Assembly (NCBI GenBank): GCA_964513625.1
Contig: CAZENH010000001.1
Location: 241,642 to 305,641 of the forward strand
From: an uncultured Myxococcales bacterium
GTDB taxonomy: Bacteria > Myxococcota > B64-G9
Direction of reading: 5' to 3'
DNA: 64,000 nt
Part shown: piece by piece, positions 1-64,000 of the stretch
Position numbering within the stretch: the stretch's first letter is position 1
Layout of the letters: the number at the start of each line of letters is the position of its first letter
Notes under the pieces: model-generated
Database searches by the model: none
Told to the model about the DNA's origin: nothing
What the model saw: the letters and a program-made list of their open reading frames with translations, nothing else
Translations under genes and position numbers: made by a program

Positions 1-957
1 GCCAGGCCAATCAGGTGAACGATCTTGGGATCGTTGAGATCGCGGACCTCGGCGGGTTCGAGCAATGGTTTGAATCTCTCGGACGCCAATGGCGGCAGAA
101 ACTTCCCCAGCCAGGATACGAACTCGTTTGTGGGTAGCACTCGCCGCATGAGATCTGCCTCGGCCAGGCATGGAGAGATAAAGTCCTCGCCGGAAGGCTC
201 GTAGTCTGTGGGACAGTTTCTGTCGTGCAGGTAGAAATCCTTGGCACGTTTATTGATCGTCTTCTCAAGCTCGGCATCGCCCACGATTCGGGCATAGTCC
301 AACATGTGCATCATGGCAAATGCAGTGTTGGGATGAGTGCCTGCGCGAATCGGAACGCTCAACGTTCGCAGGTAGTTGATACTGCGTCTCGAAAGCAGAT
401 GAGCCAGGGGCACAAGGTTGTGTTTCCAGCGCCTGGCTTCCGCGTCGTCGAAAGTGGCAAGCTCGGCGGACAGCCTCAGCAGCCAACCCCAGCCATAGGG
501 ACGTTCGAAGGTCTTGTTGCGTTCCATGTTCAGGTAGGCAAGCTCCTTCTCTAGTGCCTCCGCGCTGAGGTGTCTGTCCAGCTTCTTGCGGATGATGGCC
601 GCTTCCGGAATATCTGGAAATGTCTTGAGTAGTCGTACCAGAGCCCAGTGACCGTGCACGGCAGAGTGCCAGTCGAAACACCCATAAAAGGTCGGGGTAA
701 GTACAGCAGGTGGCTGAAGCGTGTCCAATCCGTCCAGGATGTTGCCAGGTTTGTTTGGATATTCCTTGTCCAGGCAGGCCAAAGAAAGCGCCGCGAACCC
801 GGAAGCTTGCCCGACAGTCAGGGCAAGTTCGGGTCTGTCGGGGATGGACGCTAGCAGTTTTGGTAGTGATTGATCTTCCTGGCAAGACTGGACTAACAGG
901 CAGGACGCGGTGATGAGGACTACCGGGACACAGATGGTTGTGCTGATAAGTTTCACG
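1..957 (-). CDS. DUF2891-like secreted protein, partial. The C-terminus lies beyond the window start. GTG start at 957 and a signal-peptide-like N-terminus (VKLISTTICVPVVLITASC).
   Basis: Manual minus-strand translation gives an uninterrupted frame from 957 to 1: ...FYGCFDWHSAVHGHWALVRLL...ERPYGWGWLLRLSAEL...NTAFAMMHMLDYARI... The ORF track omits it because it runs off the window. Confidence 0.5.
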
Positions 958-1069
958 AAATCAGGCTATCAAAAACTACACGGGTTTGCCAGACAACTCA
1001 CGCGTTGTTCTTGACCGGGGACCTATGGCGGGTTAGCATTTCAGCGCTTGTTCACTGATACGGAGAGGA

Positions 1070-1276
1070 TTGATGAATCTGGCTGGTGACCCTGACGGCT
1101 TGGTCGAACTCAAGCGGATCAAGGAAGAACGTAAGGATTTCTTGCGATTCCTGATTACTGAGGCCAAGACGAGCTTTGCGAGAGAGGCGATCTTCAAAGG
1201 TTCCGACGGCAGGCACTGGAAACTCGTCTTTCACGGCCAGCGCGACGAACTCGAGGTGACCCTGGCCGATAGCTGA
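1070..1276 (+). CDS. small hypothetical protein (68 aa)
   Basis: ORF sitting in an intergenic gap, basic/acidic and helical-looking. No recognisable motif. Confidence 0.25.
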   Translation: MMNLAGDPDGLVELKRIKEERKDFLRFLITEAKTSFAREAIFKGSDGRHWKLVFHGQRDELEVTLADS

Positions 1277-1303
1277 CAAGGTCGACTTTAAGGAGATCGA
1301 GAG

Positions 1304-1774
1304 ATGCCTGTTTGTCCTGTTTGTCTTTGTGAGTTCAGAGAGGGATTCACCCATTGTAACACCTGCGATGTCGAGCTCGTAGACCATCTGGAAAAGGAGA
1401 TGGAACTCAGCGAAGAGAATATTCGCGAGGCCCTTGAGGGTAAAGAACTGGTGCTCGTCACCCGTGGCGAATTGGAAGTAGTCAAGGAGACGCGTGACCT
1501 TTTGTCATCGCGTCGAATAGCCTCGATCGTGGTCGATGACGAGGAGGCCAAGCTGCCTCCGGGTGCGCCCCCGAGGGTCATGCTGGCAGTGAACAAGGAC
1601 GATGTCGAGGCCGCTGCCAGAGTTCTGGGCGACAAGTTTCAGCAGATGGTTGCCGAAGAAGGGCAGGAGCTTGCCGCCGAGCTGAACTACGACTCGTGTC
1701 CCGCCTGTGGCACGAAGATCCCGGATAAAACGGAGGAGTGCCCCGAATGCGGGCTCTTCGTAGGGAAGGCCTGA
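1304..1774 (+). CDS. double zinc-ribbon protein (156 aa)
   Basis: N-terminal CPVC...CNTC and C-terminal CPAC...CPEC cysteine pairs flank an acidic linker. GGAG-like Shine-Dalgarno sequence (SD) upstream. Confidence 0.5.
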   Translation: MPVCPVCLCEFREGFTHCNTCDVELVDHLEKEMELSEENIREALEGKELVLVTRGELEVVKETRDLLSSRRIASIVVDDEEAKLPPGAPPRVMLAVNKDDVEAAARVLGDKFQQMVAEEGQELAAELNYDSCPACGTKIPDKTEECPECGLFVGKA

Positions 1775-3849
1775 TATTTCTTATCACCTTGGCCGGACTA
1801 GCGACTGCTCCTGTGGTGCGGGCCGGGCAGGGTCTGAGCATTCTGCCTCCGCCTGGTTGTATTCCGGCGGACGGTGGGCCTGCTTTCAATGTTTTCATAT
1901 ATGTCTGGGGAAGATCAGGCCGGGGTGAGCTAGTGCTGAAGGCAGAGCACGGCTCGTTTGACGAAAGCCGCGAGATCATGGGCGGTCTGTACAGCGCGAC
2001 CTATCATCCCGCACAGATTGCAAATAACAAAAAGACCGTATGGAGAGCTTTATGGAAAGAAGAGGGCACCAAGGACACTCAGCGTGCCATTGTCGGGAAG
2101 CGCGAGGTTGAGCTTTGCCCATTACCGGTAGGCAAGGTGGAAGTGCAGTCCAAACCACGGAAATTGCTTGCCGGTGAGGGACAGCAGGCATTCTTGAGCA
2201 TCCGGGTAAGCGATTCGGCCGGACAGCCGGCCGCCGGGCTGCCGTTGGAGATCACGACCAACGTCGGCCGAATCAAGAATTTTTCCGATCTCGGTGATGG
2301 AAATTACGAGGCGATTTTCCTGCCGCCTGGCGATCCCTATCCTCAGGTGGCGATCATCATGGTGGCGAATCCACAGGGTGCTCGCCTCGACCGCGTTGCC
2401 GTCGCCCGAGCAGTGATTCCAATAACGGCCCGCATTGAGCTTCCCGGCAAGACGGCGCCTGGCACCAGAATGGAGATGACGATCGCCGGGCGCAGGTTCG
2501 GTCCGGACATTGCCGACGAGAAAGGAAATTTCAAGATTCCGATCCTGGTACCGCCGGGTTACGGCAAAGGCCGGGCCATGTCGGTTGACAGGGTTGGCAA
2601 CAGGCGTAGTCGCTTGGTAAATCTTTTCTTGCCCGAAACCAACCAACTCGGCCTATGGGCCTACCCGCGCAGACTGCCGGCCGACAGCCGTTCGCGGGCC
2701 AGGCTGCTAGTCACCACCATCGACCCCTACGGAGTTCCGACCAGCATTGGCGGCGTGCGAATCAAGGCCGGGCAAGGCAGAGTCGGCAAGATCGAAATGA
2801 TAGGGAAAGGTCTTTACGAGGCGTATTACACAGCACCTGCCGAAGTCGGCAACGGTACAGATCTGATCGAGGTTCACTTTCCCACTGGGGGTCATAAGAG
2901 CAGGGCCACGGTTGAGATGAGCGTGCTTCCGGGACAGCTTGCAGGGGTGTCGCTGGAGGCACCTAGTTCAATGCCGGCCGACGGTAAAACGACTGGCGAA
3001 GTGATTGTCAAGGTTCGCGACGCCCGAGGAAACCCGGTAGCGGGAAAAACCGTAACCATTCAGGCGCAGATCGCCAAAATTTCAGACGTAGTTGAAAGCG
3101 CGCCCGGTTTACATAGGGCGACATTCAGTATCCCTACTGGCCCGCGGGCCTGGACCGATAGACTTAACGTGGAAGTGCGCGAGACGCCTGGAGGCGAGCC
3201 GGACAGGCTGCTGGTTGCGCCTGACAGCCTGAGTTCTTCCGGGGACGGAAGTCTTACAATTCGAGCGGCTCTTGTCGACGGCCTTGGAAGGCCCGTTGAG
3301 GGTCAATCTGTTGTTCTAGAGGGACTATCATCAAGACTTACAGCAAAAAGTGACGAATTCGGGCTGCTCGAATTCCCTCTCGGAAGAATTCACATGGGCG
3401 ATGGAGTAATACCGCTCAATCTCGAATGTGCGGGAGGCCGCGTAGGCCGGATGGTCTACCTTGTGTCAGGAAAGGGCGGCACAGTTTTGTTGCCTATAGA
3501 CCTCGATGCAGCTTTGTTGCCCGACAAACCGTTTTCCAGTCAGGCCGAGTTGCAGATCTACCCGGCTGCTCCGCTGGAACTGCGGCTGGACGCAAAACCT
3601 AAAGGTAGAAAATGGATAGTCTCGGCGCACTTGGTTCCCGAATCGGCCGTAAAAGACAGAAAGACGCAGGTTGTCTTTGCGACATCGGCCGGCAAAATCA
3701 CAAAGACACGTAAGCTATCGCCGGCAAGTTTCGAGACCACGCTGGATCCGGGCCAAGGTGGCTGGCACAGCATTTTCATATCCGCCACTGAAAGCGAGAG
3801 TCATATAGGAGCCGTGCTGAAGATAGTCGAGGGTGGGCCAAGACCTTGA
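1747..3849 (+). CDS. secreted bacterial Ig-like (Big_1/invasin-type) repeat protein
   Basis: Signal peptide MRALRREGLIFLITLAGLATAPVVRA. Repeated motifs of the form ...GKTTGEVIVKVRDARGNPVAGKTVTIQAQ... / ...SLTIRAALVDGLGRPVEGQSVVLEG... I chose ATG 1747 (GGAGGAG SD 8 nt upstream) over the track's GTG 1738. Confidence 0.55.
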   Translation: MRALRREGLIFLITLAGLATAPVVRAGQGLSILPPPGCIPADGGPAFNVFIYVWGRSGRGELVLKAEHGSFDESREIMGGLYSATYHPAQIANNKKTVWRALWKEEGTKDTQRAIVGKREVELCPLPVGKVEVQSKPRKLLAGEGQQAFLSIRVSDSAGQPAAGLPLEITTNVGRIKNFSDLGDGNYEAIFLPPGDPYPQVAIIMVANPQGARLDRVAVARAVIPITARIELPGKTAPGTRMEMTIAGRRFGPDIADEKGNFKIPILVPPGYGKGRAMSVDRVGNRRSRLVNLFLPETNQLGLWAYPRRLPADSRSRARLLVTTIDPYGVPTSIGGVRIKAGQGRVGKIEMIGKGLYEAYYTAPAEVGNGTDLIEVHFPTGGHKSRATVEMSVLPGQLAGVSLEAPSSMPADGKTTGEVIVKVRDARGNPVAGKTVTIQAQIAKISDVVESAPGLHRATFSIPTGPRAWTDRLNVEVRETPGGEPDRLLVAPDSLSSSGDGSLTIRAALVDGLGRPVEGQSVVLEGLSSRLTAKSDEFGLLEFPLGRIHMGDGVIPLNLECAGGRVGRMVYLVSGKGGTVLLPIDLDAALLPDKPFSSQAELQIYPAAPLELRLDAKPKGRKWIVSAHLVPESAVKDRKTQVVFATSAGKITKTRKLSPASFETTLDPGQGGWHSIFISATESESHIGAVLKIVEGGPRP

Positions 3850-6800
3850 AGCTGCGCGCGACAGCTTGCCTGCTGTGCCTGGTTGTTGCGATGCAGCTGT
3901 CAAGGGCTGCGGATGCCGGAATTTCGACGATTGGGCAAGGGGCAGTACTAGGCAGAGTATTTCTGGATCTCGATGGCGATGGAAAGTGGTCCTCAGGCGA
4001 CGCCGGCCTGATTGGTATCCGCGTGTTTGCTGACAGCGGCGAAGAGGCATACACCGATTTCGATGGGCGCTATCACCTGGTGCTTCTGAAATCCGGATAC
4101 GAGGTCTTGGGCGGGCACGTGCTGAAAGTGGATATTTCGACTATCCCGGCGGGCACAAGCGTCTTTCCCTCGAACAGGCGACTGGTTCATCTCACACCTG
4201 CCCTGGTCGAGAGGGTTGACTTTTCGGTAAGACAGAAGAAGGACAGACCGGGCTCGGAAAAGCCGCCCGTGGTCGAACCTGCCGGTCGCAGGGCGCCTGC
4301 CTTGCTGATACCTGGTTCCGGGACACTTACCACCAACCTGAGCGGGATGGTTCCCGAAGGTTGCCGGGTTAATGTAGATGGCAGACCTGTCGCGACCGAT
4401 CCTGCAGGGATGTACCTGATCAACGTGCCTGTTCGACCGGGCCTCAACCCCCACTTGGTCATTTTGCAATGTGACGACGGCCGATTACAGATGTTCGTCT
4501 CTGAAATTCACTGGGTTAGGCGTAGGGAGGGCGGAGACCTGATTGTGCCTGCCAGGCCGCGTCTGTTGGCCTCATGCAATGGCCCCCCAGCGAGTGGCGT
4601 ACCGCGTTGTTCGTCAATTGCTATTAGTTGCAGGCCTCATGCAGATGTGAGCCTGGATATTGGCAAAGGTCGCGTCTATGTGGTTCCAGCGGAAAGCCGG
4701 GCAGTTACATTCATGCTGCCAGTAGAGCCCGGAGCCAACGACTTTCCTGTCGAGTTGCAAAGCTCTAGGGAAGGAGTTGCCGCGCTTCACGGCTTGGTTA
4801 GCTGGCATGTGGGTCATGTACGTCTGAGTGGTGCCTTGCTCGGCAACCTATCATTTTCGTATGGGGACGGAGTAGCTATTTTGGGCAGCCGGTTGAGCGG
4901 CCAGATGCGTGCTGATCTTCCTGCAGACCTGAAGTTGACTCTCACAGGTGGCATGGAACTAGCTGATAATAGAGATTATTCTGTTTTAGATCTCATCGGC
5001 CCAGCCTGGAACCCGTGGATTTTCGAGCGCAACCCCGATCCCGAAACCAGCTTTCCCGAGCTTGCCGATCAGTCACTGGTTTCAGATTCGAGCCCGGCCT
5101 CCGGGCGCTATTCGCTTCGCCTTAGCAGAAAAAGTTCTTTTCTTGGCTGGGGTACGTTTCAGACGGGGGCCGGTAGCAATAGTGAAACGGGAACTTTCAC
5201 TCGCTCTCTTGTTGGCGCTTACGCTTCGCTAAAGCCTTTTCAGGATGTCTTTGACGGTTCTGAGCCGGTTTTTGATATGACGCTTGAGGGGTTTTTTGCC
5301 CAGCCACAGCGCGCGCACTCGCAAACGATAAGTAGTCTTAGCCCACAGCAAGCTTCCGAATTGGCAAGCCTTCCATCCCACGAGGAATTCTTGGCCACTG
5401 GAGGCAGCCTGTACTTTTTGGGCCACCAGTGGGTTGTCGAAGGAAGCGCCCGGATCGAGGTTGTCAGGCGAGACGCCCGAACTGGACTGAGCCTGGATAG
5501 AAAGACCTTACGCCGGGATATCGACTACCAGGTAGACTGGATCTCCGGCAGGCTGCTGCTGACACGGCCGGTTGATTACGGATTTACCAGTCAAGTCATC
5601 CGTCTCGTGCCGACGGGAGCGAACAATACAATTTTGACGGTCGATTACGAGTATCTCGACCTGCCTGCCGACGAAGTCGATTACAACCTGGCGGGAGGCA
5701 GTTCGACTCTGACGTTACGCCCGGGAGGCGGCGTGGCTGTTTCAGGTACCTTCACCGGAGTCGCCCAGGGATTCGACAACTCGACCTACCGTCTCTACAG
5801 TGGCAAGGCCAGCGCCACTTTCGGCCGGGCGGGGGAAATCTGGGCCGGCTACAGCCGCAGCAGTGGCCTTATGACCAAGCCGGCCTACTCGATTGACGGC
5901 GGGCTGAGCTTCTCTTTTGCTCCGCCTTCGGGGCAGGATAGAGACTCGGGCGAGGCCTACGAGGCCGGCGGCAGGCTTTCGCTCTCATGGCTTCGGGCAC
6001 GGGCGCTTTGGCGCAGGGTCCTTTCGGGTTACGCCGATACCAGTCTGCTTGTCGGCCAGGACCTTTCGCAGGGACTTATTTTGCTAGAGGCATCACCCCT
6101 GCAATCGTTCGACATCCAGGGACGTTTTTCGGGGACGGAGACCGTGATTGGCCAGCAGGGCGGGCATCTCTATGACGGGATGCTGGGTGCCAGCTACCGC
6201 GTGCTAGACGATCTGGTACTTTCTGTTCAGGGTGCGGTCGACTATGGGGACGGAGGTTTCGGGGAAGGCCACCGGGCACTGGCAGGTGTCCGCGCGAGTT
6301 ACCGGGTGTCGCGCTTCTTGACTATGGTGGCAGGTCATCAGCAGACTTTGTTGGCCGAAGGCTCGGGTCCGTCTTCAAAAGATGCAACCCTCAGTACCTT
6401 AGGATGTGAGTTCGGCGCCTTTGGATACCGACTCGGAGTCGAGGGAGGATATGGCCACGAGCTGGGCAACCTGGTGTCGCTGTATGTCAACAACGACGAT
6501 AAGGATGGACACCAGGTTTTCGCCAATACGACTTTCGCCGTCGATCACGGCGCAGTCAGGGCTGGCGGCCTGACCACCGGTCAGACAGCCCGGGCCGGCG
6601 AGGGGCTGCTCGTGAGCACCAGCCAGACATTCGGCATGGACCGCGACAGGACTGCGCGCGGCCAAAGAGTCGGCCTGGAAGTTCCGATCGGCACGGTCTG
6701 GCATTTGCATTTGGCCTACGAGAGAGCCGAACTAGAGCAGGGGGGCAGCCAGGAGTTTATACGCGATAGTCTCTACAGTCCTTTCTTCGACCGGGGACTG

Positions 6801-7649
6801 TGGAATCTGACAGGTCCTGGAAGGCGCAACGCCCTCTTCAGCCGATTGTCTTACATCAAAAAGCGACTGGCCTTGTCGGCAAGCGGCGAGTACCGTGTCG
6901 ACGAGTACCTGCCCCTTGCCGGTGCAATGGGCCTCGGAGGCCCCGACCCGACCACTCACCGTCAGACTGTTCTGACGCTGGCCGGGCGCTATAACCTGGC
7001 CGAGGGACTGGCACTGGGTTCTCGTGTAGCCTGGGCCGAGACATTCGGCTCTGCCAACGGAGCTGACGGACCTGGCGTGCCGGAGGGAGGCATGCTTGAG
7101 GCGTCTTTTGGGCTGGCCTACCGTCCACCGAAAATCGACTGGCTTCGCCTACTGCTCAGGGCTTCGGCCGGACGCGATGATCGGCCCGAGGTGTATGCTT
7201 CAACCGCGATTCCCGTCCAGCTCGTGACCTGGTACACGGGCTCTGTCGCCGTCATGATGCGACCCATCAAGTACTTCCAGCCGACTCTGGTGGTCGCTCC
7301 CTGGTACAAGGAATCGCGCAGTACGGGGCAAGCGCCTGGAAAGTCTACTGAAACTGGTGTGTTAGGACTCGTACGGCTAGGTTCCGAGATCGCCTGGGGA
7401 CTAGGACTATCAGGAGAGATCCGGCTGGGTTGGGTTGAGCGTGATCTGCAGGCAATGCCGCCTCTGGGAGAAGGTTTCGAGATCGGCTACGGCGCGGAGA
7501 TATTCTACCTGCTGGAAGGTCCCGATGTCGGGGCCTTGCGCCTGGGGGTCGGCTACAGCTTCTCGGATTTGCCGGATCCGTTGCTGGGGCTGCCGGATTT
7601 GGGAACCGGTCGCAAGGGAGTTTTTGTGCGCCTGGAAGGAATGCTCTGA
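3846..7649 (+). CDS. large secreted protein (1267 aa), possibly outer-membrane or surface associated
   Basis: TTG start whose stop/start overlaps the upstream gene, giving a canonical signal peptide MKLRATACLLCLVVAMQLSRAADA. The C-terminal third is Gly/Tyr/Ser-rich and beta-rich. Confidence 0.5.
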   Translation: MKLRATACLLCLVVAMQLSRAADAGISTIGQGAVLGRVFLDLDGDGKWSSGDAGLIGIRVFADSGEEAYTDFDGRYHLVLLKSGYEVLGGHVLKVDISTIPAGTSVFPSNRRLVHLTPALVERVDFSVRQKKDRPGSEKPPVVEPAGRRAPALLIPGSGTLTTNLSGMVPEGCRVNVDGRPVATDPAGMYLINVPVRPGLNPHLVILQCDDGRLQMFVSEIHWVRRREGGDLIVPARPRLLASCNGPPASGVPRCSSIAISCRPHADVSLDIGKGRVYVVPAESRAVTFMLPVEPGANDFPVELQSSREGVAALHGLVSWHVGHVRLSGALLGNLSFSYGDGVAILGSRLSGQMRADLPADLKLTLTGGMELADNRDYSVLDLIGPAWNPWIFERNPDPETSFPELADQSLVSDSSPASGRYSLRLSRKSSFLGWGTFQTGAGSNSETGTFTRSLVGAYASLKPFQDVFDGSEPVFDMTLEGFFAQPQRAHSQTISSLSPQQASELASLPSHEEFLATGGSLYFLGHQWVVEGSARIEVVRRDARTGLSLDRKTLRRDIDYQVDWISGRLLLTRPVDYGFTSQVIRLVPTGANNTILTVDYEYLDLPADEVDYNLAGGSSTLTLRPGGGVAVSGTFTGVAQGFDNSTYRLYSGKASATFGRAGEIWAGYSRSSGLMTKPAYSIDGGLSFSFAPPSGQDRDSGEAYEAGGRLSLSWLRARALWRRVLSGYADTSLLVGQDLSQGLILLEASPLQSFDIQGRFSGTETVIGQQGGHLYDGMLGASYRVLDDLVLSVQGAVDYGDGGFGEGHRALAGVRASYRVSRFLTMVAGHQQTLLAEGSGPSSKDATLSTLGCEFGAFGYRLGVEGGYGHELGNLVSLYVNNDDKDGHQVFANTTFAVDHGAVRAGGLTTGQTARAGEGLLVSTSQTFGMDRDRTARGQRVGLEVPIGTVWHLHLAYERAELEQGGSQEFIRDSLYSPFFDRGLWNLTGPGRRNALFSRLSYIKKRLALSASGEYRVDEYLPLAGAMGLGGPDPTTHRQTVLTLAGRYNLAEGLALGSRVAWAETFGSANGADGPGVPEGGMLEASFGLAYRPPKIDWLRLLLRASAGRDDRPEVYASTAIPVQLVTWYTGSVAVMMRPIKYFQPTLVVAPWYKESRSTGQAPGKSTETGVLGLVRLGSEIAWGLGLSGEIRLGWVERDLQAMPPLGEGFEIGYGAEIFYLLEGPDVGALRLGVGYSFSDLPDPLLGLPDLGTGRKGVFVRLEGML

Positions 7650-7682
7650 GTTCGTTGCCTGAAGGCTACAGAAGCGGCTACA

Positions 7683-10600
7683 ATGAAAGCAGATATGTTT
7701 CCCAAGAGAATCACAACCTGCTCGGCATTAGTGCTGGCTATTCTTATGGTTGCCGCACGGGCGGGCGCCGCGGGCTGGATAGAACTGAGCGGCACCCCGG
7801 CGACAGCGACCTATCATGATGTCTACTTCATTGACGCGAATAACGGTTTCATTGTCGGTGAAGACGGCAGCGGCAATGGAGTGATCCTGAGAACGACAAA
7901 CGGGGGCAATGCCTTTACCGATTGGGTTGCACCAACAGTGACAGGTGCAACTTTGAACGGCGCTCCGTTGTGGAATATCTTCTTTCTCGATAGTAACAAT
8001 GGCTGGGTTGTTGGCGAACATGGCACTATAAAGTATACCAGCGATAGTGGAGCCAACTGGGATGACTACTCGACTTCCGGGTTGACCGGCACCGAGCCAC
8101 TGCACGCGGTTTTTTTCTCGAGCGTCGACAAGGGCTGGGTGGCTACTTACAACGAGACTATTGGCGGCGCAGTCTACGTTAAGCCCGATGCTCTTACAGA
8201 TTGGTCAGCGGCTATTATGAATGATCAAGTCGGCATTCGCGACCTAGTGTTCCTGGATTCGAATCATGGTTTCGCATCTGGATACGCAATAACTAGTACC
8301 AGCCTGCTGGAATCAACTGACGGCGGCAATATCTGGAATCTGGCCAATATTGGTGCGCTCAGCATGAACTATGTATACAAGATGGCCATGGTCAACTCGA
8401 ATGAGTTGTGGGTGACCGGCGTCTGGGTCCCTGCGAATTTTTCGAGTTTACTTTTGTACAATGGATCCGCCTGGAGTGCTCCAGGAAGTGTCACATCACT
8501 GAATCTCAGCGACATCGACTTCGTGGGAAGTACGAGTGACGATGGTTGGGCGGTCGGACCCGGCAGTACCATTCAAATCCGCTCCGGCGGGGCGGCCTGG
8601 GTCACAGAGTCGACGACGGCCACGTCCGATCTCGAGGGCGTCGCAGCCATAGACACGCTGAATGCCTTTGCCGTGGGAACCAATGGAGTCATCCTGCGCA
8701 GAGGCTGCAGCGGCGATCCGGAATGCGACGACGGTCTTTACTGCACTGGCATGGAAACCTGTTCCAGCGGCGTCTGTACGCATGCGGGCGATCCGTGCCT
8801 TACTGGCTCCGAGTGCGACAATGTCTGCAACGAGGGCGCCGGCAATTGCAACGTCGTGTCCGGCACGGCCTGTACCGACGACGGCAACGTGTGTACCGAT
8901 GATCAATGCGACGGGACCGGGAGCTGTGGACACCCTGCAAACAGCGCTTCTTGCGACGACGGACTTTATTGCAACGGCTCGGATACTTGCTCCGGGGGTG
9001 TCTGCAATCATTCAGGCGATCCGTGTCTTACTGGCTCCGAGTGCGACAATGTTTGCGACGATATGGTCGACAACTGCCACGCAGCGATCGGTACCGGCTG
9101 TACCGACGACGGCAACCTGTGTACCGACGACCAGTGCGACGGGGCGGGAGCTTGTGGGCACCCGGCAAACAGTGCTTCTTGTGACGACGGGCTTTTCTGC
9201 AACGGGACCGATAGTTGTTCGGGAGGTACCTGCAGCGTCCATGTGGGCGATCCCTGCCTGACTGGCCCCGAGTGCGCCAATGTCTGCAACGAGGGCGCGG
9301 GCAATTGCAACGTCGTTTCCGGCACGGCCTGTGCCGACGACGGCAACGTGTGTACCGATGATCAATGCGACGGGACGGGGACGTGTGGACACCCGGCGAA
9401 CAGCGCTTCTTGTGACGACGGGCTATACTGTACCGGTGTGGACAGCTGTTCCGGGGGAGTCTGCAATCACACGGGCGATCCGTGTTTGGGCGGCCCCGAG
9501 TGCGATAACGTCTGCGACGACGTGGCCGATAACTGTAACGCAGCGATCGGCACCGGCTGCACCGACGACGGCAATGTGTGCACCGACGATCAGTGCGACG
9601 GTGCGGGGACGTGTGGACACCCGGCAAACAGCGCTTCTTGTGACGACGGGTTGTACTGTACCGGTGTGGACAGCTGTTCAGGGGGCGTCTGCAATCACAC
9701 GGGCGATCCGTGTTTGGGCGGCCCCGAGTGCGATAACGTCTGCGACGACGTGGCCGATAACTGTAACGCAGCGATCGGCACCGGCTGTACCGACGACGGC
9801 AACCTGTGTACCGACGACCAGTGCGACGGGGCGGGAGCTTGTGGGCATTCTGCAAACAGCTTGCCTTGTGACGACGGGCTATTCTGCAACGGAACTGATA
9901 GTTGTTCGGCAGGTGCCTGCAGCGTGCATGTGGGCGATCCCTGCCTGACTGGTCCCGAGTGCGCCAACGTCTGTAACGAGGGCGCGGGCAATTGCAACGT
10001 CATATCCGGCACGGCTTGCACCGACGACGGCAACCTGTGTACCGACGACCAGTGCGACGGGACAGGAGCTTGTGGACACCCGGCGAACAGCGCAAATTGC
10101 GACGACGGGCTTTATTGCAACGGTGTGGACGCCTGTTCCGGGGGCGTCTGCAACCACACCGGAGACCCGTGTTTGGGCGGCCCCGAGTGTGACAATGTCT
10201 GCGACGACGTGGCCGATAACTGCCATGTTTCTATCGGCACCGGCTGTACCGACGACGGCAACGTGTGTACCGACGACCAGTGCGACGGGGCGGGAGCTTG
10301 TGGACACCCGGCAAACAGCGCTTCTTGCGACGACGGGTTGTATTGCAACGGTGTGGACAGCTGCTCCGGAGGCGTCTGTAACCACACCGGCGACCCGTGT
10401 TCAGGCGGCCCAGAGTGCGACAATGTCTGCGATGATATGGCCGACAACTGTCATGTTGCGGCTGGCACCAGCTGCACCGACGACGGCAACGTGTGCACGG
10501 ACGATCAATGTGATGGGGCGGGAGCTTGTGGACACCCGGTAAACAGCGCTTCTTGCGACGACGGGTTGTATTGCACCGTGAACGACAGGTGCTCTGGCGG

Positions 10601-11576
10601 TCTCTGCTCGGGCGATGATAATGACTGTTCTTCTGCTGCGGGGCCCTGTCGCTATGGATATTGCCACGAGGACACGGATTCTTGCTCCGTCGGCGATAAC
10701 AAACCGCCAGGTACCGATTGCGAGCCTTGCGGACAGTGCGACGGGCTGGGTACCTGCACAGGCTCTGCGGCCAGGGACGGCGACGAGTGCGACGACGGCG
10801 ACACCTGCACTGGGACGGGCACCTGTCTGCTCGCCGGCACTTGCCAGATCGAGGGCTGGTGCGACGTGATCGTCGATCCGGACAGTTGCGACGCTCCGGC
10901 GGCTGTATACGCGCCCGACTCTCCCGATTGCCGCTTTGCGGACGACAAGGTCGAACTTACTGTCGAGGTGGGCTCAAACATCCCGCAACAGGGCGGCTTC
11001 ATCCCTGTCAGGATTTGGCTTAGCAACTCGCCTACCTACAGTCTCACCGGTGAGCGCTGGAGCAAACCGCTCGGGGATCTATCCGTTGTGCTTACTTTGA
11101 ACTCTGTCCGCACCGACGAAAAGCAACGCCGCTCGATCCTTTCATACCTGCTGGGTTCGGCAGTCCTGCAGGCAGGTGAGTTGGCACTGGAAGAACAACC
11201 CGATCCGAGCACTGGTCAGGTCAGATTTTTATTGGCGACGGACGATGCACTGCTGCCAAATTCCGCCGGATGGATGCTCGATTTAACCCTGGTCTACGAC
11301 GGGCTGTCCGGTTCGGACGCGACCTTCGACGTGACGGTCACAACGCCTTGCGGGGCCGAGCCCGATATGATCGGTTGCCACTCGGACAGCGGTTGGCAGC
11401 CGGTATCCAAGACGATCATGGTTGGATCCAGCGGCGGAGATTACCAAAAAGACAGTCTCGAGTTGAAAGAGACGCCCAGACTGGGTTGCGAGTGCGGTTC
11501 GACAAGAGGCACCGGTCAATACTGGCTCCTGTTGCTGCTGGTCTTGTTAATCTGGCCGCGGAGACACCCCCGATGA
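7683..11576 (+). CDS. secreted beta-propeller plus cysteine-rich repeat surface protein with a MYXO-CTERM-like C-terminal sorting tail
   Basis: Signal peptide. BNR/Ycf48-like repeats (TTNGGNAFTDW, TSDSGANWDD, STDGGNIWNL). About 8.5 tandem 77-aa Cys-rich units (CDDGLYCNGxDxCSGGVCxHxGDPCLxGxECDNVC...CTDDGNxCTDDQCDGxGxCGHPANSAS). The terminal segment is [31 protein letters not shown]. Confidence 0.65.
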   Translation: MKADMFPKRITTCSALVLAILMVAARAGAAGWIELSGTPATATYHDVYFIDANNGFIVGEDGSGNGVILRTTNGGNAFTDWVAPTVTGATLNGAPLWNIFFLDSNNGWVVGEHGTIKYTSDSGANWDDYSTSGLTGTEPLHAVFFSSVDKGWVATYNETIGGAVYVKPDALTDWSAAIMNDQVGIRDLVFLDSNHGFASGYAITSTSLLESTDGGNIWNLANIGALSMNYVYKMAMVNSNELWVTGVWVPANFSSLLLYNGSAWSAPGSVTSLNLSDIDFVGSTSDDGWAVGPGSTIQIRSGGAAWVTESTTATSDLEGVAAIDTLNAFAVGTNGVILRRGCSGDPECDDGLYCTGMETCSSGVCTHAGDPCLTGSECDNVCNEGAGNCNVVSGTACTDDGNVCTDDQCDGTGSCGHPANSASCDDGLYCNGSDTCSGGVCNHSGDPCLTGSECDNVCDDMVDNCHAAIGTGCTDDGNLCTDDQCDGAGACGHPANSASCDDGLFCNGTDSCSGGTCSVHVGDPCLTGPECANVCNEGAGNCNVVSGTACADDGNVCTDDQCDGTGTCGHPANSASCDDGLYCTGVDSCSGGVCNHTGDPCLGGPECDNVCDDVADNCNAAIGTGCTDDGNVCTDDQCDGAGTCGHPANSASCDDGLYCTGVDSCSGGVCNHTGDPCLGGPECDNVCDDVADNCNAAIGTGCTDDGNLCTDDQCDGAGACGHSANSLPCDDGLFCNGTDSCSAGACSVHVGDPCLTGPECANVCNEGAGNCNVISGTACTDDGNLCTDDQCDGTGACGHPANSANCDDGLYCNGVDACSGGVCNHTGDPCLGGPECDNVCDDVADNCHVSIGTGCTDDGNVCTDDQCDGAGACGHPANSASCDDGLYCNGVDSCSGGVCNHTGDPCSGGPECDNVCDDMADNCHVAAGTSCTDDGNVCTDDQCDGAGACGHPVNSASCDDGLYCTVNDRCSGGLCSGDDNDCSSAAGPCRYGYCHEDTDSCSVGDNKPPGTDCEPCGQCDGLGTCTGSAARDGDECDDGDTCTGTGTCLLAGTCQIEGWCDVIVDPDSCDAPAAVYAPDSPDCRFADDKVELTVEVGSNIPQQGGFIPVRIWLSNSPTYSLTGERWSKPLGDLSVVLTLNSVRTDEKQRRSILSYLLGSAVLQAGELALEEQPDPSTGQVRFLLATDDALLPNSAGWMLDLTLVYDGLSGSDATFDVTVTTPCGAEPDMIGCHSDSGWQPVSKTIMVGSSGGDYQKDSLELKETPRLGCECGSTRGTGQYWLLLLLVLLIWPRRHPR
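8700..10630 (+). repeat. in-frame tandem DNA repeat of ~229-231 nt, ~8.5 copies, inside the cysteine-rich repeat gene
   Basis: The CTTGYGACGACGGG...CCGGCAAACAGCGCTTCT unit recurs at about 8722, 8951, 9180, 9411, 9641, 9870, 10098, 10327 and 10556. Copies 9411-9640 and 9641-9870 are nearly identical at the nucleotide level. Confidence 0.85.
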
Positions 11577-13072
11577 AGATCGGGATAGTGTCGGCATCGT
11601 TAGCGGCGGTTGCGTTATTTTCCTGTCGCCCGCCAGAGCGTCGAGTCGTCGAGTTGGCCGCCCGGCCGGACATCAGCAGCCAGCGGCGGATCGAGGCCAA
11701 GCGACATTTCGATAAGGGTTCAGTCTTTTTCGACAGGGGTGATGTCGGCGGCGCTCAGATCGAGTACATGAAAGCCCTTCGCGCGGATCCAGGCTTGTAC
11801 AAGGCACATCTCGGGCTGGGGGAGGTATATGAATTAGAGGGCGACAGGGTGGCGGCCCTGGCCGAGCACGTGGCGCATACAGAGACGGCGCGAAGATCCC
11901 GGGAATATCTGGATTACATGTATCAGTACGTATTCGACAAGATGTCGCGTGACCCTGCCGGACCCCGAGAGTCGGACAGAAAGTCGCGGGCCGAGGCGAT
12001 GCTCGATCTGAGCGAAGCAGTCGCCCTCTATCGACAGGGGAAGTACGCAGTGGTGCCCGGAAAGCTCGCTTCGGCTCAACGGCATTTGCCGAGGGCCGGC
12101 ATCTTCGACTACCTCGAAGCATATGCACGCTTGCAGAATGGAGAAACAGCCGCGGCGATCGAGGCATTCGAGCGGGCGGCCGGCAGTAACCCGTTCTTTG
12201 CCCGTTGGCTGCTGTCAGCTCGTGACAAGCTTTTGCCGTTGGAACTCAACCAGGGTTTTGCTGGAATTTTACGCACTGCTTTGGAGAAACATCCAGCGGA
12301 CGTGGAGACGGCCTTTTTGCTGTCTGCAATTTTACTGCGCGCAGGCAAGCCAGCGGAAAGTCTCGATGTCGTTCGCCGCTCGCTGGCATGGTCTCATGCC
12401 GACTGGAAGCTTTTTTTGATCAAGGCGGTCGCGCACCGCGAGCTGGGTCAGAAGATCCAGGTGCAACAATCCATAAGCGACCTGATCGCGGCCAAGCCCG
12501 ATTTTTCAGATCAGTTCGGCAGGCGTGAGCCGAGTGTTTTTCGCGGATTGTTGGCCGGCCGGGCCGACGAATTTGCCACCGGCGAGCTCGCCGGAGCGAT
12601 GCCCGAGCCTGCCCGCTCGTACTTCTTGTGGCGCCTGTTGCAAGAACGAGGAGATCCAGCCGCGGACGCGAACAGAAAGGCTTTTTTGAAATTGATGCAG
12701 GCCAGCTTTCCGGCGGATGAGTTTTCCAGTCTTCCTTGCACCAAGCCGCCGAAGGATGCGCCGGGCAGTCTTCAGGAGTTCATGGGAACCGTTCAGGAGC
12801 GAATAAACACAGCCATGGATGCACTTCTGCACTGTGACCATACGCTGCGGCCGCGAAGGGACAATCCGTCCGGACGCGTCTTGGTGCGAGTGCTTCTGGG
12901 CCGCGACGGAAGCGTGGCGCAAGCGGGAGTGCTTGAAAACACGACTCGTGACGATTGGCTGGCATACTGTATGCTCAATAAGATCCTGAAAATGCGTTTC
13001 CCGGCGCCGTTACGCGCCAACGAGTCGTTCAAGCTGCCGGTGATGGTCGGACCCGAAACGGACATCAAATGA
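11573..13072 (+). CDS. TPR-repeat lipoprotein with a C-terminal TonB-C-like domain
   Basis: ATGA stop/start overlap with the upstream gene. Lipobox [21 protein letters not shown]-like helices ([32 protein letters not shown]). The C-terminus [24 protein letters not shown]...FPAP is TonB_C-like. The track's 11270 start lies inside the upstream gene. Confidence 0.5.
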
Positions 13073-15087
13073 TGCAAGGAGCAAGTGAAATGATAGCCGA
13101 TTCTGATGGCCCAACTGGAAAGGTCGAACTGCTTTATGATCTGTTGCGGGACGCGACGCGGCGCTCCGATTTGAAAGGTGTTTTTCACGTCTTGTTTCGC
13201 GGCGGGCGTGAGGGACTCGGGGCAGAGGAAGGCATGATTCTTCAGCACAATCCGGAAAAAGGCGCGCTCGATGTCAAGGTGAGAACAAAGGGCAAACTAC
13301 TCGATAGTGAAAATCTTTTCTCGACCGAACGCGAACAGGTGGCGGCGCTATTGCAATTGGAAGAGCCTAGCTTGCGCGAGAAGGACGAGGACGTTTTTTT
13401 CAAAAGCTCAAAAAGCCAGCTGGTGGCGCCGGTTCCGGTAGACGCACGCGAACAGGGTTTGCTGGTGCTCGAGTCTTCTTTTCCGATTGCTTTCGGATCC
13501 GAGCAACGTGATTTTATAAGTAGCTTGCTTGAACAGACTTCGGCCGTCATCCGCACTCGGGGCAACGTCGAATCGTCACGCCGCGAGCTGGATTGTCTAT
13601 GGGATGTCAAGCGCCGTATTATCAGCCCGACTGAACTGGACAGCAGTGAGCTAAACTCGCTACTGGGCAAGATCTTACAGTTGGCCATGGCCCGGACCAA
13701 GACCAGTAACGGGATCATATTGATGGCCGACGAAGAGACGGGGGATCTGGTAACCAGTTCGAAGGCGGTCATGGGCGACCTGGCCTACGAAGTGCCCGAG
13801 AAGTTCATGCGCCGCAAGCGCGGCCGAGCCTCCGGAATCGCCTTCTGGGTACTCGACAACAACAAGCCCTATATCAGCGGCAATACCGACGAGGATCCCA
13901 ACTACATTCCATTCTTCAAGGGTGTCAAGAGCAACATCTCCGTGCCGATTTCGTTTCAGGACCGCTGCATTGGCGTAATTGTTGTAGAGAACCGCAAGCC
14001 AAACGCCTTCAGCCTGGAAGACCAGCAAGTGCTCGAGGAGCTGTCGCGCAACGTGACAATTCTGGTACGTAGAGCCCAACTCTACGAGGCTACTCGAGAT
14101 GCCGACCAGGCCGGGCGGGGAGTTCTGATCCGCGGGCAGGGTGACAAGTGGAAGGAGGTCGAGCGGCGAGTCGAGAGGGCCTCGGCGACAAACGCCATAG
14201 TCATGTTGCGGGGCGAGAGCGGCACCGGCAAGGAGTTGATGGCTCGATCGATTCACTTCAATTCGAGGCGCAAGGACAAACCGATGGTGGTGGTCAATAG
14301 TGCCGCTATTCCTGATCAGCTTCTCGAATCAACGCTCTTTGGTCACGTCAAGGGCGCCTTCACCGGAGCGACCTACGACAGGGTGGGAGAATTCGAGAAG
14401 GCCGACGGGGGCACGATCTTTCTCGATGAGATCGGCGATCTGGGATTACCGTTGCAAGCAAAGTTGCTTAGGGTCCTCGAGAGCGGTGAAATCCAGAAAC
14501 TGGGCTCTAACGAGGGATCGAGCAAGGTCGATGTCAGAGTGATAGCGGCCACCAGCCAGAACCTCGAGCAGATGATGGAGCGCAGGGAGTTTCGCGAAGA
14601 TTTATATTTTCGCCTGCACGTGGTGCCCATCTGGCTGCCGCCGCTTCGGGAGTACAAGAAATCAATTACCGGCATGGTAAAGGCGTTTGTGCGCGAAGCG
14701 GCAGTGGAACACGAGAGACCGGTCGAGGGCATTACTGATGAAGCAATGGAACTGCTCTTGCGCCACGACTATCCGGGTAATGTACGTGAGCTAAGAAATA
14801 TCATCGAGCAGTCGGTGATCTTGGCGCGCGATAAGACGATCAGCGCGGCAGATTTGCCTTCCCGGCTGCTGAAGTCGATCGAGAAACAACCGGCTGGCGC
14901 GAAGAGCCGCGATTTCAAGAGCATGAAGAAGCAAGTGTTGGACAAGTTCGAACGCGATTACCTGGGCAGTGTTCTGTCGGAATCGGCCGGTAACATTTCC
15001 AAGGCATCCGAGATTTCGGGCATCAACAGGGTAAACTTCTACAAATTGCTGAAGCGTCACGAGATTGATCCGCGCAGCTTCCGCTGA
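13069..15087 (+). CDS. sigma-54-dependent transcriptional activator (bacterial enhancer-binding protein) with N-terminal GAF-type sensor domains and a C-terminal Fis-type HTH
   Basis: Walker [21 protein letters not shown], the GAFTGA motif ([15 protein letters not shown]) and [15 protein letters not shown] is [29 protein letters not shown] overlaps the upstream stop. Confidence 0.85.
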
Positions 15088-15105
15088 CGAAACTTCAAAG
15101 TTTCG
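15088..15105. promoter_or_regulatory. perfect 18-nt palindrome CGAAACTTCAAAGTTTCG immediately after the activator stop codon. It could be a terminator-like hairpin or a dimeric binding site.
   Basis: Seen directly in the sequence, no poly-T tail. An AT-rich stretch and a GGAGG SD at 15133-15137 lie before ATG 15157. Confidence 0.3.
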
Positions 15106-15156
15106 CAGGTTGGTGATAGTATTGAAGAATAATGTATTACCCGGAGGCGTAAGACC

Positions 15157-18100
15157 ATGAAACTCCGCTTTTTTCTGTTTTTGGCTTCAGTTTGGTATTT
15201 CTCGGCGGTATTTTCCGCCTGCGGTGGCGACACTGTGGGCGACGGCGATACCGGTGTTGTACTTTGCACGACGAACGATCAGTGCCCCGTCGGCATGTTC
15301 TGCAACGACGGAATCTGTGACGCATTATCGGACGGCGGCGGCTGCCAGAGCAACGAGGATTGCGAGGCAGGATATCACTGTGACATTCTCAACAAGCGCT
15401 GTGTTGCCGACTCTGACGGGGGAGGTGAGCCTGCCGATGGTTCTGACGGAGGTGTGTTCGACGGCGGTGATGGCGGCGGCGACCAGGAGGCCGAGTGCGA
15501 GCCTGACGAAGTACGCGAATGCGGTCCGGGAACAAAAGTGGGCGAGTGCGACATTGGCGTCGAGCACTGCGTCGCGGGCAAGTGGAGTGGAGTTTGCGAA
15601 GGCGCTGTCTACCCCGAGAACGAGAAGTGCGACGGGCTGGACAACGATTGCGATGGAAATACCCCGGCGGATGAGATCGACCAGGACGGCGACGGGATAT
15701 CCGCCTGCCAGGGAGATTGCGACGAGAGCAACGCCGATGTGCATCCCGGCGCTGGCGAGATCTACTGCAACCAGAAGGACGACGACTGCGATCCTGCAAC
15801 TTCCGACGATGTAGACGCCGACGGTGACGGTTTCTCCGTCTGCCTAGGCGATTGCGACGACTCCCGGGACGACGTTCATCCCGGCCTGGTCGAGGTGCCT
15901 TGCGACGGAGCGGACAACGATTGCGATCCGGAGACTTCTGACGGGCCGGACGAGGACGGAGACGGTGTCAGCGGATGCGGAGGCGACTGCGATGACCACG
16001 ATGCCGGTCGTTTTCCCGGTAATACCGAGATCAACTGCAATTCAGTCGACGACGATTGCGATCCGGGCACCCTGGACGACCCCGATCCGACAGACGCTGA
16101 TGGTGACGGCTACTCGTTGGGCTGTGGTGCCGATTGCGACGACGGTGCCGCGGCCGTAAACCCCGGGGCCGTCGAAGTTCAGTGCGACGGGATCGACAAC
16201 GACTGCGATCCGTCGAGCGCCGACGATCCCGACCCGACCGACGCCGACGGAGACCACTACACCCGCGGCTGCGGCGGCGATTGCAACGACACCAATCAAA
16301 CAATCAATCCCGGTGCCACGGAAATTGACTGCGACTGGATAGACAACGACTGCAACTCGCAGACTGCGGATGACCCGGACCCGACCGACGCCGACGCGGA
16401 TAATCACACTATCGGCTGCGGCGGCGATTGCGACGACACCAACCCGAATGTTCACCCTGATGCCATCGAAGTGCAGTGCGACGGCATCGACAATGATTGC
16501 TTTGCCCAGACCTTCGATGATCCCGATCCGACCGACGCCGACGGAGATAACTACACCCGCGGCTGCGGCCATGATTGCAACGATACCAATCCGGCCGTCA
16601 ACCCCGGGGCGAACGAAGTTCAGTGCGACGGCACTGACAACGACTGCAATGCCGCAACACCCGACGATCTGAATCCTGCGGACAACGACGGCGACAACTA
16701 TTCCGTAGGTTGCGGCCATGATTGCAACGACGGCAACCAGAACGTCCATCCCGGCGCGGCCGAGATACAGTGCGACCTGATTGACAACGATTGCAACCCC
16801 GGCACACCCGATGATCCCGATCCGACCGATGCCGACGGCGACAATCACACTGTCGGTTGCGGTGGAGATTGCAACGACACCGACCCGGCCATTCATCCCG
16901 GTGTTGCGGAAGTGCCGTGCGACGGCATCGATAACGACTGCAACGCGGTGACGCCGGACGATTCCGACCCGACCGACGCCGACTCGGACAACTACACGCG
17001 CGGCTGCGGCGCCGACTGCGACGACACCGACCCGTCCGTCAATCCCGGTGCGGGCGAGACGCCATGCGACGGCCTGAACAACGATTGCAATGCCGCAACG
17101 CCCGACGACTCAAATCCCGCCGATAGCGACGGGGACAGCTACACTGTAGGCTGCGGTAATGACTGCAACGACGGCAACCCGGCCATTCATCCCGGGGCCA
17201 ACGAGGCAACATGCGACGGTGTTGACAACGATTGCAATCCCGCCACTCAGGACGACAGCGATCCGACCGATGCCGACGGAGACTTCTACACCCGCGGCTG
17301 CGGCCAGGACTGTGACGACACAAATCCCAACGTGCATCCCGGCGCCTCCGAGATCCAGTGTGACGGGCTGGATAACGATTGCAATCCGAGCACGCTTGAC
17401 GACCCGAACACAACCGACGGGGACGGGGACAACTGGACGATCGGTTGCGGTGACTGTAACGACTTCAACCCGGCCATCCATCCAGGCGCCGCTGAAACGC
17501 AGTGCGACGGCGTGGACAACGACTGCAACGCGGCAACACCTGACGATAGCAATCCACAGGACAACGACGGCGACAACTTTACCCAGGGGTGCGGCGCCGA
17601 CTGTAACGATAATGACGGTGATATTAACCCAGGACACTCAGAGGTCTGCGACGACAAGGACAACGATTGCGACGGGCGCACCGACCGTGACGACTTCGGC
17701 GGCATCTGCGATCTGGGCGAAGCCTGCGAACTGAGTCTGCCCGCCGACCAGGAACACTGCTCGGGCGAACTTTACTGTCAGCACAACAATACAGACAGCC
17801 GCAACTTGTGCGTCCACTGGTGCAACAACTCGCACGAAGTGCCGGGAGGCACCGACGGAGTGCACGAGTGCCCGCTGGGCTACAAGTGCGAATTGTACTC
17901 CAACACCGATTCTTCGGGCTTCTGCTGGCCGGTCCAATCCGGCAACGGCGGCAAGGACGTCGGGGCCGCCTGCGGCTCGGATAGCGAGTGCCGCAGCGAG
18001 TGGTGTTCTACTGATGGATACTGTATCAGCGGTTGTTCCAGCCGCACCGGTTGCCAGCACGTCTCTAACTGGAGCTGCGTGCTCAATAGTATCTCGAGCG

Positions 18101-18528
18101 CCAACGGAAACATGCACCACGGACTGTGCATGCAGGCCCCGGGCACGCTCAACACCGGGGAAGTGTGCTGGGCGAATTCAGATTGTCGTGACGGCTTCTG
18201 CGATTTCTATGCCGGTAGCTACGGTGAGTGTGAGAATTTCTGCTGCGTGGTAAATGATTGCCCGCCAAGCTACTATTGTGCCATCTGGTATGGCCAGGAG
18301 TCTTCGATCATCAAAGCCTGTGACTGGGGCGCCCGTGGCGCGGGTGCCTTCGGCGATGCCTGCACGGATGACTCCGACTGCGCCAGCATGGTTTGTCTCG
18401 GAGGCCAGTGTAACTCATTCTGTTGCCGTAACGGAGACTGTCCCGGCGGCTACAAGTGTGACTTCGCCTTTTCGGTGGACATGTCACCGTATGACGACGC
18501 CCAGGGACGCGCCTGCGTGCCCGAGTAG
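15157..18528 (+). CDS. secreted Asp/Cys-rich repeat protein ('putative metal-binding motif' MopE-like repeats) with a Cys-rich C-terminal domain
   Basis: Signal peptide MKLRFFLFLASVWYFSAVFSACGG. About 17 tandem ~41-aa units of the form DxDGDxYxxGCGxDCxDxNPxxxPGAxExxCDGxDNDC(D/N). Confidence 0.65.
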   Translation: MKLRFFLFLASVWYFSAVFSACGGDTVGDGDTGVVLCTTNDQCPVGMFCNDGICDALSDGGGCQSNEDCEAGYHCDILNKRCVADSDGGGEPADGSDGGVFDGGDGGGDQEAECEPDEVRECGPGTKVGECDIGVEHCVAGKWSGVCEGAVYPENEKCDGLDNDCDGNTPADEIDQDGDGISACQGDCDESNADVHPGAGEIYCNQKDDDCDPATSDDVDADGDGFSVCLGDCDDSRDDVHPGLVEVPCDGADNDCDPETSDGPDEDGDGVSGCGGDCDDHDAGRFPGNTEINCNSVDDDCDPGTLDDPDPTDADGDGYSLGCGADCDDGAAAVNPGAVEVQCDGIDNDCDPSSADDPDPTDADGDHYTRGCGGDCNDTNQTINPGATEIDCDWIDNDCNSQTADDPDPTDADADNHTIGCGGDCDDTNPNVHPDAIEVQCDGIDNDCFAQTFDDPDPTDADGDNYTRGCGHDCNDTNPAVNPGANEVQCDGTDNDCNAATPDDLNPADNDGDNYSVGCGHDCNDGNQNVHPGAAEIQCDLIDNDCNPGTPDDPDPTDADGDNHTVGCGGDCNDTDPAIHPGVAEVPCDGIDNDCNAVTPDDSDPTDADSDNYTRGCGADCDDTDPSVNPGAGETPCDGLNNDCNAATPDDSNPADSDGDSYTVGCGNDCNDGNPAIHPGANEATCDGVDNDCNPATQDDSDPTDADGDFYTRGCGQDCDDTNPNVHPGASEIQCDGLDNDCNPSTLDDPNTTDGDGDNWTIGCGDCNDFNPAIHPGAAETQCDGVDNDCNAATPDDSNPQDNDGDNFTQGCGADCNDNDGDINPGHSEVCDDKDNDCDGRTDRDDFGGICDLGEACELSLPADQEHCSGELYCQHNNTDSRNLCVHWCNNSHEVPGGTDGVHECPLGYKCELYSNTDSSGFCWPVQSGNGGKDVGAACGSDSECRSEWCSTDGYCISGCSSRTGCQHVSNWSCVLNSISSANGNMHHGLCMQAPGTLNTGEVCWANSDCRDGFCDFYAGSYGECENFCCVVNDCPPSYYCAIWYGQESSIIKACDWGARGAGAFGDACTDDSDCASMVCLGGQCNSFCCRNGDCPGGYKCDFAFSVDMSPYDDAQGRACVPE
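15630..17700 (+). repeat. in-frame tandem ~123-nt repeat array (~17 copies) encoding the Asp/Cys metal-binding-motif units
   Basis: Recurring GACGGnnTnGACAACGAnTGCnAnnCC / CCCGGnGC(n) blocks. Translation gives the periodic DNDC...PGA...CDG pattern. Confidence 0.8.
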
Positions 18529-18558
18529 AACGACCCAATATTGCGGGAGGTTTGAGCG

Positions 18559-19161
18559 ATGATCGACAAGATATTCAGAATTAACCACGACTGCTTCAGG
18601 CTCGAGGGTGAGGTCACGGTATACACAGATCCTTTCAATCTGCCCGACGGTTTGCCCAAGGCGGACATCGTGATGATCTCGCACGAGCACTACGATCACT
18701 GCTCGCCGGATGACCTGGCAAAGATCGCGAAAGACGATACGGTTTTTTTAGCGACGAGAGAATGCCGTGACAAGATCACGGGTGACCTGCGCGTGGTAAA
18801 GCCGGGAGACACGCTCGAGGTCAAGGGTGTGGCCATCGAGGTGGTTCCGGCCTACAACACCGACAAGCAGTTTCACCCCAAAAAGGCCGGCCACGTGGGC
18901 TATGTCTTCACTCTGGGCGGCAAGCGGATATATTTTGCCGGGGACACCGATCGCATACCCGAAATGAAGGATATTTCCGCCGATATTGCCCTGCTGCCGG
19001 TATCAGGCACATATGTGATGACTGCCGAGCAGGCAGTAGAGGCCGCCCGGGATGTCGCTGCCAGTGTAACAATACCCATGCATTACGGGGATATAGTTGG
19101 CAGCCTGGATGATGCCGAACGTTTTGCGAGACTATACGAAGGTAAGTCGATCATAAAATAA
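18559..19161 (+). CDS. MBL-fold metallo-hydrolase
   Basis: HxHxDH motif (ISHEHYDHC) and downstream metal ligands. GGGAGG SD upstream. Confidence 0.7.
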   Translation: MIDKIFRINHDCFRLEGEVTVYTDPFNLPDGLPKADIVMISHEHYDHCSPDDLAKIAKDDTVFLATRECRDKITGDLRVVKPGDTLEVKGVAIEVVPAYNTDKQFHPKKAGHVGYVFTLGGKRIYFAGDTDRIPEMKDISADIALLPVSGTYVMTAEQAVEAARDVAASVTIPMHYGDIVGSLDDAERFARLYEGKSIIK

Positions 19162-19182
19162 TCCAGCCATTCGGCCAAAAAC

Positions 19183-19211
19183 TTGACGTGTGTGATGATG
19201 TAGGATATAGG
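19183..19211 (+). promoter_or_regulatory. candidate sigma-70-like promoter (TTGACG-17-TATAGG) for the PilZ gene
   Basis: Hexamers read directly. The leader is very short and has no SD, so this is weak. Confidence 0.25.
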
Positions 19212-19218
19212 TATACCT

Positions 19219-19587
19219 ATGAATACAATTCACGACACATTCAAGGAGGCCGTCATGGAAGCACGCGAGTTCGAAAACCGTTGTGAGCCAAGGAGGCCGC
19301 TGGATGTCTACCTGAACAAGTTCATGGACGAAGAGCCCTACATGGTTCGTTCGTCGGACATCTCCAGTACCGGGATCTACCTGCACAAGCTGATCGAGCC
19401 GGAAGTCCCGGACGGCACCATGGTCAGCCTGGAGTTCAGACTTCCCAATAGCCAGGAAGTCATCTGGGCCCGAGGCACGGTAATGCGCGAAGGGCAATTT
19501 TGGGGTGCCCAGGGAGTAGGGATCTGGTTCACCATTCTTCCCCGAAAGTATCGCGAATTGATCGAAGACTACATCGGCCTGAATTGA
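19219..19587 (+). CDS. PilZ-domain protein (c-di-GMP receptor-like)
   Basis: RxxxR-like EPRRPLDV followed by D-x-S-x-x-G (DISSTGIYL), typical of PilZ. Confidence 0.5.
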   Translation: MNTIHDTFKEAVMEAREFENRCEPRRPLDVYLNKFMDEEPYMVRSSDISSTGIYLHKLIEPEVPDGTMVSLEFRLPNSQEVIWARGTVMREGQFWGAQGVGIWFTILPRKYRELIEDYIGLN

Positions 19588-19609
19588 ATGGACGCCAAAT
19601 TCTGAACGG

Positions 19610-20857
19610 TTATTCTTCCAGATACACGTGCGCGAAGACCTTCGCGTCCTGAAGCATGTTGTCAATAACGCAATATTCGTTGGGCTGGTGTGCCAGATCG
19701 TCCATTGTCGACCACACCACGGCCGGAATTCCGTGCATGCGGAAGATAGCTGCCACTGTGCCTCCGCCTATACCCATTGGCTGAGGCTCGATCTTTCTGA
19801 CTTTCCTGATGGCGTCCGATACTAGCTTGACCACCGGCGCGTCTATCGAGGTGGCGGGGGCCGCTTTAGCAAGCATCGGCTGACTGATACCGATCTGCAC
19901 CCCGAAATCCTTCTCGATGCCGCGAGCCACGTTCTGCATGGTTGCAATGACGTCGTCTACCTCGTAGTCGGGCAGGATGCGGCAGTCGAAATAGAGCACT
20001 TCCTTGCCCGGAATGGTATTGACATTGGGCACGTTGGCGTCTCGCTGGGTGGGCTCGAAGGTCGATTCTGGGGGATCGAAGACCGGATCTTTGCGCGCAT
20101 ATTTCTCGTGCAGTTCGGTGTCGAGCCTGACAATCAAGTTCGCACCCGCCCTGGCTGCGTTTATACCCTCGTTGGGCGTAGAGGCATGCACTTGCTTGCC
20201 ACGAACCTCGAAGCGCGCCCAAAGAATGGATTTCTCGGCCACCTCGACCATGGTACCGTCGTGGTTGCCCGAGTCGGGAACGATGACGATATCGTCCGGC
20301 TTCACAAGTCCCGGGTTCTTTTCCAGGACGAAGTCGATTCCGTACTTGTTGCCGGTCTCCTCGTCCGAAACCATCAGCAGACAGACGTCATGACCCGGGT
20401 CGATTCCCTCGTCTAAAAAGGCTCGTAAAGCGAACAGTGCGCTTACCAGGCCCTGTTGATTGTCCTCGGTTCCGCGGCCGAAAATCTTGCCGTCCTTGAC
20501 CACGGCTGCGTGCGGGCTGGTATCCCACAGCTGTTCGTCACCGGGCGGCACGATGTCCATGTGGGCCATAACCCAGGTAACCGGCCGGGCCTGCTTGCCG
20601 CTCAAGCGGACAACCAGGTTGGGACGATTGCCCTCCGGCACGCGCTCGTCCGGGGCGTTGAACTCGGAAATATCGGTCAGGCCGAAGGATTTGATTTTCT
20701 CGATCAGAAACCTTGCCCGCTCCCATTCGCCCTGGCCGCTGTTATCCGGCCCCAGAGCTATCTTGGCCGTCAACTCCTTCTGGAACTCGATCATTTCGTT
20801 GTAGTAGCCGTCGATGCGCCTGGATAGTCTTTCGAAATCATCCTTGGATATCGACAT
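19610..20857 (-). CDS. M20-family metallopeptidase / ArgE-DapE-like deacylase
   Basis: AHMDIVPPGD and GRGTEDNQQG motifs, ~415 aa. Confidence 0.75.
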   Translation of the reverse strand: MSISKDDFERLSRRIDGYYNEMIEFQKELTAKIALGPDNSGQGEWERARFLIEKIKSFGLTDISEFNAPDERVPEGNRPNLVVRLSGKQARPVTWVMAHMDIVPPGDEQLWDTSPHAAVVKDGKIFGRGTEDNQQGLVSALFALRAFLDEGIDPGHDVCLLMVSDEETGNKYGIDFVLEKNPGLVKPDDIVIVPDSGNHDGTMVEVAEKSILWARFEVRGKQVHASTPNEGINAARAGANLIVRLDTELHEKYARKDPVFDPPESTFEPTQRDANVPNVNTIPGKEVLYFDCRILPDYEVDDVIATMQNVARGIEKDFGVQIGISQPMLAKAAPATSIDAPVVKLVSDAIRKVRKIEPQPMGIGGGTVAAIFRMHGIPAVVWSTMDDLAHQPNEYCVIDNMLQDAKVFAHVYLEE

Positions 20858-20878
20858 GTTGCACTCCTTATAGAGAAA

Positions 20879-21742
20879 ATGGTTTATCGTTTAGATCCTT
20901 GTCTTGACAATATCCAACTCCGCTGTCAAGAGTCAACCATATTGATGGCAATTGACTGTTGCAACAAGCCTTGGCAAACTTCAAACGTGAGCGAGCATAC
21001 TAACAGGCCCAAGCTATATCTGATCGCAGCTCCGATTGGTGATTTCTTCGGCGATCTCAGTGTCAATGCTTTACAGACTCTTCGAAGGATCCGAGTGGTC
21101 TTCGTGGAGGACACGGGTTTCGATGTCGAGGATCTGCTGGTGGAAAAGCTGCGCTCAAGGGGCATACTGACCGAAGAACATGAATTGTTCCCGATAGCCG
21201 GGCCAGAGGACTCCCGCAGGCAGCTTCCGTTTGTGGACGAAATGATCCGCAAAGGCACGTCGTTCGCCATTCTTGCCGATAGGGGACTGCCGTGCTTCAT
21301 CGATCCCGGCACCGAGATAATAAACCACATCATAGAGAAACACACAGGCAGCATTGATCTGGTTCCCATCGGTGCTTCCTCGGCCATGGATGCGGCCATT
21401 GCCATGTCGGGTGTGAATTGCACCAGATTCATATTTTTAGGCCACTACCCGCAAGATCACGGGCTGAACCTCGATTTCCATCTGTTGGGCGTGCCGGTTG
21501 TAGTCTACGTTAGGGGAGATTCCCTCTTGAGCTTCATCGAAAAACTGCGTTCACGGCTCGGCCGCAAGGCAGGCTCGTTTTATCTGACGGTCTTTTCAAA
21601 CATTCGCCAGCGCCTGCACAGCGCCCTGCGGCGCTTCAAACTGTCCGAACCGATCGAGAGCTTCGCGGGATTCACACCTGCAGACGATTCAACTCCGGAC
21701 GGAATATGCCAGAACAATTTCACGGTGATATTGCATCACTAG
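20879..21742 (+). CDS. RsmI-like tetrapyrrole-methylase-fold SAM methyltransferase (rRNA 2'-O-methyltransferase family)
   Basis: KLYLIAAPIGDFFGDLSVNALQTLRRIRVVFVEDT parallels the RsmI N-terminal motif (LYIVxTPIGNLxDIT...AEDT). ILADRGLPCFIDPG parallels SDAGTPxIxDPG. The start may be internal ATG 20945. Confidence 0.55.
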   Translation: MVYRLDPCLDNIQLRCQESTILMAIDCCNKPWQTSNVSEHTNRPKLYLIAAPIGDFFGDLSVNALQTLRRIRVVFVEDTGFDVEDLLVEKLRSRGILTEEHELFPIAGPEDSRRQLPFVDEMIRKGTSFAILADRGLPCFIDPGTEIINHIIEKHTGSIDLVPIGASSAMDAAIAMSGVNCTRFIFLGHYPQDHGLNLDFHLLGVPVVVYVRGDSLLSFIEKLRSRLGRKAGSFYLTVFSNIRQRLHSALRRFKLSEPIESFAGFTPADDSTPDGICQNNFTVILHH

Positions 21743-23756
21743 CTGCTGTTTTAGGCAGCAGGCGATAGAAGCCTACCGGGACGGGATCGATCCGGTAGTT
21801 GTCGCAGAATTCGGGCCGGGACGGTAAACCAGTTGTGGCTATGGGATCGAGTCGAAAAGCTGATTCGATAGCCAGGCACTCCGGCATGACTGCCCAGGTT
21901 GCAGACTTCAGGGATTGTGACCAGGCCCGGCAAGAGGCCGGTTGCCAATAGGCGAGGCATCCCTTGGAAGGATCGAGCTCGGCCGATGGTTCGACCCATG
22001 AAAGGTCGAGCCCCAGCAATCGGGTCAGGTATGTAGGCACTCGTAAGCCGATGTCGCCATATGGCCATGAGATACGCACTATTCGGCAGCCGGCAGGAAC
22101 CTTGCCTATGTTTTCCCTGAAGAAGCGGTATTCGAGCTTGAAAGTCGGCTCGAGCGGACGAAAAACCAGCGGCTTAGCTGCGATAACCGCCGCCGCCGAG
22201 GCGGCAAGTATTACAAGAAAGCTACCGAAGCGCGGTCGGATTCTCAGCATGGCTTCCCATAGCCAGGCGACGCACATGCCTGCCAGAGTGGCTCCCAATG
22301 GTACGAGCTGTAGCTGATAACGGGCTGTAACGATATCGGTTCTCGAAAAACAGGCGGTCGGCAAGGCCGGTAGCAGACCAATGCAAAGCCACAGGATGGT
22401 CCGGCCGCGTGTGCGGAACAGGGAGACAACTAATCCTGCAAGAAACAGCACGGTAAAAGGCCAGGGTGTCCTCGGGGGCGCCAGTATAGAGCGGCCCCCG
22501 AACAGGTCGAAAAGACCACGGGCCTCACTGTTGGTGGCGCAGAAAAGGGGCGAAAAGCCTCCCGACATGGCCTCGATGCTAGCGGTATAGACAGCCATGC
22601 AGGTCAGCAAGCCAAGCAGAATGGTCGGAGCGAGCACCAGCGGCCGGAATTGGATCTTGCGAATGGAGGGTGTGATCAGCACGATGACTCCCAGTGGGAG
22701 AAGCGCCAAGGACATCTCCGGCCTGGTCGTTGCCGCCAGGCAGCCTGCCAGCCAACCTAAGAAAAGTAAACTGCCCGATTTGAAGCGTCCGGAGGAAATC
22801 ACCAGGGCAAGAGAGGAGATCAGCAGGAGCGCAATCAGCCCGCCGGCGTCGTCGGTTGGTGAGAGCCGGGCGTGGATTGGCCACAGCGCCATAGCCGCAC
22901 CGGCGGCCAGTCCGGCCCAGCGACTCCCGCTGCCGAACCAGGCCAGGAAGTACACCGGAATCACAGTCAGCGCCCCGGCTACAGCTCCGGCCATGAAGGC
23001 GATCTTATCGTCAGATCCGAAAATCCAGAACCAGCCGAGGATCCAGCCCCCGAAGCCGCAGCCGAACTGGGGATATCCCGAAGGCGGGGCGGACGGTTCG
23101 GGCAGGCGCGAGACCATCTGGCCGGGCCCCGGTATCATCAGCCACTGCCGGATGATAAAAGCTGCGATCGTCAAAACAGCAATCTCAATCAGAATGCGGC
23201 GCTGTTCGGGCTCTTTCCACGGCTTTCGGCGTAAGGCGAACACTAACCCAAGAATGAGAAGACTCCAGAAAGCCGCCATCCAAGCAAGCGTGGCAAGCGC
23301 GCCTAGCGAGGAAAACCAGGGGTTGGGTCTCGACGGGGACAAGTTGGCTGCTGGAGATGCGATCAGGTGCCAGAATTCGCCATCATCTTTGTTGGCGATA
23401 GCTTGTGCTACGTTTCTGACTAGCAGCGTTCGGGCTTGGTCATCCAGGCCGTGGCTGCTTACAACGAACAACTCGAAGGAGGGAGTAGATCCGGCGGCAT
23501 CCTTACGGCCCTGATTGTCACGCAACTCGATGACCAGCTTTTCGCCGTGTGGCCCGCTCAAGTGAGCCCGAATACGGTCCTTGGGGATCTCGATGTCGGG
23601 AACCTGCCAGCCGGCAGTGTTCCCCTGGCCGATGCCGCTAAAGAGCGATTCGATCTCGGCTTCGCGCCCGGCCTCGATGATATGCGTTCCGGACGAGATC
23701 GCAACTGATGGCAGCGGCGTAAGAAATGTCAGTATGGTGCAAAGCTCGATGATCAT
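21720..23756 (-). CDS. polytopic membrane protein, GT-C-type glycosyltransferase-like (PMT_2/ArnT-like), with a ~140-aa N-terminal soluble region
   Basis: At least 10 hydrophobic helices. An acidic loop FGSDDKIAF follows the first transmembrane (TM) pair, as in PMT/ArnT-type enzymes. The family assignment is tentative. Confidence 0.4.
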   Translation of the reverse strand: MIIELCTILTFLTPLPSVAISSGTHIIEAGREAEIESLFSGIGQGNTAGWQVPDIEIPKDRIRAHLSGPHGEKLVIELRDNQGRKDAAGSTPSFELFVVSSHGLDDQARTLLVRNVAQAIANKDDGEFWHLIASPAANLSPSRPNPWFSSLGALATLAWMAAFWSLLILGLVFALRRKPWKEPEQRRILIEIAVLTIAAFIIRQWLMIPGPGQMVSRLPEPSAPPSGYPQFGCGFGGWILGWFWIFGSDDKIAFMAGAVAGALTVIPVYFLAWFGSGSRWAGLAAGAAMALWPIHARLSPTDDAGGLIALLLISSLALVISSGRFKSGSLLFLGWLAGCLAATTRPEMSLALLPLGVIVLITPSIRKIQFRPLVLAPTILLGLLTCMAVYTASIEAMSGGFSPLFCATNSEARGLFDLFGGRSILAPPRTPWPFTVLFLAGLVVSLFRTRGRTILWLCIGLLPALPTACFSRTDIVTARYQLQLVPLGATLAGMCVAWLWEAMLRIRPRFGSFLVILAASAAAVIAAKPLVFRPLEPTFKLEYRFFRENIGKVPAGCRIVRISWPYGDIGLRVPTYLTRLLGLDLSWVEPSAELDPSKGCLAYWQPASCRAWSQSLKSATWAVMPECLAIESAFRLDPIATTGLPSRPEFCDNYRIDPVPVGFYRLLPKTAASDAISP

Positions 23757-23934
23757 GGGCTACTATTCTCGCCGAAGTTGTAGTAAAAGCAAGCCGGGAG
23801 AGAAATTGAGACAAATATCCGCAATGAGCCCGAGGCAGTTCATCTCGCACCTACGCTTCCTGCGATCGAGACCGCTCGTTGCCGCCAGATTGGCCGCTAA
23901 CGTCTTCCACGCCTTTCTTTTGAAACGGCCACGG

Positions 23935-24894
23935 ATGAAAAACATGGAACTGGCCGTGACCTATCGCTGTAACCAGAAGTGCGAGATGTGCTCGGCAACG
24001 ACTTTGGCGCGCAAACACGCCCGGGTTCTATCCGTGGATGAAATCGTGGATCTGGTCGATCAATGCAAGCTTCTGGGCCTCGTGCATGTCGACCTGACTG
24101 GGGGAGAACCCTTGCTCAGGCCATGGGACGAGCTGGTAACCATTGTAGAGGGGCTTTCGAGGAACAAAGACATTATCGTGGCCATGGCAACGAACGGCCT
24201 GCTGGTAAACGCTGACAGGCTTGCAAGATTACGGCAGGCCGGCCTGACACAGATTCTTTTCAACATACAAAGCGCGGATGCCGACAACCACGATCAAATC
24301 GTGGGCGTGAGCGGAAGTTTTTCAAGAGCTGTTTCCGGAGTCGTGCAAGCCAAGAAATTGGGGTACAGCGTTTGTATCAATACGGTCATCGGCAGGCACA
24401 ATTTCGATGACATAGTCCGGCTGGGTGAAAAGTGCAAGACATGGGGTGCTTTTCTGGCCCTCAACCTGGCGGCCAGCGCCGGCGAATGGCGCACTGAACA
24501 CGAGCACAAGCTCACCGAAGATTGGTATGCCCGCTACAGCGCTCTGCTCAGGCAGCCACATGTCCGCTCTGACAACATAATCAACTTCAAGACGTTTGGT
24601 TGGGGCTGCCCCGGGGGAATCGAGAAAGTCTACGTCACAGAGTACGGCGAGGTTTTGCAGTGTCCTTTCGTCCAGGTTTCCTACGGGAATGTACGACAAG
24701 AACCGATAGATCGGATTTTCAGAAGAATGTCCAGCTCGCACTTCATCTCGAAGTATTCCGAGCGCTGCAAGCACGTCTTCTCAGAAGAGTTTCGAAAGGA
24801 ATGGCTGGACCCGTTGGATGACTTTCCTGTCTTGCCCATCAGGTACAACCAGCATCCATATTTGAAACGCAAGCCTGATTGCGAGGGCGAGTGA
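23935..24894 (+). CDS. radical SAM protein with a C-terminal SPASM/twitch-like Cys cluster
   Basis: VTYRCNQKCEMCS (CxxxCxxC). C-terminal GWGCPGG...QCPF. The track's 23581 start overlaps the convergent upstream gene, so I used the internal ATG 23935 (MKNMELAV). Confidence 0.7.
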   Translation: MKNMELAVTYRCNQKCEMCSATTLARKHARVLSVDEIVDLVDQCKLLGLVHVDLTGGEPLLRPWDELVTIVEGLSRNKDIIVAMATNGLLVNADRLARLRQAGLTQILFNIQSADADNHDQIVGVSGSFSRAVSGVVQAKKLGYSVCINTVIGRHNFDDIVRLGEKCKTWGAFLALNLAASAGEWRTEHEHKLTEDWYARYSALLRQPHVRSDNIINFKTFGWGCPGGIEKVYVTEYGEVLQCPFVQVSYGNVRQEPIDRIFRRMSSSHFISKYSERCKHVFSEEFRKEWLDPLDDFPVLPIRYNQHPYLKRKPDCEGE

Positions 24895-25757
24895 TGGAAA
24901 GCTCTGCCGGATGCCTGTTCGGTTGCGACGCTAAGGCCGTGTCTCTTGCAGGAAGTGGAGCAGCGGCTCACTACCTTTGCTGTCAGAAATGCGGGTTGGT
25001 ATTTGAAGCGCATCCGGCATCGACTGAGGAGATAGAAAAGCAGTACCGTGACGATCTGAGTTCACCGAGCAAATACTATACAAGGAGCACGGACGAGGAC
25101 CGGACTACGTTTCGACGCAGGTTGCGACTGTTGACCGCTTTCAGGCCCAAGCGCGGCAGGTTGCTCGATATCGGATGCAGCGTGGGCACCTTGATGGACG
25201 AAGCACGGCGCCTGGGTTGGGAAGCCACTGGAGTCGAACCCAATCCACTGGCGGCTGGTATTGCCCGTCGATTGAATCTGCCGGTGATCGAGGAATTCTT
25301 CGGACCGGGCGTAGTTGAGAAGATCGGTGGTGACTTTGACTGTGTAGTGTTAAATGATGTTCTGGAACATCTTCGCGATCCTGCCCGGACGCTGAGACTA
25401 GTGCACAGCGTTCTCGTTCCAGGCGGCCTGGTAATGGCCAGCACACCAAACATGCAAAGTATATTATGCCGCACCTTCCAGATGAAACCAGGTGAGCACC
25501 TTTTCCTTTTCAATGATGGCAATTTCAGGAGCATCTTCGAACGCATGGGTTTCACGATTTGTTGTCTTGCGAGCACTTCGAGAAGGCGAGCACTTTCGCA
25601 TCTCGAATTGTCGACTACAAGGCTGCCAGCCTTCCTGAAGGCCGTACTCACTGTATTGGGTCGCCTCCGGCTTGACAGACCACTGTCCTGGCTTATGGAA
25701 GAACTTCTTCGCGACGAACTACTGATAATCGCACGTAAAACCAAGCGGTTAGAGTAA
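24894..25757 (+). CDS. class I SAM-dependent methyltransferase with an N-terminal Cys4 zinc ribbon
   Basis: LLDIGCSVGTLMDEA (motif I), VLNDVLEHLRDP, and CLFGC...CCQKCG. TGATG overlaps the upstream stop. Confidence 0.7.
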   Translation: MESSAGCLFGCDAKAVSLAGSGAAAHYLCCQKCGLVFEAHPASTEEIEKQYRDDLSSPSKYYTRSTDEDRTTFRRRLRLLTAFRPKRGRLLDIGCSVGTLMDEARRLGWEATGVEPNPLAAGIARRLNLPVIEEFFGPGVVEKIGGDFDCVVLNDVLEHLRDPARTLRLVHSVLVPGGLVMASTPNMQSILCRTFQMKPGEHLFLFNDGNFRSIFERMGFTICCLASTSRRRALSHLELSTTRLPAFLKAVLTVLGRLRLDRPLSWLMEELLRDELLIIARKTKRLE

Positions 25758-27122
25758 ACGTCTGAGCTTGTTTAGTGTTTTTTCGGGGTGACCGGAAAAA
25801 AACAGGTGGCGGGCAATGGTTCGAAGCCGTTTCGACGACAAGTAGAAGTTCAGGTACGCCTCTCGTCTCAACTTGTTGAGTTGCTCGGGCGCAATGGCCG
25901 CATCTTTGCTGTAGACTGGTTTTCCGTAATAGTCGAAATCGACGATGCCTGGACGAATCAATCCCTGGGTTTTTTCGTACAGAATTGTTCCTGGCAACGG
26001 GGTGGTGATGGAAAAGGTCGCATCGTCGAGGGCTAACTCACGGGCCAGGCGGATGGTCTGTCTGATTTCGTCAGCACTTTCTCCCGGGGCTCCCAGCATG
26101 AAGTAGCCCTGAATCGAGAGTTCGAACTGCTTGGCCAGGTTCACGGCGCGTCGGATCTGCTGATGGCTAATGTGCTTGTTGTATACATCATTCAGGATGC
26201 GAGCGGAGGCCGATTCGATGCCGATGTTGATCTTGCGCAGTCCGCATCGCCGCAGTTCCGCAATGAGCTTTTCATCGAGCGTGTCTGCCCTGGCATTGCA
26301 GGCCCAGATGACCTCCGGCCGAGCCTGATGAATGGCCCGGCCGGTGGCCCGGGCCCAGTCTGCATCGATAGTGAAAGTATCATCCTGGATCATGAAGCCG
26401 CGGATTGAGAAATCACTCGCAAGTTTGGAAATCTCATCGGCTATACCCGCCGGCGATCGCTTTCTGACCGTCGAGCCGAAGAGTTTACGCAGTGTCGGCT
26501 GGCAATAGCTGCAGTTGAACGAGCAGCCGCGCGAAGCGATAATCGACGTTCCGGGATTGGCACCTGGCACAGAGTCCATCTGAAACCAGTTGCGCAGGTA
26601 GGCCCGCATCGGGAGAAGGTGCCAGGCAGGCAACGGCAGCCTGTCGAGATCCTCGATTGGTTTGCGAGGGGTGGTTCTTATCAATTTGCCTGCGCGCATG
26701 AAAGCGATACCGGCGATGTGTTCGAGGTTCCCCGGCTGACTGACGATTTCCGGCAGGGTAGTATCAGCTTCTCCGATACAAACCGCGTCGGCTCCAGTTT
26801 GTCGCAACGCCATTTCTGGTACAACCGTGGGATGTGGACCGCCAAGAATCACTTGGGTACCTGAACAGATGCTTCGGGCCATGTCGGTCACTTGCGCGGA
26901 AGTGCTCAGCATTGACGCCATGACCGAGATGCCTACCAGGTCATAGCGCTTTTTCCTGAAAGCATCGAGCAGGTAGCCAAATGGATTGGATTCAAAAGTA
27001 GTATCGAGGATATCAACCTGTACACCCTGGATACGCTCCAACTGGGCGGCCAGCAGCGCGACTCCCAGTGGAGGATCTCCCGAGCGATAGATCATGCGCG
27101 GAAATACCAGCGCGACTTTCAT
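25749..27122 (-). CDS. B12-binding (class B) radical SAM protein
   Basis: N-terminal B12-binding-like MKVALVFPRM...DILDT. SRGCSFNCSYCQPT. ATGA overlap with the upstream GT2. Confidence 0.8.
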   Translation of the reverse strand: MKVALVFPRMIYRSGDPPLGVALLAAQLERIQGVQVDILDTTFESNPFGYLLDAFRKKRYDLVGISVMASMLSTSAQVTDMARSICSGTQVILGGPHPTVVPEMALRQTGADAVCIGEADTTLPEIVSQPGNLEHIAGIAFMRAGKLIRTTPRKPIEDLDRLPLPAWHLLPMRAYLRNWFQMDSVPGANPGTSIIASRGCSFNCSYCQPTLRKLFGSTVRKRSPAGIADEISKLASDFSIRGFMIQDDTFTIDADWARATGRAIHQARPEVIWACNARADTLDEKLIAELRRCGLRKINIGIESASARILNDVYNKHISHQQIRRAVNLAKQFELSIQGYFMLGAPGESADEIRQTIRLARELALDDATFSITTPLPGTILYEKTQGLIRPGIVDFDYYGKPVYSKDAAIAPEQLNKLRREAYLNFYLSSKRLRTIARHLFFSGHPEKTLNKLRRLL

Positions 27123-27898
27123 GCTTGCCGATCCCCGTCGTATATCCCCTGGCGATCACGCCGGCGGATCTCCAGCAGGCCCCAAAACATCTTGAGCGAG
27201 TCTCGCAGAGTGTTCAGCTTGCTGTCCGGATCGTTGGTCCAGACGACCGGGACCTCGGCGATTCTGAAGCCCAGCCTGCGGGCTATAAACAACGTCTCGA
27301 CGTCGAAGACGAATCCGTCGGCCTGCACCTTGGTGAAGATTTCTTCGGCAGCCTTGGCGCGGAAACACTTGAAGCCGCACTGAGTGTCTTTTATGCCGCC
27401 AATGACAAGTGCCCGGCGCAACGGTCGAAACACCATCCCGGCGGCGTAGCGCAGGTTGGTTTGGCGGCGGGTGACGATCGAGTCTCTGAGTGCCCGCGAG
27501 CCAATCACGATGTCGGAACCGGCCGCGAAATGGGCCCAGAACTTGTCTATTTCCTCGATAGCGGTCGATGAATCGGCATCCATGAAAAGCCTGAAGTCGC
27601 CTCGCGCTGCTAGCATACCGCTACGTACCGCGAAACCCTTGCCTCGGTTGGTGTCCAGACGTAAAACACGGCCTACCGGGGGTGCTTGCAAAGTCCTTGC
27701 GTTTTGCAGGAACCAGCGTTCAGCCCAGCGGGCCGTGCGATCGCGGCTGCCGTCGTCAACGACCAGGATCTCATAGGCGTAGTCCTTATTCGACAGGTGT
27801 TCATGGATCTTCTGCAAAGTGCTCAAAATGAGCATCTCCTCGTCGAAGGCCGGTACAACGACCGAGAGCAGATCGGGTTTTTCTTTCCTGGCAATCAT
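27119..27898 (-). CDS. GT2 polyprenyl-phosphate sugar synthase (DPM1/ArnC/GtrB-like), soluble, ~259 aa
   Basis: LSVVVPAFDEE, ILVVDDGSRDRT, FMDADSS, QCGFKCF. Confidence 0.75.
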   Translation of the reverse strand: MIARKEKPDLLSVVVPAFDEEMLILSTLQKIHEHLSNKDYAYEILVVDDGSRDRTARWAERWFLQNARTLQAPPVGRVLRLDTNRGKGFAVRSGMLAARGDFRLFMDADSSTAIEEIDKFWAHFAAGSDIVIGSRALRDSIVTRRQTNLRYAAGMVFRPLRRALVIGGIKDTQCGFKCFRAKAAEEIFTKVQADGFVFDVETLFIARRLGFRIAEVPVVWTNDPDSKLNTLRDSLKMFWGLLEIRRRDRQGIYDGDRQA

Positions 27899-27909
27899 CC
27901 TGGTGCATC

Positions 27910-27938
27910 AATATATCCGTCCACGGAGCCTGTGGCAA
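27910..27938 (-). promoter_or_regulatory. candidate sigma-70-like promoter on the minus strand (TTGCCA-17-TATATT) for the GT2 to B12-rSAM operon
   Basis: The reverse complement of 27910-27938 reads TTGCCA cagg...acgga TATATT, 11 nt before ATG 27898. Confidence 0.35.
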
Positions 27939-28029
27939 CCGGACCCGGTGTGTGCTATTGATACGCCTAGCGCCGCAGACTTCGCGGCACAAGGCCGACA
28001 AATGTTGCATTTGCAGTCTTCGGTGAAAC

Positions 28030-29679
28030 TTGGCTCAATTGCAACGCGTTTGCATCTTTCAATGGTCTTGGAGGGCAGCCAGATTGGTCGAGATCATCGT
28101 CGATCGTAAGCGGGCGGTGCACGAGAAGAGACGCTGGGTCAGGCTGACCCGCACCTGTAACAACCACTGCCTCTTCTGTCTCGATTCCGGAATTGTCGGC
28201 GAGAAAATACGGGCAGTCGACGAGATCCGCGCCGAGATCGACGAGGGACGCAGAGATGGTTGCGAACGCCTGATTTTGTCCGGTGGAGAACCCACGCTGC
28301 ACCCGGATTACCTGGATCTGGTTGCCTATGGCGCCGGGCTGGGTTACAGCTGGGTGCAGACAGTGTCCAATGGCCGCATGTTTTCATATTCTTCGTTTGC
28401 CGCTCGCGCAGTCAAATCAGGGCTTTGTGAAGCCACTTTCTCCATGCATGGACACGAAGCGAAACTGCACGACCGCCTAGTGGGAGTAAAAGGTGCTTTC
28501 GATCAAGCCATCAAGGGAATGGACAACCTCAGGAATCTCGGGATCGTTGTCAACGTCGATATTGTTCTGACCGGCCTGAATGCTGAGCAACTACCAGAAA
28601 TAGTCGAGTATTTCATGCAATCCGGGGTGCGCGAATTCGACTTGCTGTGGATGGTGCCTTTCGGCTCGGCCTGGCGGAACAGGCACGAACTGTTTCTGGA
28701 ACCGGAATCGGCCTTGCCGCGCTTACATGAAGCCATACGGCGTGCCAGGGCCGCCGGCGCCGTGGTCTGGACGAATCGCCTGCCGCCGCCGTTGCTGGAA
28801 GGACACGAGGATCTCATACAGGATCCCCACAAGCTTCACGATGAAGTTCGCGGTCGGTTGCCCGAATACATGGAATTGATCTCGAGCGGGGAGCCCTTGA
28901 GATGCAATCAACCCGAGAGGTGCCGTCAGTGTCCCATGGAGGGGTTCTGCCGGTCCCTCGAGAGCCTATTGTGCGAGACTGCCGAAGGCGGGCCGACTTC
29001 ACTAAGCGTCAATGCTGACTGCCAGATTGAATCCGGGATGAAAAAACTACTTGCCGGTTCCTCACGACTGCGAATCCACGCCCGGGATCAAAAAAGACTC
29101 GCTGAATTCATCGGATCCCTGGAATTGGACGGACAAGCTCTCATACTGGTTCTCGATTTCATACCGGATAGCGATGGGCTGGATTTCATTGCTGGATTGG
29201 GAGAAAATGTAGTCAGGATGGCCTCCGGTGTTCCAGATGTGTTGGAGGCGATACTGGCCGGGTGGCCGGGTGAAGTCGAGGTCATGCTGAACCGGGCGAC
29301 TGAAGACTGGGTTGCCGAGAGAATAGATTTTATTTGCTTACAGACAGATCGCTTGCTGTTTTCTGCGGAACCCATTGCAACTAATCCTGCTGAAGCTCTA
29401 AGGCCACTTGCAAGATACGGCATACGCTTACTGAATCTTCCGCGATGCCTCCTTGCCGGTGCAGTGTCAGTTGACGAGACCGAGCCTGTGGCTGTCGAGG
29501 CTGTAATGGGGCTTGCCGCGGGAGAGTTGGCAGCCTTCACCGAACATTACATCAGTCATTGCCACAGGACATACTCTTTGCGGTGCAAAAACTGTCAGTG
29601 GTGTGCGTCATGTAAGGGTCTACCCGTGAATATGATTCGCGCCCATGGTTTTGACGCTCTGTGTCATCCATCCACCTGA
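28030..29679 (+). CDS. radical SAM protein with C-terminal Cys-rich segments
   Basis: RLTRTCNNHCLFCLDSG. C-terminal CNQPERCRQCPMEGFC and CKNCQWCASC. The start could instead be TTG 28084, which is preceded by GGAGGG. Confidence 0.7.
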   Translation: MAQLQRVCIFQWSWRAARLVEIIVDRKRAVHEKRRWVRLTRTCNNHCLFCLDSGIVGEKIRAVDEIRAEIDEGRRDGCERLILSGGEPTLHPDYLDLVAYGAGLGYSWVQTVSNGRMFSYSSFAARAVKSGLCEATFSMHGHEAKLHDRLVGVKGAFDQAIKGMDNLRNLGIVVNVDIVLTGLNAEQLPEIVEYFMQSGVREFDLLWMVPFGSAWRNRHELFLEPESALPRLHEAIRRARAAGAVVWTNRLPPPLLEGHEDLIQDPHKLHDEVRGRLPEYMELISSGEPLRCNQPERCRQCPMEGFCRSLESLLCETAEGGPTSLSVNADCQIESGMKKLLAGSSRLRIHARDQKRLAEFIGSLELDGQALILVLDFIPDSDGLDFIAGLGENVVRMASGVPDVLEAILAGWPGEVEVMLNRATEDWVAERIDFICLQTDRLLFSAEPIATNPAEALRPLARYGIRLLNLPRCLLAGAVSVDETEPVAVEAVMGLAAGELAAFTEHYISHCHRTYSLRCKNCQWCASCKGLPVNMIRAHGFDALCHPST

Positions 29680-29718
29680 ATTATTTTTTGCCTGTATCTG
29701 TCAACCATATGAGATCCT

Positions 29719-32700
29719 GTGCTAGAATTGCTGAAACAAGGTCAGGAGCAAAAATTCATGAAAGCCAAGAATGTCACGCTGGTTTTAGCCGGAGTTCTTG
29801 TTCTTGGGTCGTTTGTGGGATGCTCCAGCGATACTACTCCCCCCGACGACGGGAGCATCTTGTGCTCGGAGGACAATGATTGTCCCTACGGAACGTTTTG
29901 TTCGGACGGAGTCTGCCGGACGACTTCGGTGCCATGCGACGAGGCTGATTCGTGCCCCCCAGGCTCGGTTTGCCGTAACGGTGCTTGTGTGGTGGAGGGG
30001 ACCGATGGAGGAATAGACGGCGACGGGGGAGATGGTGGCGAAGGCGAACAGTCGCCCAAGCCTGATATAGTAGTGCTGAGCCCTCCGCTAAGCGGAGATC
30101 CTCCAGTATACCAGGTTAACTTCGGCAACGTCCTGGTAGGGGAGACGGTTGGCAAGCAGATCGAACTCAGCAACGACGGTGACGCCGATCTGCAGATCAT
30201 CCAACTCAACTTCGAGGCGGGATCAGACGCCGATGATTTCAGTATTGATGAGGACCAGCTGAACTCACTGCCGATCGTGGTACCGCCCGGCGAAAGCACG
30301 ATCCTCGATGTGCTCTATACGGCAACGGATGGGCTTACCGATCATGCCGTTTTGGATATCATTTCCAACGACCCGGACGAGCCGTTAGTACAGATCCACC
30401 TGCTTTCTGAATTCAAGGGCGAGGCCTTCGCGTCGGTCAATCCGACCTCGTTGGAGTTTGGTGATATTCCCGTCGGGGACAGCAGCCAGCCGCTTTCTTT
30501 CCTGGTCTCGAACCAAGGAACGGGCAACGCCGTCCTGCAGGTTGAGGACATACGATTCGGCATAATGTCCAACCCCGATTTCGATTTGCAGGTTACGGAT
30601 GCCGCAAGTCAAGGGGTTGTGCCGCCGGTCTTCGTCAACAACGGAGAATTCTTACAAGTTGATGTCACCTATCACCCGCAACTTCGTGAAGACGATGCAG
30701 ACGAGGTTATCGTGGTGAGCGACGATGTTGTCCATCCATCGCTTTCTGTGGCGATTGCGGGCCGCGGAGTGCTGGGAGACCTGAATGTCCAGCCCAGTCC
30801 GGTAGACGTCGGCAAGGTACGCGTAGGCCAACATGGCGAGCTGATCGTGACGCTGTCCAATTCGGGAGGTGCGCCTTTTTCGATTAGCGGCGTCAATATT
30901 GCAGACGTAAGTCAGGAATGGACTCTTTCGAGCAGCGATCTCGATCTGGCCGACCTGGGAAACAATCCCAAACAACTGGCGCCCGCCGAGTCGGTGACGG
31001 TATTGCTGGGCTTCGACCCGGAAGACGTCGGACAAGAGCTTGGCACTCTGGTGATAGATAACACGACCGAAGAGCCTCAGCGCCAGGTCGCCATGCAGGC
31101 AAACGGCTTCATCCCGCCCTCCGTCCAGACGACACCCGATCCGGCCGTGCTGCTGTTCGGTAACGTCCAGATGGATTTTGGCAGTGGCGCGAAGGAGATC
31201 GCTCAACTGGACGTGCTAATCAAGAACGTGGGAGGGGAAGACCTCATCATCTCCAATATCCAGCGTGCAGGAACCACCAGCCCTGAGTACACGTTCGAGC
31301 CGGACCAATTCGGGTCGATTGCACCCGACGTCGAGTTGCCCTTGCGAGTGACTTTCACGCCGATGGATCTTGGCTCGGAGAACGGCGCCTTGATACTCGA
31401 TACGAATGATCCCGATATCGAACTGGATGGCGTGACCGGGCGCTTCAAGATTGACTTGTTGGCTAACGGCATCGATCCAAACATTTTCGTGTCTCCCGCG
31501 GCGGCCTATAATTTCGGCGATGTGTACGTCGGTCGACAGGCTTTGAAAGATATTTCCATTCGCAACGCGGGAACGGGGCCACTCGAGGTGACGGCCATAG
31601 ATCTTACCGCGGGTAGCTCACCGGACTTCGAGCTCTTCAACCTGCCCGCGCTGCCGATGGTGCTTTCGAACACATCGATAGAGGTCATCTTTCAGGTCGG
31701 CTACACGCCCGACCTATTGGGGCCGGACAGCGGCGCCATCCAGATCGAGTCTTCGGACATCGGTCGTCCCGACGGTGTGACAATCGACCTGGCGGGCAAC
31801 GGTGCCGGTTGCCCGGCCGGGGCCATCGACTGCGACGGCGACCCGCAGAACGGCTGTGAGCGCCCTTGTGTACCGAGCGGCGTCGAACAGTGCAACTACA
31901 TAGACGACGACTGCGACTGCGACACAGACGAAGATTTCGACACGCAAAACGATCCCCAGAACTGCGGCAACTGCGGGAACGTCTGTAGCTATCCCTATGG
32001 AGTGCCGGCCTGCAACGGCGGTAGTTGCGAACTGCTGCATTGCCTCGATGGTTACGATGACTGCAACGGATTCGACCTGGACGGCTGCGAAAAAAATACC
32101 GACACTGACGTGCAAAACTGCGGATCATGCGATAACGCCTGCCAGTTCGACCATGCGGGTGCAAGTTGCCTGGCCGGGACCTGCGTCATGGGTAGTTGTA
32201 ATACAGGTTATCTAGACTGCAACTCGAGCGACGTGGACGGCTGCGAGGCTGACATATTCTTTGATGAGTTGAACTGCAGCGGGTGCGGTGTCCGATGCAC
32301 TTTTGCCAACGGCAACGGTATTTGTTCAGGAGGTAACTGTTTCCTGGATTCGTGCATAGCCGGCTATGATGACTGTGACAACCAGGACGGCAACGGCTGC
32401 GAGGTAGACTTGTTGACCGATCCCAACAACTGCAGCTTCTGTAACAATGTTTGCCCGGGAAGCGTGGGGACGCCCGTATGTAACAATGGCAGCTGTGATG
32501 TTTCTTCATGCAATCCCGGGCTGGCGGAGTGTATATCGGGAGACGGCCAGCCTTGCGAGACGAACATCTGGGCCGATCCAAACAATTGCAACGGCTGCGA
32601 CATAGTCTGCTCTCTGGATCACGCTACGGCAGACTGCTCGAATGGAAGCTGCATTGTGGACACGTGCGATTCGGGTTATGGCGATTGCGACAGCCTGGAC

Positions 32701-33375
32701 GGCAACGGCTGCGAGACGGAACTTACAATCGATCCAATAAACTGCGGTTTTTGCGGCAATGTTTGCACCTATGACAATGCTCAGGCGGGCTGCGCCAGTT
32801 CGTTATGCTTCATGGGAGCTTGCGACGCAGGATACTACAACATAGACAACAACCCGGGAAACGGATGCGAGTGTGCCGAAGATGGATTTGCAGATATTTG
32901 CGACGACGCGCTGATTACAGACCTGGGTTCGCTGGCCAGCGGCTCATCGGTTCAGATCACCGGCAACCTGATCCCGGCGCCTGCCGACGAGGACTGGTTC
33001 ACTTTCAGTGCGGCTGATAACAACAGCTCCGACCTTGTAAACGGATTTGACAACTACCACTTGCACATTTACTTCGACTCGGTCGGTGGAAATCCATCAA
33101 ACCAGTATGTTTTTCAGGTCTATCGCAACACGAACGTCAGTGCTCAATGCGCCCAGAAAGGAAATCCGGTTTGCTCCGGCGAGTATCTCGAGTATGACCA
33201 TGACTACTACAACGAGTGTTCGGTTGGCACCGCCCATCAGTGTCGCTCCACGGCCAGCGGCCCAGGAGCATGTTATTGTGTCAACAATACTGCCCGTTAC
33301 TGGCTGCGCGTAGAGCGGGCAGGTTCTACCGTAACCTGCGCTCCATACCTGATTAACATCGACTTCACTCAGTAG
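29719..33375 (+). CDS. giant lipoprotein (1218 aa) with repeated beta-sandwich (choice-of-anchor/HYDIN-like) modules, Myxococcus-type Cys-rich repeats and a C-terminal pre-peptidase-like module
   Basis: Lipobox MKAKNVTLVLAGVLVLGSFVGCSS. Repeated ...FGxVxVGxxxxxxxxLSNxGxAxLxI... modules. CNGGSCELLHCLDGYDDCNGFDLDGCE...NCGSCDNAC repeats. Confidence 0.6.
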   Translation: MLELLKQGQEQKFMKAKNVTLVLAGVLVLGSFVGCSSDTTPPDDGSILCSEDNDCPYGTFCSDGVCRTTSVPCDEADSCPPGSVCRNGACVVEGTDGGIDGDGGDGGEGEQSPKPDIVVLSPPLSGDPPVYQVNFGNVLVGETVGKQIELSNDGDADLQIIQLNFEAGSDADDFSIDEDQLNSLPIVVPPGESTILDVLYTATDGLTDHAVLDIISNDPDEPLVQIHLLSEFKGEAFASVNPTSLEFGDIPVGDSSQPLSFLVSNQGTGNAVLQVEDIRFGIMSNPDFDLQVTDAASQGVVPPVFVNNGEFLQVDVTYHPQLREDDADEVIVVSDDVVHPSLSVAIAGRGVLGDLNVQPSPVDVGKVRVGQHGELIVTLSNSGGAPFSISGVNIADVSQEWTLSSSDLDLADLGNNPKQLAPAESVTVLLGFDPEDVGQELGTLVIDNTTEEPQRQVAMQANGFIPPSVQTTPDPAVLLFGNVQMDFGSGAKEIAQLDVLIKNVGGEDLIISNIQRAGTTSPEYTFEPDQFGSIAPDVELPLRVTFTPMDLGSENGALILDTNDPDIELDGVTGRFKIDLLANGIDPNIFVSPAAAYNFGDVYVGRQALKDISIRNAGTGPLEVTAIDLTAGSSPDFELFNLPALPMVLSNTSIEVIFQVGYTPDLLGPDSGAIQIESSDIGRPDGVTIDLAGNGAGCPAGAIDCDGDPQNGCERPCVPSGVEQCNYIDDDCDCDTDEDFDTQNDPQNCGNCGNVCSYPYGVPACNGGSCELLHCLDGYDDCNGFDLDGCEKNTDTDVQNCGSCDNACQFDHAGASCLAGTCVMGSCNTGYLDCNSSDVDGCEADIFFDELNCSGCGVRCTFANGNGICSGGNCFLDSCIAGYDDCDNQDGNGCEVDLLTDPNNCSFCNNVCPGSVGTPVCNNGSCDVSSCNPGLAECISGDGQPCETNIWADPNNCNGCDIVCSLDHATADCSNGSCIVDTCDSGYGDCDSLDGNGCETELTIDPINCGFCGNVCTYDNAQAGCASSLCFMGACDAGYYNIDNNPGNGCECAEDGFADICDDALITDLGSLASGSSVQITGNLIPAPADEDWFTFSAADNNSSDLVNGFDNYHLHIYFDSVGGNPSNQYVFQVYRNTNVSAQCAQKGNPVCSGEYLEYDHDYYNECSVGTAHQCRSTASGPGACYCVNNTARYWLRVERAGSTVTCAPYLINIDFTQ

Positions 33376-33387
33376 TAACACCATCCC

Positions 33388-33416
33388 TTGACAGGCGACT
33401 TCCGACAAACTAGGTT
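33388..33416 (+). promoter_or_regulatory. candidate sigma-70-like promoter TTGACA-17-TAGGTT upstream of the hxs-like operon
   Basis: Hexamers read directly. An AAGGGAG SD at 33441-33447 precedes ATG 33458. Confidence 0.4.
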
Positions 33417-33457
33417 TGAGCGGTTGTCGCCATGCCAAGCAAGGGAGTGCCTGTACC

Positions 33458-33883
33458 ATGGACACGAGAATAGAGGCCGTAAAAAATCGCGTTTTATGTG
33501 AAATTGACGAGAAGGTTTTCCCCCGCGGGGTTGTGGTCAGCACCGCCTACCTGTTTTTAGAACGCTGCTACGTGCGTCTTGAGTCGGCGCCCAAGGGACG
33601 CATAGTCGTCCAATTAAAGGGCAAACGTAAGACAGCCAAGGCACGGCTGCAGACCCTGGCTGATGAGTTCGGCAACGAGTTGATGCACCAGTTGATGCGC
33701 GACCAAGTCGCCGAGAAAACCAACGGGTTGCGGGAAATCCTGGTTGGGCGGGCGCTGCTTTCGGCCGTGCCGGCAGGGGAAGAGGGTTCTTTAGCTGAAT
33801 CCGAGGAAGAGCAGGATTACCTCGACGATCCCCTGGGGATCGCCGTTCCCTGGGAAGAGAAATATGGCGACGAAGAACAATAG
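33458..33883 (+). CDS. small HxsD-like protein, paralog 1 (141 aa from ATG 33458), with an acidic C-terminal tail
   Basis: It aligns to the next ORF: FPRGVV...VRLESAPKGRIVVQL...TAKA...LADEFGNEL against YPRQAL...IEFSKEGSKTIVNF...VAAKVPDEFTNFAL. SD-supported start. The track's 33416 start adds 14 unlikely residues. Confidence 0.4.
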   Translation: MDTRIEAVKNRVLCEIDEKVFPRGVVVSTAYLFLERCYVRLESAPKGRIVVQLKGKRKTAKARLQTLADEFGNELMHQLMRDQVAEKTNGLREILVGRALLSAVPAGEEGSLAESEEEQDYLDDPLGIAVPWEEKYGDEEQ

Positions 33884-34112
33884 CCGCCTTGCAGGAGAAG
33901 CCAAGGCTACACTCAGGCTCGATTTGGCTTTCTACCCCCGGCAGGCGCTTGACAGGGCCAGGGAAGCCTTCTCCAAACTTGCTGACATCGAGTTTAGCAA
34001 GGAAGGATCGAAAACGATTGTCAACTTCAGCCATATGCGGACCGGTGTCGCGGCGAAGGTGCCCGACGAATTTACGAATTTCGCGTTGGCCTGCACGGTG
34101 TCCGGACAATGA
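33864..34112 (+). CDS. small HxsD-like protein, paralog 2 (82 aa)
   Basis: Paralogous to 33458..33883. ATGA translational coupling into the downstream rSAM. Its position and size fit the small partner protein of His-Xaa-Ser systems as I remember it. Confidence 0.45.
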   Translation: MATKNNSRLAGEAKATLRLDLAFYPRQALDRAREAFSKLADIEFSKEGSKTIVNFSHMRTGVAAKVPDEFTNFALACTVSGQ

Positions 34113-35590
34113 AGGCGTTTCGCATTCCCGAGGTTCATAGCCAGAAACTCATGCCGCTACGCTTTCGTGAACTCGATGGGCGAGTGTTGCTGACCAACGA
34201 CGCCGGAGAGCACGTCTGGCTCGAACGCGACGAGTTCGGAGATTTCCTGGCCGGAACACTCGCCGAAGACGGTCCAATATTCGGCAAGCTTCAGAAGAAC
34301 AATTTCGTTCGCCAGCCGGACAGCGAGAAGGCGGTTATGGATAAGCTGCACCGGCGCAGCGACCACCTCTTGCAGGGTCCCAACTTGCATATCGTCATCT
34401 TGACACTGCGCTGCAACCAGAACTGCGTATACTGCCATGCCAGTCGCAAGCCGCAGAAAAGCAAGGGCTTCGATATGAGTATCGAGACGGCCGCGCGTGT
34501 TCTGGACGTGATTTTTCAAAGTCCCTCGGATGAGTTGACCATCGAGTTCCAGGGAGGGGAGCCGGCCTTGAACTTCGATGTATTGAGATATTTCGTCGAA
34601 GAAGCCTATCGCAGGAACAAGGACGTAGGGCGACAGCTATACTTCAGCCTGGTAAGCAACCTGAGCGCGTTGAATCAAGAGCAGATTGACTTCCTGGTAG
34701 ACAACGGGGTGATGGTCTGTACCTCTATTGACGGGCCTCAGGAGCTTCACGATCACAATCGGCGTTTTTCCAAGAAGAGCAGCTACCTGGAAGCACTGGG
34801 AAGGATCGAGCAGTTCAACGAAGCCTATCGCAAGCGTGAACTCGACCCCGAGTTGGCCTACGTCAACGCCTTGGCCACCGTTTCGCGCTCTGCGCTTGCC
34901 GACCCTAAAGCACTGGTCGACGAGTACGTGCGCTTGGGCCACAAGGTTGTTCACCTGCGGCCGCTAAACCCTTTCGGAATGGGACTCAAAATATGGTCTC
35001 GCGAGGGCTACACGGCTGGGGAGTTTCTGAAGTTCTACGAGCAGGCGCTGGATTACATAATCGAGCTTAACAAGCAGGGCGTCGAGATCATGGAGAAGAT
35101 GGCGTCGATCATGTTGACTCGCATTTTGACCGACGAGAACCCCAACTACATGGATCTGCGTTCTCCTTGCGGGGCCGGCCTGGGCCAGCTTGCTTACAAC
35201 CACGACGGTCGGGTGTATACCTGTGACGAGGGGCGAATGGTTGGGGCCATGGGAGATGACCTCTTTTGCATCGGGGACGTCCACCAGGATGGTTATTCGG
35301 ATATTATCCAGCACCAGGGAGTGCGCACATTGTGTGTGGCCTCTTGCATCGAGGGACTGCCTGGCTGTTCGGATTGCGCCTACGTTCCTTATTGCGGCGT
35401 CTGCCCGGTCTACAACTACATAATGGAAGGCGACCTGGTTGCGCGAAGCTCCTCAAATGATCGTTGCCGCATCCAGAAGGGTATGCTCGACATGCTTTTC
35501 TTGCGTCTGCGCGAGCCCGGCCTTCATGATCTTCTGAGCCGCTGGACCGAAACCAAGGACCGTTCAAGCGTCTACAGCAGGAAAACCTGA
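34109..35590 (+). CDS. radical SAM/SPASM maturase (HxsB/HxsC-like), ~100-aa N-terminal extension
   Basis: LRCNQNCVYCHA. C-terminal SPASM-like CGAGLGQ...TCDEG...CVASC...CSDCAYVPYCGVCP. Confidence 0.8.
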   Translation: MKAFRIPEVHSQKLMPLRFRELDGRVLLTNDAGEHVWLERDEFGDFLAGTLAEDGPIFGKLQKNNFVRQPDSEKAVMDKLHRRSDHLLQGPNLHIVILTLRCNQNCVYCHASRKPQKSKGFDMSIETAARVLDVIFQSPSDELTIEFQGGEPALNFDVLRYFVEEAYRRNKDVGRQLYFSLVSNLSALNQEQIDFLVDNGVMVCTSIDGPQELHDHNRRFSKKSSYLEALGRIEQFNEAYRKRELDPELAYVNALATVSRSALADPKALVDEYVRLGHKVVHLRPLNPFGMGLKIWSREGYTAGEFLKFYEQALDYIIELNKQGVEIMEKMASIMLTRILTDENPNYMDLRSPCGAGLGQLAYNHDGRVYTCDEGRMVGAMGDDLFCIGDVHQDGYSDIIQHQGVRTLCVASCIEGLPGCSDCAYVPYCGVCPVYNYIMEGDLVARSSSNDRCRIQKGMLDMLFLRLREPGLHDLLSRWTETKDRSSVYSRKT

Positions 35591-35614
35591 GTTCATTAAA
35601 CCAGGAGACGGCGT

Positions 35615-37054
35615 ATGCCGAAAACCGGGGACGATATCCGCGCATTGTTCTCGGCGACCTCGGGTGAATGGGAGATCGCAGAGCTTCAGCGCGGACTTGC
35701 CAGTTTGCTGCTTTGTATCCGCGCCTCCAGCCCGCCCGATCGTGAGGTCACACTTTGGATAACGCCCCGTAACGATTCCGAGCCTGCTTTCGGACGCACC
35801 AAGCGCTTCAATATTGCCCTGCGTGGCGAGGGATATTCACAAGCCGAATGCGATCTGGCGGCGGCGGTCATCAAGCAGATCTCAGCACAAGAAATGGATT
35901 TTCCCGAGATTAGTCTGAGCATGCCACCTGCACTCGGCCTGCATTCACTGGTGCTCAACGTTTCTAATCGTTGCAACCTCAAGTGTCGCTTCTGTTTCGA
36001 AGACAAATCGAGGCGCACGGCCCCAATGCCGAGCCTTCAGGAGATACGCAGGACGTTTGAAAATGACGATCCATCGAAAGTAAGAAATGTGATGTTCATG
36101 TCCGGTGAGACCGTGCTGAGAAAGGATGCGCTTGCCCTGGTTGGAATGGCCCACGAGATGGGATACGCGAATATAGGGTTGGCTACCAACGGCACTTATT
36201 TCACGAGCAAGGAAAGGCTTGAGCCATTTCTGCAAGCGGGCCTGAATGGCCTGGAGCTTTCGATTCATTCAATGAGCCCGGAACATGCCAGCTATCTCTC
36301 GGGCAGGTCATTTACACCCCTGAAGCAGCGCCAGTGCCTGGAGGTAGTCGACACACTAACTGGTGAATACCCGCTGCATAGCACGATCAACACGGTCATC
36401 AACTCGGTGAATGTCGGAGATTTTCTCGATCTGGTGGGCATCATTGAACGGGATTTTCCCAGGATAAGACCGACCTATCATGTCAAATACACAGAGGCGA
36501 TTGAGAAGATCAGAGACAGAATCAAGATTGCCAGTTGGCCGGAAATCCGGAAAGCCGGTATTGTACGCGAGTTGCCTGAAGAAATTCACCCTCGTATTAA
36601 TTTCGAGAATTTTCCGCTTTGCACCATTTCGCCTTGCTACTACCTCAGCTCAAACCTTATTAGCTTCCTTGTTTCCGATGCCTACAGCTACTTCAATCCG
36701 GGTGACAATGAGAATTTGGTCACCGCCGATGCATTCAGATCCAGAAAAACCTGTTTCGCCGACGAGTGCGCTAGCTGCAACCTCCAGTTTCTCTGTTGTG
36801 GAATGAGTAAAGCCTATTTGGATTTATTTGGTAGTTTGGGGCATTGTGCCCCTCAAGATGCCGAAGCGCATCAGGTGCTCAAACGAGCCATCGAATTTCG
36901 CAAAGAGAACAAGCTGGACTATTCGAGCGAGATCGAACAGAAAATTGGAGATACCATCGGTCTCCTGCGGCGGATTTTACGCGCCAGAATGCAGTCTGGT
37001 CTCGGCCGATCATCAGTTGGGGAGGATGCAATTTTGCGTCAAATACTACCTTGA
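35615..37054 (+). CDS. second radical SAM/SPASM-twitch maturase (HxsB/HxsC-like), ~118-aa N-terminal extension
   Basis: SNRCNLKCRFCFEDK. C-terminal CFADECASCNLQFLCCG. AGGAGA SD. Confidence 0.75.
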   Translation: MPKTGDDIRALFSATSGEWEIAELQRGLASLLLCIRASSPPDREVTLWITPRNDSEPAFGRTKRFNIALRGEGYSQAECDLAAAVIKQISAQEMDFPEISLSMPPALGLHSLVLNVSNRCNLKCRFCFEDKSRRTAPMPSLQEIRRTFENDDPSKVRNVMFMSGETVLRKDALALVGMAHEMGYANIGLATNGTYFTSKERLEPFLQAGLNGLELSIHSMSPEHASYLSGRSFTPLKQRQCLEVVDTLTGEYPLHSTINTVINSVNVGDFLDLVGIIERDFPRIRPTYHVKYTEAIEKIRDRIKIASWPEIRKAGIVRELPEEIHPRINFENFPLCTISPCYYLSSNLISFLVSDAYSYFNPGDNENLVTADAFRSRKTCFADECASCNLQFLCCGMSKAYLDLFGSLGHCAPQDAEAHQVLKRAIEFRKENKLDYSSEIEQKIGDTIGLLRRILRARMQSGLGRSSVGEDAILRQILP

Positions 37055-37080
37055 CATTGTTAGGAAACAGCAGCTAGAAT
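37051..37080 (+). promoter_or_regulatory. candidate strong sigma-70-like promoter TTGACA-18-TAGAAT in front of the precursor gene
   Basis: TTGACAttgttaggaaacagcagcTAGAAT overlaps the stop of the upstream rSAM gene. A GGAGG SD at 37097-37101 sits 7 nt before ATG 37109. Confidence 0.45.
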
Positions 37081-37108
37081 AAGAAAGTGAATCGGCGGAG
37101 GGCTTTAC

Positions 37109-37507
37109 ATGTCCAAGGATAAATTTCCGAAGGCGGAGAAGAGCACACAGGCTTTTCTCACCAAGGACGAAAAGAAGCTGACTCGTCGAGACCTGCTCTC
37201 GACTTCCAGCGTGGCTCTGCTCGCGGCCGCCGGTACAGCGATGATCCCTGGTAAGGCTGGGGCATCGACTGTTTCAAAGGCGCTAAAGCTACGCAAGAAG
37301 GCGCCAGGCGTCGGTGGGATATCGGGCAAGGATCTGTCGCACTGCTCGCACGGCTCGCACGGGTCCCACGGCTCACACGGGTCCCACGGCTCTCACGGGT
37401 CCCACGGCTCACACGGGTCCCACGGCTCACACGGGTCCCACGGCTCACACGGTTCGCACGGGTCCCACGGTTCGCACGGATCTCACGGATCTCACGGGTC
37501 CTGGTAG
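37109..37507 (+). CDS. hxsA: His-Xaa-Ser repeat precursor protein (HxsA-like). It has a twin-arginine-type signal peptide followed by SHC(SHG)17SW.
   Basis: [52 protein letters not shown]|[24 protein letters not shown] then 18 consecutive Ser-His-Xaa triplets. Strong SD. It lies immediately downstream of two rSAM-SPASM genes. Confidence 0.8.
37337..37504 (+). repeat. perfect in-frame 9-nt (18-nt super-unit) tandem repeat TCN-CAC-GGN x18 encoding (Ser-His-Gly)n
   Basis: tcccacggctcacacggg is repeated with only synonymous third-position changes. Confidence 0.95.
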
Positions 37508-37511
37508 CCCT

Positions 37512-39311
37512 TCAGTCCTTTGGTTTTCTGCAAACCAATATCCAAAGCGTGCTTTTTGTTTCATCGGTTGTGAATTTCTGTTCGGTAGCCAACCCGCATT
37601 TTTCACAAAGCTCTTGAACTTCCTCCAGGTGGAGGTTTGTAAGATGCCCGAAAGGCAATCCAGATTGTGACTCTACCCGCTGTGTGACTTGAGCTTTTCT
37701 CAGCACTCCGAAAACCTCGTCCTCGGCCAGGATAATGCGGCCGCCGGGAACAGTCAGGGCTGCCATTTTCGAGACGGCGGTTTTGATTGATGGCAGATGA
37801 TTCAAGCTTCTCAGCGCACAGACTGTGTCATAATTAGGCTCGCTTCCGTGAAAATCATCGAAAGTCGTTTTTTCGAAGAAGATGTTTTCCCCCTGTTCGA
37901 TGCTATCAATATCAGGGTCAATACCGAGATAGACCAGGCTTCCTTCGTCGATTGCCGGAAGAATGGCATCCAGATAAGGACTCTGGCCGCAGCCGACATC
38001 CAATAACGTCCCCCGCGCTGTCGCAAGAACACTTCGGAGAATCTCCACGGCTCGCTCGAAAGAAGGCTCTGCTGTTTGCTCAAAAACTCCGCCGCATAAT
38101 GAGCGTATTGGGCACACCGAACAATTCTTTGAAAGAACCAGTCGCTTGAGATCGCGGCCTAGGTCATCCGAAAGCAACTTGTCACTTGTATCCAGGTAGA
38201 CCTGTCCAAGGTCGCGAATTGCGTGTCCGATGGTCTGGTCTGAAAAATCCCGGCTGGACGTATGAAAGACCTGGATACGCTCATCGCCCAGGTAGACGGC
38301 CATGCCCCGCACGGGATCGGGAGGAGGCAGACTGCCGGACTGGATGGGGCAACTTCGAGGCGAAAACGGCACGGGCACCGAGGGCGGCTTGAGGTTGAAC
38401 GAATTTGAAATATTCTGTGTGAGCGGATGCAACTCACCGTCGCCGCGGTTTGCAAGATATTGTTCGAATACCCCCCGACAGCGCCTGCGCAGGCTGCATT
38501 GCGAACAGAGAGATCCGAAGCCACGGTTGAGATCGTCGATTGGGTGCCAGTCGTCCTCGAATGCTTCGGACATGATGAAGAATCCATCCTCGCGCAAACC
38601 CGACTCGAGAGGATGGATGTTGTCGGGTAGCAGACACAGGGGAAAACCGTCGACTGCGTACCTTACTCCTTCAAAATCAGGTAGTTGTTCGATGATTCCT
38701 GCTATCGTCTCCGATGCGAGCTTCAAGGATGGCACCAGATCCTCGAAGTTGTCTAGAGCGTTGCCCTCCGGCTCGATCATCGAAAACTTCAAGCGCACCG
38801 GTGCAAGTTTGGCTGCAAGAGCGGGCATTCTTTCGAGGCTATCGATGTTCCAGGCAGTGACCACAATGTTAATAGTTAAATCGTCTATTTTTCCCGAGAG
38901 ATATCTCAATCCCTTGATGGTTTGGTTGAAAGATTTAACTTGCGTATGGCGGTCATGAAGCCCCGCCTCGGGAGCGCAAAGCGAAACGTAGACATACTCG
39001 AGTCGGCGCTCGATCAACTGTTCGGCAAGACTCCCATATGCCAGCATGCGACCGTTGCTAACCAGTCCTAGAGCCATATCCGCATTGCGTATTATGTTTG
39101 TGATATCAAGCAGATCAATCCGGATAGTGGGTTCACCCCCGGAGAGCACCAGCATGTCGGCGCCAAGGGAGGCTGCCCGCTGGATCTTTTTTTCAAGCTG
39201 CTCGATGCTAGAATCGATTCCCCGGTGCGGGGATGAGTGGCAGAAGACGCAGTTATTATTGCAGCTGTAACCGATCTTCAACAACGCCTTTCGCGATTGA
39301 CTCTTGAACAT
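37512..39311 (-). CDS. radical SAM (SPASM-like) and class I SAM methyltransferase fusion protein
   Basis: N-terminal half has [14 protein letters not shown] plus [12 protein letters not shown].../[12 protein letters not shown] Cys clusters. C-terminal half has [13 protein letters not shown] (methyltransferase motif I). I chose start ATG 39311 (MFKSQSRK) to avoid a 110-nt overlap with the upstream gene. It is convergent with hxsA, 4 nt apart. Confidence 0.7.
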
Positions 39312-39315
39312 GATG

Positions 39316-40314
39316 TCAGAGTCTGCCCGAAAGCCTGGGCCAAAACTGCGATCGAAGCGAGAAACGCATGTTTGAGCGTCTGTCATATTCGTCGAGCGCC
39401 GATGACAGGCAATCTTGCTTGCCAAACATCGCTCGCAGCATCAGCAAGCGGGAACTGTTCGGATAGATTTTTTCAAACTGCGTGATGGTTTCTTTTCCCT
39501 TTATTGTCTCGAACACGTGCAGGTCCTTTACGCATTCTCCGGAGATCTTCTCGGAAAGCTGCCCTGAACGGCAAGCCGACTCATCGCCGTTGCAAAGCGC
39601 CAGGCAAAAAGGTTCGAATTCACCGAACTCCTTGCACCTTGAAGCTTGTCGCTTTGACAGGATCTCGCATGTTGCGTGCATTTTTTCAGGGCTCATACCA
39701 AGAATGTCGGCTGCCTGATCGGCGAGTTTGCCGTGACAGTTTCCTCCATAGAGAACCAACATACGTGCCATGTCTAGGCGACAGCCCTTTCGCAGTCTGG
39801 GATCAATCCCACCCAATAGATCACATACGTTCGGGTTCCGGGAAACCAATGATTGGCAATTAGACCAGTTTGTGACTATGTCCCTGAGTGTATCGTCGCA
39901 AGCGCTCTCTGGATTGCTTGGCATCTGTCTTAATGTACTCGAGATGGAAGCTGTCTTGCTCCATAAAGGCTTAATAGTTGCCAGCAAGTCTTCGTAGGAT
40001 GGTTGCTTTGCGGTTCGCTCGCTGGCGACCTCTGTCAGAATCTTAGACAGACTTGCACGGGCCTGGAGATGAAGGTTCCAGAGCGCAAAATCGACTGGAA
40101 ATTCGCTGTATTCGTCCAGGTACATCTCGAGATCGAAGAACGAATCAAGGACTCGTTTCTCGATACTTCGGCCCAAGTACTCAACATACAATCGAATTCC
40201 TTCACGCCTGCCTTGACAAAAGCCTGCCTCGGCCCCGCGTGAGCCGGCCAACGCCAGGAAGGCAAATGTCAGGGTCCCGGCGGCCACCAGATTCGAACGA
40301 AAACGAGGTCTCAC
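39316..40314 (-). CDS. secreted cysteine-rich hypothetical protein (332 aa, ~20 Cys)
   Basis: Signal peptide MRPRFRSNLVAAGTLTFAFLALAGSRGAEA. No recognisable enzymatic motif. Confidence 0.45.
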   Translation of the reverse strand: MRPRFRSNLVAAGTLTFAFLALAGSRGAEAGFCQGRREGIRLYVEYLGRSIEKRVLDSFFDLEMYLDEYSEFPVDFALWNLHLQARASLSKILTEVASERTAKQPSYEDLLATIKPLWSKTASISSTLRQMPSNPESACDDTLRDIVTNWSNCQSLVSRNPNVCDLLGGIDPRLRKGCRLDMARMLVLYGGNCHGKLADQAADILGMSPEKMHATCEILSKRQASRCKEFGEFEPFCLALCNGDESACRSGQLSEKISGECVKDLHVFETIKGKETITQFEKIYPNSSRLLMLRAMFGKQDCLSSALDEYDRRSNMRFSLRSQFWPRLSGRL

Positions 40315-40383
40315 ACGTTTTTCCTCCTGGATCGATAGTTACCACACGTACCCGGTGCTAACAAGGCCGGCAACAGCTTTGGC

Positions 40384-40412
40384 TTGACCGGCACGCAATC
40401 GGATTCTAACCT
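40384..40412 (+). promoter_or_regulatory. candidate promoter TTGACC-17-TAACCT upstream of the dual rSAM gene
   Basis: Read directly. GGGAAGGGA lies before ATG 40458. Confidence 0.3.
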
Positions 40413-40457
40413 GCAAGTGGGCTGACTATTCGGGCAGGTCGGGAAGGGACTTTTTAA

Positions 40458-42707
40458 ATGCCGGAGGCCGTCATCATACAGCCGCCGTTGCTTCTCTCGA
40501 AGGAGTTCATCGACTATCCTTACTTCTCGAACCTAGGCGTCTACCAGGCGGCTTCCATTCTGAGAGGTTGTGGCTTTCAGGTCGCAGTAGTCGATGGCTT
40601 GATCGACGATGATGGCCTGCGCGAGATTGGAAAGCGGGCTTGGCTGGGAGAACCAAGAGACACCTTTCTTGAAAAGCTGGCTGGTATTCGCGCCGATTTG
40701 ATTGTCGTGCATGCATCCTCTTTTTCACGTACCGATCCCGGCAGAGACTGGCTTGTTGAAATAATGAACGGGCTGCAGGCGACAAGGCACGATTTGCTGG
40801 TCATGGCAGAAATGGTCACGGGCGGGATGCACTATCTCGAGACTGATCCACGTGACTGGCTGAACGAGATTCCCGGCCTGGATCTGTACCTGCGCTATGA
40901 GGGGGACAGACTGCTCGCCAGGCTCGCCAGCGAGCTTGCGGACGACCTGAGGCCGGAGCGTGAAATCTGGGAGGAACGACTTTCCTTTCCTCTGGATGAC
41001 TTGCCAGCTCCAGCCTTCGATCTGCTCGATTTCGAGGGCTACTTTTCGTTTCTGCAGCGGGCGCTGCAGACCCCCTGGCGGCCCGGACCGATTCCCGCCG
41101 AGCCGGCGCGGACTCTGCCAATAGTCACCGCGCGCGGTTGCCCATATGGATGCGTCTTCTGTTCATCCGGACCAGGCCTGGAAGGCGGCGACAGTCGCCG
41201 CTATCGACCCTTACCCTGGCCCATGGTTGAGTCTTGGATCCGAAGCTGGGTAAGTGAGTTCGGGCTGGAGCGCATCGTGGTGCTCGACGACGTAGCCAAT
41301 CTGGACAGACGACGTTTCAGCGCTCTTTTGGACGTGCTCGAAGAGCTTAAACTGCGCGTCGAATTTCCCAACGGCCTGCGCGCCGATCGCCTTGCAGAAG
41401 ACGACATCCGACGCCTTGCCGGTCTCACCTCGAGTCTCAAGGTGTCGCTGGAAAGCGCGAGTGTACGTGTCCAAAACGAAGTTCTCGGAAAGCGGCTCGA
41501 TCCGCAATCAGTTGAGAGAGTTGCAGAATGGTGCAAGCGGCACGGTCTCGGTTTGCAGGTGCACTACCTGGTGGGCATTCCGGGTGAGAACAGGAGCGAG
41601 ATTGTCCATACACTGCGCACGGCCCGAAGGTATCTCGACAGCTACGGAGCGAGTCCGCTCGTGCAATTCGCGGTTCCGCTGCCGGGCACCGAATTGGACA
41701 AGGTCTGCAGGGAGAAAGGGTACATGCAGGATCAACCCGAAGACTGGCTGGCCTGTTTTCAGCACCATCCCGTCATCAAGACTGCGGAATTCGATCAGCG
41801 ATTTCTCAGGCAGGCAGTTGATGCCTTTCGGCTGGTGACGGCTCCAAGTACGATGCGCAAAGTGATTGTCAACCTGACATATCTTTGCAACAACCACTGT
41901 ATCTTCTGTGCCGTGGGCGATCGAGCCCGCAGGCAGGCCGATACTGACAATGTGAAAGAGGCTTTACTCCGCTACAGAAGCGAGGGATTCGAACTGCTGG
42001 ATATCGACGGGGGAGAGCCAACGCTGCACCCCGGACTTTTCGAAGTAATAGCGCATGGACGTTCTCTGGGTTTCCAGCGCATAACTCTTGTGACCAACGG
42101 GAGGCGACTCAGCTACCGTGCCTATGCGGAGAGACTTGCCAGAAGCGGAGTGGACGAGGTGCTCGTGTCGTTGCATGCGCCTGACGCTGACGGCCAAGAA
42201 CGGATTACGGGCGTTTTCGAGAGCTTCGGCCAGACAGTAGCGGGAATACAGAACATCTTTGCCTGTCTTGGTTCTCCTGATCGTGTCGCCGTGAACACTA
42301 CGCTGGTGGCTGATAATCTGGCCTCTGTGCCGCAATTGGGGCGCTTGCTTACCGAGTTGGGTGTGCGGCGCTGGAACCTGCAGGTTGTCACTCCGTTTGG
42401 CCGGGCAGGGTACGAGCAATTACCGAGCCAGGAAAACCTGCGGCGCATCCTGGGCGATCTGCTGCAAAATCCACCCGGCCGGATGCATATTCAGATCGTC
42501 AATTGCCCCCCTTGCCTGTTGCCGGGCCACGAAGACGCGGCGGCCGCGGATTTCGGCAAGTCATCGCGGGACATGGTCTTTGTGGGCGAAAGTGGTGAGA
42601 ATTTGCAGGCATTCCTGGCTCACAGGAGAAAACAAGATGAACGCTGCCTGATCTGTACCTGGGCTACTTGTTGTCCGGGCATATATGTGTTCGATGACGC
42701 TGGTTGA
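40458..42707 (+). CDS. dual-domain radical SAM protein: an N-terminal B12-binding class B rSAM fused to a second rSAM domain with a C-terminal Cys-rich (SPASM-like) tail
   Basis: First core TARGCPYGCVFCSS (aa ~220). Second core NLTYLCNNHCIFCAVGD (aa ~480). Tail NCPPCLLPGHE...CLICTWATCCPG. Confidence 0.75.
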   Translation: MPEAVIIQPPLLLSKEFIDYPYFSNLGVYQAASILRGCGFQVAVVDGLIDDDGLREIGKRAWLGEPRDTFLEKLAGIRADLIVVHASSFSRTDPGRDWLVEIMNGLQATRHDLLVMAEMVTGGMHYLETDPRDWLNEIPGLDLYLRYEGDRLLARLASELADDLRPEREIWEERLSFPLDDLPAPAFDLLDFEGYFSFLQRALQTPWRPGPIPAEPARTLPIVTARGCPYGCVFCSSGPGLEGGDSRRYRPLPWPMVESWIRSWVSEFGLERIVVLDDVANLDRRRFSALLDVLEELKLRVEFPNGLRADRLAEDDIRRLAGLTSSLKVSLESASVRVQNEVLGKRLDPQSVERVAEWCKRHGLGLQVHYLVGIPGENRSEIVHTLRTARRYLDSYGASPLVQFAVPLPGTELDKVCREKGYMQDQPEDWLACFQHHPVIKTAEFDQRFLRQAVDAFRLVTAPSTMRKVIVNLTYLCNNHCIFCAVGDRARRQADTDNVKEALLRYRSEGFELLDIDGGEPTLHPGLFEVIAHGRSLGFQRITLVTNGRRLSYRAYAERLARSGVDEVLVSLHAPDADGQERITGVFESFGQTVAGIQNIFACLGSPDRVAVNTTLVADNLASVPQLGRLLTELGVRRWNLQVVTPFGRAGYEQLPSQENLRRILGDLLQNPPGRMHIQIVNCPPCLLPGHEDAAAADFGKSSRDMVFVGESGENLQAFLAHRRKQDERCLICTWATCCPGIYVFDDAG

Positions 42708-42720
42708 GATCTTATCTGTT

Positions 42721-42749
42721 TTGACAGCAATGCAGTGAAAACATAGGAT
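42721..42749 (+). promoter_or_regulatory. candidate sigma-70-like promoter TTGACA-17-TAGGAT upstream of the nucleotidyltransferase gene
   Basis: Hexamers read directly, 10 nt before ATG 42760. Confidence 0.35.
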
Positions 42750-42759
42750 AAAAAACGGA

Positions 42760-43497
42760 ATGCTCGAAGCCCCTTTCAAATGGCGCGTGCCCATGGTTGT
42801 TCTCGGGGCGGGAAAAGGGCGCCGACTGGGAACTGCTTCGGGTGGAATTCCGAAAATTCTTCTTCCCATTGTCCCGGCCTCGAATGAAATGCAACAACAC
42901 ACACTTCTCGATCTGTTGGTCCGGTCCTGGAAACCCTGGGCGAGCCGGTTGTACGTGGTGGCGTCTGCAGATACTGGTTTGATTCGTGCTGCCTTGAAAC
43001 GTCAGCCGCTGCCTGGCGAGATACACCTGCAACCAGAGCCTGATGGAACAGTGAATGCCTTGCTGTCTCTTGTACGGCATCTCCCCGAACGTTTCATTGT
43101 CGTTCTGGGTGACTGCCTGTTAGGTGGTCGCTTCGATGACCCCATTGGAGGCCCTTTCCCGGGTGTCGGCGTTTGGCAAGAGGCGGATCCAGACTCGATA
43201 AGGGCAAACTTTGCGGTTAGCTTGGATGCTGAGCGCATCAAGGCGGTTGAGGAGAAACCCGGCAAAGTAGATGGCCGACAGTGCGGTATGGGCGTTTATT
43301 TCCTGGACCGTGGTTTTCTAGAGAGCATTGCAGATTTACCTTTAAACGCCCACGGTCGTCGCGAGCTTACCGACGCACTTGAATATTTTCTTGCCAACGG
43401 CGGCGAACTGAGGGCATCGAATTTTTCAGGCAGCTACATAAACATAAACACTCCGGCAGACCTTCAAAGGGCCCGACAGCTTTTTGGCAATTCATGA
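42760..43497 (+). CDS. sugar-phosphate nucleotidyltransferase-family protein
   Basis: MVVLGAGKGRRLGTASGGIPKILLPIV N-terminal NTP-transferase signature. Confidence 0.6.
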   Translation: MLEAPFKWRVPMVVLGAGKGRRLGTASGGIPKILLPIVPASNEMQQHTLLDLLVRSWKPWASRLYVVASADTGLIRAALKRQPLPGEIHLQPEPDGTVNALLSLVRHLPERFIVVLGDCLLGGRFDDPIGGPFPGVGVWQEADPDSIRANFAVSLDAERIKAVEEKPGKVDGRQCGMGVYFLDRGFLESIADLPLNAHGRRELTDALEYFLANGGELRASNFSGSYININTPADLQRARQLFGNS

Positions 43498-45098
43498 TCT
43501 CGGTATTAATCATTCCAAGTCGGCTGGAAGGCCTGGCAGAGAGCATGGCCGGCATCACGGCCCAACTGGGTCCGGACGACGAACTGCTGGTGGCGCCTCT
43601 CTCTCGCTCAGTGAAGTTTAGGGCTGTCGTCGCCAATCTGGTCTCCGGTATATCCGGCCGGCGTGCGAAACTGATACACACAACGGATTACCTTCCAGAT
43701 GTTATGCATGGGAGTTTTTTACTGCCTTTTCGGGAAGGGGAAGTGCTGCTTCCCGGGGCGCTTTCCAGGCTGAGCGATTTCATAAGACAAGATCCGGAAC
43801 AAGACTGTGTAAGGGTGTGGCCACCGGGGGTTGCGCCCAACAATGCCCGTCGCCGGCTCTTTGGAGTGCCCTTGGCGCTGAAACTCGGCAGGCCATACCT
43901 GTTGCACAAGACTCTGTTGCAGCGCCTGAGTCGCCGAGGTCTTCTGCGGACGTTGCGCGATGATTCAGCGGACATCATCCTGGCTATGGAGAATGCCGGA
44001 GGTGGAATCTGGTTTTCAGGAGACCTGCTGGAGTCACAAACCAGCGCGAGTCTGAGCAATCTTGATCGAGATCAAACACTAGCCCTGGTGAAAAAGTATG
44101 TTAAACAGCGCAAACTCGAGGTTTCCGTTGGCGGTATGGATACTGCCGTCGAGGTTCAGGCCGACCGCCCTCGCGGGATCGACATAGAACTGACTAACCG
44201 CTGTAACGCGCGCTGTATTTTCTGTCCCCAGCGCAGCATGGCAAGCTACGGAAATATGTCTGAAGATGTGTTTGATAGAATACTGCAAACGATCCGCGAA
44301 GAGCCGATCGGCACGATCTATTTCATTGGTCGGGGCGAGCCACTGGTGCATCCAAAGTTTATCGATTATATCAGGAAGATCCGCGACTTGACGGGAATCG
44401 AGTTCGAGTTGTTTACAAACGGCCTCGCCCTGGTTCCCGAAGTGGTCGATAATCTTGCCGAGCTGAACGACTCGTTTTTGAATATTACCATCAATGTCAG
44501 TCTGCATTCACTCAAGGAGGAAACTCATCGAGCGCTGACCGGCACTGATTTGGTGGTAATTGCCCAGAACCTGCGCTATCTCCAGAGTCGGGCAGACAAA
44601 CTTGATGTCAGCTACGCTTTCGTCACGAACAAGATCAACGAAGAAGAAATGGCGTCACTGCGCCGCTACCTCGACCGAACGGGAAACCGTAAGTGGGACG
44701 TGTCCCTGGTTTACAACAAGGGCGGGCTGATCGAAGAGGGGCCCCTGTTCGACTGGGATTTCTATCGTCGACAACTTACTCTTGAAGATTCTGCCTCCGG
44801 TTTGACGGGTCCGTGCTGGTACTCGTACTGCGGAGCATACTATTTCGTGAACTATCGCGGCCAGTTCACTCTGTGTCATGACGATTTTCGCGAGGAAACA
44901 ATCCTGGGTGAGGTAGGCAAGGACAGCCTCGATACCATCGATTCCCGCGTGGCAGAGCTGCACCGACAGGGTGGCGCACCTCGTTGCCGACGTTGCAACA
45001 AGAGACAACGCGAGCTATTTCATGGAGAAAACATCGACTCCGAGTCTCAGGTCAAGGGGCGTTTCACTATCGAGGCCAGGGAGTCATCGAGAGTATGA
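43494..45098 (+). CDS. radical SAM/SPASM protein with a ~220-aa N-terminal non-rSAM domain
   Basis: IELTNRCNARCIFCPQRS. C-terminal CWYSYCGAYYFVNYRGQFTLCHDDF...CRRC. ATGA overlap with the upstream gene. Confidence 0.7.
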   Translation: MISVLIIPSRLEGLAESMAGITAQLGPDDELLVAPLSRSVKFRAVVANLVSGISGRRAKLIHTTDYLPDVMHGSFLLPFREGEVLLPGALSRLSDFIRQDPEQDCVRVWPPGVAPNNARRRLFGVPLALKLGRPYLLHKTLLQRLSRRGLLRTLRDDSADIILAMENAGGGIWFSGDLLESQTSASLSNLDRDQTLALVKKYVKQRKLEVSVGGMDTAVEVQADRPRGIDIELTNRCNARCIFCPQRSMASYGNMSEDVFDRILQTIREEPIGTIYFIGRGEPLVHPKFIDYIRKIRDLTGIEFELFTNGLALVPEVVDNLAELNDSFLNITINVSLHSLKEETHRALTGTDLVVIAQNLRYLQSRADKLDVSYAFVTNKINEEEMASLRRYLDRTGNRKWDVSLVYNKGGLIEEGPLFDWDFYRRQLTLEDSASGLTGPCWYSYCGAYYFVNYRGQFTLCHDDFREETILGEVGKDSLDTIDSRVAELHRQGGAPRCRRCNKRQRELFHGENIDSESQVKGRFTIEARESSRV

Positions 45099-46168
45099 GT
45101 CGACTGCGAATATACGCCCTGTTTGGAGACGATGGAAGATACGCGGGCCGGGTGTCGTCGGATGAGAAGCATGAGATGCACTTCAGCTCTTACTCGTTCG
45201 ACAACCTCGTCGAACGCGCGGGCACAGACAGTATTCGTGTCCGGCGCTCGCGGATCGATCGGGTTCTCGATGAAATGGAAGAGTTCGACGCCGTCTTTTC
45301 CGACAGCCCCGACCTGATGCTGCTGCACTATGTGCGCAGGAAACGAAAGATGCGCCCCATGCCCTGGCTGGTCAACGAGGTTGACCGATTCAAGACGGCA
45401 GGCTTGGTGCGCCGCTTTGTAGAAGATCACTACGGGGAAGACCCTTTGGCCGGGGTCCTACAAGCAGGCGAAGTTCTCTGGTTCACTATTGTGAGTGGCC
45501 TTGACGGCTACTATCGGAAAATGGGAATTCCCGCGGAAAACATCTTCTACCTTCCCATGGCGCGATCGTCCATCGGTTTTTTCCTGCCCGAACTGATCGG
45601 CACCCAAGATCGAGATACGACCGAATCGCCGGTCAGCCGGATCGATTGCCCAATATCTCCCGGCGCCATCCTGGCAATCGGCTCGCATGAGCGCGACTAT
45701 GCTTGCCTGGCTGAGGCTCTCTCGGGAACAGAGAAGACAGCAGAGATTGTTTGCAACTTGTCTCTATATAGGGACCGACCCGCGGGGCCCTTGATTTGGC
45801 ATGACTCAATGCCCGCCGAAGAGTATCTGGAGGGAATAAGGCGAGCCTCGATGGTGATCTTGCCGCTTAGGCCAGTCGATCGCGCTCTGGGACAGATGTC
45901 CTGCGCTCTGCCCATGAGACTTGGAAAGGCGATTATTGCAACGCAGATGCCTTCTTTGAGTGCTCATTTGCAAAACGGCGAAAGCGGCCTGACTTACCCT
46001 GCAGGTGATGCCGAGGCTCTCAGGGTATGCATACTCAGGTTGGCAGCAGACGGGGAAGAGCGCTCACGGCTCGGCGCGGCTGCGGCACACCGCGAGAGGG
46101 AGCTTTCGGAAATGGCCGAGGAAGCAATTGATAAAATTCTCGAGCGCCTGACAGGCTTGAAGGCCTGA
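45095..46168 (+). CDS. GT4-like (GT-B fold, glycosyl transferase group 1) glycosyltransferase
   Basis: C-terminal ...GESGLTYPAGDAEALRVCILRLAADGEERSRLGAAA... (E-x7-E-like region). ATGA overlap places the start at 45095 (MSRLRIY). Confidence 0.6.
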   Translation: MSRLRIYALFGDDGRYAGRVSSDEKHEMHFSSYSFDNLVERAGTDSIRVRRSRIDRVLDEMEEFDAVFSDSPDLMLLHYVRRKRKMRPMPWLVNEVDRFKTAGLVRRFVEDHYGEDPLAGVLQAGEVLWFTIVSGLDGYYRKMGIPAENIFYLPMARSSIGFFLPELIGTQDRDTTESPVSRIDCPISPGAILAIGSHERDYACLAEALSGTEKTAEIVCNLSLYRDRPAGPLIWHDSMPAEEYLEGIRRASMVILPLRPVDRALGQMSCALPMRLGKAIIATQMPSLSAHLQNGESGLTYPAGDAEALRVCILRLAADGEERSRLGAAAAHRERELSEMAEEAIDKILERLTGLKA

Positions 46169-46195
46169 GAGGTATATGGAGCGATTTGACGCACG

Positions 46196-47590
46196 ATGAG
46201 GACGGCAGGAAAACGAGTGATGCTTGTCTCCCCGCCCGGCCGTTGCACGCCGCATGGCTCATTTCATGCCGTGCCTCCGGAGGGGCTGGCCAGGCTGTCT
46301 GCTTGGTTAAGAAGAGAGGGATTCTACGTCGCGACGCTCGATGTACTGATCGAGGGCTACGATCTACGGCAAGTCGAGGGAAAGACCGTCAGATACGGTA
46401 TCTCCGCAGATCAAGCTGCTTCCAGAATAGCCGAGTGGTCACCGGATTTGATTGGATTCAGTTGTCCTTTTACCTGCACTGAACCGGACCTCATCCAGAT
46501 TGCGGGAGCCTGCAAGTCGCTGCTGCCTGATGCGCCTATCGTTTTTGGAGGAGCTCACGCGGCCGCCGATGCTCTGGCCTTGCTCGAGAAGGAACCGGCG
46601 GTGGATCTCGTTGCCCTGAGCGAAGGAGAACTGGCGCTTGCTTCCCTGCTTTCAGCTATGCAAGCTGGCGGCAACCCGAACGAAGTGGACGGTTTCGCCT
46701 CGCGAAAAAGTGATGGGGGCATTCAGAAGCGACCGCTGAAGCAGTTTCTCGATCTCAACAGGCTTCCCGAGCCCGCCTGGGATCTTTTTCCCATCGACGC
46801 TTATGCCAGGGCAAACGCTCCACACGTTGGAGCGGGTTTGGGCAGACGCTATCTGCCGACCACCTGGAGCCGTGGTTGCGTCAATGCCTGCACATACTGC
46901 CTGACACCACGTCTTTGGGGTAGAGGCAACCATCGAAGGCGCCCGATAGAGAATGTACTCGATGAGGCCAGGCATTTAAGATCCGAATACGAAATCGAGG
47001 AACTGCATGTCGAGGACGACTGTCTCTTAGCGGACAAGGCCTGGTTTCATGCGATCCTGGAGGCATTATCGAGTGAAAATCTCGGCCTGCTCCTTGATTT
47101 TCCCAACGGCCTGGATGTAACAAATCTAGACAGATCAACAGCAGTCAAGTTGGCGCGGGCGGGCACGATCAGAGCCTGCCTCGTGTTCGACGCCGGCGAG
47201 CCCGAAGCTCCCTTGAAATGGGTCGGGAAGCAAGTGTCACAGGAGCAAGGCAGCGAGGCTGTGGCCATGCTGCACGATGGGGGCATCTCGTTGCTTGGTT
47301 TTTTCATGCTTGGCTTTCCGGGACAGACCATCGACGATATGCGCGCTACCGTCGACTATGCGCTCTCACTGGATCTCGATGCATTGTCCATTTTTATCGC
47401 CACTCCATTTCCCGGAACACCCCTGCATACCTATTGCGAGCGCAAGGGCCTGCTGGTGCCAGATCGTGATCTCAGGGACTATCGTTTCTCCACTGGTCAT
47501 ATTCGCACTGCTGAATTCGGCCCCGAGGACACAGAGCGGTTTCGACACGAGGGTTGGCTAGAGTTTATGAATCGGAAGAGAGCTCCTTAG
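46196..47590 (+). CDS. B12-binding (class B) radical SAM protein
   Basis: RVMLVSPPG...ATLDVL B12-domain-like N-terminus. SRGCVNACTYCLTP. Alternative start 46220. Confidence 0.8.
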   Translation: MRTAGKRVMLVSPPGRCTPHGSFHAVPPEGLARLSAWLRREGFYVATLDVLIEGYDLRQVEGKTVRYGISADQAASRIAEWSPDLIGFSCPFTCTEPDLIQIAGACKSLLPDAPIVFGGAHAAADALALLEKEPAVDLVALSEGELALASLLSAMQAGGNPNEVDGFASRKSDGGIQKRPLKQFLDLNRLPEPAWDLFPIDAYARANAPHVGAGLGRRYLPTTWSRGCVNACTYCLTPRLWGRGNHRRRPIENVLDEARHLRSEYEIEELHVEDDCLLADKAWFHAILEALSSENLGLLLDFPNGLDVTNLDRSTAVKLARAGTIRACLVFDAGEPEAPLKWVGKQVSQEQGSEAVAMLHDGGISLLGFFMLGFPGQTIDDMRATVDYALSLDLDALSIFIATPFPGTPLHTYCERKGLLVPDRDLRDYRFSTGHIRTAEFGPEDTERFRHEGWLEFMNRKRAP

Positions 47591-48468
47591 CGAGCGTCCC
47601 AACACGCCTGCAGTCCGATATCAACATCGTATTCAGGTGACCAACCCAGCGCCGCCAGCCTGGCGCAGTCTGCGCGCTCCTCACTCGGTTCATTGGGACG
47701 CATCAGATGTGGATCCTGAGTGATGTCGAGATGTTTGCCGGTAATTGCAGACAGCATCTTTGCAAGTTCGCCCGGCGATGCAGATCTGCCGCTGCCGACG
47801 TTTAGTGGACTGAAAGATCCAGAAGGCGGTGGATTCGACAGGCTTATAATAAAAGCGCTACAGACGTCATCGACGTGTATCCAGTCGCGCCGCCGATCCA
47901 GCTCTCCCAGGCGAAGGGGACCGCCTTCGCAGAAGCCCTCGATCAGGGTCGGCACGAAAAACTCATGTGAGCCTCCGGGGCCGTAAACATTGAACAAGCG
48001 CAGGCTGGTCGCTGCAATCGAAGTGTCGGCCACGGCAGTCTCGACGATTTTTTCCTGGATCAGTTTCAGCCTGCCCAGGAAAGTTGTCGGATCCAATAGA
48101 TGGTCTTCACCGATCGGCAACCTACTCGGCCTACCGTAGATTTTCCCACTAGAGGCCAGAATAACGTGCTTCACAGCGCAACTGTTTGCCAACAGCATGA
48201 CATTGGCCGTTCCAACGGCCGCGGTTTGCAGGGCTTTCAAGGGGTAGCGACTACGAAACCCGGGCGAGGCTGGAAAGGCAAGATGTACTAGCGCATCGGC
48301 CGGTGTCGAGCGGGCAAGCAGGGAGTCCAGGTCGTTAATGTCCGCCTTGATCCTGTCAAGTTCGAGCGGTTCGTGACCCGCTCTCGACAGCGCTGTCACA
48401 AGATGTCGGCCGATGAAGCCCTTCGATCCGCTGACCAGAACCCGCATCTTATGGCTACCTTTGCTCAA
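47587..48468 (-). CDS. NAD-dependent epimerase/dehydratase/reductase (extended SDR)
   Basis: MRVLVSGSKGFIGRHLV Rossmann motif, ~293 aa. Confidence 0.75.
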   Translation of the reverse strand: MSKGSHKMRVLVSGSKGFIGRHLVTALSRAGHEPLELDRIKADINDLDSLLARSTPADALVHLAFPASPGFRSRYPLKALQTAAVGTANVMLLANSCAVKHVILASSGKIYGRPSRLPIGEDHLLDPTTFLGRLKLIQEKIVETAVADTSIAATSLRLFNVYGPGGSHEFFVPTLIEGFCEGGPLRLGELDRRRDWIHVDDVCSAFIISLSNPPPSGSFSPLNVGSGRSASPGELAKMLSAITGKHLDITQDPHLMRPNEPSEERADCARLAALGWSPEYDVDIGLQACWDAR

Positions 48469-49441
48469 GGGTTACTATTGAGCGCCAGTATTCCAATACA
48501 TCCCGTAATGTCTGTTCGAAGGAGATCTCGGGTCTCCAGCCTGTCAAATCGCTGAAAGGTTCGGTATCAGCCTCAAGACGCATTGGTTCAGTGAGTCTGA
48601 CCAGCGCCGGGTCAGTCTCGATGCTAATCACCTCTTTCTTCGGCGACAAGGACAACATTTTTTCGAGGCATTCCCTTACAGTGAGGACTTGTCGGCTGCC
48701 AATCAGGAAAAGTTCGCCCGGGGGGCACTTCTCCAGGGCAAGCCAGTAGGCCCTAACCATGTCTCTGACGTCGGTCCAGTTCCGGCGGGCGTCAAGGTTG
48801 CCAACCGTTACCACGGGTGGCGCCAGGCCGGCCTCGATCCGGGCTATCTGGAAGGCAAATGAAGGCAACGCGAAAACGCGGTCGCGGCGCGGGCCTTCGT
48901 GGTTGAATGCCCTGATGCGCACAACATGCAGGCCGTAGCTCCTGAAGTGCTCGTAGCCGAGCAGATCCTGGGCGACCTTGCTTACCGCGTAGGGATTTAC
49001 CGGACGGAGCTGAGTCTCGGGGCGGATGGGCAGTTCGGCTTCCGGGACATCGCCGTATTCCTCGCCGGAGCCGGGCAGCAGAACCCGCGTATCGACCAGT
49101 TCACACCGTCGCAGCGACTCCAACAGGTTCAAAGTACCTGTTACATTGGTGCTGAAGCACGTTTGCGGGGCTCCCCAGGACGGAGACACGAAACTCTGGG
49201 CTCCCAGGTGGAAGATCCGATCGGGTTTAACGGCAGACACAACACCATCCACAGAGAATGGATCTCCCAACTCACACAAGTGCCAGTGGATACGCGTCTC
49301 AACGTCAGTGATGTGTTCCAAAAGCGTCATTCTGGACGCCCAACGCCTGGTGGCGTGAATTTCGATCTGCGGCTTCGCAAGCAACAAATCCAGCAGGTGA
49401 CTGCCCACGAATCCGGTCGCGCCGGTAACAAGTACTTTCAT
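48455..49441 (-). CDS. GDP-sugar 4,6-dehydratase-like extended SDR (Gmd/DmhA-like)
   Basis: MKVLVTGATGFVGSHLLDLL, NPYAVSK (YxxxK). I chose start 49441, the ATGA overlap with the upstream GT2. The track's 70-aa N-terminal extension is rejected. Confidence 0.7.
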   Translation of the reverse strand: MKVLVTGATGFVGSHLLDLLLAKPQIEIHATRRWASRMTLLEHITDVETRIHWHLCELGDPFSVDGVVSAVKPDRIFHLGAQSFVSPSWGAPQTCFSTNVTGTLNLLESLRRCELVDTRVLLPGSGEEYGDVPEAELPIRPETQLRPVNPYAVSKVAQDLLGYEHFRSYGLHVVRIRAFNHEGPRRDRVFALPSFAFQIARIEAGLAPPVVTVGNLDARRNWTDVRDMVRAYWLALEKCPPGELFLIGSRQVLTVRECLEKMLSLSPKKEVISIETDPALVRLTEPMRLEADTEPFSDLTGWRPEISFEQTLRDVLEYWRSIVTLEQR

Positions 49442-50181
49442 GACCGTCTTCCCATCAGCATCATGAGATCCATGAAAATTGCAGCCACCTCGGCCGGGTG
49501 CGGCAGGTGGCCGAACGGGCCAAGTCCGATTTCGAAACGGGTTGTTCCACCCGGGCGCGTGAGGTGGGTAACGGGAATTTCGACCAGTTTGGCTCGTTTC
49601 GAAATGGCCCGCATGAGAATCTCCGCGTTGATCACGCCCGTTCGACATTGTAACGGAGTGGTTCCGATAACATCACTATGCACCAACTTGAAGGCACAGT
49701 CGAGATCCCTTACTCCGCGAATACCCAAAAGCCGCGTCGCCAGGCTGGAGTAAAGATTTCCGGCCAGCCTGCGCGCCAGCGGATCGCTCCGCACACGCCT
49801 GTACCCGACGATTAGGTCGGCCCCATTGGTTTCGGCGGCCAGCCTGGATAGTTCAGCATGATCGAATTGTCCGTCGGCGTCGGTGAGCAGCAGCCAGGGA
49901 TATCGTGCCGCGGCGATGCCCAGGGCAAGCGCGCGTCCATATCCGGGATCGTCAACGGGTTGCCAGATTGTGCGCACCTTGCTGTGACCAGCTGCCATTT
50001 CTCTTGCCACCTCGGGCGTTCCATCTTCGGCCGCCAGGCTTGAAACCAGTAGTATCTCCCAGTCCTCGGAAGCGCAGCCTGTCAAGGCTTCTTCCAGGTC
50101 TTCCGTAACACTCGAAAGGTCGCGAGCTTCCTCGAAACACGGCAATACCGCGCTGACCTGGATGTCATCTCTCTTCGACAT
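49438..50181 (-). CDS. GT2 polyprenyl-phosphate sugar synthase-like (DPM1/ArnC-like), second copy
   Basis: VSAVLPCFEEARDL, LLTDADGQFD, DCAFKLV. Confidence 0.7.
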   Translation of the reverse strand: MSKRDDIQVSAVLPCFEEARDLSSVTEDLEEALTGCASEDWEILLVSSLAAEDGTPEVAREMAAGHSKVRTIWQPVDDPGYGRALALGIAAARYPWLLLTDADGQFDHAELSRLAAETNGADLIVGYRRVRSDPLARRLAGNLYSSLATRLLGIRGVRDLDCAFKLVHSDVIGTTPLQCRTGVINAEILMRAISKRAKLVEIPVTHLTRPGGTTRFEIGLGPFGHLPHPAEVAAIFMDLMMLMGRRS

Positions 50182-51712
50182 TGATCAGCGGCTTGGATCT
50201 TGGGCGATACAGGAAGATGACGTCCGGACGGTCTGCAAAGGGCGCGAAGTAGTGTTCGATGCCCTTCTCGCTCAGATCTGCATGGATATTGCCGCCTTCC
50301 TCGGCAATAAAGAGCCTGCCTTCACCGGCGCGCCAGCGCTCGTTGGACATCTCATACACCAGGTCAACCAGTCTGCCAGATGCCTTGGCCGACAGATCGT
50401 TGAAGTATAGGTTGAGAAGCCATGCGTAAAGGGCTTCCGTTTTTTCGATGAACACCTTCTCATGTTCCGGCACCTTCAAGACGGTGGTGGTCGAGTAATC
50501 GGGAGGAACCAGTGAATCATCCATTAGCCCCTGGGACACGCAGGTACGGTACAGTTGAGTTCCTGGAAAAGGATACATGATGGACGGGCGAACCGAGTCG
50601 AAACCCAGATCGGCACATAGTCGAACAGTGGCCAGGATCTCTTCGCGAGTCTCAGTCGGCATGCCCAACATTACATATGCACGTGTGTTGACTCCAAGCT
50701 TGCGCAGCAATGCAACTGCCTTTCGTAATCGGTTTTCTGACAGTTCCCGGGCCAGGATTTGTTTACGAACTCTTTCTGATCCGCTTTCCACGCCGAATTT
50801 TACCATGTAGCACCCAGCCTCCGAGAGCAGGCGAGCCATTTTCTCGTCCAGGTGTCCGGCAATGGCGTTGCAGACGAAAGGTAGTCCAATCTTTTCGGTA
50901 TAGGCTGAGGAAAACTCAGTCAGCCACTCGTGACTGGATGCAAATCGATCGTCCCCGAAGTTGAAGGCCTTGAGAACATCGGGATATCTCTCCTTGAATA
51001 CCTCGAGTTCACCAATCACGTCCTCTACCGAGCGTTGCCGACAGTAGGCCGATGCACTGAGCTTGCCCGGTGTAAGTCTGCGCAGCGTATCGAGGATTGC
51101 CGCGTTGTGGCAATAGTTGCACTTCATCGGGCAGCCGCGGCCCACGATGGTCTCGGCGAAGCCGCGGTTGGCCCGGATGATGGCGGAATAGTCGATGCCG
51201 TCGAAGAATGGCCATGATTGTCTTGTAATATCGGGCAAGAAGGCCATGGGGTTTCGATGAATTATACCGTTTTCCTTGACCCAGAAGTTCGGCACCGAAA
51301 GATGGTCGTGACCGCCTTGCAGCGAAGAGACGAATCGCGCGAGCAGTCCATCTACTTCTCCCAGTCCGACGAAATCAACGGACGGGTGTGAAAGAACCGC
51401 CTCCGCGTTCAACGTCGTGTGCACGCCGCCGCAGAGCACCTTGCAGGTCGAATCCAGCCTCTTGACCAGCGAGGCCATCTTCATGGCCGCGGGATAGTGG
51501 TTTTGCCCGAAGGAAAGAGCGTGCAGTTCGAATGATCCCTTCTCGAAGAAGGCGCGCAAGCGTTCTTCTTCAAATGGCATCCCAACGGTTTCGTTCAGGT
51601 GAAGTAAGGTGACGTCATGCCCCGCCTCGGCCAATTCGCGGGCCAGCAGGGACGCCCCAACGCTCATACCGGGGGGCGCTGACAGATTGAACCAGTGAAA
51701 GCAGATCTTCAT
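50165..51712 (-). CDS. B12-binding radical SAM protein, paralog 1 of 3 in tandem
   Basis: MKICFHWFNLS...LLARELAEAGHDVTLLHLNE. GRGCPMKCNYCHN. Confidence 0.8.
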   Translation of the reverse strand: MKICFHWFNLSAPPGMSVGASLLARELAEAGHDVTLLHLNETVGMPFEEERLRAFFEKGSFELHALSFGQNHYPAAMKMASLVKRLDSTCKVLCGGVHTTLNAEAVLSHPSVDFVGLGEVDGLLARFVSSLQGGHDHLSVPNFWVKENGIIHRNPMAFLPDITRQSWPFFDGIDYSAIIRANRGFAETIVGRGCPMKCNYCHNAAILDTLRRLTPGKLSASAYCRQRSVEDVIGELEVFKERYPDVLKAFNFGDDRFASSHEWLTEFSSAYTEKIGLPFVCNAIAGHLDEKMARLLSEAGCYMVKFGVESGSERVRKQILARELSENRLRKAVALLRKLGVNTRAYVMLGMPTETREEILATVRLCADLGFDSVRPSIMYPFPGTQLYRTCVSQGLMDDSLVPPDYSTTTVLKVPEHEKVFIEKTEALYAWLLNLYFNDLSAKASGRLVDLVYEMSNERWRAGEGRLFIAEEGGNIHADLSEKGIEHYFAPFADRPDVIFLYRPRSKPLINVEER

Positions 51713-53265
51713 GACTCACCCGGTTCCATGTCTGCATTCGGAAGACCGACCGGTTCGCCTGTGTACAAGAAGGTCACGTCGGGTCTCTCGGGAAAGGGAT
51801 TGAAGTAGTGCTCGATCTCTTGGGTACGCAGCTTTCTGGTCAGAGCGAGCGAAGACGAGCGGATCCAGTTGCGTGTCTCTTGGGTTGCCCACTCGCTTTC
51901 CGGCATGGCCAAAGCTCGGCCAAGCAGAGGCCCGTATTCCCGGCCGCAGTTCTCGCTCAAATAGACGTTCTGCATCCAGGGGTGTAAAAGGTGTACTTTG
52001 TCGATCAGCAGGGCCATCTCTGCATTCCAGCGCAGAACGGACAGGTCGTCGTAATTTTCATACTCACGACCGGTCAGCAGAGAATCCCGAACACAACGCT
52101 CGTAGATCGGAGTTCCCTCGACCGGATAGAAGATACACAGCCGGGTGGAAGTCGCCTTCAGCCTGGCGGCGAAGCGGAAAGTGGACAGGATCTCGTCGCG
52201 GGTCTCGGTTGGATTGCCCACCATAAGGTAGATACGTGTCGGCACGTTGTGGGCCTTGAGGCGCGCAATGGCATGCTCGATCGTCGCCTGGTCGAAAGAC
52301 TTGCCAAGAATCGTGGTACGGATACGCTCGCTGCCGGATTCCACTCCGATCTTGGTAATTGCCCCAGAGCGCGCCAGCGCCGCAGCCAGTTCATCGTCGA
52401 CGCCGTCGACCAGGAGGTTGCAAGTGTAGGGCAAGTCGAAGCGCTCGGCGTATCCGCGGCAAAAGTTCAGCATCCACTCGCGGTCGAAATTGACCGCGTC
52501 GTCCGCCAGCGAGAACATCTTTACTTGTTCCCCGAAGCGCTCAAGGATCATCTGCATCTCACCGAAGAGATTTTCCAGGCCCCGCTTGCGGCAATAGGGC
52601 ATGCTCTTGCCGCCCGCGGGCAACCTGCACCTGTATGTGTCCCGCAGGACCTGGTTGAAACAGAAGCTGCATCGATTGGGACAGCCTCGTCCGGTAATCA
52701 CCTCGAACATCCCCCGGTTGAGCGCAAGTGAAGGACCGTAATCGACGTGATCCAGGTCGATCCAGGTTTGCTCGCGGATGTCGGGCAAAGGCGCCATTGA
52801 ATTGCGCCAGATGCGACCGGCGCGCTTTCCCCAGAATCCGGGAAGACTCGATACGTCCAGGCCCTGCTCAAGTCTGGCGACGAAGTCCGCCAGCAGACCG
52901 TCGACCTCGCCGATGAAGAGATAGTCGACTCCATCCAGCTCAAGGACCTGCTCTGGAAACAACGTTGGATGTACCCCGCCACACAAAAAGGGGACTTCGG
53001 GCAGCGAGTTTCTCAACTTCGGCAAGAGCGCCTCGACATGGGGAAGGTGATTACGCCCGAAAGACAGGGCGACGAGCCCGGGATCGAATTGACGGATACT
53101 ATCGATAATCTCATTCGGCTCGAAGGACATGCCTACCTGCTCGTTCAGGTGCAGGACCGATACCTGGTGGCCCGCCTCGCTCAGCTCCCGTGCTAGAAGT
53201 GACACGCCTATGTTCATCTTGGGCGTGCAGTTCAGGTTGAACCATACAAGCTGGACGCGCATCAC
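51709..53265 (-). CDS. B12-binding radical SAM protein, paralog 2 of 3
   Basis: MMRVQLVWFNLN...LLARELSEAGHQVSVLHLNE. GRGCPNRCSFCFN. ATGA overlap with paralog 1. Confidence 0.8.
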   Translation of the reverse strand: MMRVQLVWFNLNCTPKMNIGVSLLARELSEAGHQVSVLHLNEQVGMSFEPNEIIDSIRQFDPGLVALSFGRNHLPHVEALLPKLRNSLPEVPFLCGGVHPTLFPEQVLELDGVDYLFIGEVDGLLADFVARLEQGLDVSSLPGFWGKRAGRIWRNSMAPLPDIREQTWIDLDHVDYGPSLALNRGMFEVITGRGCPNRCSFCFNQVLRDTYRCRLPAGGKSMPYCRKRGLENLFGEMQMILERFGEQVKMFSLADDAVNFDREWMLNFCRGYAERFDLPYTCNLLVDGVDDELAAALARSGAITKIGVESGSERIRTTILGKSFDQATIEHAIARLKAHNVPTRIYLMVGNPTETRDEILSTFRFAARLKATSTRLCIFYPVEGTPIYERCVRDSLLTGREYENYDDLSVLRWNAEMALLIDKVHLLHPWMQNVYLSENCGREYGPLLGRALAMPESEWATQETRNWIRSSSLALTRKLRTQEIEHYFNPFPERPDVTFLYTGEPVGLPNADMEPGES

Positions 53266-53275
53266 AGCCGACCCT

Positions 53276-54835
53276 TCATGATTCCACCCGTTGGTCGTCG
53301 ACGTTGATCAGGTGGCGGCGCCTATCGATTCTCAGAAAGGCCCAGTCCGGACGCTCCGGGAAGGGCGCAAAATAGTGGGGTTGACCCTCGCGTGTCAGGC
53401 TCTTTTGAAGAACGCGGACGCGGTTGAAGAGCGTTTCTTTATACAGCGGATCATGCGCGCTACCCGAGGCGGGCGAGAGGGCCCAGGCGAGCAGATCGCT
53501 GGTCCGAGATCCAACCGGCTCGTCCAGGTGCTGGTTCACCAGCCATGGATACACAAGAAGAGTCTTGTCGAGGAAGACGCGCATTTCATCGGGCCATTTC
53601 AGAACCGACTGCTCGAGAAAACCGTACACGGCCTCAGTCTGCACAACAAGGCCGCTCCGGGCAAGCTCTGTGTATATCTCGGTGCCAGGGAAGGGGCAGA
53701 ACATGGCAACACGCACTGCATCAGGTCTAAGATCGGCGCAAAAATGGAAGGTAGCCAGTACATCGTCTTGCGTTTCGGTGGGAATGCCCACCATCAGGTA
53801 GGCCATGGTGTTGATTCCGTGCATCTTCAGGTGCCCGAAAGCTCTGCGTATGGTCACCTCGTCGAAGGGACGCCCCAGAACCTGCTTGCGGATCCGCCCC
53901 GGTGCGCACTCCACGCCCAGCTTGATCATGTTGCAGCCAGCCTTGTCGAGTAAAGCGGCGCTCTCGGCGTCTATTCGATCCGCCGTAGCGTTGGCAATGA
54001 ACGGCAAACCGATCTCGGCCGGGTAACGCTCGGCAAACTCGGCCAGCCAAGCCTTGTCGAACGCCAGGCGATCGTCACCGAACATGATCGCCTTTAGAGA
54101 CGGCGCGCGGGAGCGCATTTCCTTCAACTCGGTCAGCAGGTTGTCGATCGATCGCAGGCGGACATAGGGCCATGATGCAGGGCTGCCGCCCAGGCTTTCC
54201 CTGTAGCGTTTTACAAGGGCATGATTTTGGCAAAAGCGGCAATGGAAAGGGCAGCCACGGCCGGCGATGATCTCTCCGAAGCCGCGCTTGGCTATAACGA
54301 ACCGCTCGAAATCAATCGCTTCAAAAAGGGGCAGCGCTTGGTTCTCGATGCAGGGCAGGGGAGCCAGGTGGTTGCGATGCTCTCCACGTTCGTCCTTGAC
54401 CCAGAAGCCTCCGACCGAGGCCGTGTCGTCGCCCCGCTCCATACGGCTTACGAACTCTACGAACTGGCCCCCGTCCAACTCGCCAATCCCCACAGCATCG
54501 ACTTCCTCCCAGCCAAATATTTCATCCGGGTTGAGCGTGGCATGGATGCCGCCACAAACAATGGCGGCCTCGGGCAGGGCGGATCGCGCCTCGCTGACCA
54601 GTCGGTGGGCCAGGGCTGCGTGTGAGCTGAGAAACGAAAACGCTACCAGCCCGGGAGAAAGATTTGCCAGTTCGCAGGCCAAACGGCCGGGATCCGCGGG
54701 AAAGCCAAGATCCTCGTTGAGATGAAGAACATCGACCTCGTGGCCGGCCGCCTGCAACTCGCGCGCCAGGATCAATACTCCATGGCTGATTCCCGCCTGG
54801 CCGGCGGTGTTGATCCAAACAAAAGCGATTTTCAT
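53276..54835 (-). CDS. B12-binding radical SAM protein, paralog 3 of 3
   Basis: MKIAFVWINTAG...ILARELQAAGHEVDVLHLNE. GRGCPFHCRFCQNH. Confidence 0.8.
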   Translation of the reverse strand: MKIAFVWINTAGQAGISHGVLILARELQAAGHEVDVLHLNEDLGFPADPGRLACELANLSPGLVAFSFLSSHAALAHRLVSEARSALPEAAIVCGGIHATLNPDEIFGWEEVDAVGIGELDGGQFVEFVSRMERGDDTASVGGFWVKDERGEHRNHLAPLPCIENQALPLFEAIDFERFVIAKRGFGEIIAGRGCPFHCRFCQNHALVKRYRESLGGSPASWPYVRLRSIDNLLTELKEMRSRAPSLKAIMFGDDRLAFDKAWLAEFAERYPAEIGLPFIANATADRIDAESAALLDKAGCNMIKLGVECAPGRIRKQVLGRPFDEVTIRRAFGHLKMHGINTMAYLMVGIPTETQDDVLATFHFCADLRPDAVRVAMFCPFPGTEIYTELARSGLVVQTEAVYGFLEQSVLKWPDEMRVFLDKTLLVYPWLVNQHLDEPVGSRTSDLLAWALSPASGSAHDPLYKETLFNRVRVLQKSLTREGQPHYFAPFPERPDWAFLRIDRRRHLINVDDQRVES

Positions 54836-54964
54836 CTGCCCCTGCTTCGATGTTGTGGACGCATGTAATGTACTTTGACATCCATACTCTAGTCATGGCA
54901 AGCACCTTGCAATTAAATCAATTTTGACCAAGATTACCAGACATCGGTTGTCTAACATGCGGCT

Positions 54965-56419
54965 GTGTTTTCTTTAGGTGCGATCATGGGCAAGGAACTC
55001 ATGGATATTCTGATCCTCAGTCCTCCGGATTTTCTCTATCGACGGCAGGATGAGCCGGTACCCATGTATGGCGAGGAACGTAACATTCCCTACGGCGCGA
55101 TGACCGTGGCCAGTTATCTTGTGCACCACGGTTTGCGAGCCATGGTGGCCCCCCTGCGGGAGTACTACCAGGAAACCGATTCGTACACCTATTTTGATGA
55201 CGACACAGAAGAATCCGCTCAGGCATTCAGGAAGAAGACCGAACAGGTACTGGGTTATCTGCTCAAACGGCTGCACCCCAGAACGGTTGGATTGGCTGTC
55301 AACTACGCCATTCATCACCAGGCCACGGAAACTCTGGTTGATTTGCTTCGCGAGTTGGCGCCGGAGCTGCCGGTGCTGATCGGGGGTAATCACGCCACTC
55401 ATACAGCCGAACACTGGCTTTCCAGAAAGAATCCAGTAGACTTCGTAATCCTGGGCGAAGGGGAGCACACCTGCCTCAAACTGCTGAAATCAGGCTTGAG
55501 TCCGGGGGAAATCCCGGGAGTGGGCCTGCGCCGGGTGAATGGGTCGATCGAGATCAGGGACCGCCCCCGTCCGCTTTCTGAAGAACAGATATCCATCCCG
55601 GTCAACCTGTCATTGTTGGCTCTGCCGCGCTGGGCTCCCCTGACCACCCAGCGTCACTGGATCAGCTTGAGCCGGGGATGCAACTGGCGCTGCAATTTCT
55701 GCACGACACCGTCCATGTGGGGACGGCAGCGCTATCGCAATTCGGAGGCGGTAGCCGCCGAGATCGAGTTGGTAACGCGTACGGGTGTGAACGACATGTT
55801 CTTTGCCGAGGACATGCTGAATCCGACATCGCCTCGATTCAGAAACCAAGCCGATGTGCTACGCCAGTTTTCAGAATGCCATTTTTCCACCATGACCCGT
55901 CTGGACTTGATGGACAGGGCCGAGCCGAAGCGCGTACGTGCGGCAAACATCGAACACGTTTTTCTGGGCATGGAGAGTTTTTCCAAGGAACTGACCGATG
56001 CGATGGGAAAGAGAGTTCGACTTAAAAAGGGAAGAGATGTTGCTCTGGTGCTTGAAAGATTGAGGTCCGCCGGCCTGCAGGTGACGTTGTTCATGCTCGT
56101 CGGCCATCCCGAGAGCAGCTATAGAGCAGACATGCATTCGGCGGAAAGCTGCTTGCAGCTCGCCAGACGCGGTCTGGTGAACAACATCCTGCCGTTCTTT
56201 TTCATTCCCATCCCGGGGACGGCGGCCGCTGCTATGATGCGCCGGGGAAGATTCAAATTGCTGGAGCCAAAAATGAACCACTGGACGACCTGGCAGCCGG
56301 TCATCGAAATCCTGGGACCGTCGGGTGCAGTAACCTACTCTGCCGCAGAAATGCAACGGGTCATGAAAAGCTACCATGATATCTGGCGCAGTTGCCGACT
56401 GGGAGTTTTTGCAAGGTAA
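54965..56419 (+). CDS. B12-binding radical SAM protein, paralogous to 59895..61385
   Basis: ILILSPPDF...ERNIPYGAMTV...MVAPLREYYQ. SRGCNWRCNFCTT. The real start is probably 54986 or 55001 (AAGGAA SD). Confidence 0.8.
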   Translation: MFSLGAIMGKELMDILILSPPDFLYRRQDEPVPMYGEERNIPYGAMTVASYLVHHGLRAMVAPLREYYQETDSYTYFDDDTEESAQAFRKKTEQVLGYLLKRLHPRTVGLAVNYAIHHQATETLVDLLRELAPELPVLIGGNHATHTAEHWLSRKNPVDFVILGEGEHTCLKLLKSGLSPGEIPGVGLRRVNGSIEIRDRPRPLSEEQISIPVNLSLLALPRWAPLTTQRHWISLSRGCNWRCNFCTTPSMWGRQRYRNSEAVAAEIELVTRTGVNDMFFAEDMLNPTSPRFRNQADVLRQFSECHFSTMTRLDLMDRAEPKRVRAANIEHVFLGMESFSKELTDAMGKRVRLKKGRDVALVLERLRSAGLQVTLFMLVGHPESSYRADMHSAESCLQLARRGLVNNILPFFFIPIPGTAAAAMMRRGRFKLLEPKMNHWTTWQPVIEILGPSGAVTYSAAEMQRVMKSYHDIWRSCRLGVFAR

Positions 56420-56471
56420 CGCCAAATACGCAACTGAACTGTTAATCACCTTGTAGGTGGCTATTCCTGGT

Positions 56472-56501
56472 TTGACAGTCGGCGCGTGTGCCCGATATTA
56501 T
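56472..56501 (+). promoter_or_regulatory. candidate promoter TTGACA-18-TATTAT upstream of the gmhA-like gene
   Basis: Read directly. A GGAGG SD at 56516-56520 precedes GTG 56531. Confidence 0.3.
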
Positions 56502-56530
56502 CCATAATCAAAACCCGGAGGATTTCTGAA

Positions 56531-57133
56531 GTGATAGAGCAGTTTGCAAGTGATTTCCTAGCTCGGATAAGCAATGCGCTGGCCGAGGTTCAACTAGCTG
56601 ATATCAACGACATCGTTCAGACGATTATTCGGGCTTTTCGGGACGGAAACGCGGTTTATATCATGGGTAACGGCGGGAGTTCCGCGACCGCGTCTCACCT
56701 GGCCTGCGATCTTTGCTATGCCGAATGCAGGACAAACAGTTTTAGCGTGGCATGCCTGAGCGACAATGTGCCACTGCTCACGGCCCTAGGAAACGATCTT
56801 GGATATTACGATGTATTCAGTGGCCAACTAGATCGACTGCTCGGTGCCGGTGATGTCGTGATCGTTCTTTCTGTTTCGGGAGATTCGGAGAATATTCTGA
56901 GAGCGGCGACAACCGCGCGCAAACACGGCGCAGCGTCTATCGGCTTTCTGGGGTCGAACGGCGGGAGGGCACGAGCATTGCTCGACCACAGCATAGTGCT
57001 GACAAGTGCAGATTTCCCGGTTGTGGAAAGTGTGCACTGTGTGCTGATGCAAATGGTGGCAAACGTGTTCCGACGTTGCATCGTGGATAGGCCCGATTAT
57101 TTTCCCGGCGGCGATCTCGATGCTCAAAATTGA
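56531..57133 (+). CDS. gmhA: SIS-domain sedoheptulose-7-phosphate isomerase-like (GmhA-like)
   Basis: VYIMGNGGSSATASHLACDL and GDVVIVLSVSGDSENILRAA are SIS signatures. I chose GTG 56531 (SD 9 nt upstream) over the track's 56486 start, which would run through the promoter. Confidence 0.7.
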   Translation: MIEQFASDFLARISNALAEVQLADINDIVQTIIRAFRDGNAVYIMGNGGSSATASHLACDLCYAECRTNSFSVACLSDNVPLLTALGNDLGYYDVFSGQLDRLLGAGDVVIVLSVSGDSENILRAATTARKHGAASIGFLGSNGGRARALLDHSIVLTSADFPVVESVHCVLMQMVANVFRRCIVDRPDYFPGGDLDAQN

Positions 57134-57149
57134 TTCCGCGAGGTGATAC

Positions 57150-58820
57150 GTGCCGGTGGTCCTGGGACTCCACGCTTTCGGTCATGAGGCCGGAGCTTGC
57201 CTGGTGGCGCCCGATGGACTCCGGGCGCTAAGCGAGGAACGCCTGAGCCGCGTCAAGTATGACGGTGCATTTCCGAAAAAAGCCATTGAATGGGTGCTTG
57301 AGGCGTCTGGAGTAGGCGATCTCGAAAAAGTAGACCTAGTAGTCTATGATTTGCTCGAGCGAGCAGGTCCCAGGGTTATAGAGAATTTGAGGCAACTGGG
57401 ATACCTGGGAGAGATAAGGGCTCTTCGACACCACGAGGCTCACGCCGCCTCTGCTTTTTTTGTAAGCCCGTTTGAAGAAGCCACGGTGTTTACTATTGAT
57501 GCCGGCGGAACTCGCGAGGGCGAGGAGGGGCCCGGAGTTCAACCTTCAGCCCGACAACTGGATCACCCGATGCGACGCGAGGTTCAGGCCGTCTTCTACG
57601 GTCAGGGGCACGATATACGGACGCTAAGACGAACTGTCGTGGCTCCTCCGTGGACAATAAACCCCGGCGTTTTCTATGGACTTGCCTCTGAGTTTCTGGG
57701 TTTCGGTCAGATGGGAGCTGGAAAAGTCATGGGCTTATCCGCCTTCGGCGGAAAGGACGTTCATTTCAGAAAACCGTTTTTCGAAGATATCGCTGAAGAT
57801 CCTCTGGCACGCTGTCCCACGAAAGACCCTCTCCAGGAGTCCGTACTGCATTCATATCTTCCCACTGTTTTCGGCGGAACACCGCCGAGGAAAAGGCACG
57901 AACAAATCGACGCCCGGTACCGGGACATCGCAGCTTACGTTCAGGCCGAATGTCAGCGGGCAGTTGTTTCTTTTCTTCGAAATCTGGCATCTTCTGCGCC
58001 TTCTACAAATCTTTGCATGGCCGGAGGATTCGCACTTAATGCCATCAGCAATACAGCGATTCTCGGACAAACGCCGTTTAAGAGTCTTTTCGTCCAACCG
58101 GCGGCAACCGACGCCGGGATCCCACTCGGCTGTGCCCTGTGGGGTTACCATGTCGTTCTGGGACAGGAACGCCGATTCGAAATGCGTACCGCCGATCTTG
58201 GGGGCGCATATACGATCCACGAGATCCAGAGAGCCATCGGCGAGCGTTCTGGAATAATCGTCAGGCGCATCGATGCCATTGAGCACAAGGCGGCCGAGGA
58301 ACTGGCTGCAGGAAAAATCATCGGCTGGTTGCAGGGGCGCAGCGAGTTTGGACCCAGAGCGCTCGGCCACCGCAGCATTTTCGCCGATCCGCGCAATGTT
58401 CGATCAGTGTCCAGGCTCAATGAAGAGATAAAATTCCGGGAATCGTTCCGGCCCTACGCACCGATGGTATTGGAGGAGGCGGCAAAGAAATACTTTGATC
58501 TTCCGGAAAGCAGTCCATTTATGTTGCTGATTGCCCCGGTTAGGCAGGAGTGGCGCTCGAAGCTTCCCGCTGTCACCCATGTGGACGGGACGGCCCGGAT
58601 TCAAACAGTCTCCGAGGGAGACGAACCCGGGCTGTTCAGATTGCTGAAAGAGTTCGAACGACAATCCGGATGCCCCGTGCTGCTGAATACGAGTTTCAAC
58701 CGGGCAGGGGAACCCATCATCGAGAGCCCAACCGATGCCTTGGACGTTTTCCTGGCAACGGATTTGGAAGCGTTGGTTATGGAGGACTTTTGGATAGAAA
58801 AAGAGCACGTATACGAATAG
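57150..58820 (+). CDS. NodU/CmcH-family O-carbamoyltransferase
   Basis: N-terminal VVLGLHAFGHEAGACLVAPDG (ASKHA/Carbam_trans_N-like). C-terminal domain with PVLLNTSFNRAGEPI. ~556 aa. GAGGTGA SD. Confidence 0.8.
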   Translation: MPVVLGLHAFGHEAGACLVAPDGLRALSEERLSRVKYDGAFPKKAIEWVLEASGVGDLEKVDLVVYDLLERAGPRVIENLRQLGYLGEIRALRHHEAHAASAFFVSPFEEATVFTIDAGGTREGEEGPGVQPSARQLDHPMRREVQAVFYGQGHDIRTLRRTVVAPPWTINPGVFYGLASEFLGFGQMGAGKVMGLSAFGGKDVHFRKPFFEDIAEDPLARCPTKDPLQESVLHSYLPTVFGGTPPRKRHEQIDARYRDIAAYVQAECQRAVVSFLRNLASSAPSTNLCMAGGFALNAISNTAILGQTPFKSLFVQPAATDAGIPLGCALWGYHVVLGQERRFEMRTADLGGAYTIHEIQRAIGERSGIIVRRIDAIEHKAAEELAAGKIIGWLQGRSEFGPRALGHRSIFADPRNVRSVSRLNEEIKFRESFRPYAPMVLEEAAKKYFDLPESSPFMLLIAPVRQEWRSKLPAVTHVDGTARIQTVSEGDEPGLFRLLKEFERQSGCPVLLNTSFNRAGEPIIESPTDALDVFLATDLEALVMEDFWIEKEHVYE

Positions 58821-58827
58821 AATTGCG

Positions 58828-59958
58828 TTGTTTGGCTATTGGGAGAGTTGCAGCATGCGTGTTCTGTTAGTCGGAGGCATACCCATGCGGCTCCATCGGG
58901 GGCCGGTAGACTGGGCTGGACACCACTTCGAGGCTATCAGGCACGTTTTTGATCGCATCGTAGTTATGGAGCACATGGAAGCATGCGAAAGGGTCACGCT
59001 GGATCAGAAGGCTCTGAGTGACTTTGTCGAATCCACTCGCGACTACGATGCCGTATTTTGCGAGACGCCAGAAGCCTTACTGCTATTTCAGGAATGGAAG
59101 AAACGGGGTGATTCTCCCATTGCACTGCTCGCCCTGGAGGTACACGGGCTTACACGGGTGGCGGCAATGCGCGAGTGGTATCTCGAACACGAAGGCCATG
59201 ACCCCTGGCCGGGGATGGCTCGAGCTCCCTGGATCGCCTGGATAGCGGCCAGTTCGGTCCAGGGCGATATCCTGCTTAAAGCCGGAGTACCCCCTGAGAG
59301 CATCAGGCGTATCAATGCGGGCACTATTGCATATTCCACCTTCTTGCCGAATGCAGATGCCTTACTCGACGGTGGCACACAAGTGGACGGAGAAGCTGCG
59401 TTCGGATTACCGGCTGATGGGGTTGTCGTGCCTGGATCGGGTCGGCGTGACCGGGAGTGTAGCCTCAAGGCTGCCAGGGCGTTGCCCGGTCTTCCCTTCG
59501 CGATCGTTGACGAACAGGCAGCCGGTCAACGCCGGCGTCTGGCCGGGACCGGGCTGCTTGAACTTCCCAACGTGCGCTGGCTGAAGGCACTTGCGCTGGA
59601 GAGATATATCGCTCTGATCAAGCGTGCCAGACTGGTGGTCGTGGCTCTACAACCCGGCACCGGTGACGGCGGGCACACGACCGTCGCGTTGGCCCACAGG
59701 CTGGGAGCGACTGTTATTTGCAGCGATGTGCCGGGAATCGCAGATTATGTTGAAGATGGATACAACGCAAGGCTCGTGAAGGCTGCAGATCCCGACAGTT
59801 TGGCCGAAGCGATAAGTAATTTATGGAAGGATAGCGATGAGCGCAACCGCCTCGCACAAAACGGACGCCTTACCGAGGTTGCGCGCGCCCGGGAGTGCCA
59901 GCACGAATTCTTGCAAACACTGGAATCAGTGGCGGCGGTTCTAAGAAAGGAATTTTAG
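58828..59958 (+). CDS. GT4-like glycosyltransferase (low similarity). Probable start at MRVLLVGG, 58855.
   Basis: GT-B-like C-terminal half (...GATVICSDVPGIADYVEDGYNARLV...ERNRLAQNGR...). Confidence 0.45.
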   Translation: MFGYWESCSMRVLLVGGIPMRLHRGPVDWAGHHFEAIRHVFDRIVVMEHMEACERVTLDQKALSDFVESTRDYDAVFCETPEALLLFQEWKKRGDSPIALLALEVHGLTRVAAMREWYLEHEGHDPWPGMARAPWIAWIAASSVQGDILLKAGVPPESIRRINAGTIAYSTFLPNADALLDGGTQVDGEAAFGLPADGVVVPGSGRRDRECSLKAARALPGLPFAIVDEQAAGQRRRLAGTGLLELPNVRWLKALALERYIALIKRARLVVVALQPGTGDGGHTTVALAHRLGATVICSDVPGIADYVEDGYNARLVKAADPDSLAEAISNLWKDSDERNRLAQNGRLTEVARARECQHEFLQTLESVAAVLRKEF

Positions 59959-61385
59959 TTGTGGAGCTACTTGTTCTCACGCCCCCCGATTTTATTTTCA
60001 GAAAAGCAGACGAGGTTACGCCCACTTATAGTGAAGAACGCAACATTCCCTACGGTGCACTGACTTTAGTGAGCTTTCTAAGAGAGCATGGAATTCGGGC
60101 CATGGTGGCTCCCCTGCGGGAGTTCTATCAGGAGACTGGTTGTTTCACGCATTTTGATGAAGGTACGCCTGAATCGAGGAAAGTCTTCGAGCAAAAGACT
60201 TCGCAGATCCTGGGCAACTTGCTGCGTCGCTTGCATCCTGGGGCAATAGGTTTGTCGGTAAACTTTGCCATTCACCAATTGGCTGCGGAAATCATTATCG
60301 ATCAGATCCGTGCACTGGCTCCAAATCTACCGGTGATCATCGGTGGAAATCATGCAACCCACACAGCAGAACACTGGCTGACACGTGAGAACCCGGTGGA
60401 TTTTGTTGTCCTCGGTGAAGGTGAGCAGACTTGTCTGAAACTGCTTCAGTCGGAATTCAAGCCGGGCGATCTTTCCGGATTAGCCAGGCGACGTGATGAT
60501 GGAAGCGTAGAAATAGGTGAACGACCGAAACGCCTCACTGTGGCGCAAATCTCGGTGCCGCTGAACCTTGAACTCGTCGCTTTACCGCGCTGGGCTCCTC
60601 TGAGCAGTCAGAAACACTGGGTTGGACTTAGTCGGGGATGTAACTGGAACTGTGCCTTTTGCACTAGTCATTCGATGTGGGGCCGGCAGCGTTACCGAAA
60701 ACCGGAAGCTGTTGCCTCCGAGATCGATCGCGTCGTTACAGCGGGTGCAAAACGAATCATTTTCAGCGACGACATGCTCAACCCGGGTTCACGCAGGTTC
60801 CAGGGTCTGCTTGAGGTGCTGCAGGGTTTTCGCGATTGCAGCTTCTCCACCATGATCCGCATGGACCTGTTGGAACGCACAGACCTCAAGGCGCTTGCTG
60901 GAGCCAATATTGATTACGTATACCTCGGTGTGGAGAGTTTCTCCGTGCCGGTACTTGAAGCGATGAACAAGAAGGCCCGCCTTGTCGATAAGAGTGCCGT
61001 CGAATCACTGATGAAGAGAATCAAGGCTGCTGGCATGAAGACAATCATGTTCATGTTGATCGGCCACCCGGGCAGCAACTTCGAGCAGGACATGAACTCA
61101 GCCCGCTTTTGCCGCAAGCTGGTCGACCTGGGCTTGGTATCCGTGGTGTTTCCTGCCCACATCGCTCCTTTTCCGGGCACGGCGATAGCGGCCATGGAGC
61201 AGAAAGGAGCCTTCAGAGTAGTCGAAACACGGATGAATCGCTGGACTCTCTGGCGTCCGAATATCGAGCTTCTGGATTCGTCCGGTCGAGTGAATTATTC
61301 GGCCGAGGAAATGCAGACAGTCTTCGATGAGTATCTCGATTGCTGGTACGAACATGGGCTCGGAAATTCCGGTGTAACAGGGTAG
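59895..61385 (+). CDS. B12-binding radical SAM protein, paralog of 54965..56419
   Basis: LVLTPPDF...ERNIPYGALTL...MVAPLREFYQ. SRGCNWNCAFCTS. The likely real start is GTG 59961, just after the upstream TAG. Confidence 0.8.
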   Translation: MPARILANTGISGGGSKKGILVVELLVLTPPDFIFRKADEVTPTYSEERNIPYGALTLVSFLREHGIRAMVAPLREFYQETGCFTHFDEGTPESRKVFEQKTSQILGNLLRRLHPGAIGLSVNFAIHQLAAEIIIDQIRALAPNLPVIIGGNHATHTAEHWLTRENPVDFVVLGEGEQTCLKLLQSEFKPGDLSGLARRRDDGSVEIGERPKRLTVAQISVPLNLELVALPRWAPLSSQKHWVGLSRGCNWNCAFCTSHSMWGRQRYRKPEAVASEIDRVVTAGAKRIIFSDDMLNPGSRRFQGLLEVLQGFRDCSFSTMIRMDLLERTDLKALAGANIDYVYLGVESFSVPVLEAMNKKARLVDKSAVESLMKRIKAAGMKTIMFMLIGHPGSNFEQDMNSARFCRKLVDLGLVSVVFPAHIAPFPGTAIAAMEQKGAFRVVETRMNRWTLWRPNIELLDSSGRVNYSAEEMQTVFDEYLDCWYEHGLGNSGVTG

Positions 61386-61405
61386 CCTGAACTCAAGTCT
61401 AATCA

Positions 61406-62716
61406 ATGATTGCTAGAAGCCAACTGCAAAACGATTTGGAACCTATTCTACTGGAGTCGGGCCTGCCCCCGGCGGGAGTCGAAATCCTGATCAATTTGGC
61501 CCTTGGCTCGGCCCGCATGGAAGATCTCAAAAACAATGCCAAGTTGCTGCCGTCGGAAGATCTGGGTGAATACGTTTCGATGCTGGAAAAAAGAAAATTG
61601 ATCAGTTCAAGCGTGGACGACGATGGACGGTTTAAGCTGGTCGAATCAGAAGAGCTGTTCGCAAGACTGCCGGGTCCGGCCGGGGCTCGACTTGTGTTGT
61701 TGGCCACCCAGGCACAGCGAGAGTTCGTTGGAGGCATGACGATCAACCCGGCCATGCCGATAGGTGACACACGACTCTTGAGTCCTTTCGAAGCATACAG
61801 AAATACACTTGATGCTCGCCTGCCGCAGGTGGAAATCAAGGTACAGACTTCGTGCAATATCGGCTGCCTCTATTGCTTCATCCGCAAAGATCCAAGAGAT
61901 ACGCTCGACACGGTAGTGGCTCGGACCGGGATAGAACGCGCCAGAAGCGGAGGCGTCGAGCGTCTGATCCTGACAGGGGGCGAACCAACGTTGCGCAAGG
62001 ACTTGCCAGAACTAATACGGCATGCCCGCGAACGTGGTTTCGTAGATGTGCAGTTGTTTACAAATGGTCTGATTTTTGCGTACGCCGATCGGCTGGACGC
62101 CTGCATACGGGCCGGACTGACTTCAGTGGTTCTGCATGTATCTTCCGTCGACCGGAATATATATGCTCGTCTGACGGGCAGAGACCACCTGGAGACGGTC
62201 AAGCAAGCGATGCACAACCTGGCTCGCTACCCGCAACTCGAGATGGCGATAGTAACAGTCATTAACCGTCTCAACATACATAACTTGGCAGAGACCATCG
62301 ATTTCTTCCGGGACTGGCAGGAAAAAACCCACTTTGCATGGTTTGCCAATGAGATTCCATTTTGCTGCGTGTATTCCCGTGCCTGGGATAACAGGGACAA
62401 GGTTCTCATGCCGATAGAACAAGCATTGGGAGTCCTTGAAGCAATTGTTAGAGAGCACGACGGCGAGACATGGCCCTTGCTATTTTATGGAATTCCATAT
62501 TGTCTGTTGCCGGGGCTGGAGAGCAATAGTTATGATCTCTACTTCACCATGGCTCGTCAGTTACTACCCGAAAAAAACTTTGACTACACTTTTCTAGATG
62601 CCATGTTTCTCAAGTCTGATAAATGTCGAAGGTGCAGGCACGAACCGTATTGCCTGGGGATCTCGCGCGGTTACGCTCGTCTGTACGGCAGCGATATCTT
62701 ACAGCCCGTCATTTGA
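61406..62716 (+). CDS. radical SAM protein with a ~140-aa N-terminal non-catalytic domain and a C-terminal Cys-rich tail
   Basis: QTSCNIGCLYCFI. C-terminal CCVYSRAW...CLLPG...KCRRCRHEPYC. Confidence 0.7.
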   Translation: MIARSQLQNDLEPILLESGLPPAGVEILINLALGSARMEDLKNNAKLLPSEDLGEYVSMLEKRKLISSSVDDDGRFKLVESEELFARLPGPAGARLVLLATQAQREFVGGMTINPAMPIGDTRLLSPFEAYRNTLDARLPQVEIKVQTSCNIGCLYCFIRKDPRDTLDTVVARTGIERARSGGVERLILTGGEPTLRKDLPELIRHARERGFVDVQLFTNGLIFAYADRLDACIRAGLTSVVLHVSSVDRNIYARLTGRDHLETVKQAMHNLARYPQLEMAIVTVINRLNIHNLAETIDFFRDWQEKTHFAWFANEIPFCCVYSRAWDNRDKVLMPIEQALGVLEAIVREHDGETWPLLFYGIPYCLLPGLESNSYDLYFTMARQLLPEKNFDYTFLDAMFLKSDKCRRCRHEPYCLGISRGYARLYGSDILQPVI

Positions 62717-64000
62717 GCGTGAATCAGGTTCGCCTGCACAGAGCCAGCGGGCGGCACTGAGCATGTCTGTAAAGCTCCATACCGGCCGGGACGGAAAGCG
62801 CTCGTCGCGGCAGCCCGCGCCGGTCTCCAGGCCGATCGCGGCCAGCCCTGCGTTGTGGGCCAGTTGCATATCCACCGAACGATCTCCGATGACAACCGTC
62901 CTCCAGGCCGGCACTCCCAGGTCGGCCAGGGCCGAGCGCGCCATCCCGACCGCCGGCTTTCGGCACTTGCACGGACCACGCAGGTCGGAATCACCTTCCG
63001 GATGATCTGTCTCCGGGTGGTGCGGGCAGAAATAAATCCTGTCGAGATGCGCGTCTTCGAGCGCAAGCAATTCATCCAGACGCTCGTGGATCAAGCCCAA
63101 CTCGTGCAAAGAACACAATCCCCTGGCCACTACGGGCTGATTCGTAGTCAAGGCGACCTTGATACCCGCTTGGTTCAGCAGACGAAGACCCTTCGCGGCC
63201 CCGGGAAGCAGGCTCAACTTGTCGACTTCGTGCAGCAGGCCTACGTCCTCGATCAGCGTACCGTCACGATCCAACAGCACCATCTCTGCCCTGAGCTTTG
63301 TCTTTCCGCTCGCAACGTCATGAACAATTGAGTTTAACCGTGCGGGTGTGCCTATGTCCCGGACGTATTCAGATGACCTATAGCCGAAGATCGGTTCGCG
63401 CGCTTCGATCATGGCGGGCAGTATCTCGCCAAATAAATCACTTGGACGCCCGCGCGGAACACGTCGCAGAATATCTTTGTGAAACACCGCTACGGCCGAG
63501 TTGGTCAGCGTACTGTCCGTTACTACTTCGCCCTTGTGCCCGCCATTTCTGCCGATCCAGCCGATGACTCGGTTTCCATCGTCCAAGGACAGCCGATCGC
63601 TGTCCTGCGGGTGGCTGGAGCGATGCACCAGCAAGGTGGCCAGGCCCAGGTTGGCCTCGGCCGCCTGTGAGAGGCGCTTCCAGTCGAGACAGGTAAAGAT
63701 ATCTCCGAATACCAACATGAATCGTTCAGCTAACCTGTCGGCGACACCTTGCAAAGCCCCGGCGGTACCACGCGGCTGAGGCTCGATAATTGTCTCGACA
63801 TCCATGCCGGGAGGGGCGAGATGGCGTGCCTCGGCGGACACCTGCTCGCCCCCCAGGCCGGCAAGCAGCAAAGCCTGCTTGGCGCCCGCCGTGTGCAACT
63901 CGTTCAGCAGATGCGCAAGCAAGGGCCGTCCATCAATGGGTGTCAGCACCTTGGGCAGATCGCCTGTTTTAGGCTTAAGGCGCAGCCCTGGTCCACCGCA
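62699..64000 (-). CDS. bifunctional sugar-1-phosphate nucleotidyltransferase (HddC-like) and HAD-IIIA heptose bisphosphate phosphatase (GmhB-like). The N-terminus lies beyond the window end.
   Basis: The frame continues upstream of the track's GTG start as CGGPGLRLKPKTGDLPKVLTPIDGRPLL (G-x-G-x-R-L-x-P-x-T nucleotidyltransferase motif). C-terminal half has VLLDRDGTLIEDV and FCPHHPE (GmhB/HisB-N HAD motifs). Confidence 0.7.
   Translation of the reverse strand, partial: CGGPGLRLKPKTGDLPKVLTPIDGRPLLAHLLNELHTAGAKQALLLAGLGGEQVSAEARHLAPPGMDVETIIEPQPRGTAGALQGVADRLAERFMLVFGDIFTCLDWKRLSQAAEANLGLATLLVHRSSHPQDSDRLSLDDGNRVIGWIGRNGGHKGEVVTDSTLTNSAVAVFHKDILRRVPRGRPSDLFGEILPAMIEAREPIFGYRSSEYVRDIGTPARLNSIVHDVASGKTKLRAEMVLLDRDGTLIEDVGLLHEVDKLSLLPGAAKGLRLLNQAGIKVALTTNQPVVARGLCSLHELGLIHERLDELLALEDAHLDRIYFCPHHPETDHPEGDSDLRGPCKCRKPAVGMARSALADLGVPAWRTVVIGDRSVDMQLAHNAGLAAIGLETGAGCRDERFPSRPVWSFTDMLSAARWLCAGEPDSRSNDGL

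Follow-up and report, generated by a model that had tools for sequence, protein, structure and literature searches.

The gene cluster described here lies in a 64,000-nucleotide stretch of DNA (the window), starts at 21720 with the gene of a GT-C glycosyltransferase, before the coordinates of the preliminary description, and extends beyond position 64000, past the window end (Table 1). On locus L101 the full nucleotidyltransferase-GmhB gene (NTP-GmhB, 443 amino acids, end at about 64030) is followed by a third GT2 and a multi-transmembrane protein. Coding density over 21720-63949 is 98%, with seven 4 bp overlaps and no gap larger than 143 bp, in agreement with the tight packing previously noted. 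As had also been described, the radical SAM genes are interleaved with others assigned by Pfam and NCBIfam: two GT2 and two GT1/GT4 glycosyltransferases, a nucleotidyltransferase, a GMD-like dehydratase, an SDR, a SIS protein, a carbamoyltransferase, one class I methyltransferase and one radical SAM-methyltransferase fusion.

Table 1. Genes of the cluster by position in the window. Scores are in bits with the family cut-off in brackets; percentages are identities.
Product	Position	Strand	Evidence	Relatives and further scores
GT-C fold glycosyltransferase (PMT_2/GT39-like)	21720..23756	-	about 9 TM and periplasmic domains	
rSAM_A, start uncertain	23806..24894	+	CNQKCEMC; PF04055 90.5	
Class I SAM-dependent methyltransferase	24879..25757	+	PF13489 87.7	48% orthologue in L099 block
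B12rSAM_1	25749..27122	-	PF02310 80.3; PF04055 76	closest PDB entry 9CCB, QCMT
GT2_a, polyprenyl-phosphate sugar synthase-like	27119..27898	-	PF00535 95.4	best NCBIfam AglJ, ArnC-like, dolichyl-P-hexose transferase, all below cut-off
HxsC-like radical SAM 1	28030..29679	+	CNNHCLFC; PF04055	HxsC 111 (267.9); HxsC4 103.8 (500)
Large Cys-rich lipoprotein, Ig-like (ASH/HYDIN) domains	29719..33375	+	Pfam; lipobox; 72 Cys	orthologue also precedes HxsD in L003 (48%) and L053 (31%)
HxsD	33458..33883	+	TIGR03976 56 (50)	
HxsD-like small protein	33864..34112	+	NF038315 54.6 (41)	
HxsB, radical SAM/SPASM maturase	34109..35590	+	TIGR03978 519.7 (370)	full-length match, 1-466
Radical SAM in HxsC positional slot	35615..37054	+	PF04055 68.7	
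HxsA4 precursor	37109..37507	+	NF038313 101.4 (55)	
HxsC-like radical SAM + class I methyltransferase fusion, 599 aa	37512..39311	-	PF04055; PF13489	HxsC 113.5 (267.9)
Secreted Cys-rich protein	39316..40314	-	signal peptide	
Double radical SAM fusion	40458..42707	+	CPYGCVFC and CNNHCIFC; PF04055 114.8	closest PDB entries AprD4 (N-half), BlsE (C-half)
Sugar-1-phosphate nucleotidyltransferase	42760..43497	+	PF00483; NCBIfam matches below cut-offs	47% orthologue upstream of rSAM_SPASM in L003
rSAM_SPASM, radical SAM/SPASM	43494..45098	+	PF04055; PF13186	closest PDB entry BlsE; 51-63% orthologues in L003 and L086
GT1_a, GT1/GT4-type, 357 aa	45095..46168	+	weak PF13692, PF00534	51% orthologue in L003
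B12rSAM_2	46220..47590 (46196 in the preliminary description)	+	PF02310; PF04055	Sden_1168-type 170.7 (575); closest PDB entry QCMT
SDR epimerase/reductase	47587..48447	-	PF01370 128.8	51% orthologue in L002
NDP-sugar 4,6-dehydratase, GDP-mannose-dehydratase-like	48455..49441	-	PF16363 236.7	gmd 137 (415); 75% orthologue in L002
GT2_b, polyprenyl-phosphate sugar synthase-like	49438..50181	-	PF00535	dolichyl-P-hexose transferase-like and ArnC-like, below cut-off
B12rSAM_3, first of 3 tandem paralogues	50165..51712	-	PF02310; PF04055	40% to B12rSAM_4 and B12rSAM_5
B12rSAM_4	51709..53265	-	PF02310; PF04055	
B12rSAM_5	53276..54835	-	PF02310; PF04055	closest PDB entry AprD4
B12rSAM_6	54965..56419	+	PF02310; PF04055	55% to B12rSAM_7; orthologues (43-46%) on flanks of fusion gene in L003
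SIS-domain isomerase, GmhA-like	56486..57133	+	PF13580; gmhA 97.9 (209)	37% orthologue adjoins precursor in L002
NodU/CmcH-type carbamoyltransferase	57150..58820	+	PF16861 237.6; PF02543	
GT1_b, GT1/GT4-type	58828..59958	+	PF00534	62% orthologue in L006
B12rSAM_7	59895..61385	+	PF02310; PF04055	
rSAM_B	61406..62716	+	PF04055 76	
NTP-GmhB, nucleotidyltransferase + GmhB-like HAD phosphatase fusion	62699..64000, cut by window end	-	Pfam	GmhB models below cut-off; HAD-IIIA TIGR01656 114.2 (84)

The radical SAM enzymes

The CxxxCxxC motif occurs 16 times in 15 ORFs spanning 23.6-62.7 kb, and the ORF at 40458-42707 is the only one with two copies. When the residues of the 32 cluster proteins were shuffled 2000 times, the mean was 0.4 and the maximum 3. 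The motif is absent from the 13 upstream genes, even from the two that have over 100 Cys. All 15 proteins exceed the gathering score of PF04055 (50.6-114.8 bits, cut-off 29.5), with two matched stretches on the fusion. The extreme density initially reported, 15 proteins with 16 domains, is borne out by the motif count, the shuffles and these scores, and none of the proteins turned out to be a different kind of Fe-S protein in the HMM search.

That this density is an artefact of misassembly, pseudogenised paralogues or Fe-S proteins of another type is extremely improbable. The sequence does derive from metagenome assemblies, but an identical sequence was recovered in an independent assembly (Logan contig), collinearity with the window extends to relatives at about 82% identity, and the ORFs are all intact and exceed the Pfam gathering score. 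The paralogues are merely 38-55% identical to one another and therefore represent old duplications and not assembly repeats. The gene arrangement is not an assembly artefact.

Eight cobalamin-type domains had been counted. Seven are firm, as the proteins at 25749, 46196, 50165, 51709, 53276, 54965 and 59895 match the B12-binding domain PF02310; the eighth, most likely the N-half of the double fusion, is B12-radical-SAM-like by homology only: it aligns with B12rSAM_2 (46196-47590) over residues 27-445 and matches B12-radical-SAM models of NCBIfam. PF02310 finds no match on this half even at E 0.01, and its closest solved relative is AprD4, which binds no cobalamin (PMC12931638), so that the count stands at seven plus one by homology. 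The C-half is HxsC4/BlsE-like by NCBIfam. Heavy C-methylation, as raised earlier, may be the work of some of these enzymes. The closest solved relatives of the B12-type enzymes are mixed, including the peptide C-methylase QCMT and also AprD4, an enzyme that neither methylates nor uses cobalamin; AprD4 and BlsE are sugar/nucleoside enzymes, and all these matches, that to QCMT included, are at weak scores. A search for a cobalamin riboswitch found none.

The start of rSAM_A, previously put at 23935, is probably nearer 23806-23824, since its orthologues measure 362-364 amino acids; the ORF is open from 23581, and position 23806 offers a start codon. The protein stays below the cut-off of every NCBIfam equivalog (best AhbD-like, 110.8 bits, cut-off 500), and Pfam has no match on the 225 amino acid N-terminal domain of rSAM_SPASM or on the C-terminal half of HxsC-like radical SAM 1.

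The His-Xaa-Ser core

The organising element of the cluster is a His-Xaa-Ser (Hxs) system, which had been missed. The combination had not been recognised as any characterised pathway; its core, however, is already modelled in NCBIfam. In the HxsA4 precursor the conserved leader motif and a Tat-like signal (LTRRDLLS and a hydrophobic stretch) precede the sequence HCSHG(SHG)n...SW, the repeats being encoded by a 9 bp tandem array of 18 copies at 37340-37501, which gives (SHG)18. Twenty orthologues in related loci share the ...HCSHG(SHG)nSW sequence and an aligned leader motif.

The four-gene HXS system of E. coli, characterised in 2026, blocks phage DNA entry; its periplasmic effector, made of HxS repeats, is matured and exported by HxsB, HxsC and HxsD and carries a +8 Da (+C/-4H) modification on the S-H-x-S motif (PMC13128918). 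The window cluster shares with it HxsB, HxsD, a repeat precursor and the canonical gene order D-B-(rSAM)-A, and appears to be an undescribed, much enlarged version of that system. HxsA4 is very different from E. coli HxsA: it has no peptidoglycan-binding domain, its sole Pfam match being a Gly-X-Y "Collagen" repeat, and the x of its repeat is Gly instead of basic residues. A canonical HxsC is also absent, the best NCBIfam scores in the cluster being 113.5 bits for HxsC (cut-off 267.9) and 103.8 for HxsC4 (cut-off 500). The radical SAM in the HxsC positional slot was rejected as a member of that family (HxsC4 45.8 bits, cut-off 500), and its orthologues are found only in the approximately 82% relatives L005, L006 and L085.

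Distribution of the genes in related loci

The cluster was compared to about 90 related loci. The double fusion has about 84 full-length homologues; across GTDB species genomes 337 stretches were confirmed, and the best 80 of these are almost all from Myxococcota. Within 10 kb of it, in the 46 loci that cover 20 kb or more, are found HxsB (24/46), HxsD (23/46), the radical SAM-methyltransferase fusion (22/46), an HxsC-like radical SAM (21/46) and an rSAM_B-like protein (19/46). The methyltransferase fusion adjoins the precursor in L002, L003, L005, L006, L008 and L014.

Two layers are evident. The core, widespread in Myxococcota, comprises the ...HCSHG(SHG)nSW precursor, HxsB, HxsD, the HxsC-like radical SAMs and both fusions. 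The accessory package, made up of stand-alone B12-type radical SAMs, sugar-nucleotide enzymes, GT2/GT4 glycosyltransferases, the carbamoyltransferase and the GT-C transferase, is present only alongside a Tat-type precursor. Sugar or glycosyltransferase genes lie within 10 kb in seven of eight Tat-type loci and in none of eleven leader-only loci (Fisher p = 1.6e-4, kinship ignored), and the same 7/8 and 0/11 are obtained for stand-alone B12-type radical SAMs; the Tat-type loci form one clade, in which L003/L019 and L005/L006 are near-duplicates, and this co-variation is confounded by phylogeny.

Genes 15-35 kb apart in the window adjoin in rearranged relatives, which argues for one supercluster. 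In L002 the dehydratase, SDR, NTP-GmhB, GmhA and a GT2 are directly beside the precursor and the methyltransferase fusion. The orthologue of rSAM_B (61406) directly follows that of rSAM_SPASM (43494) in L003, L019 (55%) and L006 (57%), whereas 16 kb separate the two in the window. L086 has its orthologues of 28030, 27119 and 25749 at most 10 kb from those of 43494, a GT2 and NTP-GmhB, and in L089 a 57% orthologue of the carbamoyltransferase is surrounded by B12-type and HxsC-like radical SAMs; L027, L036 and L038 have weaker homologues of this enzyme close to the fusion gene. Orthologues of GT2_a (63-64%) adjoin B12rSAM_1 in L086 and L099, and in L099 the GT-C gene, at 55% identity, forms one block with the next five. 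L085 and L099 are uninformative on the left module, because their housekeeping neighbours are conserved too.

The region could instead hold two or three adjacent, functionally separate systems, a possible but less likely arrangement in which an Hxs peptide module (about 28-43 kb) is flanked by one or two pathways for a glycan or glycolipid of the envelope (21.7-28 kb and 43-65 kb). The B12-type and other radical SAMs would then tailor a lipid-linked sugar, and the acceptor used by the GT-C would be lipid A, peptidoglycan or other proteins instead of HxsA4. Most Myxococcota Hxs-type loci indeed have no sugar genes within 10 kb, and the pairing of GT2 and GT-C follows the ArnC/ArnT logic of lipid A modification. 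The B12rSAM_1 family is common outside Myxococcota, in Armatimonadota, archaea and further groups, without Hxs genes (in one case beside a multi-transmembrane protein), and the closest solved relatives of several radical SAMs are the sugar/nucleoside enzymes AprD4 and BlsE. L006 also appears to be without the 47.6-58.8 kb block, which would lie between the orthologues of B12rSAM_2 and GT1_b; this block is thus dispensable or mobile. On the other side, the modules come together again in the rearranged loci L002, L003, L006, L086 and L089, the sugar genes and B12-type radical SAMs track the Tat-type precursor, heptose-type genes abut the precursor gene in L002, and at 98% coding density there are no gaps at the proposed boundaries. 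Of the two arrangements initially considered, one supercluster rather than two to three clusters is therefore favoured.

A proposed pathway for the repeat peptide

The GT-C protein of the window has no Pfam or NCBIfam match. PF13231 (PMT_2) is matched by 10 of 15 orthologues (best E 7.5e-11), and a Foldseek search of the PDB with an AlphaFold model (pLDDT 82.5) placed GT-C enzymes at all of its first 27 ranks, with E down to 4e-6 (ALG9, ArnT, PglB/STT3, AglB, Pmt4, Emb, DPY19 and AftA). Together with the polyprenyl-phosphate-sugar-synthase-like GT2s this points to a periplasmic glycosylation route. In its favour are also the third GT2 and the multi-transmembrane protein past the window end, and the absence from the window of Wzx, Wzy, an ABC exporter and an initiating phosphoglycosyltransferase. 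Heptose assignment of the sugar is weak, as neither the GmhA-like nor the GmhB-like protein reaches the cut-offs of those models, and the window holds no heptose kinase.

The cluster appears to modify, and probably glycosylates, the exported (Ser-His-Gly)18 peptide. Our main reading, to which we assign a probability of about 0.55, is a single two-layer pathway on this ribosomal repeat peptide, i.e. an expanded myxobacterial Hxs system encoded by one conserved cluster. For the first layer family membership and linkage are observed and the chemistry is proposed; for the second, linkage is observed and the roles are proposed. HxsA4 would be matured in the cytoplasm by HxsB, with HxsD and the HxsD-like protein as adaptors, and by several HxsC-like radical SAMs, including the methyltransferase fusion and the B12-radical-SAM-like fusion, which, by analogy with E. 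coli HXS, may add one-carbon units and cross-links at His/Ser of each repeat. In the second layer the nucleotidyltransferases, GmhA-like and GmhB-like proteins, 4,6-dehydratase, SDR, seven B12-domain and further radical SAMs, carbamoyltransferase and two GT4-type transferases may together produce a tailored sugar (deoxy, alkylated, carbamoylated). The GT2s would attach this sugar to a lipid carrier, from which the GT-C would transfer it in the periplasm to the Tat-exported peptide or an envelope component associated with it, giving a His-rich, cross-linked, glycosylated polymer of the periplasm or envelope. The alkylated glyco-conjugate of the SHG peptide suggested earlier agrees in part: co-migration, Tat co-variation and the GT-C/GT2 route are in its favour. 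By the co-variation the HxsA4 peptide itself is the putative glycan acceptor, and the B12-type radical SAMs and glycosyltransferases may act on it.

The same set of nucleotidyltransferases, dehydratase, SDR, carbamoyltransferase, GT4s and AprD4-like, BlsE-like and B12-type radical SAMs resembles tailoring sets for aminoglycosides and nucleosides. It might accordingly produce a non-peptide small molecule, a heavily alkylated sugar of that kind, with the SHG peptide as bystander, carrier or resistance element. This is improbable: genes for an aminotransferase, a cyclitol synthase, an exporter or resistance are absent from the window, the GT-C and polyprenyl-phosphate-type GT2s indicate an envelope-linked product, and the most conserved partners of the double fusion are genes of the peptide system and not sugar genes.

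For the peptide product of the two-layer pathway, a barrier to phage DNA entry could be the role by analogy with E. coli; metal binding may be an alternative and a structural role a third possibility. The secreted Cys-rich protein next to the double fusion has no family match in Pfam or NCBIfam; its positional orthologues are weak in L002, L003 and L014 (21-23%) and share 54-61% identity in L005/L006.

Radical SAM genes and the limits of the cluster

We read the region as one supercluster of two layers, with 32 window genes over 42 kb or more (it begins at 21720 and runs past 64000), in which an expanded Hxs-type maturation of a Tat-exported (SHG)18 peptide would be combined with a GT-C/polyprenyl-phosphate branch using sugars tailored by radical SAM (rSAM) enzymes. 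We put this reading at slightly better than even, with a probability of about 0.55. The core layer is composed of the precursor, HxsB, HxsD, the HxsC-like rSAMs and two fusion proteins; the accessory layer is composed of the B12-rSAMs, sugar genes, glycosyltransferases and the GT-C gene.

About 42 genes are present in the window. The fifteen rSAM proteins with sixteen cores counted in the preliminary description were all confirmed, the CxxxCxxC motif being present in every listed ORF and twice in the double-rSAM fusion, and in an HMM check for non-rSAM Fe-S proteins each of the fifteen exceeded the gathering score of PF04055 (Radical_SAM). The 32 cluster proteins have sixteen motifs, against 0.4 on average and never more than 3 when their residues were shuffled 2000 times, and the motif is absent from all thirteen upstream genes, including two with more than 100 cysteines. 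We know of no radical SAM cluster denser than these fifteen genes among 32. The interleaving with other functions was likewise found as described, and includes two GT2 and two GT1/GT4 glycosyltransferases, a nucleotidyltransferase, a GMD-like dehydratase, an SDR, a SIS protein, a carbamoyltransferase and methyltransferases. So was the tight packing, with 98% of 21720-63949 coding and seven 4-bp overlaps; by strand the genes are predicted to form eight alternating blocks. An assembly artefact is ruled out, since the same sequence is present in an independent Logan assembly and the approximately 82%-identical relatives are collinear.

The first rSAM gene had been given an ATG start at 23935. The reading frame stays open back to 23581; judged by the orthologues, which have 362-364 aa, translation would start at 23806 (TTG) or 23824 (ATG). 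On the other side the last gene is cut by the window end, the full protein having 443 aa and ending at about 64030. On the same contig past this point (L101, 2751-5869) there is a third ArnC-like GT2, which shares 34% identity with the one at 49438-50181, as well as a multi-TM protein of 307 aa or more, so the cluster extends past 64000.

Eight of the rSAM domains had been described as cobalamin-type. Seven proteins do carry the B12-binding domain PF02310; the eighth domain would be best identified as the N-terminal half of the double fusion, where no PF02310 match was found even at E 0.01. Residues 27-445 of this half align with the B12-rSAM at 46196-47590, and its nearest PDB entry is AprD4, an enzyme which binds no cobalamin (PMC12931638). 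Rfam gave zero matches in the whole window, including none to a cobalamin riboswitch, and B12 use is thus without riboswitch support.

The nearest solved structures are all matched at weak scores, and homology gives no firm function. Amongst the B12-rSAMs, numbers 3, 4 and 5 are tandem paralogues of 38-40% identity, and numbers 6 and 7 share 55%. The names BchE ("anaerobic Mg-protoporphyrin cyclase"), HpnJ and ladderane enzyme found in source annotations are rejected, scores being three to five fold below the equivalog cut-offs (BchE 144.5 vs 481, HpnJ 168.5 vs 578, rSAM_ladder_B12 112.3 vs 360). The family of B12rSAM_1 occurs at 43-50% in Armatimonadota, Fibrobacterota, DPANN archaea and Methanobacterium. 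In two of the collected loci (L087/L088, 7963-11368) its homologue directly follows a 664-aa multi-TM protein without Pfam match, possibly another lipid-linked-sugar transferase.

Features of the window with family models, nearest solved structures (all at weak scores) and occurrence near the double fusion, counted as best matches no farther than 10 kb from the fusion gene, over 46 loci centred on that gene and 20 kb or longer
Feature	Position or gene start	Model, bits / cut-off	Nearest structure	Loci
BNR/YCF48-like repeat protein	7683-11576			
GAF/sigma-54 activator	13069-15087			
MopE-motif protein	15157-18528			
GT-C-like membrane protein	21720-23756			
First rSAM (ORF)	23581-24894			
B12rSAM_1	25749-27122	PF02310	QCMT, protein glutamine C-methylase (PDB 9CCB)	
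HxsC-like rSAM	28030-29679	NF038332, 103.8 / 500		21/46
Ig-like lipoprotein	29719-33375			
HxsD	33458-33883	TIGR03976, 56 / 50		23/46
HxsD-like	33864-34112	NF038315, 54.6 / 41		
HxsB rSAM/SPASM maturase	34109-35590	TIGR03978 (full length), 519.7 / 370		24/46
rSAM in HxsC slot	35615-37054			
HxsA4 precursor	37109-37507	NF038313, 101.4 / 55		
rSAM-methyltransferase fusion	37512-39311			22/46
Double-rSAM fusion, N-half	40458-42707 (whole)		AprD4	
Double-rSAM fusion, C-half		NF038332, 101.7 / 500	BlsE	
rSAM/SPASM	43494		BlsE	
B12rSAM_2	46196-47590	PF02310	QCMT (PDB 9CCB)	
ArnC-like GT2	49438-50181			
B12rSAM_3	50165	PF02310		
B12rSAM_4	51709	PF02310		
B12rSAM_5	53276	PF02310	AprD4	
Sigma-54 promoter-like site	54896-54910			
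B12rSAM_6	54965	PF02310		
B12rSAM_7	59895	PF02310	QCMT (PDB 9CCB)	
rSAM_B	61406		GDGT-MAS	19/46 (rSAM_B-like)
Nucleotidyltransferase-GmhB fusion	62699-64000			

The Hxs unit and its repeat precursor

The Hxs families were originally defined bioinformatically. While the combination of genes had not been recognised as any characterised pathway, its centre is an Hxs system, with four genes above the NCBIfam cut-offs (HxsD, HxsD-like, HxsB and HxsA4). Of the expanded myxobacterial cluster we found no description in the searchable literature. NCBIfam already models the precursor subtype (HxsA4), and no publication was found on its "type 4" Hxs subtype. No rSAM of the window other than HxsB attains an NCBIfam equivalog cut-off. 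The HxsC family (TIGR03977) has no member in the window, the best score being 113.5 against a cut-off of 267.9, and the same is true of HxsC4 (NF038332), with the best two scores in the 28030 protein and the C-terminal half of the double fusion. These two and the N-terminal half of the rSAM-methyltransferase fusion constitute three HxsC-like proteins at about 100-114 bits, far under the cut-off, and the rSAM which occupies the HxsC slot scores 45.8 against 500 and is no HxsC. Pfam searches of the unassigned N- and C-terminal parts of 28030, 35615, 40458, 43494 and 61406 gave zero matches. The gene order D-D'-B-rSAM-A is retained, but the unit sits within a conserved cluster that has 32 genes or more.

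The exported SHG-repeat peptide of the preliminary description is HxsA4, for which a Tat-like export signal is predicted. This 132-aa protein is composed of a conserved N-terminal motif, a Tat-like LTRRDLLS sequence with a hydrophobic stretch, and a core of the type HCSHG(SHG)n...SW. The tandem array has 18 nine-base units encoding Ser-His-Gly, giving a perfect (SHG)18 core at the protein level. The DNA of the array, compared at period 9, is just 79% identical and varies synonymously, which speaks against an origin of the repeat by recent slippage and for its maintenance under selection at the protein level. Short, with a conserved leader, a repeated core and maturases encoded alongside, HxsA4 has the sequence features of a RiPP-type precursor. 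No peptidoglycan-binding domain was found in it, and Pfam matches Collagen (Gly-X-Y) alone (30.4 vs a gathering cut-off of 27.2), there being a Gly at every third residue; the (Gly-Ser-His)n core also gives weak matches to the collagen-like adhesins Lcl and Scl. The Collagen match is probably compositional, though the core might still form a collagen-like or PPII-type rod.

Twenty precursors, from 56 to more than 238 aa, were found in the loci centred on the fusion gene, all with the common leader motif and HCSHG(SHG)nSW, n being from 7 to at least 59. Among the approximately 82%-identical loci the repeat number varies from 16 to 18. In locus L032 two tandem precursor genes on the minus strand (16080-17471) encode 35 SHG repeats in one case and at least 59 in the other. 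The precursor directly follows HxsB in L003, L008 and L014.

About 84 full-length homologues of the double fusion are present in the protein collection, and tblastn confirmed 337 stretches in species-representative genomes, of which the best 80 are almost all from Myxococcota MAGs, with the addition of Polyangium sp. 15x6. In this cultured strain (L055) no Hxs gene lies within 10 kb of the fusion gene, and the Archangium loci are from MAGs. A 39% fusion rSAM was found among these otherwise Myxococcota matches in a MAG labelled "uncultured Enterobacteriaceae bacterium" (L034, CAYURO010000009.1), which probably reflects a wrong taxonomic label or faulty binning. The neighbour counts (see the table), the twenty precursors and the density of Cx3Cx2C ORFs in the related loci, up to ten per 22 kb, together indicate that Hxs-type peptide systems with several rSAMs occur generally in Myxococcota, the window being the most expanded form among the loci compared.

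Sugar genes, a possible glycosylation route and related loci

The gene at 21720-23756, outside the range covered by the preliminary description, encodes a 678-aa membrane protein with about nine TM segments. The window protein itself gave no match in Pfam (including PF13231) or NCBIfam, and a PDB search with the single sequence and with a profile found nothing, so a fold search was needed. Its identification as a GT-C enzyme is a prediction drawn from two sources. Ten of fifteen orthologues match PF13231 (PMT_2; best E 7.5e-11), some being named GT39 in their sources, and in a Foldseek search of the PDB with the AlphaFold model (pLDDT 82.5) the top 27 matches are all GT-C enzymes (probabilities 0.97-1.00, E down to 4e-6), including ALG9, ArnT, PglB/STT3, AglB, Pmt4, Emb, DPY19 and AftA.

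In the ArnC/ArnT and Ppm1/Pmt systems, the latter serving protein O-mannosylation, a sugar is placed onto polyprenyl phosphate and then transferred by a GT-C enzyme to a periplasmic acceptor. The window resembles them in its two short soluble GT2s, which are similar to ArnC, AglJ and dolichyl-P-hexose synthases, all under the cut-offs, and in a GT-C enzyme with PMT_2 orthologues. It differs in that the donor sugar is apparently rSAM-tailored and that no flippase was identified. A canonical Wzx/Wzy or ABC polysaccharide locus was also considered and rejected, as Pfam searches of the 42 window genes found no flippase, polymerase, ABC exporter or initiating phosphoglycosyltransferase.

GDP-heptose modification of capsule or LPS, as in Campylobacter jejuni and Yersinia pseudotuberculosis, uses GmhA, HddA, GmhB and HddC together with a GMD-like dehydratase and a reductase. 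Similar to this set are the GmhA-like SIS protein, the GmhB-like phosphatase-nucleotidyltransferase fusion, the GMD-like 4,6-dehydratase and the SDR of the window, but all scores are under the equivalog cut-offs (GmhA-like 97.9 vs 209; GmhB-like 127.8 vs 178 and 91.2 vs 149.6) and the window is without capsule or LPS export genes. Given these scores and the absence of a heptose kinase from the window, the heptose assignment is only a lead.

The main rival to a joint system would have the glycan branch serve another envelope acceptor and be merely co-located with the Hxs module, a possibility we regard as serious and yet doubtful. In the window the genes for the GMD-like dehydratase, SDR, nucleotidyltransferase-GmhB fusion, GmhA-like protein and GT2 lie 10-25 kb from the precursor. 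In locus L002 (fusion 59% identical) their counterparts, the dehydratase at 75% and the SDR at 51%, adjoin the precursor and the rSAM-methyltransferase fusion. Comparison of relatives, as proposed in the preliminary description, showed more generally that modules stay together despite rearrangement (L002, L003/L019, L006, L086, L089). In L003/L019 (47%) the order is Ig-like lipoprotein, HxsD, HxsD-like, HxsB, precursor, rSAM-methyltransferase fusion, unknown, deacetylase and GT2, and then B12-rSAM, double fusion, B12-rSAMs, nucleotidyltransferase, rSAM/SPASM, rSAM_B and GT4. There and in L006 the 61406 orthologue directly follows that of 43494, the two genes being 16 kb apart in the window. 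Locus L086 (57%) has orthologues of 28030, 27119 and 25749 within 10 kb of the 43494 orthologue (63%), a GT2 and the nucleotidyltransferase-GmhB fusion, and L089 has the carbamoyltransferase orthologue (57%) amid three or four B12-type and two HxsC-like rSAMs. In L099 the left block 28030-27119-25749-24879-23806-21720 is intact (55-65%), weak evidence on its own because housekeeping neighbours are conserved there too.

The precursors are of two types, leader-only (56 to more than 238 aa, no signal) and Tat-like, in which an RR motif and a hydrophobic segment are inserted after the common leader motif. Glycosyltransferase or sugar-nucleotide genes were found within 10 kb of the fusion in seven of eight Tat-type loci and in none of eleven leader-only loci, one of the latter having a carbamoyltransferase homologue as its sole such gene. 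The counts for stand-alone B12-type rSAMs are the same (7/8 and 0/11). Fisher's test gives p = 1.6e-4 for the difference, a value which overstates independence since the Tat-type loci are one clade including near-duplicates. This pattern would be expected if export, glycosylation and B12-type enzymes had been acquired as one package around the exported peptide, in line with the two-layer supercluster.

As the core rSAMs (HxsB, HxsC-like proteins, methyltransferase fusion and double fusion) accompany the peptide even where sugar genes are missing, the peptide is most likely their substrate. The stand-alone B12-type enzymes, which co-vary with the sugar genes, may act on a sugar or on the glycopeptide.

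Two further observations concern the loci compared. A nitrogenase-like trio (Fer4_NifH and two Oxidored_nitro) directly flanks the rSAM cluster in L002 (18232-22238) and L086 (13263-16943); none was seen in the window, and it may lie beyond 64000. In L086 a probable toxin-antitoxin pair (10532-11169), formed by a PemK-type toxin gene and the small gene upstream of it, is also inserted inside the rSAM cluster.

Known peptide systems, possible role and flanking genes

An antiphage function is reported for the four-gene HXS of E. coli, whose genes stand in the order D-B-C-A (Li et al., Nat Commun 2026; PMC13128918). HxsA is matured in the cytoplasm by HxsB, HxsC and HxsD, HxsD being bound by HxsC, and maturation consists of N-terminal processing and a +8 Da change (+C/-4H) on the SHRSS motif; the mature protein is periplasmic, anchored by its peptidoglycan-binding domain, and blocks phage DNA entry (PMC13128918). 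The +8 Da chemistry is unsolved, the authors' reconstitution having been unsuccessful, and HXS was first assigned a function in 2026; of the described systems 99.7% come from Pseudomonadota and over 99.8% consist of exactly four genes (PMC13128918). The window shares with them HxsB, HxsD and an HxS-repeat precursor above the cut-offs, the order D-B-(rSAM)-A, and a predicted export signal on the precursor, in accordance with the periplasmic location of the E. coli effector. A carbon is added to S-H-x-S in E. coli, and one HxsC-like rSAM of the window has a methyltransferase as fusion partner, a domain combination which by analogy would fit the one-carbon addition. The differences are considerable: the window has no HxsC family member and 16 rSAM domains instead of 2, E. 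coli HxsA has at least 214 residues and 5 basic repeats whereas HxsA4 has 132 aa and (SHG)18 with x = Gly, HxsA4 is without a peptidoglycan-binding domain, sugar, glycosyltransferase and carbamoyl genes are added, the unit sits in a far larger conserved cluster, and the host belongs to Myxococcota and not Pseudomonadota. From the NCBIfam type 4 Hxs the window has HxsA4 and HxsD-like above the cut-offs and no protein reaching HxsC4.

Amongst other ribosomal peptide systems, PoyB and PoyC of the polytheonamides are B12-rSAMs acting repeatedly on one peptide. TvgB is a B12-rSAM which acts in this way on TVGG repeats (PMC9062424). The window similarly encodes B12-domain rSAMs beside a repeat-containing precursor, but there are seven or eight of them and they co-vary with sugar genes and not with the peptide core. 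His-to-C-beta cross-links are known from the rSAM/SPASM cyclophane (triceptide-type) maturases HaaB and HtkB, which act on His motifs and join His-C2 to C-beta (PMC11499958). HxsB is also a SPASM rSAM, and the precursor has a short repeated aromatic-x-x motif (H-G-S); HxsB belongs, however, to a separate family, and such cross-linking is a plausible model for it by analogy.

As to the role, a phage-entry barrier like that of HXS is possible by analogy with E. coli, and metal binding by the at least 18 His residues or a structural function are possible as well. PADLOC on ten core proteins gave generic viperin-like rSAM-core similarity and no membership in a defence system, with a 2023 library that predates HXS.

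A far-reaching proposal, speculative and unlikely to hold in all its parts together, is that of a new class of ribosomal envelope polymer, (Ser-His-Gly)n, n ranging from 7 to over 59 across Myxococcota, in which each repeat would be converted by at least six core rSAM domains to a one-carbon-bridged His/Ser cross-link. In the clade of the window it would be Tat-exported and decorated in the periplasm by the GT-C enzyme with a lipid-linked sugar alkylated and carbamoylated by up to seven B12-rSAMs and the carbamoyltransferase, and the resulting rigid His-lined glycopeptide rod would be a barrier to phage DNA entry or a metal-binding matrix.

The HXS motif is present here as a perfect array of 18 units, and up to at least 59 repeats are found in a relative, and with such arrays the chemistry could be much easier to observe and to take apart; the enzyme fusions and splits (HxsC-like with methyltransferase, B12-like with HxsC-like) are informative; and RiPP-type maturation is linked with a GT-C/polyprenyl-phosphate route and with uncharacterised B12-domain rSAMs. 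If the peptide is the glycan acceptor, it would represent a new type of ribosomal glyco-conjugate with several new enzyme activities, and if the system is one of defence, HXS-type immunity would extend to Myxococcota.

Upstream of the cluster is found a GAF/sigma-54 activator. A scan for sigma-54 sites (TGGCAC-N5-TTGC, one mismatch) gave 12 against 5.7 expected, not significant as 4 of 100 shuffles reach 12; within this overall non-significant scan, one near-consensus promoter-like site, TGGCAAGCACCTTGC, lies in the divergent intergenic region before B12rSAM_6. The lipoprotein that precedes HxsD in the window, in L003 (48%) and in L053 (31%) has 1218 aa, 72 Cys and Ig-like domains of the ASH/HYDIN type, and may be a partner of the system at the cell surface; in L086 its position is taken by a PKD/lectin protein. 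Two large and very Cys-rich proteins are also encoded upstream. The first (1297 aa, 121 Cys) has BNR/YCF48-like repeats; the second (1123 aa, 107 Cys) has the MopE-type putative metal-binding motif PF11617 in 13 copies, and in L085 and L099 it is likewise retained next to the cluster.

Follow-up and report, generated by a model that had tools for sequence, protein, structure and literature searches.

A separable accessory gene cassette beside an hxs-linked radical-SAM gene in an uncultured Myxococcales bacterium

A 64-kb stretch of DNA from an uncultured Myxococcales bacterium (hereafter the window) carries five genes, here called A to E, next to a set of hxs genes, and raises the question of whether the five form one module and whether they belong to the hxs system at all. 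An initial annotation, made from the letters alone, had grouped them as a single upstream radical-SAM (rSAM) module and held its membership in the hxs system to be uncertain. All five genes are present almost as described there, and profile matches show the proposed functions to be essentially right (Table 1); the corrections concern the start of A and the type of its C-terminal domain. The single module did not survive comparison with relatives, since E is conserved with hxs while A to D occur at only three of 80 E-family loci, and the doubt about membership was well placed for A to D, which are mostly absent from hxs loci. On the evidence of synteny, the five genes are not one module: E belongs with hxs, and A to D (23806-27898) are a separable accessory cassette.

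Table 1. Coordinates of the features discussed, numbered from the first nucleotide of the window
Feature	Position	Strand	Description
GT-C gene, PMT_2/GT39-like	21720-23756	-	678-aa polytopic membrane protein, divergent from A
A/GT-C divergent intergenic region	23757-23805	.	49 nt; GGGAGAG Shine-Dalgarno-like run ahead of TTG 23806
A	23806-24894	+	rSAM, twitch-like C-terminal domain; Radical_SAM 91 bits
B	24894-25757	+	class I SAM methyltransferase, Methyltransf_23 87.8 bits; N-terminal Cys4 zinc-ribbon-like motif
C	25749-27122	-	class B rSAM: B12-binding 80 bits, Radical_SAM 76 bits
D	27119-27898	-	GT2, Glycos_transf_2 95 bits; polyprenyl-phosphate-sugar synthase type (DPMS/ArnC/GtrB-like)
Conserved half of D/E divergent region	27899-27975	.	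promoter-like site between inverted repeat GGTGCATCAATA / TATTGATACGCC
Lineage-specific insertion, ~100 nt	27976 to ~28078	.	TTGCA x4, palindrome, GGAGGG ribosome-binding site of E
E	28084-29679	+	Cys-rich HxsC-like rSAM, 531 aa, TTG start; heads hxs-linked operon
hxs core, context of E	29719-37507	+	profile matches, conserved in relatives
Choice-of-anchor-D lipoprotein	29719/29758-33375	+	
HxsD	33416-33883	+	56 bits, cut-off 50
Small HxsD-adjacent ORF	33864-34112	+	
HxsB	34109-35590	+	520 bits, cut-off 370
rSAM in HxsC position	35615-37054	+	no HxsC among 25 matches listed; HxsC4 46 bits only
HxsA4	37109-37507	+	101 bits, cut-off 55; TAT motif, ~17 GSH repeats

The HXS anti-phage system comprises HxsD-HxsB-HxsC-HxsA (Li et al., Nat Commun 2026, PMC13128918), and the systems described so far are 99.7% from Pseudomonadota, with the gene order D-B-C-A (PMC13128918). 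The window resembles such a system in that HxsD, HxsB and the HXS-repeat protein each score above their NCBIfam cut-offs, the repeat protein has an export (TAT) signal, and rSAM enzymes adjoin, of which E best matches HxsC. It differs in its host group, Myxococcota, and in its HxsA, which is of the HxsA4 type with GSH repeats and a terminal Trp and in which no peptidoglycan-binding domain was detected. Furthermore, no protein here attains the HxsC cut-off of 268 bits, with values of 61-114 bits for E, F and the C-terminal half of the double rSAM at 40458-42707; the 1,200-aa lipoprotein and E itself come in addition, and nothing in the described system corresponds to A to D.

The best NCBIfam matches of E are HxsC (TIGR03977, 111 bits) and HxsC4 (104 bits, cut-off 500), its conserved cysteines are CX3CX2C, C274/C280/C283/C289, C455 and C501/C504/C510, and its TTG start is backed by the N-termini of homologues. 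At 43-77% identity, E stands ahead of the lipoprotein and hxs genes at L002/L003, L008, L016, L017 and L022; it lies downstream of HxsA at L010 and L020, and is present with HxsD and HxsB at L014. A lipoprotein gene follows E in all near relatives, and the tie of E to the hxs operon is kept in all hxs-bearing relatives at 41-77% identity. It is because E heads the order E - lipoprotein - HxsD - HxsB - HxsA in close relatives that we place it with hxs. Across the whole family an hxs marker was found at 25 of 80 loci; among the 40 with full 10-kb flanks, 18 have such a marker and 24 an F-like rSAM. We infer that E is one of the maturases of an HXS variant, probably filling the HxsC role jointly with the paralogous rSAM-methyltransferase at 37512-39425. 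E comes from a large family in Myxococcota, with HxsC as the nearest relative that bears a name, and natural fusions with a second rSAM domain occur, C-terminal in P0005 and P0008 and N-terminal in P0051.

The distribution of the cassette is different. True A-D orthologues were found at L012, L013 and L017 among the E-family loci, and additionally at L104, and are absent from most of the similarly diverged loci linked to hxs (L008, L010, L014, L016, L020, L022). C-D-E occurs on a contig without hxs genes at L006, as does A-B at L095, and A-like genes of 32-41% identity recur with GT2, Methyltransf_23, B12-rSAM and PMT_2 genes at L093, L098, L100 and L102, remote loci on short contigs where no HXS-repeat ORF was found. 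The initial annotation had named occurrence without hxs-like neighbours as the observation that would count against membership, and for A to D it was made in all three forms: C-D-E, A-B and the remote A-like and C-like sets. Cassette order and intergenic sequence are kept over 55% to 84% protein identity, and in the three lineages with A-D the cassette always adjoins hxs, so that a local functional link is conceivable. In one sub-lineage the cassette is placed between the GT-C gene and E.

The junctions proposed earlier were confirmed. At the A/B overlap (gaGTGATGg) base 24894 belongs both to the TGA stop of A and to the ATG start of B, and the ATGA overlap of D and C lies at 27119-27122; judging from these overlaps, A to B and D to C are translationally coupled pairs. 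B and C run into each other at their 3′ ends, sharing 9 nt (25749-25757) in which no terminator was predicted. The two pairs also act as separate evolutionary units, since L006 has C-D without A-B and L095 has A-B without C-D.

Gene A does not start at ATG 23935, as had been assumed, but upstream at TTG 23806: the stretch SHLRFLRxRP...KRPRMKN ahead of that ATG is kept in A homologues down to 30% identity, and the gene caller of the source databases likewise gives a protein of 362 aa, preceded by GGGAGAG. An alternative start is ATG 23824. Of its designation as an rSAM-SPASM enzyme the rSAM part stands, but the full SPASM domain does not: its Pfam SPASM match of 19.5 bits stays under the cut-off of 21.5, and in the homologue alignment the invariant cysteines are C55/C59/C62 and C268/C286/C321, the three at the C-terminus fitting a twitch or truncated SPASM domain. 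A shares the CX3CX2C motif with BlsE, SkfB, MoaA, PqqE and SuiB, which are also its nearest structures by sequence and fold, as well as the CX12GX4C hairpin that opens such domains; it differs from the solved enzymes in that only three auxiliary cysteines are conserved, and its identity to any of them is at most 21%. Whether A acts on a sugar, a nucleotide or a peptide does not follow from this likeness. The family is rare: among 5.8 billion sequences, about nine homologues reach 41% identity.

For B, the label of a Zn-ribbon methyltransferase is reasonable, since the N-terminal CX3C...CX2C quartet is kept in five orthologues. C combines a B12-binding Rossmann domain with an rSAM core, like the class B (cobalamin-dependent) enzymes HpnJ, BchE, QCMT/MJ0865 and AprD4, whose reactions are mutually unrelated. 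Its best NCBIfam matches (HpnJ 168, BchE 144 and MCR Gln C-methyltransferase 133 bits) are all far under their cut-offs, that of HpnJ being 578, so that C falls in no named equivalog; among solved structures, QCMT (9CCB) and AprD4 come nearest. D is nearest to the solved chains of Dol-P-Man synthase (5mlz), ArnC and GtrB (sll0501), and matches AglJ, PgfS, ArnC and PpgS in NCBIfam, each under its cut-off. Given that the nearest characterised relatives of A and C include enzymes that modify proteins or peptides (SkfB, SuiB, QCMT) and others that modify sugars (BlsE, AprD4), homology cannot separate sugar tailoring from peptide tailoring.

A polyprenyl-phosphate-sugar synthase of the GT2 type and a GT-C transferase make up the standard pair of periplasmic glycosylation, as in ArnC/ArnT, GtrB/GtrV and Ppm1/Pmt. 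The 678-aa protein encoded divergently from A has no Pfam match of its own; among its homologues 10 of 15 match PMT_2 (best E 7.5e-11), and a Foldseek search of the PDB with its AF2 model (pLDDT 82.7, pTM 0.75) gave GT-C enzymes in each of the first 37 places, among them PglB, ALG9, STT3, ArnT and Pmt4. By predicted fold it is thus a GT-C glycosyltransferase. As in ArnC-ArnT, GtrA/B/V, Ppm1-Pmt and DPMS-POMT, a small DPMS/ArnC/GtrB-type GT2 (D) is found here, 3.4 kb from the GT-C-fold protein, and a GT2 and PMT_2 pairing recurs beside the remote A-like genes at L093, L100 and L102. There are also differences: D (259 aa) is without the membrane helices that GtrB and ArnC have at the C-terminus, no flippase gene of the GtrA or ArnE/F type was found among the annotated genes adjoining the cassette, and tailoring falls to two rSAMs and a methyltransferase where the Arn system has ArnA/B/D-type enzymes. 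The GT-C gene is also retained beside E at L017, and unlike in the known pairs it also occurs without its GT2, adjoining E at L008 and L022 with no A-D between; a homologue of 36% identity lies in an unrelated context at L105. Its association with D is thus not a fixed one.

Taken as a whole, we consider it somewhat better than an even chance that the stretch is composite, with an hxs-linked E and a separable A-D cassette for polyprenyl-phosphate-sugar glycosylation with rSAM and methyl tailoring. Most likely, A to D and the GT-C neighbour produce a modified sugar and attach it within the cell envelope. D would charge polyprenyl phosphate, at the inner membrane face, with sugar taken from a nucleotide sugar; A, B and C would tailor that sugar or its precursor, C probably through C-methylation or a rearrangement; and once flipped, the sugar would be moved by the GT-C enzyme to a putative periplasmic or envelope acceptor.

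An alternative, which we regard as unlikely, is that A to E are one HXS maturation module after all, in which A to D act directly on the HxsA4 repeat peptide as RiPP-style tailoring enzymes, adding B12-rSAM C-methylation, twitch-rSAM cross-linking, methylation and glycocin-like GT2 peptide glycosylation to the work of HxsB and E. The canonical system requires rSAM modification of HxsA (PMC13128918), and all lineages with true A-D orthologues have them immediately beside the hxs operon, D and E having a conserved divergent intergenic region in common; the peptide maturases SkfB and SuiB among the closest fold matches of A, and the protein Gln C-methyltransferase QCMT as the closest solved relative of C, would also agree with it. 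However, A to D are absent at most similarly diverged hxs-linked loci, C-D-E and A-B occur on contigs without hxs genes, and sets of A-like, C-like, GT2 and methyltransferase genes recur beside GT-C enzymes with no HXS-repeat ORF. D, moreover, resembles lipid-phosphate sugar synthases, in a comparison that left out SunS-type peptide glycosyltransferases.

Less probable still is a scenario in which A to D are unrelated to both hxs and the GT-C gene and form part of the downstream sugar-nucleotide/B12-rSAM island (~40.4-57.1 kb) with a glycolipid or small-molecule product, the adjacency to hxs being incidental. The window does hold five more B12-rSAMs, the double rSAM and an rSAM/SPASM gene, together with an NTP-transferase, GT1, GT2, GDP-mannose dehydratase, epimerase and SIS isomerase within 40458-57133, and A to D travel as a cassette; yet the hxs core and 13 kb separate them from the island, and among the window's six B12-rSAMs, C at other loci is always best matched by C itself, not by the downstream paralogues. 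The hopanoid enzyme HpnJ as best family match of C, along with a weak HpnH match in A, would suit this scenario, but the HpnJ score is far below its cut-off. That A to D are a block without a fixed partner, mobile or acquired by recent transfer and settled by chance in a permissive divergent intergenic region, seems improbable, for despite its patchy presence across equally distant relatives, the splitting of the A-B and C-D pairs in other genomes, a G+C of A and B (0.535-0.538) slightly below that of the GT-C gene (0.591) and a Y1 transposase near the cassette at L104, the composition differences are small, the window has no flanking repeats, integrase or transposase, and gene order and intergenic sequence are kept across the range of divergence given above.

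Transcription of the cassette probably starts from the conserved divergent intergenic regions. The region between A and the GT-C gene is 90-96% identical to L012/L013, compared with ~81% for the flanking genes, and 27899-27968 is 89-90% identical to the same loci, whose flanking genes reach 75-87%. The minus-strand TTGCCA-17-TATATT promoter reported in the initial annotation is indeed present at 27938-27910 with 10 of 12 consensus positions; the 185-nt gap as a whole shows no excess of promoter-like sites (4, against 3.7 +/- 1.9 in shuffles), and it is the conservation in relatives that makes the site plausible. As it ends just 11 nt ahead of the D start codon, an mRNA from it would be almost leaderless. 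No RNA-structure signal was seen in 27899-27975 (z = -0.5) or in the insertion at 27976-28078 (z = 0.08).

The insertion is missing from L012, L013, L017 and L006. It contains TTGCA at 28005, 28011, 28039 and 28050, and the palindrome AACGCGTT at 28043-28050, which occurs nowhere else in the window. The four TTGCA copies in 28005-28054 are the densest cluster of the window, with a Poisson probability of ~2e-6 per 50 nt, or ~0.003 after 1280 windows. A sigma-54 promoter reading of these motifs was rejected, the GG element being missing or wrongly spaced. The cluster once proposed as a set of regulator sites is thus statistically real, but it is not conserved even in the closest relatives, and the search for further copies of the element found no second one in the window and, outside it, only those in own-lineage contigs (L001/L004/L005) from two independent samples. 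By this distribution, the lineage itself would have gained the TTGCA-rich stretch ahead of E recently, with a putative regulatory use.

The five genes upstream of the hxs core form two units: E, a Cys-rich radical SAM (rSAM) enzyme gene, goes with the hxs genes and, judged by gene order across relatives, is a gene of the hxs system, while A to D (a twitch-like rSAM enzyme, a methyltransferase, a B12-binding rSAM enzyme and a GT2 glycosyltransferase) are a separable accessory cassette whose enzyme families are known singly but have not been described together. The comparison covered 80 loci with an E homologue, one per species, annotated by best match to the proteins of the window and scanned with a regular expression that detects HXS repeats. 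The closest relatives (75-77% identity) keep the whole arrangement, and two loci with an E of about 47% identity (L017, L104) retain the order GT-C gene, A-B, C-D, E, lipoprotein, HxsD, HxsB, the GT-C gene being the membrane protein gene beside A. Equally distant hxs loci nevertheless occur without A-D: in L008 and L022 the GT-C gene is directly divergent from E, lipoprotein, HxsD, HxsB and HxsA, and L016, L010, L014 and L020 carry E and hxs genes. True A-D orthologues were present at 3/80 E-family loci and an hxs marker at 25/80. The initial annotation had presented the five genes as a single module of doubtful relation to hxs; conserved co-occurrence with hxs fails for A-D, whereas E lies beside hxs genes in every hxs-carrying relative down to 41% identity.

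The cassette genes also occur without hxs-like neighbours in related genomes, an outcome that the initial annotation had itself named as refuting their membership in the system. One contig (L006) combines C (57%), D (64%) and E (47%) with a different lipoprotein, its 6.6 kb downstream of E carrying no hxs genes, and on another (L095), which lacks hxs genes, A (66%) and B adjoin genes for an amidohydrolase and a permease. Upstream of the hxs-free C-D-E (L006 1316-6917) lie two nitrogenase-like Oxidored_nitro genes, a NifH-like ATPase gene and two E-like rSAM genes, then a PemK toxin gene. The link between E and hxs is itself not exclusive: among 40 fully flanked E-family loci an hxs marker lies within 10 kb at 18 and an rSAM gene like F, the rSAM-methyltransferase gene next to HxsA4, at 24, and F-E pairs without hxs are found in Polyangium-type loci. 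The window belongs to an uncultured Myxococcota bacterium; JGI metagenomes encode proteins identical to those of the window, and the genomes nearest to it are MAGs classed as Myxococcota or 'Myxococcales'.

The gene content of the stretch, taken from an ORF listing and profile searches, agrees with the initial annotation for all five genes, as do the A/B junction, where base 24894 is common to the TGA stop and the ATG start, and the ATGA overlap of D and C; B and C converge with a 9-nt overlap of their 3' ends, where no terminator is predicted. The start of A had been misplaced at 23935: since residues encoded upstream of this position (SHLRFLRxRP...KRPRMKN) are kept in A homologues down to 30% identity, and database gene calls give A 362 aa, the gene begins with TTG at 23806 (or ATG at 23824). 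Its description as an rSAM-SPASM enzyme was correct for the rSAM part (Radical_SAM, 91 bits; CX3CX2C cluster motif with C55, C59 and C62 invariant) but not for a full SPASM domain, as the seven-Cys motif for two auxiliary clusters is absent. Because only three C-terminal cysteines are invariant (C268, C286, C321) and the Pfam SPASM match of 19.5 bits lies under the 21.5 cut-off, we regard this domain as twitch-like. The N-terminal CX3C...CX2C motif behind the 'Zn-ribbon' label of B is kept in five orthologues, and the class B assignment of C was borne out by an N-terminal cobalamin-binding domain (PF02310, 80 bits) joined to a radical-SAM core (PF04055, 76 bits), with cobalamin binding predicted. 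As a GT2 enzyme, D matches PF00535 with 95 bits and contains a DAD motif (DXD type), while all NCBIfam equivalogs stay under their cut-offs; with Dol-P-Man synthase (5mlz), ArnC and GtrB as nearest solved relatives, it is a putative GT2 of the polyprenyl-phosphate-sugar synthase type, closest to DPMS/ArnC/GtrB. PADLOC defence models (2023 library) applied to A-E and the hxs genes returned generic rSAM likeness to viperins and one methyltransferase match, and nothing HXS-specific.

Coordinates of the genes and elements discussed, in positions of the window
Feature	Position	Strand	Description
Sigma-54 activator gene	13069-15087		
MopE-type repeat protein	15157-18528	+	1,123 aa
678-aa protein	21720-23756	-	Membrane neighbour of A
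A	23806-24894	+	rSAM enzyme, twitch-like C-terminal domain
B	24894-25757	+	Methyltransf_23 methyltransferase
C	25749-27122	-	B12-binding rSAM enzyme
D	27119-27898	-	GT2 glycosyltransferase
D-E gap	27899-28083		
TTGCCA-17-TATATT	27938-27910	-	Sigma-70-type candidate
35-codon ORF	28002-28109	+	
E	28084-29679	+	Cys-rich rSAM enzyme
82-aa ORF	33864-34112	+	Between HxsD and HxsB
rSAM gene	35615-37054	+	In canonical HxsC position
HxsA4	37109-37507		
F	37512-39425	-	HxsC-like rSAM fused to methyltransferase
H	40458-42707	+	Double rSAM: B12-rSAM-like half, HxsC4-like half
Sugar-nucleotide/rSAM genes	42760-57133		
Tandem B12-rSAM paralogues	50165-54835		
TGGCAAGCACCTTGCA	54896-54911	+	One mismatch to sigma-54 consensus

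In work of 2026, HXS emerged as an anti-phage system in which HxsB, HxsC and HxsD mature HxsA, with a +8 Da modification on HxsA, and mature HxsA stops phage DNA entry, acting from the periplasm; the chemistry of the rSAM step is unsolved (PMC13128918). While 99.7% of the described systems lie in Pseudomonadota, with the order D-B-C-A (PMC13128918), that of the window is a Myxococcota variant of the HxsA4 type. Nothing in the described system corresponds to A-D. After E come a choice-of-anchor-D lipoprotein, HxsD, a small conserved ORF, HxsB, an rSAM enzyme in the HxsC position, HxsA4 and the convergent F. The models for HxsB (520 bits, cut-off 370), HxsD (56 bits, cut-off 50) and, outside the flagged stretch, HxsA4 (NF038313, 101 bits, cut-off 55; a TRRDLL TAT motif and about 17 GSH repeats) are all matched above cut-off. 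Unlike the described system, which has HxsC, the variant contains no protein at the HxsC cut-offs (268 bits for TIGR03977, 500 for NF038332); in the window E, with 111 and 104 bits, and F, with 114 and 84 bits, merely come closest. TIGR03977 is not among the 25 NCBIfam matches listed for the rSAM enzyme in the HxsC position, which scores 46 bits for HxsC4. By its profile scores, E is HxsC-like and not a member of the HxsC family.

The locus shows a widespread Myxococcota variant of HXS. Here HxsC gives way to E, a Cys-rich rSAM enzyme of another family that is often partnered by F, and the constant neighbours are a giant lipoprotein and a GT-C enzyme. With E inside and A-D outside HXS, the minimal gene set for reconstitution becomes smaller. 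In many Polyangia loci E is preceded by an F-like gene in the same orientation, and some E homologues are naturally fused to a second rSAM domain (e.g., P0051), which suggests that E and F are an enzyme pair ranging beyond hxs. The enzyme encoded in the canonical HxsC position is an rSAM unlike HxsC, and its gene is missing from the hxs loci L008, L010, L016, L020 and L022. The 82-aa ORF ends 4 nt into HxsB, is kept in L002, L003 and L008 (36% identity) with a DEFxNxALxC motif, and may encode a second HxsD-like accessory protein.

Homologues of A are rare, with about nine at 41% identity or more in 5.8 billion sequences. The more remote A-like contigs (32-41% identity) contain no HXS-repeat ORF, and the A-like gene is accompanied by two GT2, Methyltransf_23, B12-rSAM, PMT_2 and TylF genes in L093, by GT1s, rSAM/SPASM, GT2, Methyltransf_23 and two more GT2 genes in L098, by PMT_2 in L100, and by rSAM, B12-rSAM, asparagine synthase and PMT_2 genes in L102. 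Given these recurring neighbours, we therefore examined the 678-aa protein encoded upstream of A, a polytopic membrane protein transcribed divergently. A direct Pfam scan to E = 10 gave no match, PMT_2 included, and hhalign against three PMT_2 proteins gave a weak one (probability 1.9%). Its likely enzyme class emerged from its homologues, 10 of 15 of which match PMT_2 (best E 7.5e-11), and from a fold search with its AF2 model (pLDDT 82.7), for which the top 37 Foldseek PDB matches are all GT-C (E down to 6.5e-6, TM-scores 0.4-0.5); the protein is accordingly predicted to have a GT-C membrane fold.

In periplasmic glycosylation, the classic pair is a GT2 polyprenyl-phosphate-sugar synthase with a GT-C transferase, as in ArnC/ArnT, GtrB/GtrV and Ppm1/Pmt. 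Because the DPMS/ArnC/GtrB-like D and the GT-C fold of its neighbour resemble this pair, the gene context indicates that A-D probably are a cassette for glycosylation; together with the GT-C gene they would act on a lipid-carrier sugar, which A, B and C would tailor. Tailoring of a peptide by A-D in place of a sugar is possible, since the neighbours of both rSAM enzymes mix substrate classes: sequence and fold searches place A near the peptide maturases SkfB and SuiB and near the sugar and nucleotide enzymes BlsE and MoaA, the top fold matches mixing both substrate types without separating them, and C near QCMT, HpnJ, BchE and AprD4, where SkfB, SuiB and QCMT speak for a peptide. An analogy with hopanoid synthesis (HpnH/I/J) was set aside, the scores being far under the cut-offs. 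Because twitch rSAM, B12-rSAM, methyltransferase, GT2 and GT-C genes recur together, they point to a so far undescribed route by which radically tailored lipid-linked sugars would be made for envelope glycosylation; we found no paper that brings rSAM, polyprenyl phosphate, GT-C and cobalamin together.

A joint reading, in which the HXS effector system itself is glycosylated in this Myxococcota lineage, we consider unlikely. The A-D enzymes would assemble an rSAM-tailored sugar (e.g., a C-methylated one) on polyprenyl phosphate as carrier, for periplasmic attachment by the adjacent GT-C enzyme. Either HxsA4, a Ser-rich repeat protein exported by the TAT route, or the choice-of-anchor-D lipoprotein of 1,200 aa would be the acceptor. 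The GT-C gene still adjoins E and hxs where A-D are missing. If true, this would make a glyco-modified periplasmic anti-phage barrier, unlike the described gammaproteobacterial HXS.

The gap between D and E had been credited with a minus-strand promoter and with palindromic regulator sites. TTGCCA-17-TATATT holds up as a sigma-70-type candidate: it agrees at 10/12 positions with a 17-nt spacing, is the best match in the 6.6 kb scanned, is kept in L012 and L013, and is flanked by an inverted repeat; positions 27899-27968 have 89-90% identity to these two loci, exceeding the flanking genes. The count of sigma-70-type matches in the scanned region is not above chance, and the -10 hexamer stops 11 nt short of the D start codon, which would leave a leader of about 5 nt. 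For the proposed regulator sites, the clustering of TTGCA (four copies) and AACGCGTT is statistically real but not conserved, as it lies inside an insertion of about 100 nt that is missing from all relatives and occurs only in contigs of the window's lineage, from two independent samples. No further copy of the TTGCAACGCGTTTGCA element with up to three mismatches was found in the window. A sigma-54 promoter in the gap was rejected: the sole match to the consensus GG-N10-GC (TGGCAC-N5-TTGCW) is TTGCAACGCGTTTGCA, with two mismatches that include the GG element, and matches across the window are at chance level (41 observed against 33.8 +/- 5.1). RNA folding gave no structured-RNA signal in either half of the gap (z = 0.08 for the inserted half, -0.5 for the conserved half), and in the whole window there was no Rfam family at gathering score and no tRNA gene. 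The 35-codon ORF begins with ATG at 28002 within the insertion and reads on, in a different frame, over the first 25 nt of E; it is a possible upstream ORF, and the relatives, which lack the insertion, cannot share it.

Beyond the hxs core, rSAM, B12-rSAM and sugar-nucleotide genes make up a large block at 40.4-57.1 kb. Its part downstream of H encodes an NTP-transferase, an rSAM/SPASM enzyme, a GT1, five B12-rSAM enzymes (three of them tandem paralogues), an epimerase, a GDP-mannose dehydratase, a GT2 and a SIS isomerase; homologues of the NTP-transferase, GT2 and GT1 adjoin E, F and hxs genes in L039 and L056. The hxs locus of L010 (616-2808 and 12656-20934) has an 879-aa E-rSAM fusion amid YfhO/DUF6541 GT-C, GtrA, B12-rSAM, NTP-transferase, GT2 and GT87 genes; proximity to glycosylation genes is thus a recurring trait of some myxobacterial hxs loci. 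The near-consensus sigma-54 sequence TGGCAAGCACCTTGCA is intergenic, upstream of the B12-rSAM gene at 54965, and a sigma-54 activator gene is kept upstream in the backbone of the window. The protein encoded at 15157-18528 contains 13 putative metal-binding repeats of the MopE type (PF11617, E 3.5e-110) and is kept in this same backbone in L008, L012, L013, L021 and L023.

Follow-up and report, generated by a model that had tools for sequence, protein, structure and literature searches.

The window analyzed here, a stretch of DNA of 64,000 nucleotides, encodes a protein in which a radical SAM (rSAM) core related to HxsC, a middle domain with four conserved cysteines and a class I SAM-dependent methyltransferase (MT) are joined in a single chain. 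Judged by homology and gene neighborhood, the protein is probably a bifunctional, three-cluster maturase of the HxsA4-type precursor encoded next to it, and would combine radical chemistry with SN2 methylation. Because the fusion lies near a His-Gly-Ser precursor gene in most relatives with ample flanking sequence, it is most likely an additional maturase of a little-known variant of HXS. HXS was shown to be an antiphage defense only in 2026; its genes are ordered HxsD-HxsB-HxsC-HxsA, and in the E. coli system HxsB and HxsC mature HxsA through a site-specific +8 Da change, with HxsC binding HxsD (PMC13128918). By sequence comparison, the fusion family appears to be a variant of the HXS-type maturase, an enzyme of known kind, in which the rSAM/four-Cys/MT combination is new.

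Architecture and integrity of the fusion protein

The features of the fusion gene, with the evidence for each in brackets, are as follows.

37512..39311, minus strand: fusion gene for rSAM, four-Cys middle and class I MT domains (ORF list, Pfam, NCBIfam, homologues, AF2)
38424..39311, minus strand: HxsC-like rSAM core with auxiliary-cluster cysteines, aa 1-296 (NCBIfam, BLASTP, alignment, Foldseek)
39240..39263, minus strand: CNNNCVFC, a CxxxCxxC motif (C17, C21, C24), SAM-binding [4Fe-4S] site (translation, alignment)
38634..38636, minus strand: C226, first cysteine of putative auxiliary cluster I (invariant; aligned with a Cys of canonical HxsC)
38478..38507, minus strand: CxxCx5C (C269, C272, C278), putative auxiliary cluster I (common to the canonical HxsC C-terminus)
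38076..38423, minus strand: middle domain, aa 297-412, with four conserved Cys (motifs SNSFN, PPDPxRG, TRDFSD, GQVY)
38349..38351, minus strand: C321, putative fourth ligand of auxiliary cluster II (88% conserved)
38094..38123, minus strand: second CxxCx5C (C397, C400, C406), then GGVFE (91-93% conserved)
37515..38075, minus strand: class I SAM-dependent MT domain, aa 413-599 (Pfam, PDB profiles, Foldseek)
37977..38006, minus strand: SAM-binding motif I, aa 436-445 (translation, conservation)

The open reading frame runs from an ATG to a TGA over 599 aa in the ORF list and matches both an rSAM domain and a Rossmann-type class I MT, as the sequence-only reading had proposed for a single polypeptide. 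A longer frame from a TTG at 39425 was rejected because it would overlap the upstream gene by ~110 nt and because homologues begin at the position of the ATG. A sequence search found ~80 full-length homologues of ~600 aa with 29-79% identity, and the C-terminal module of middle and MT domains (mid+MT) occurs in 214 cluster representatives (E <= 1e-10), in most of them spanning residues ~300-600 of a protein of 560-650 aa. All three domains are under purifying selection, with dN/dS of 0.11-0.24 in each when measured against L001 and L002.

Natural split versions do exist, both in L051, where the rSAM and mid+MT parts are separate genes, and as stand-alone mid+MT proteins of ~300-340 aa in other genomes, as would suit the notion that two separate genes have been joined here by an assembly error or a frameshift. 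Such an artefact is nonetheless extremely improbable, since ~80 independent assemblies share the architecture and length, an independent JGI contig encodes an identical 599-aa protein (P0001), the frame is unbroken through a conserved middle domain that spans the rSAM-MT junction, and the whole chain is modeled by AF2 as one unit (pLDDT 93.2, pTM 0.91). The family also includes two MT-less relatives that keep the rSAM and middle domains (P0081 and P0083) and an 840-aa protein (P0077) in which a target-like rSAM domain is fused to another like that of the 549-aa paralogue described below. Neither the natural split forms nor the conserved four-Cys middle domain had been noted from the sequence alone.

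The 13-residue rSAM signature at aa 14-26 lies in a Radical_SAM match (PF04055) that covers aa 13-159 with 63.8 bits against a threshold of 29.5, and C17, C21 and C24 are invariant in 43 of 43 homologues. The auxiliary cysteines that had been remarked on earlier are real, C226, C269, C272 and C278 being invariant in the same alignment and C321, C397, C400 and C406 being 88-93% conserved. Among curated families, the best NCBIfam match is HxsC itself (TIGR03977; 111.4 bits, E 3.6e-32, aa 1-234), although the score is far below the curated cut-off of 267.9 bits; for HxsC4 (NF038332) the score is 84.2 bits, under its 500-bit cut-off. BLASTP aligns aa 1-297 of the fusion with residues 94-378, the C-terminal end, of an annotated HxsC (P0090; E 1.6e-17), and a multiple alignment with canonical HxsC has in common the motifs CxxxCxxC, GGEPT, NGR, PLC and CxxCx5CxG[VL]F, with the C269/C272/C278 set also kept. 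The fusion is without the ~95-aa N-terminal domain of HxsC and starts 16 residues before the first cluster cysteine. On these alignments, its N-terminal 297 aa correspond to the HxsC core, including the C...CxxCx5CxGVF auxiliary-cluster motif. Foldseek matched the rSAM half, a TIM-barrel fold, to SkfB, BlsE, MoaA and viperin, and the PADLOC search of known defense-system families returned only generic viperin-type rSAM matches. The HxsC-like nature of this half had escaped the sequence-only reading.

The same reading had excluded a class B architecture, and the Pfam search agrees: the B12-binding domain PF02310 is absent from the fusion and is detected by the same tool in a neighboring 464-aa gene. 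HemN and HemN_C were found neither among the six Pfam families reported nor among the NCBIfam matches listed (25 of 46). In the middle domain, the second CxxCx5C and the GGVFE after it form an internal repeat of the HxsC C-terminal motif, and the domain as a whole has no relative among solved structures. Set against the SPASM motif, taken as CX9-15GX4C...CX2CX5CX3C...C with 7-8 Cys (PF13186/TIGR04085), the fusion shows two C...CxxCx5C sets, the x3C and GX4C elements being absent; TIGR04085 matches the middle domain weakly (E 0.09), and the Pfam scan of the fusion at E <= 0.01 did not report PF13186.

The C-terminal domain matches Methyltransf_23 (PF13489; 38.3 bits against 27) and Methyltransf_12 (PF08242; 35.8 against 30) over aa 431-578. 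The suggested check by domain models thus came out as expected for PF04055 and for an MT of this class, whereas Methyltransf_25 and Methyltransf_11, the two MT models that had been named, score slightly under their cut-offs. PDB profile and Foldseek matches are to class I MTs, including RebM. In the homologue alignment G440, G442, H505 and H556 are invariant; D438, G440, C441 and G442 of motif I are at least 90% conserved, the third glycine is not, and the acidic residue at the end of beta-2, D465, sits in a conserved YLGxDP motif. MT homology pointed to no particular methyl acceptor, the best NCBIfam matches for the C-terminal half being weak and heterogeneous (ArsM-like at 1.9e-5, ketoarginine MT, UbiG). 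No curated model in Pfam or NCBIfam names the rSAM/four-Cys/MT family, and a literature search for proteins that join an rSAM to a class I MT domain in RiPP or Hxs systems found nothing relevant.

The hxs neighborhood and the convergent junction

The genes and elements around the fusion are listed below.

28030..29679, plus strand: 549-aa HxsC-like rSAM paralogue (TIGR03977, 111 bits)
33416-33883, plus strand: hxsD (TIGR03976, 56 bits against 50)
33864-34112, plus strand: hxsD-like gene (NF038315, 54.6 bits against 41)
34109-35590, plus strand: hxsB (TIGR03978, 519.7 bits against 370)
35615..37054, plus strand: 479-aa rSAM protein occupying the place of canonical HxsC (not an HxsC on its NCBIfam score)
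37051..37080, plus strand: near-consensus sigma-70-like promoter TTGACA-18-TAGAAT (consensus scan match only, 11/12)
37109..37507, plus strand: hxsA (HxsA4 type), 132-aa precursor (NF038313, 101.4 bits against a cut-off of 55)
37340..37501, plus strand: 18 x 9-nt tandem repeat encoding the His-Gly-Ser array (TRF)
37508..37511, unstranded: 4-nt gap CCCT between convergent stops (sequence)
37520..37538, unstranded: 7-bp AT-rich inverted repeat in the last fusion codons (folding, -5 kcal/mol)
39316..40314, minus strand: 332-aa secreted-looking protein of unknown function (ORF list, sequence)
40458..42707, plus strand: 749-aa double rSAM protein with a class-B-like and an HxsC4-like half (two PF04055 stretches, NCBIfam)

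The locus has at least five rSAM genes that are HxsB- or HxsC-like, with more rSAM genes elsewhere in the window, three of the window's rSAM genes being class-B-like. The hxsA product has a Tat-like leader (LTRRDLL) followed by HCS(HGS)n...HGSW, the form that the precursor always takes near fusion homologues (28 loci). The association with the hxs locus on which the sequence-only reading relied extends across several phyla. Among 50 full-length fusion loci with stored flanks, an HxsA ORF is present in 28, HxsB in 23 and HxsD in 21, and HxsA is found in 16 of the 22 loci that have at least 5 kb on both sides. The distance between hxsA and the fusion is ~100 nt or less in 17 loci, counting those in which hxsA overlaps the 3' end of the fusion; three relative orientations occur among them, and the MAGs with an adjoining hxsA are labeled Myxococcota, Deltaproteobacteria and Elusimicrobia. 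Homologues of the 479-aa rSAM protein occur only in L001 and L002, the closest relatives, and five loci (L003, L004, L009, L017, L029) have no rSAM gene between hxsB and hxsA, so that the fusion is there the HxsC-like enzyme nearest the precursor. The flanks of the remaining 22 of the 50 loci, six of which have at least 5 kb on both sides, are without hxsA, so that part of the family may work in trans or modify another substrate; an alternative repeat precursor was sought in these loci, and only an unrelated Pro/Ala/Arg repeat in L015 was found.

The hxsA TAG at 37505-37507 and the fusion stop at 37512-37514 face each other across 4 nt, as first reported, and it had been suggested that the two transcripts are coupled by antisense interference and that a GGTTT-tctgc-AAACC hairpin at 37523-37537 is a terminator-like element. 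The latter did not hold: the inverted repeat spans 37520..37538 (TTGGTTT-ctgc(a)-AAACCAA), lies without a T-run inside the coding sequence for LVCRKPK, its wider context gains no folding stability over shuffled sequence (z = +0.76), and it is broken in L001, L002, L003, L009 and L011. A terminator or attenuator at the junction was accordingly dropped, the consensus scan giving no terminator-like site near 37.5 kb and Rfam no match between 33 and 41 kb at E <= 1. That transcription from the hxsA promoter interferes with, or is antisense to, the maturase mRNA and so couples their expression would fit the lack of a terminator-like element between or near the stops and the promoter match directly upstream of hxsA, 29 nt before the hxsA ATG. 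It would also fit stop-to-stop gaps of 2-12 nt in seven loci (L001, L002, L003, L009, L011, L014, L017) and the fusion ORFs of L005, L007 and L013, which extend for ~130 nt across the HGS repeat in antisense. The arrangement varies among relatives, however: hxsA is co-directional with the fusion in L012, L036, L040, L050 and L052, separated from it by 46-75 nt in L004 and L029, and over 1 kb distant in 11 loci, and the tail-to-tail order is confined to one clade. Antisense coupling is left unsupported because this orientation is not conserved and because the hairpin is coding, lacks a T-run and is not conserved, the proposal having started from the 4-nt gap only; tight convergent packing is moreover common in bacterial genomes. 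A regulatory device at the junction is very unlikely, and the 4-nt gap is best read as compact gene packing within one clade.

A probable maturase of the His-Gly-Ser precursor and the alternatives

We propose that aa 1-296, a trimmed HxsC, would generate a 5'-deoxyadenosyl radical at the C17/C21/C24 [4Fe-4S] site and abstract hydrogen from the His-x-Ser repeat, in the way that HxsC has been proposed to act on the SHRSS motif in the HxsA of E. coli, with C226, C269, C272 and C278 serving as the HxsC auxiliary site. The C...CxxCx5CGG[VL]F set in aa 297-412 probably binds a further Fe-S cluster, and this domain would bridge to aa 413-599, which may transfer a methyl group from a second SAM to a nucleophile of the same substrate by SN2. 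Candidate acceptors are a histidine nitrogen, a serine oxygen, the cysteine in the initial HCS and the C-terminus. Given that the fusion has no cobalamin domain, conventional SN2 methyl transfer apart from the radical chemistry, as the sequence-only reading had supposed, is a reasonable inference, and since the MT would be a Rossmann fold binding its own SAM, methylation should target nucleophiles rather than unactivated carbon. Cluster binding, substrate, methyl transfer and order of steps are all predicted from homology and gene neighborhood. Several observations weigh against a maturase of HxsA4: the shortfall against the HxsC cut-off (111 vs 267.9 bits) and the missing HxsC N-terminal domain, the 22 loci without hxsA, the unconserved third glycine of MT motif I, and the chance that the 479-aa protein, the 549-aa protein or the C-terminal half of the 749-aa protein is the true HxsC equivalent.

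The fusion might instead serve the neighboring multi-rSAM module, which comprises the 549-aa and 749-aa proteins and the secreted-looking 332-aa protein together with sugar-nucleotide and glycosyltransferase genes, and act on another substrate, with hxsA merely a neighbor in the cluster. The stop of the 332-aa gene lies 4 nt before the fusion ATG, a spacing from which the two are probably co-transcribed, apart from hxsDBA, and a homologue of the 332-aa protein, which has no Pfam, NCBIfam or PADLOC match, stands upstream of the fusion in L001, L002, L012 and L025. Homologues of the 549-aa protein, present in 21 of the 50 loci, overlap or abut the fusion in 11 loci (L016, L018, L019, L021, L026, L028, L032, L033, L045, L053, L070) and in P0077 are joined to a target-like rSAM domain; those of the 749-aa protein are present in 16 of the 50 and adjoin the fusion in L004, L027 and L040. 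In addition, hxsA is missing from six loci whose flanks reach 5 kb or more on each side. We nevertheless consider service to a separate module unlikely: 17 loci from different phyla have hxsA as the immediate neighbor, in three orientations, the rSAM half is closest to HxsC among curated families, the hxsA-less loci offer no other repeat-type precursor, and the two modules are not independent, since 549-like and 749-like genes are found together with hxsDBA.

Another alternative concerns the MT-like domain, which may be non-methylating and have a structural, SAM-sensing or cyclase-like role (cf. SpnF), or handle a SAM-derived adduct from the radical domain. A class I fold that retains its motifs is in most cases an active transferase; here motif I (D438-x-G-C-G) is conserved along with the acidic beta-2 residue, neither H505 nor H556 varies, and the domain has a dN/dS of 0.16-0.18. 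These features render a non-methylating role distinctly unlikely, even though fold and profile searches also matched SpnF (4pne), a cyclase with an MT fold, the third glycine of motif I varies, P0081 and P0083 keep the rSAM and middle domains without an MT, and the '+C/-4H'-type change of E. coli HxsA is made by canonical HXS without any MT (PMC13128918). The rSAM-dependent +8 Da change on the HXS effector is unexplained, and the HXS enzymes have resisted reconstitution (PMC13128918). We speculate, as a long shot, that the MT supplies a one-carbon unit that the rSAM half converts into a cross-link. In each HGS repeat the MT would first methylate a nucleophile (His, Ser or Cys); the HxsC-like domain, assisted by the extra Fe-S domain, would then abstract H from that methyl or a neighboring carbon, and closure of a methylene or methine bridge would give a '+C/-4H'-type (+8 Da) change, one polypeptide coupling SN2 and rSAM chemistry iteratively along the 18-repeat substrate. 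If true, this would provide a tractable model for the unexplained HXS modification.

On our preferred reading, that of a bifunctional maturase, the window carries a much-expanded relative of HXS whose precursor consists almost entirely of 18 His-Gly-Ser repeats. The fusion family, with ~200 sequence clusters, unites an HxsC core, an uncharacterized cysteine-rich domain and a conventional MT, making it a candidate source of a new peptide modification in which methylation and radical chemistry meet on His-x-Ser. It also brings a domain without a solved structural relative, and the repetitive HxsA4 substrate may ease the reading of HxS chemistry by mass spectrometry.

Comparison with known systems

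Among curated families the fusion is nearest to HxsC, to which it is homologous over the whole catalytic core, including the C...CxxCx5CxG[VL]F set, and like HxsC it is encoded with HxsA, HxsB and HxsD genes. It differs from HxsC in score (111 bits against the 267.9-bit cut-off), in lacking the N-terminal domain of ~95 aa, in carrying ~300 extra C-terminal residues (the four-Cys middle domain and the MT), and in position, since its gene is not part of the D-B-C-A series and in this window lies on the opposite strand. The precursor departs from that of HXS as well, since this HxsA4 is an (HGS)n array ending in GSW, with no peptidoglycan-binding domain and with repeats that have no basic residues. 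The fusion, the 549-aa paralogue and the C-terminal half of the 749-aa paralogue belong to the same rSAM subfamily as HxsC4 (84-104 bits to NF038332) and occur in the same neighborhoods, but all score far under the 500-bit cut-off, the paralogues have no MT, and the 549-aa protein has no counterpart of C226.

The closest solved folds for the N-terminal half are the SPASM/twitch maturases SkfB (6efn), SuiB (5v1q) and PqqE (6c8v), along with BlsE and MoaA. As in SPASM/twitch enzymes, an auxiliary Fe-S site is predicted after the TIM-barrel core, and the CxxCx5C of this putative site resembles the SPASM core motif, whereas the fusion cysteines form two C...CxxCx5C sets ~130 residues apart, the second of them in a domain without a PDB relative. 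Class B rSAM methylases likewise combine an rSAM domain with a methylation function, here a predicted one, in one polypeptide, but the fusion has no cobalamin domain and its methyl-transfer module has the Rossmann class I fold. In fold and SAM motifs that module resembles the RiPP MTs BamL/BpumL (5dm1, 4kwc) and LahSB (6uak) and the small-molecule MT RebM (3bus), with weak matches (E 1e-13 to 1e-5); unlike these stand-alone MTs, the MT of the fusion family always follows the four-Cys domain and is usually fused to the rSAM core. A parallel, by description, for an rSAM enzyme and an MT-fold protein that cooperate on one substrate is C10P and C10Q of CC-1065 biosynthesis, although C10P is a HemN-like (class C) enzyme, and it and C10Q act on a small molecule as separate proteins.

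Architecture and reach of the fusion protein

The sequence-only reading described a single 600-aa polypeptide joining a radical SAM core to a class I methyltransferase; that observation is borne out, and its interpretation holds in part. The ORF encodes 599 aa plus a stop codon, and its ATG lies 4 nt past the TGA (39316-39318) of an upstream 332-aa gene. A longer TTG start at 39425 was rejected because it would overlap that gene; since all homologues also begin at the equivalent M-x5-KALLKVGY, the start is placed at 39311.

Features of the fusion gene and protein
ATG 39311 to stop end 37512, -, fusion ORF (ORF list)
37512-37514, -, fusion stop codon TGA (sequence)
aa 14-26, -, radical SAM motif, 13 residues (translation)
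C226 plus a 16-residue stretch (C269, C272, C278), -, first extra cysteine set (alignment)
C321 plus a 16-residue stretch (C397, C400, C406), -, second extra cysteine set (alignment)
aa 436-445, -, SAM-binding motif, 10 residues (translation)

Pfam models recognize both halves, with Radical_SAM matching aa 13-159 (63.8 bits) and four overlapping class I methyltransferase models covering aa 431-578, two of the four above their gathering scores. The Pfam scan found no cobalamin-binding domain in the fusion and picked up PF02310 in a neighboring 464-aa gene, in agreement with the earlier view that the architecture is not class B. The top NCBIfam match is HxsC (TIGR03977; 111 bits, E 3.6e-32; aa 1-234 of the fusion aligned to positions 19-259 of the 292-position profile), followed by HxsC4 (NF038332; 84 bits), both scores being well below cut-offs, and no curated Pfam or NCBIfam model spans the whole protein. 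The middle domain (aa 297-412) has no match in Pfam and matches the SPASM model weakly (E 0.09). By curated score or domain architecture the fusion is not a member of HxsC; it is best filed as a putative HxsC-type radical SAM maturase whose extension comprises an orphan domain rich in cysteines plus a methyltransferase, in an expanded HXS-like cluster.

Invariant in the family alignment are C17/C21/C24, G58-G59-E60, C226, C269, C272, C278, G440, G442, H505 and H556; C321 (88%), C397/C400/C406 (91-93%), D438 and C441 are nearly so. The auxiliary cysteines proposed earlier are thus conserved, as two extra sets of four sharing the pattern C...CxxCx5C then (R/G)GVF, and we infer that each set binds a putative Fe-S cluster. 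Alignment A2, built with annotated HxsC proteins, and BLASTP both pair fusion aa 1-297 with HxsC residues 94-378, the HxsC core up to its C-terminus. The first cysteine set is common to HxsC, which there reads ...QLCVL...CHQCSVRDACGGVFT, whereas the fusion lacks the N-terminal segment of ~95 aa and runs on past the HxsC end, first into a repeat of the cysteine motif and after it into the methyltransferase. A whole-chain AlphaFold2 model from a 43-sequence alignment has a pLDDT of 93.2 and a pTM of 0.91. Solved structures similar to the N-terminal half are SkfB, BlsE, GDGT-MAS, MoaA, SuiB and viperin; the C-terminal half is similar to a large number of class I methyltransferases, RebM and 3l8d among them. 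No single solved chain among the matches spans both halves.

An identical sequence is present on an independent contig, and protein searches returned ~80 full-length relatives (556-655 aa, 29-79% identity), all with both Pfam domains and from MAGs labeled Myxococcota, Deltaproteobacteria or Polyangia. Each of the three fusion segments has a dN/dS of 0.11-0.24 when compared with the two closest loci (L001, L002). With the whole-chain model, these results exclude for practical purposes two ORFs joined by a frameshift, which the sequence-only reading had named as the contrary case; the chance of an artefact is negligible and the fusion is almost certainly real. An exhaustive HMMER search with aa 296-599 alone found 335 cluster representatives at E <= 1e-3 (214 of the 335 at E <= 1e-10); the best 150 of the 335 are mostly proteins of 560-650 aa matched at about 300-600, with a minority of ~300-340 aa consisting of stand-alone middle and methyltransferase domains. 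Domain-shuffled relatives reinforce the functional link: at locus L051 the radical SAM and the middle plus methyltransferase domains are encoded by separate genes, relatives P0081 and P0083 lack the methyltransferase, and P0077 (840 aa) fuses a target-like radical SAM core to a 549-like radical SAM protein. Contigs assigned to Nanoarchaeota, Woesearchaeota and Methanosarcinales bins (L044, L046, L047, L058, L061, L064, L067, L070, L075, L079) also carry target-like radical SAM genes, some of which adjoin HxS-repeat ORFs and HxsB or HxsD; possible readings are a family that crosses domains and contigs placed in the wrong bins.

Gene neighborhood and precursor

Species-representative genomes, scanned once, yielded 80 loci, 50 of them with a full-length fusion. 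HxsA-like ORFs (at least 6 tandem H-x-S) were counted in stored flanks only.

Genes in the stored flanks of full-length fusion loci
HxsA-like ORF, 28/50
HxsB, 23/50
HxsD, 21/50
Homologue of the 549-aa HxsC-like protein, 21/50
Homologue of the 749-aa double radical SAM protein, 16/50

Where at least 5 kb was available on both sides, HxsA was present in 16 of 22 loci; an HxsA-like ORF was absent from all of the remoter radical SAM loci that have no target-like enzyme (L068-L076, L080).

Neighboring features in the window
28030-29679, +, 549-aa HxsC-like paralogue; C-terminal half of ~300 aa uncharacterized
29719-33375, +, 1218-aa protein; lipoprotein-like signal, Ig-like (HYDIN/ASH/DUF1573) domains, many Cys-rich repeats
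33416-34112, +, HxsD (155 aa) and HxsD-like (82 aa, NF038315), in tandem with a 20-nt overlap
35615-37054, +, 479-aa radical SAM protein in the "HxsC slot" between hxsB and hxsA
37051-37080, +, near-consensus sigma-70-like promoter, TTGACA-18-TAGAAT, 11/12 (consensus scan, match only)
37109-37507, +, hxsA; final codon TAG 37505-37507
39316-40314, -, 332-aa Cys-rich protein, N-terminal signal-like sequence
40458-42707, +, 749-aa protein, two radical SAM domains in one chain
25749-27122 (-), 42760-43497 (+), 43494-45098 (+), 46196-47590 (+), 47587-49648 (-), genes of the surrounding 25 kb

By score the 479-aa protein falls outside HxsC, its best matches being TrsS, Tes and MoaA, and it has homologues only in L001 and L002; in L003, L004, L009, L017 and L029, hxsB and hxsA are direct neighbors without an intervening radical SAM gene, and the fusion lies immediately beyond hxsA. 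The 749-aa protein has a class-B-like N-terminal half (no Pfam B12 match) and an HxsC4-like C-terminal half. Pfam, NCBIfam and PADLOC assign the 332-aa protein to no family; its gene is probably translationally coupled to the fusion, given the 4-nt spacing, and weakly similar homologues are encoded upstream of the fusion in L001, L002, L012 and L025. As the cluster encodes several HxsC-like enzymes, each HxsD-type protein might have its own partner. The 1218-aa gene is directly upstream of hxsD, a position kept in L001, L002, L009, L011 and L014. Radical SAM and sugar-modification genes are unusually dense around the fusion, the 25 kb including two more B12-binding radical SAM genes, one SPASM radical SAM gene, and genes for a sugar-1-phosphate nucleotidyltransferase, glycosyltransferases and an NDP-sugar dehydratase and epimerase.

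The precursor adjoining the fusion is always of one type among loci L001-L063, with a leader carrying (F)L(T/S)xxExK, often with a Tat-like TRRD and hydrophobic stretch, and an array that usually opens with HCS (HAS, HVS or HSS in a few), continues through 9-25 HGS repeats, the x of H-x-S being almost always Gly, and ends HGSW-stop in every precursor with a complete C-terminus. The window precursor passes the HxsA4 model (101 bits versus 55). The sigma-70-like promoter spans the stop codon of the 479-aa gene, 29 nt upstream of the hxsA ATG, so that hxsA may be transcribed alone, into the fusion 3′-end; many RiPP precursors are served by a strong promoter of their own, and this one may be too.

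The convergent junction and competing explanations

The reported 4-nt gap between convergent stops is exact: CCCT separates the hxsA TAG (37505-37507) from the fusion TGA (37512-37514).

Feature at the junction
37520-37538, inverted repeat, 7 AT-rich pairs, -5 kcal/mol, without a T-run

This repeat, previously taken as a terminator-like hairpin, does not hold up as one: it is coding sequence for LVCRKPK, the 81 nt around it fold no better than shuffles (z = +0.76), and it is progressively broken in relatives by substitutions without compensation. The terminator scan found nothing near 37.5 kb, and Rfam had no match over 33-41 kb at E <= 1. Tail-to-tail gaps are 2-12 nt in L001, L002, L003, L009, L011, L014 and L017. 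At L005 (~11800-11941), L007 (~11800-11926) and L013 (~4200-4332), the usual stop is missing and the fusion ORF runs on for ~45 codons antisense to the HGS repeat, read as (A-T/S/N-R)n, so the convergent genes overlap by ~130 nt. Because terminators are absent, the two transcripts likely overlap in the tail-to-tail clade. Regulatory antisense coupling, as suggested earlier, is improbable: the genes are co-directional in L012, L036, L040, L050 and L052, and are separated by 46-75 nt in L004 and L029 and by >1 kb in 11 loci, leaving that role unsupported by conservation.

The fusion could instead act on a different substrate within the 549/749 module, and the 549-aa homologue does overlap the fusion gene 3′-end in many distant loci; we consider this unlikely. 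That the methyltransferase-fold domain is non-methylating is more doubtful still.

Proposed function and relation to HXS systems

The fusion has a radical SAM-methyltransferase architecture, homology to HxsC, conserved motifs and a record of purifying selection, and the linkage of its gene to those of HxsA4, HxsB and HxsD is conserved. It quite probably acts in the HxsA4 pathway. We lean toward a maturase of HxsA4, in which the HxsC-like domain would abstract a hydrogen atom from the repeat, the class I domain would use a second SAM for SN2 methylation of a heteroatom, and the middle domain would carry an additional cluster and serve as the coupling between the other two. This is a sizeable family without annotation, its middle domain has no solved relative, and it bears on the chemistry of HxS modification. 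No paper returned by the literature searches describes a radical SAM-class I methyltransferase fusion in an Hxs context.

The HxsD-HxsB-HxsC-HxsA system of E. coli acts against phages by blocking entry of their DNA (Li et al., Nat Commun 2026, PMC13128918). HxsC binds HxsD, and an SHRSS motif of mature HxsA bears a modification of +8 Da ("+C/-4H-type"), the chemistry of which is unresolved (PMC13128918); radical SAM-made three-residue cyclophanes with histidine are a precedent for His-x-X cross-links (PMC11499958). Unlike E. coli HxsA, the window precursor has 18 HGS repeats and neither a peptidoglycan-binding domain nor basic residues, so the HXS DNA-binding model may not be transferable to HxsA4-type precursors. 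Catalogued HXS systems are 99.7% in Pseudomonadota and almost all in D-B-C-A order (PMC13128918), whereas the window locus apparently lies outside that taxonomic range, with Myxococcota MAGs as its closest relatives (74-79% identity), and has two HxsD-type genes and several HxsC-like paralogues.
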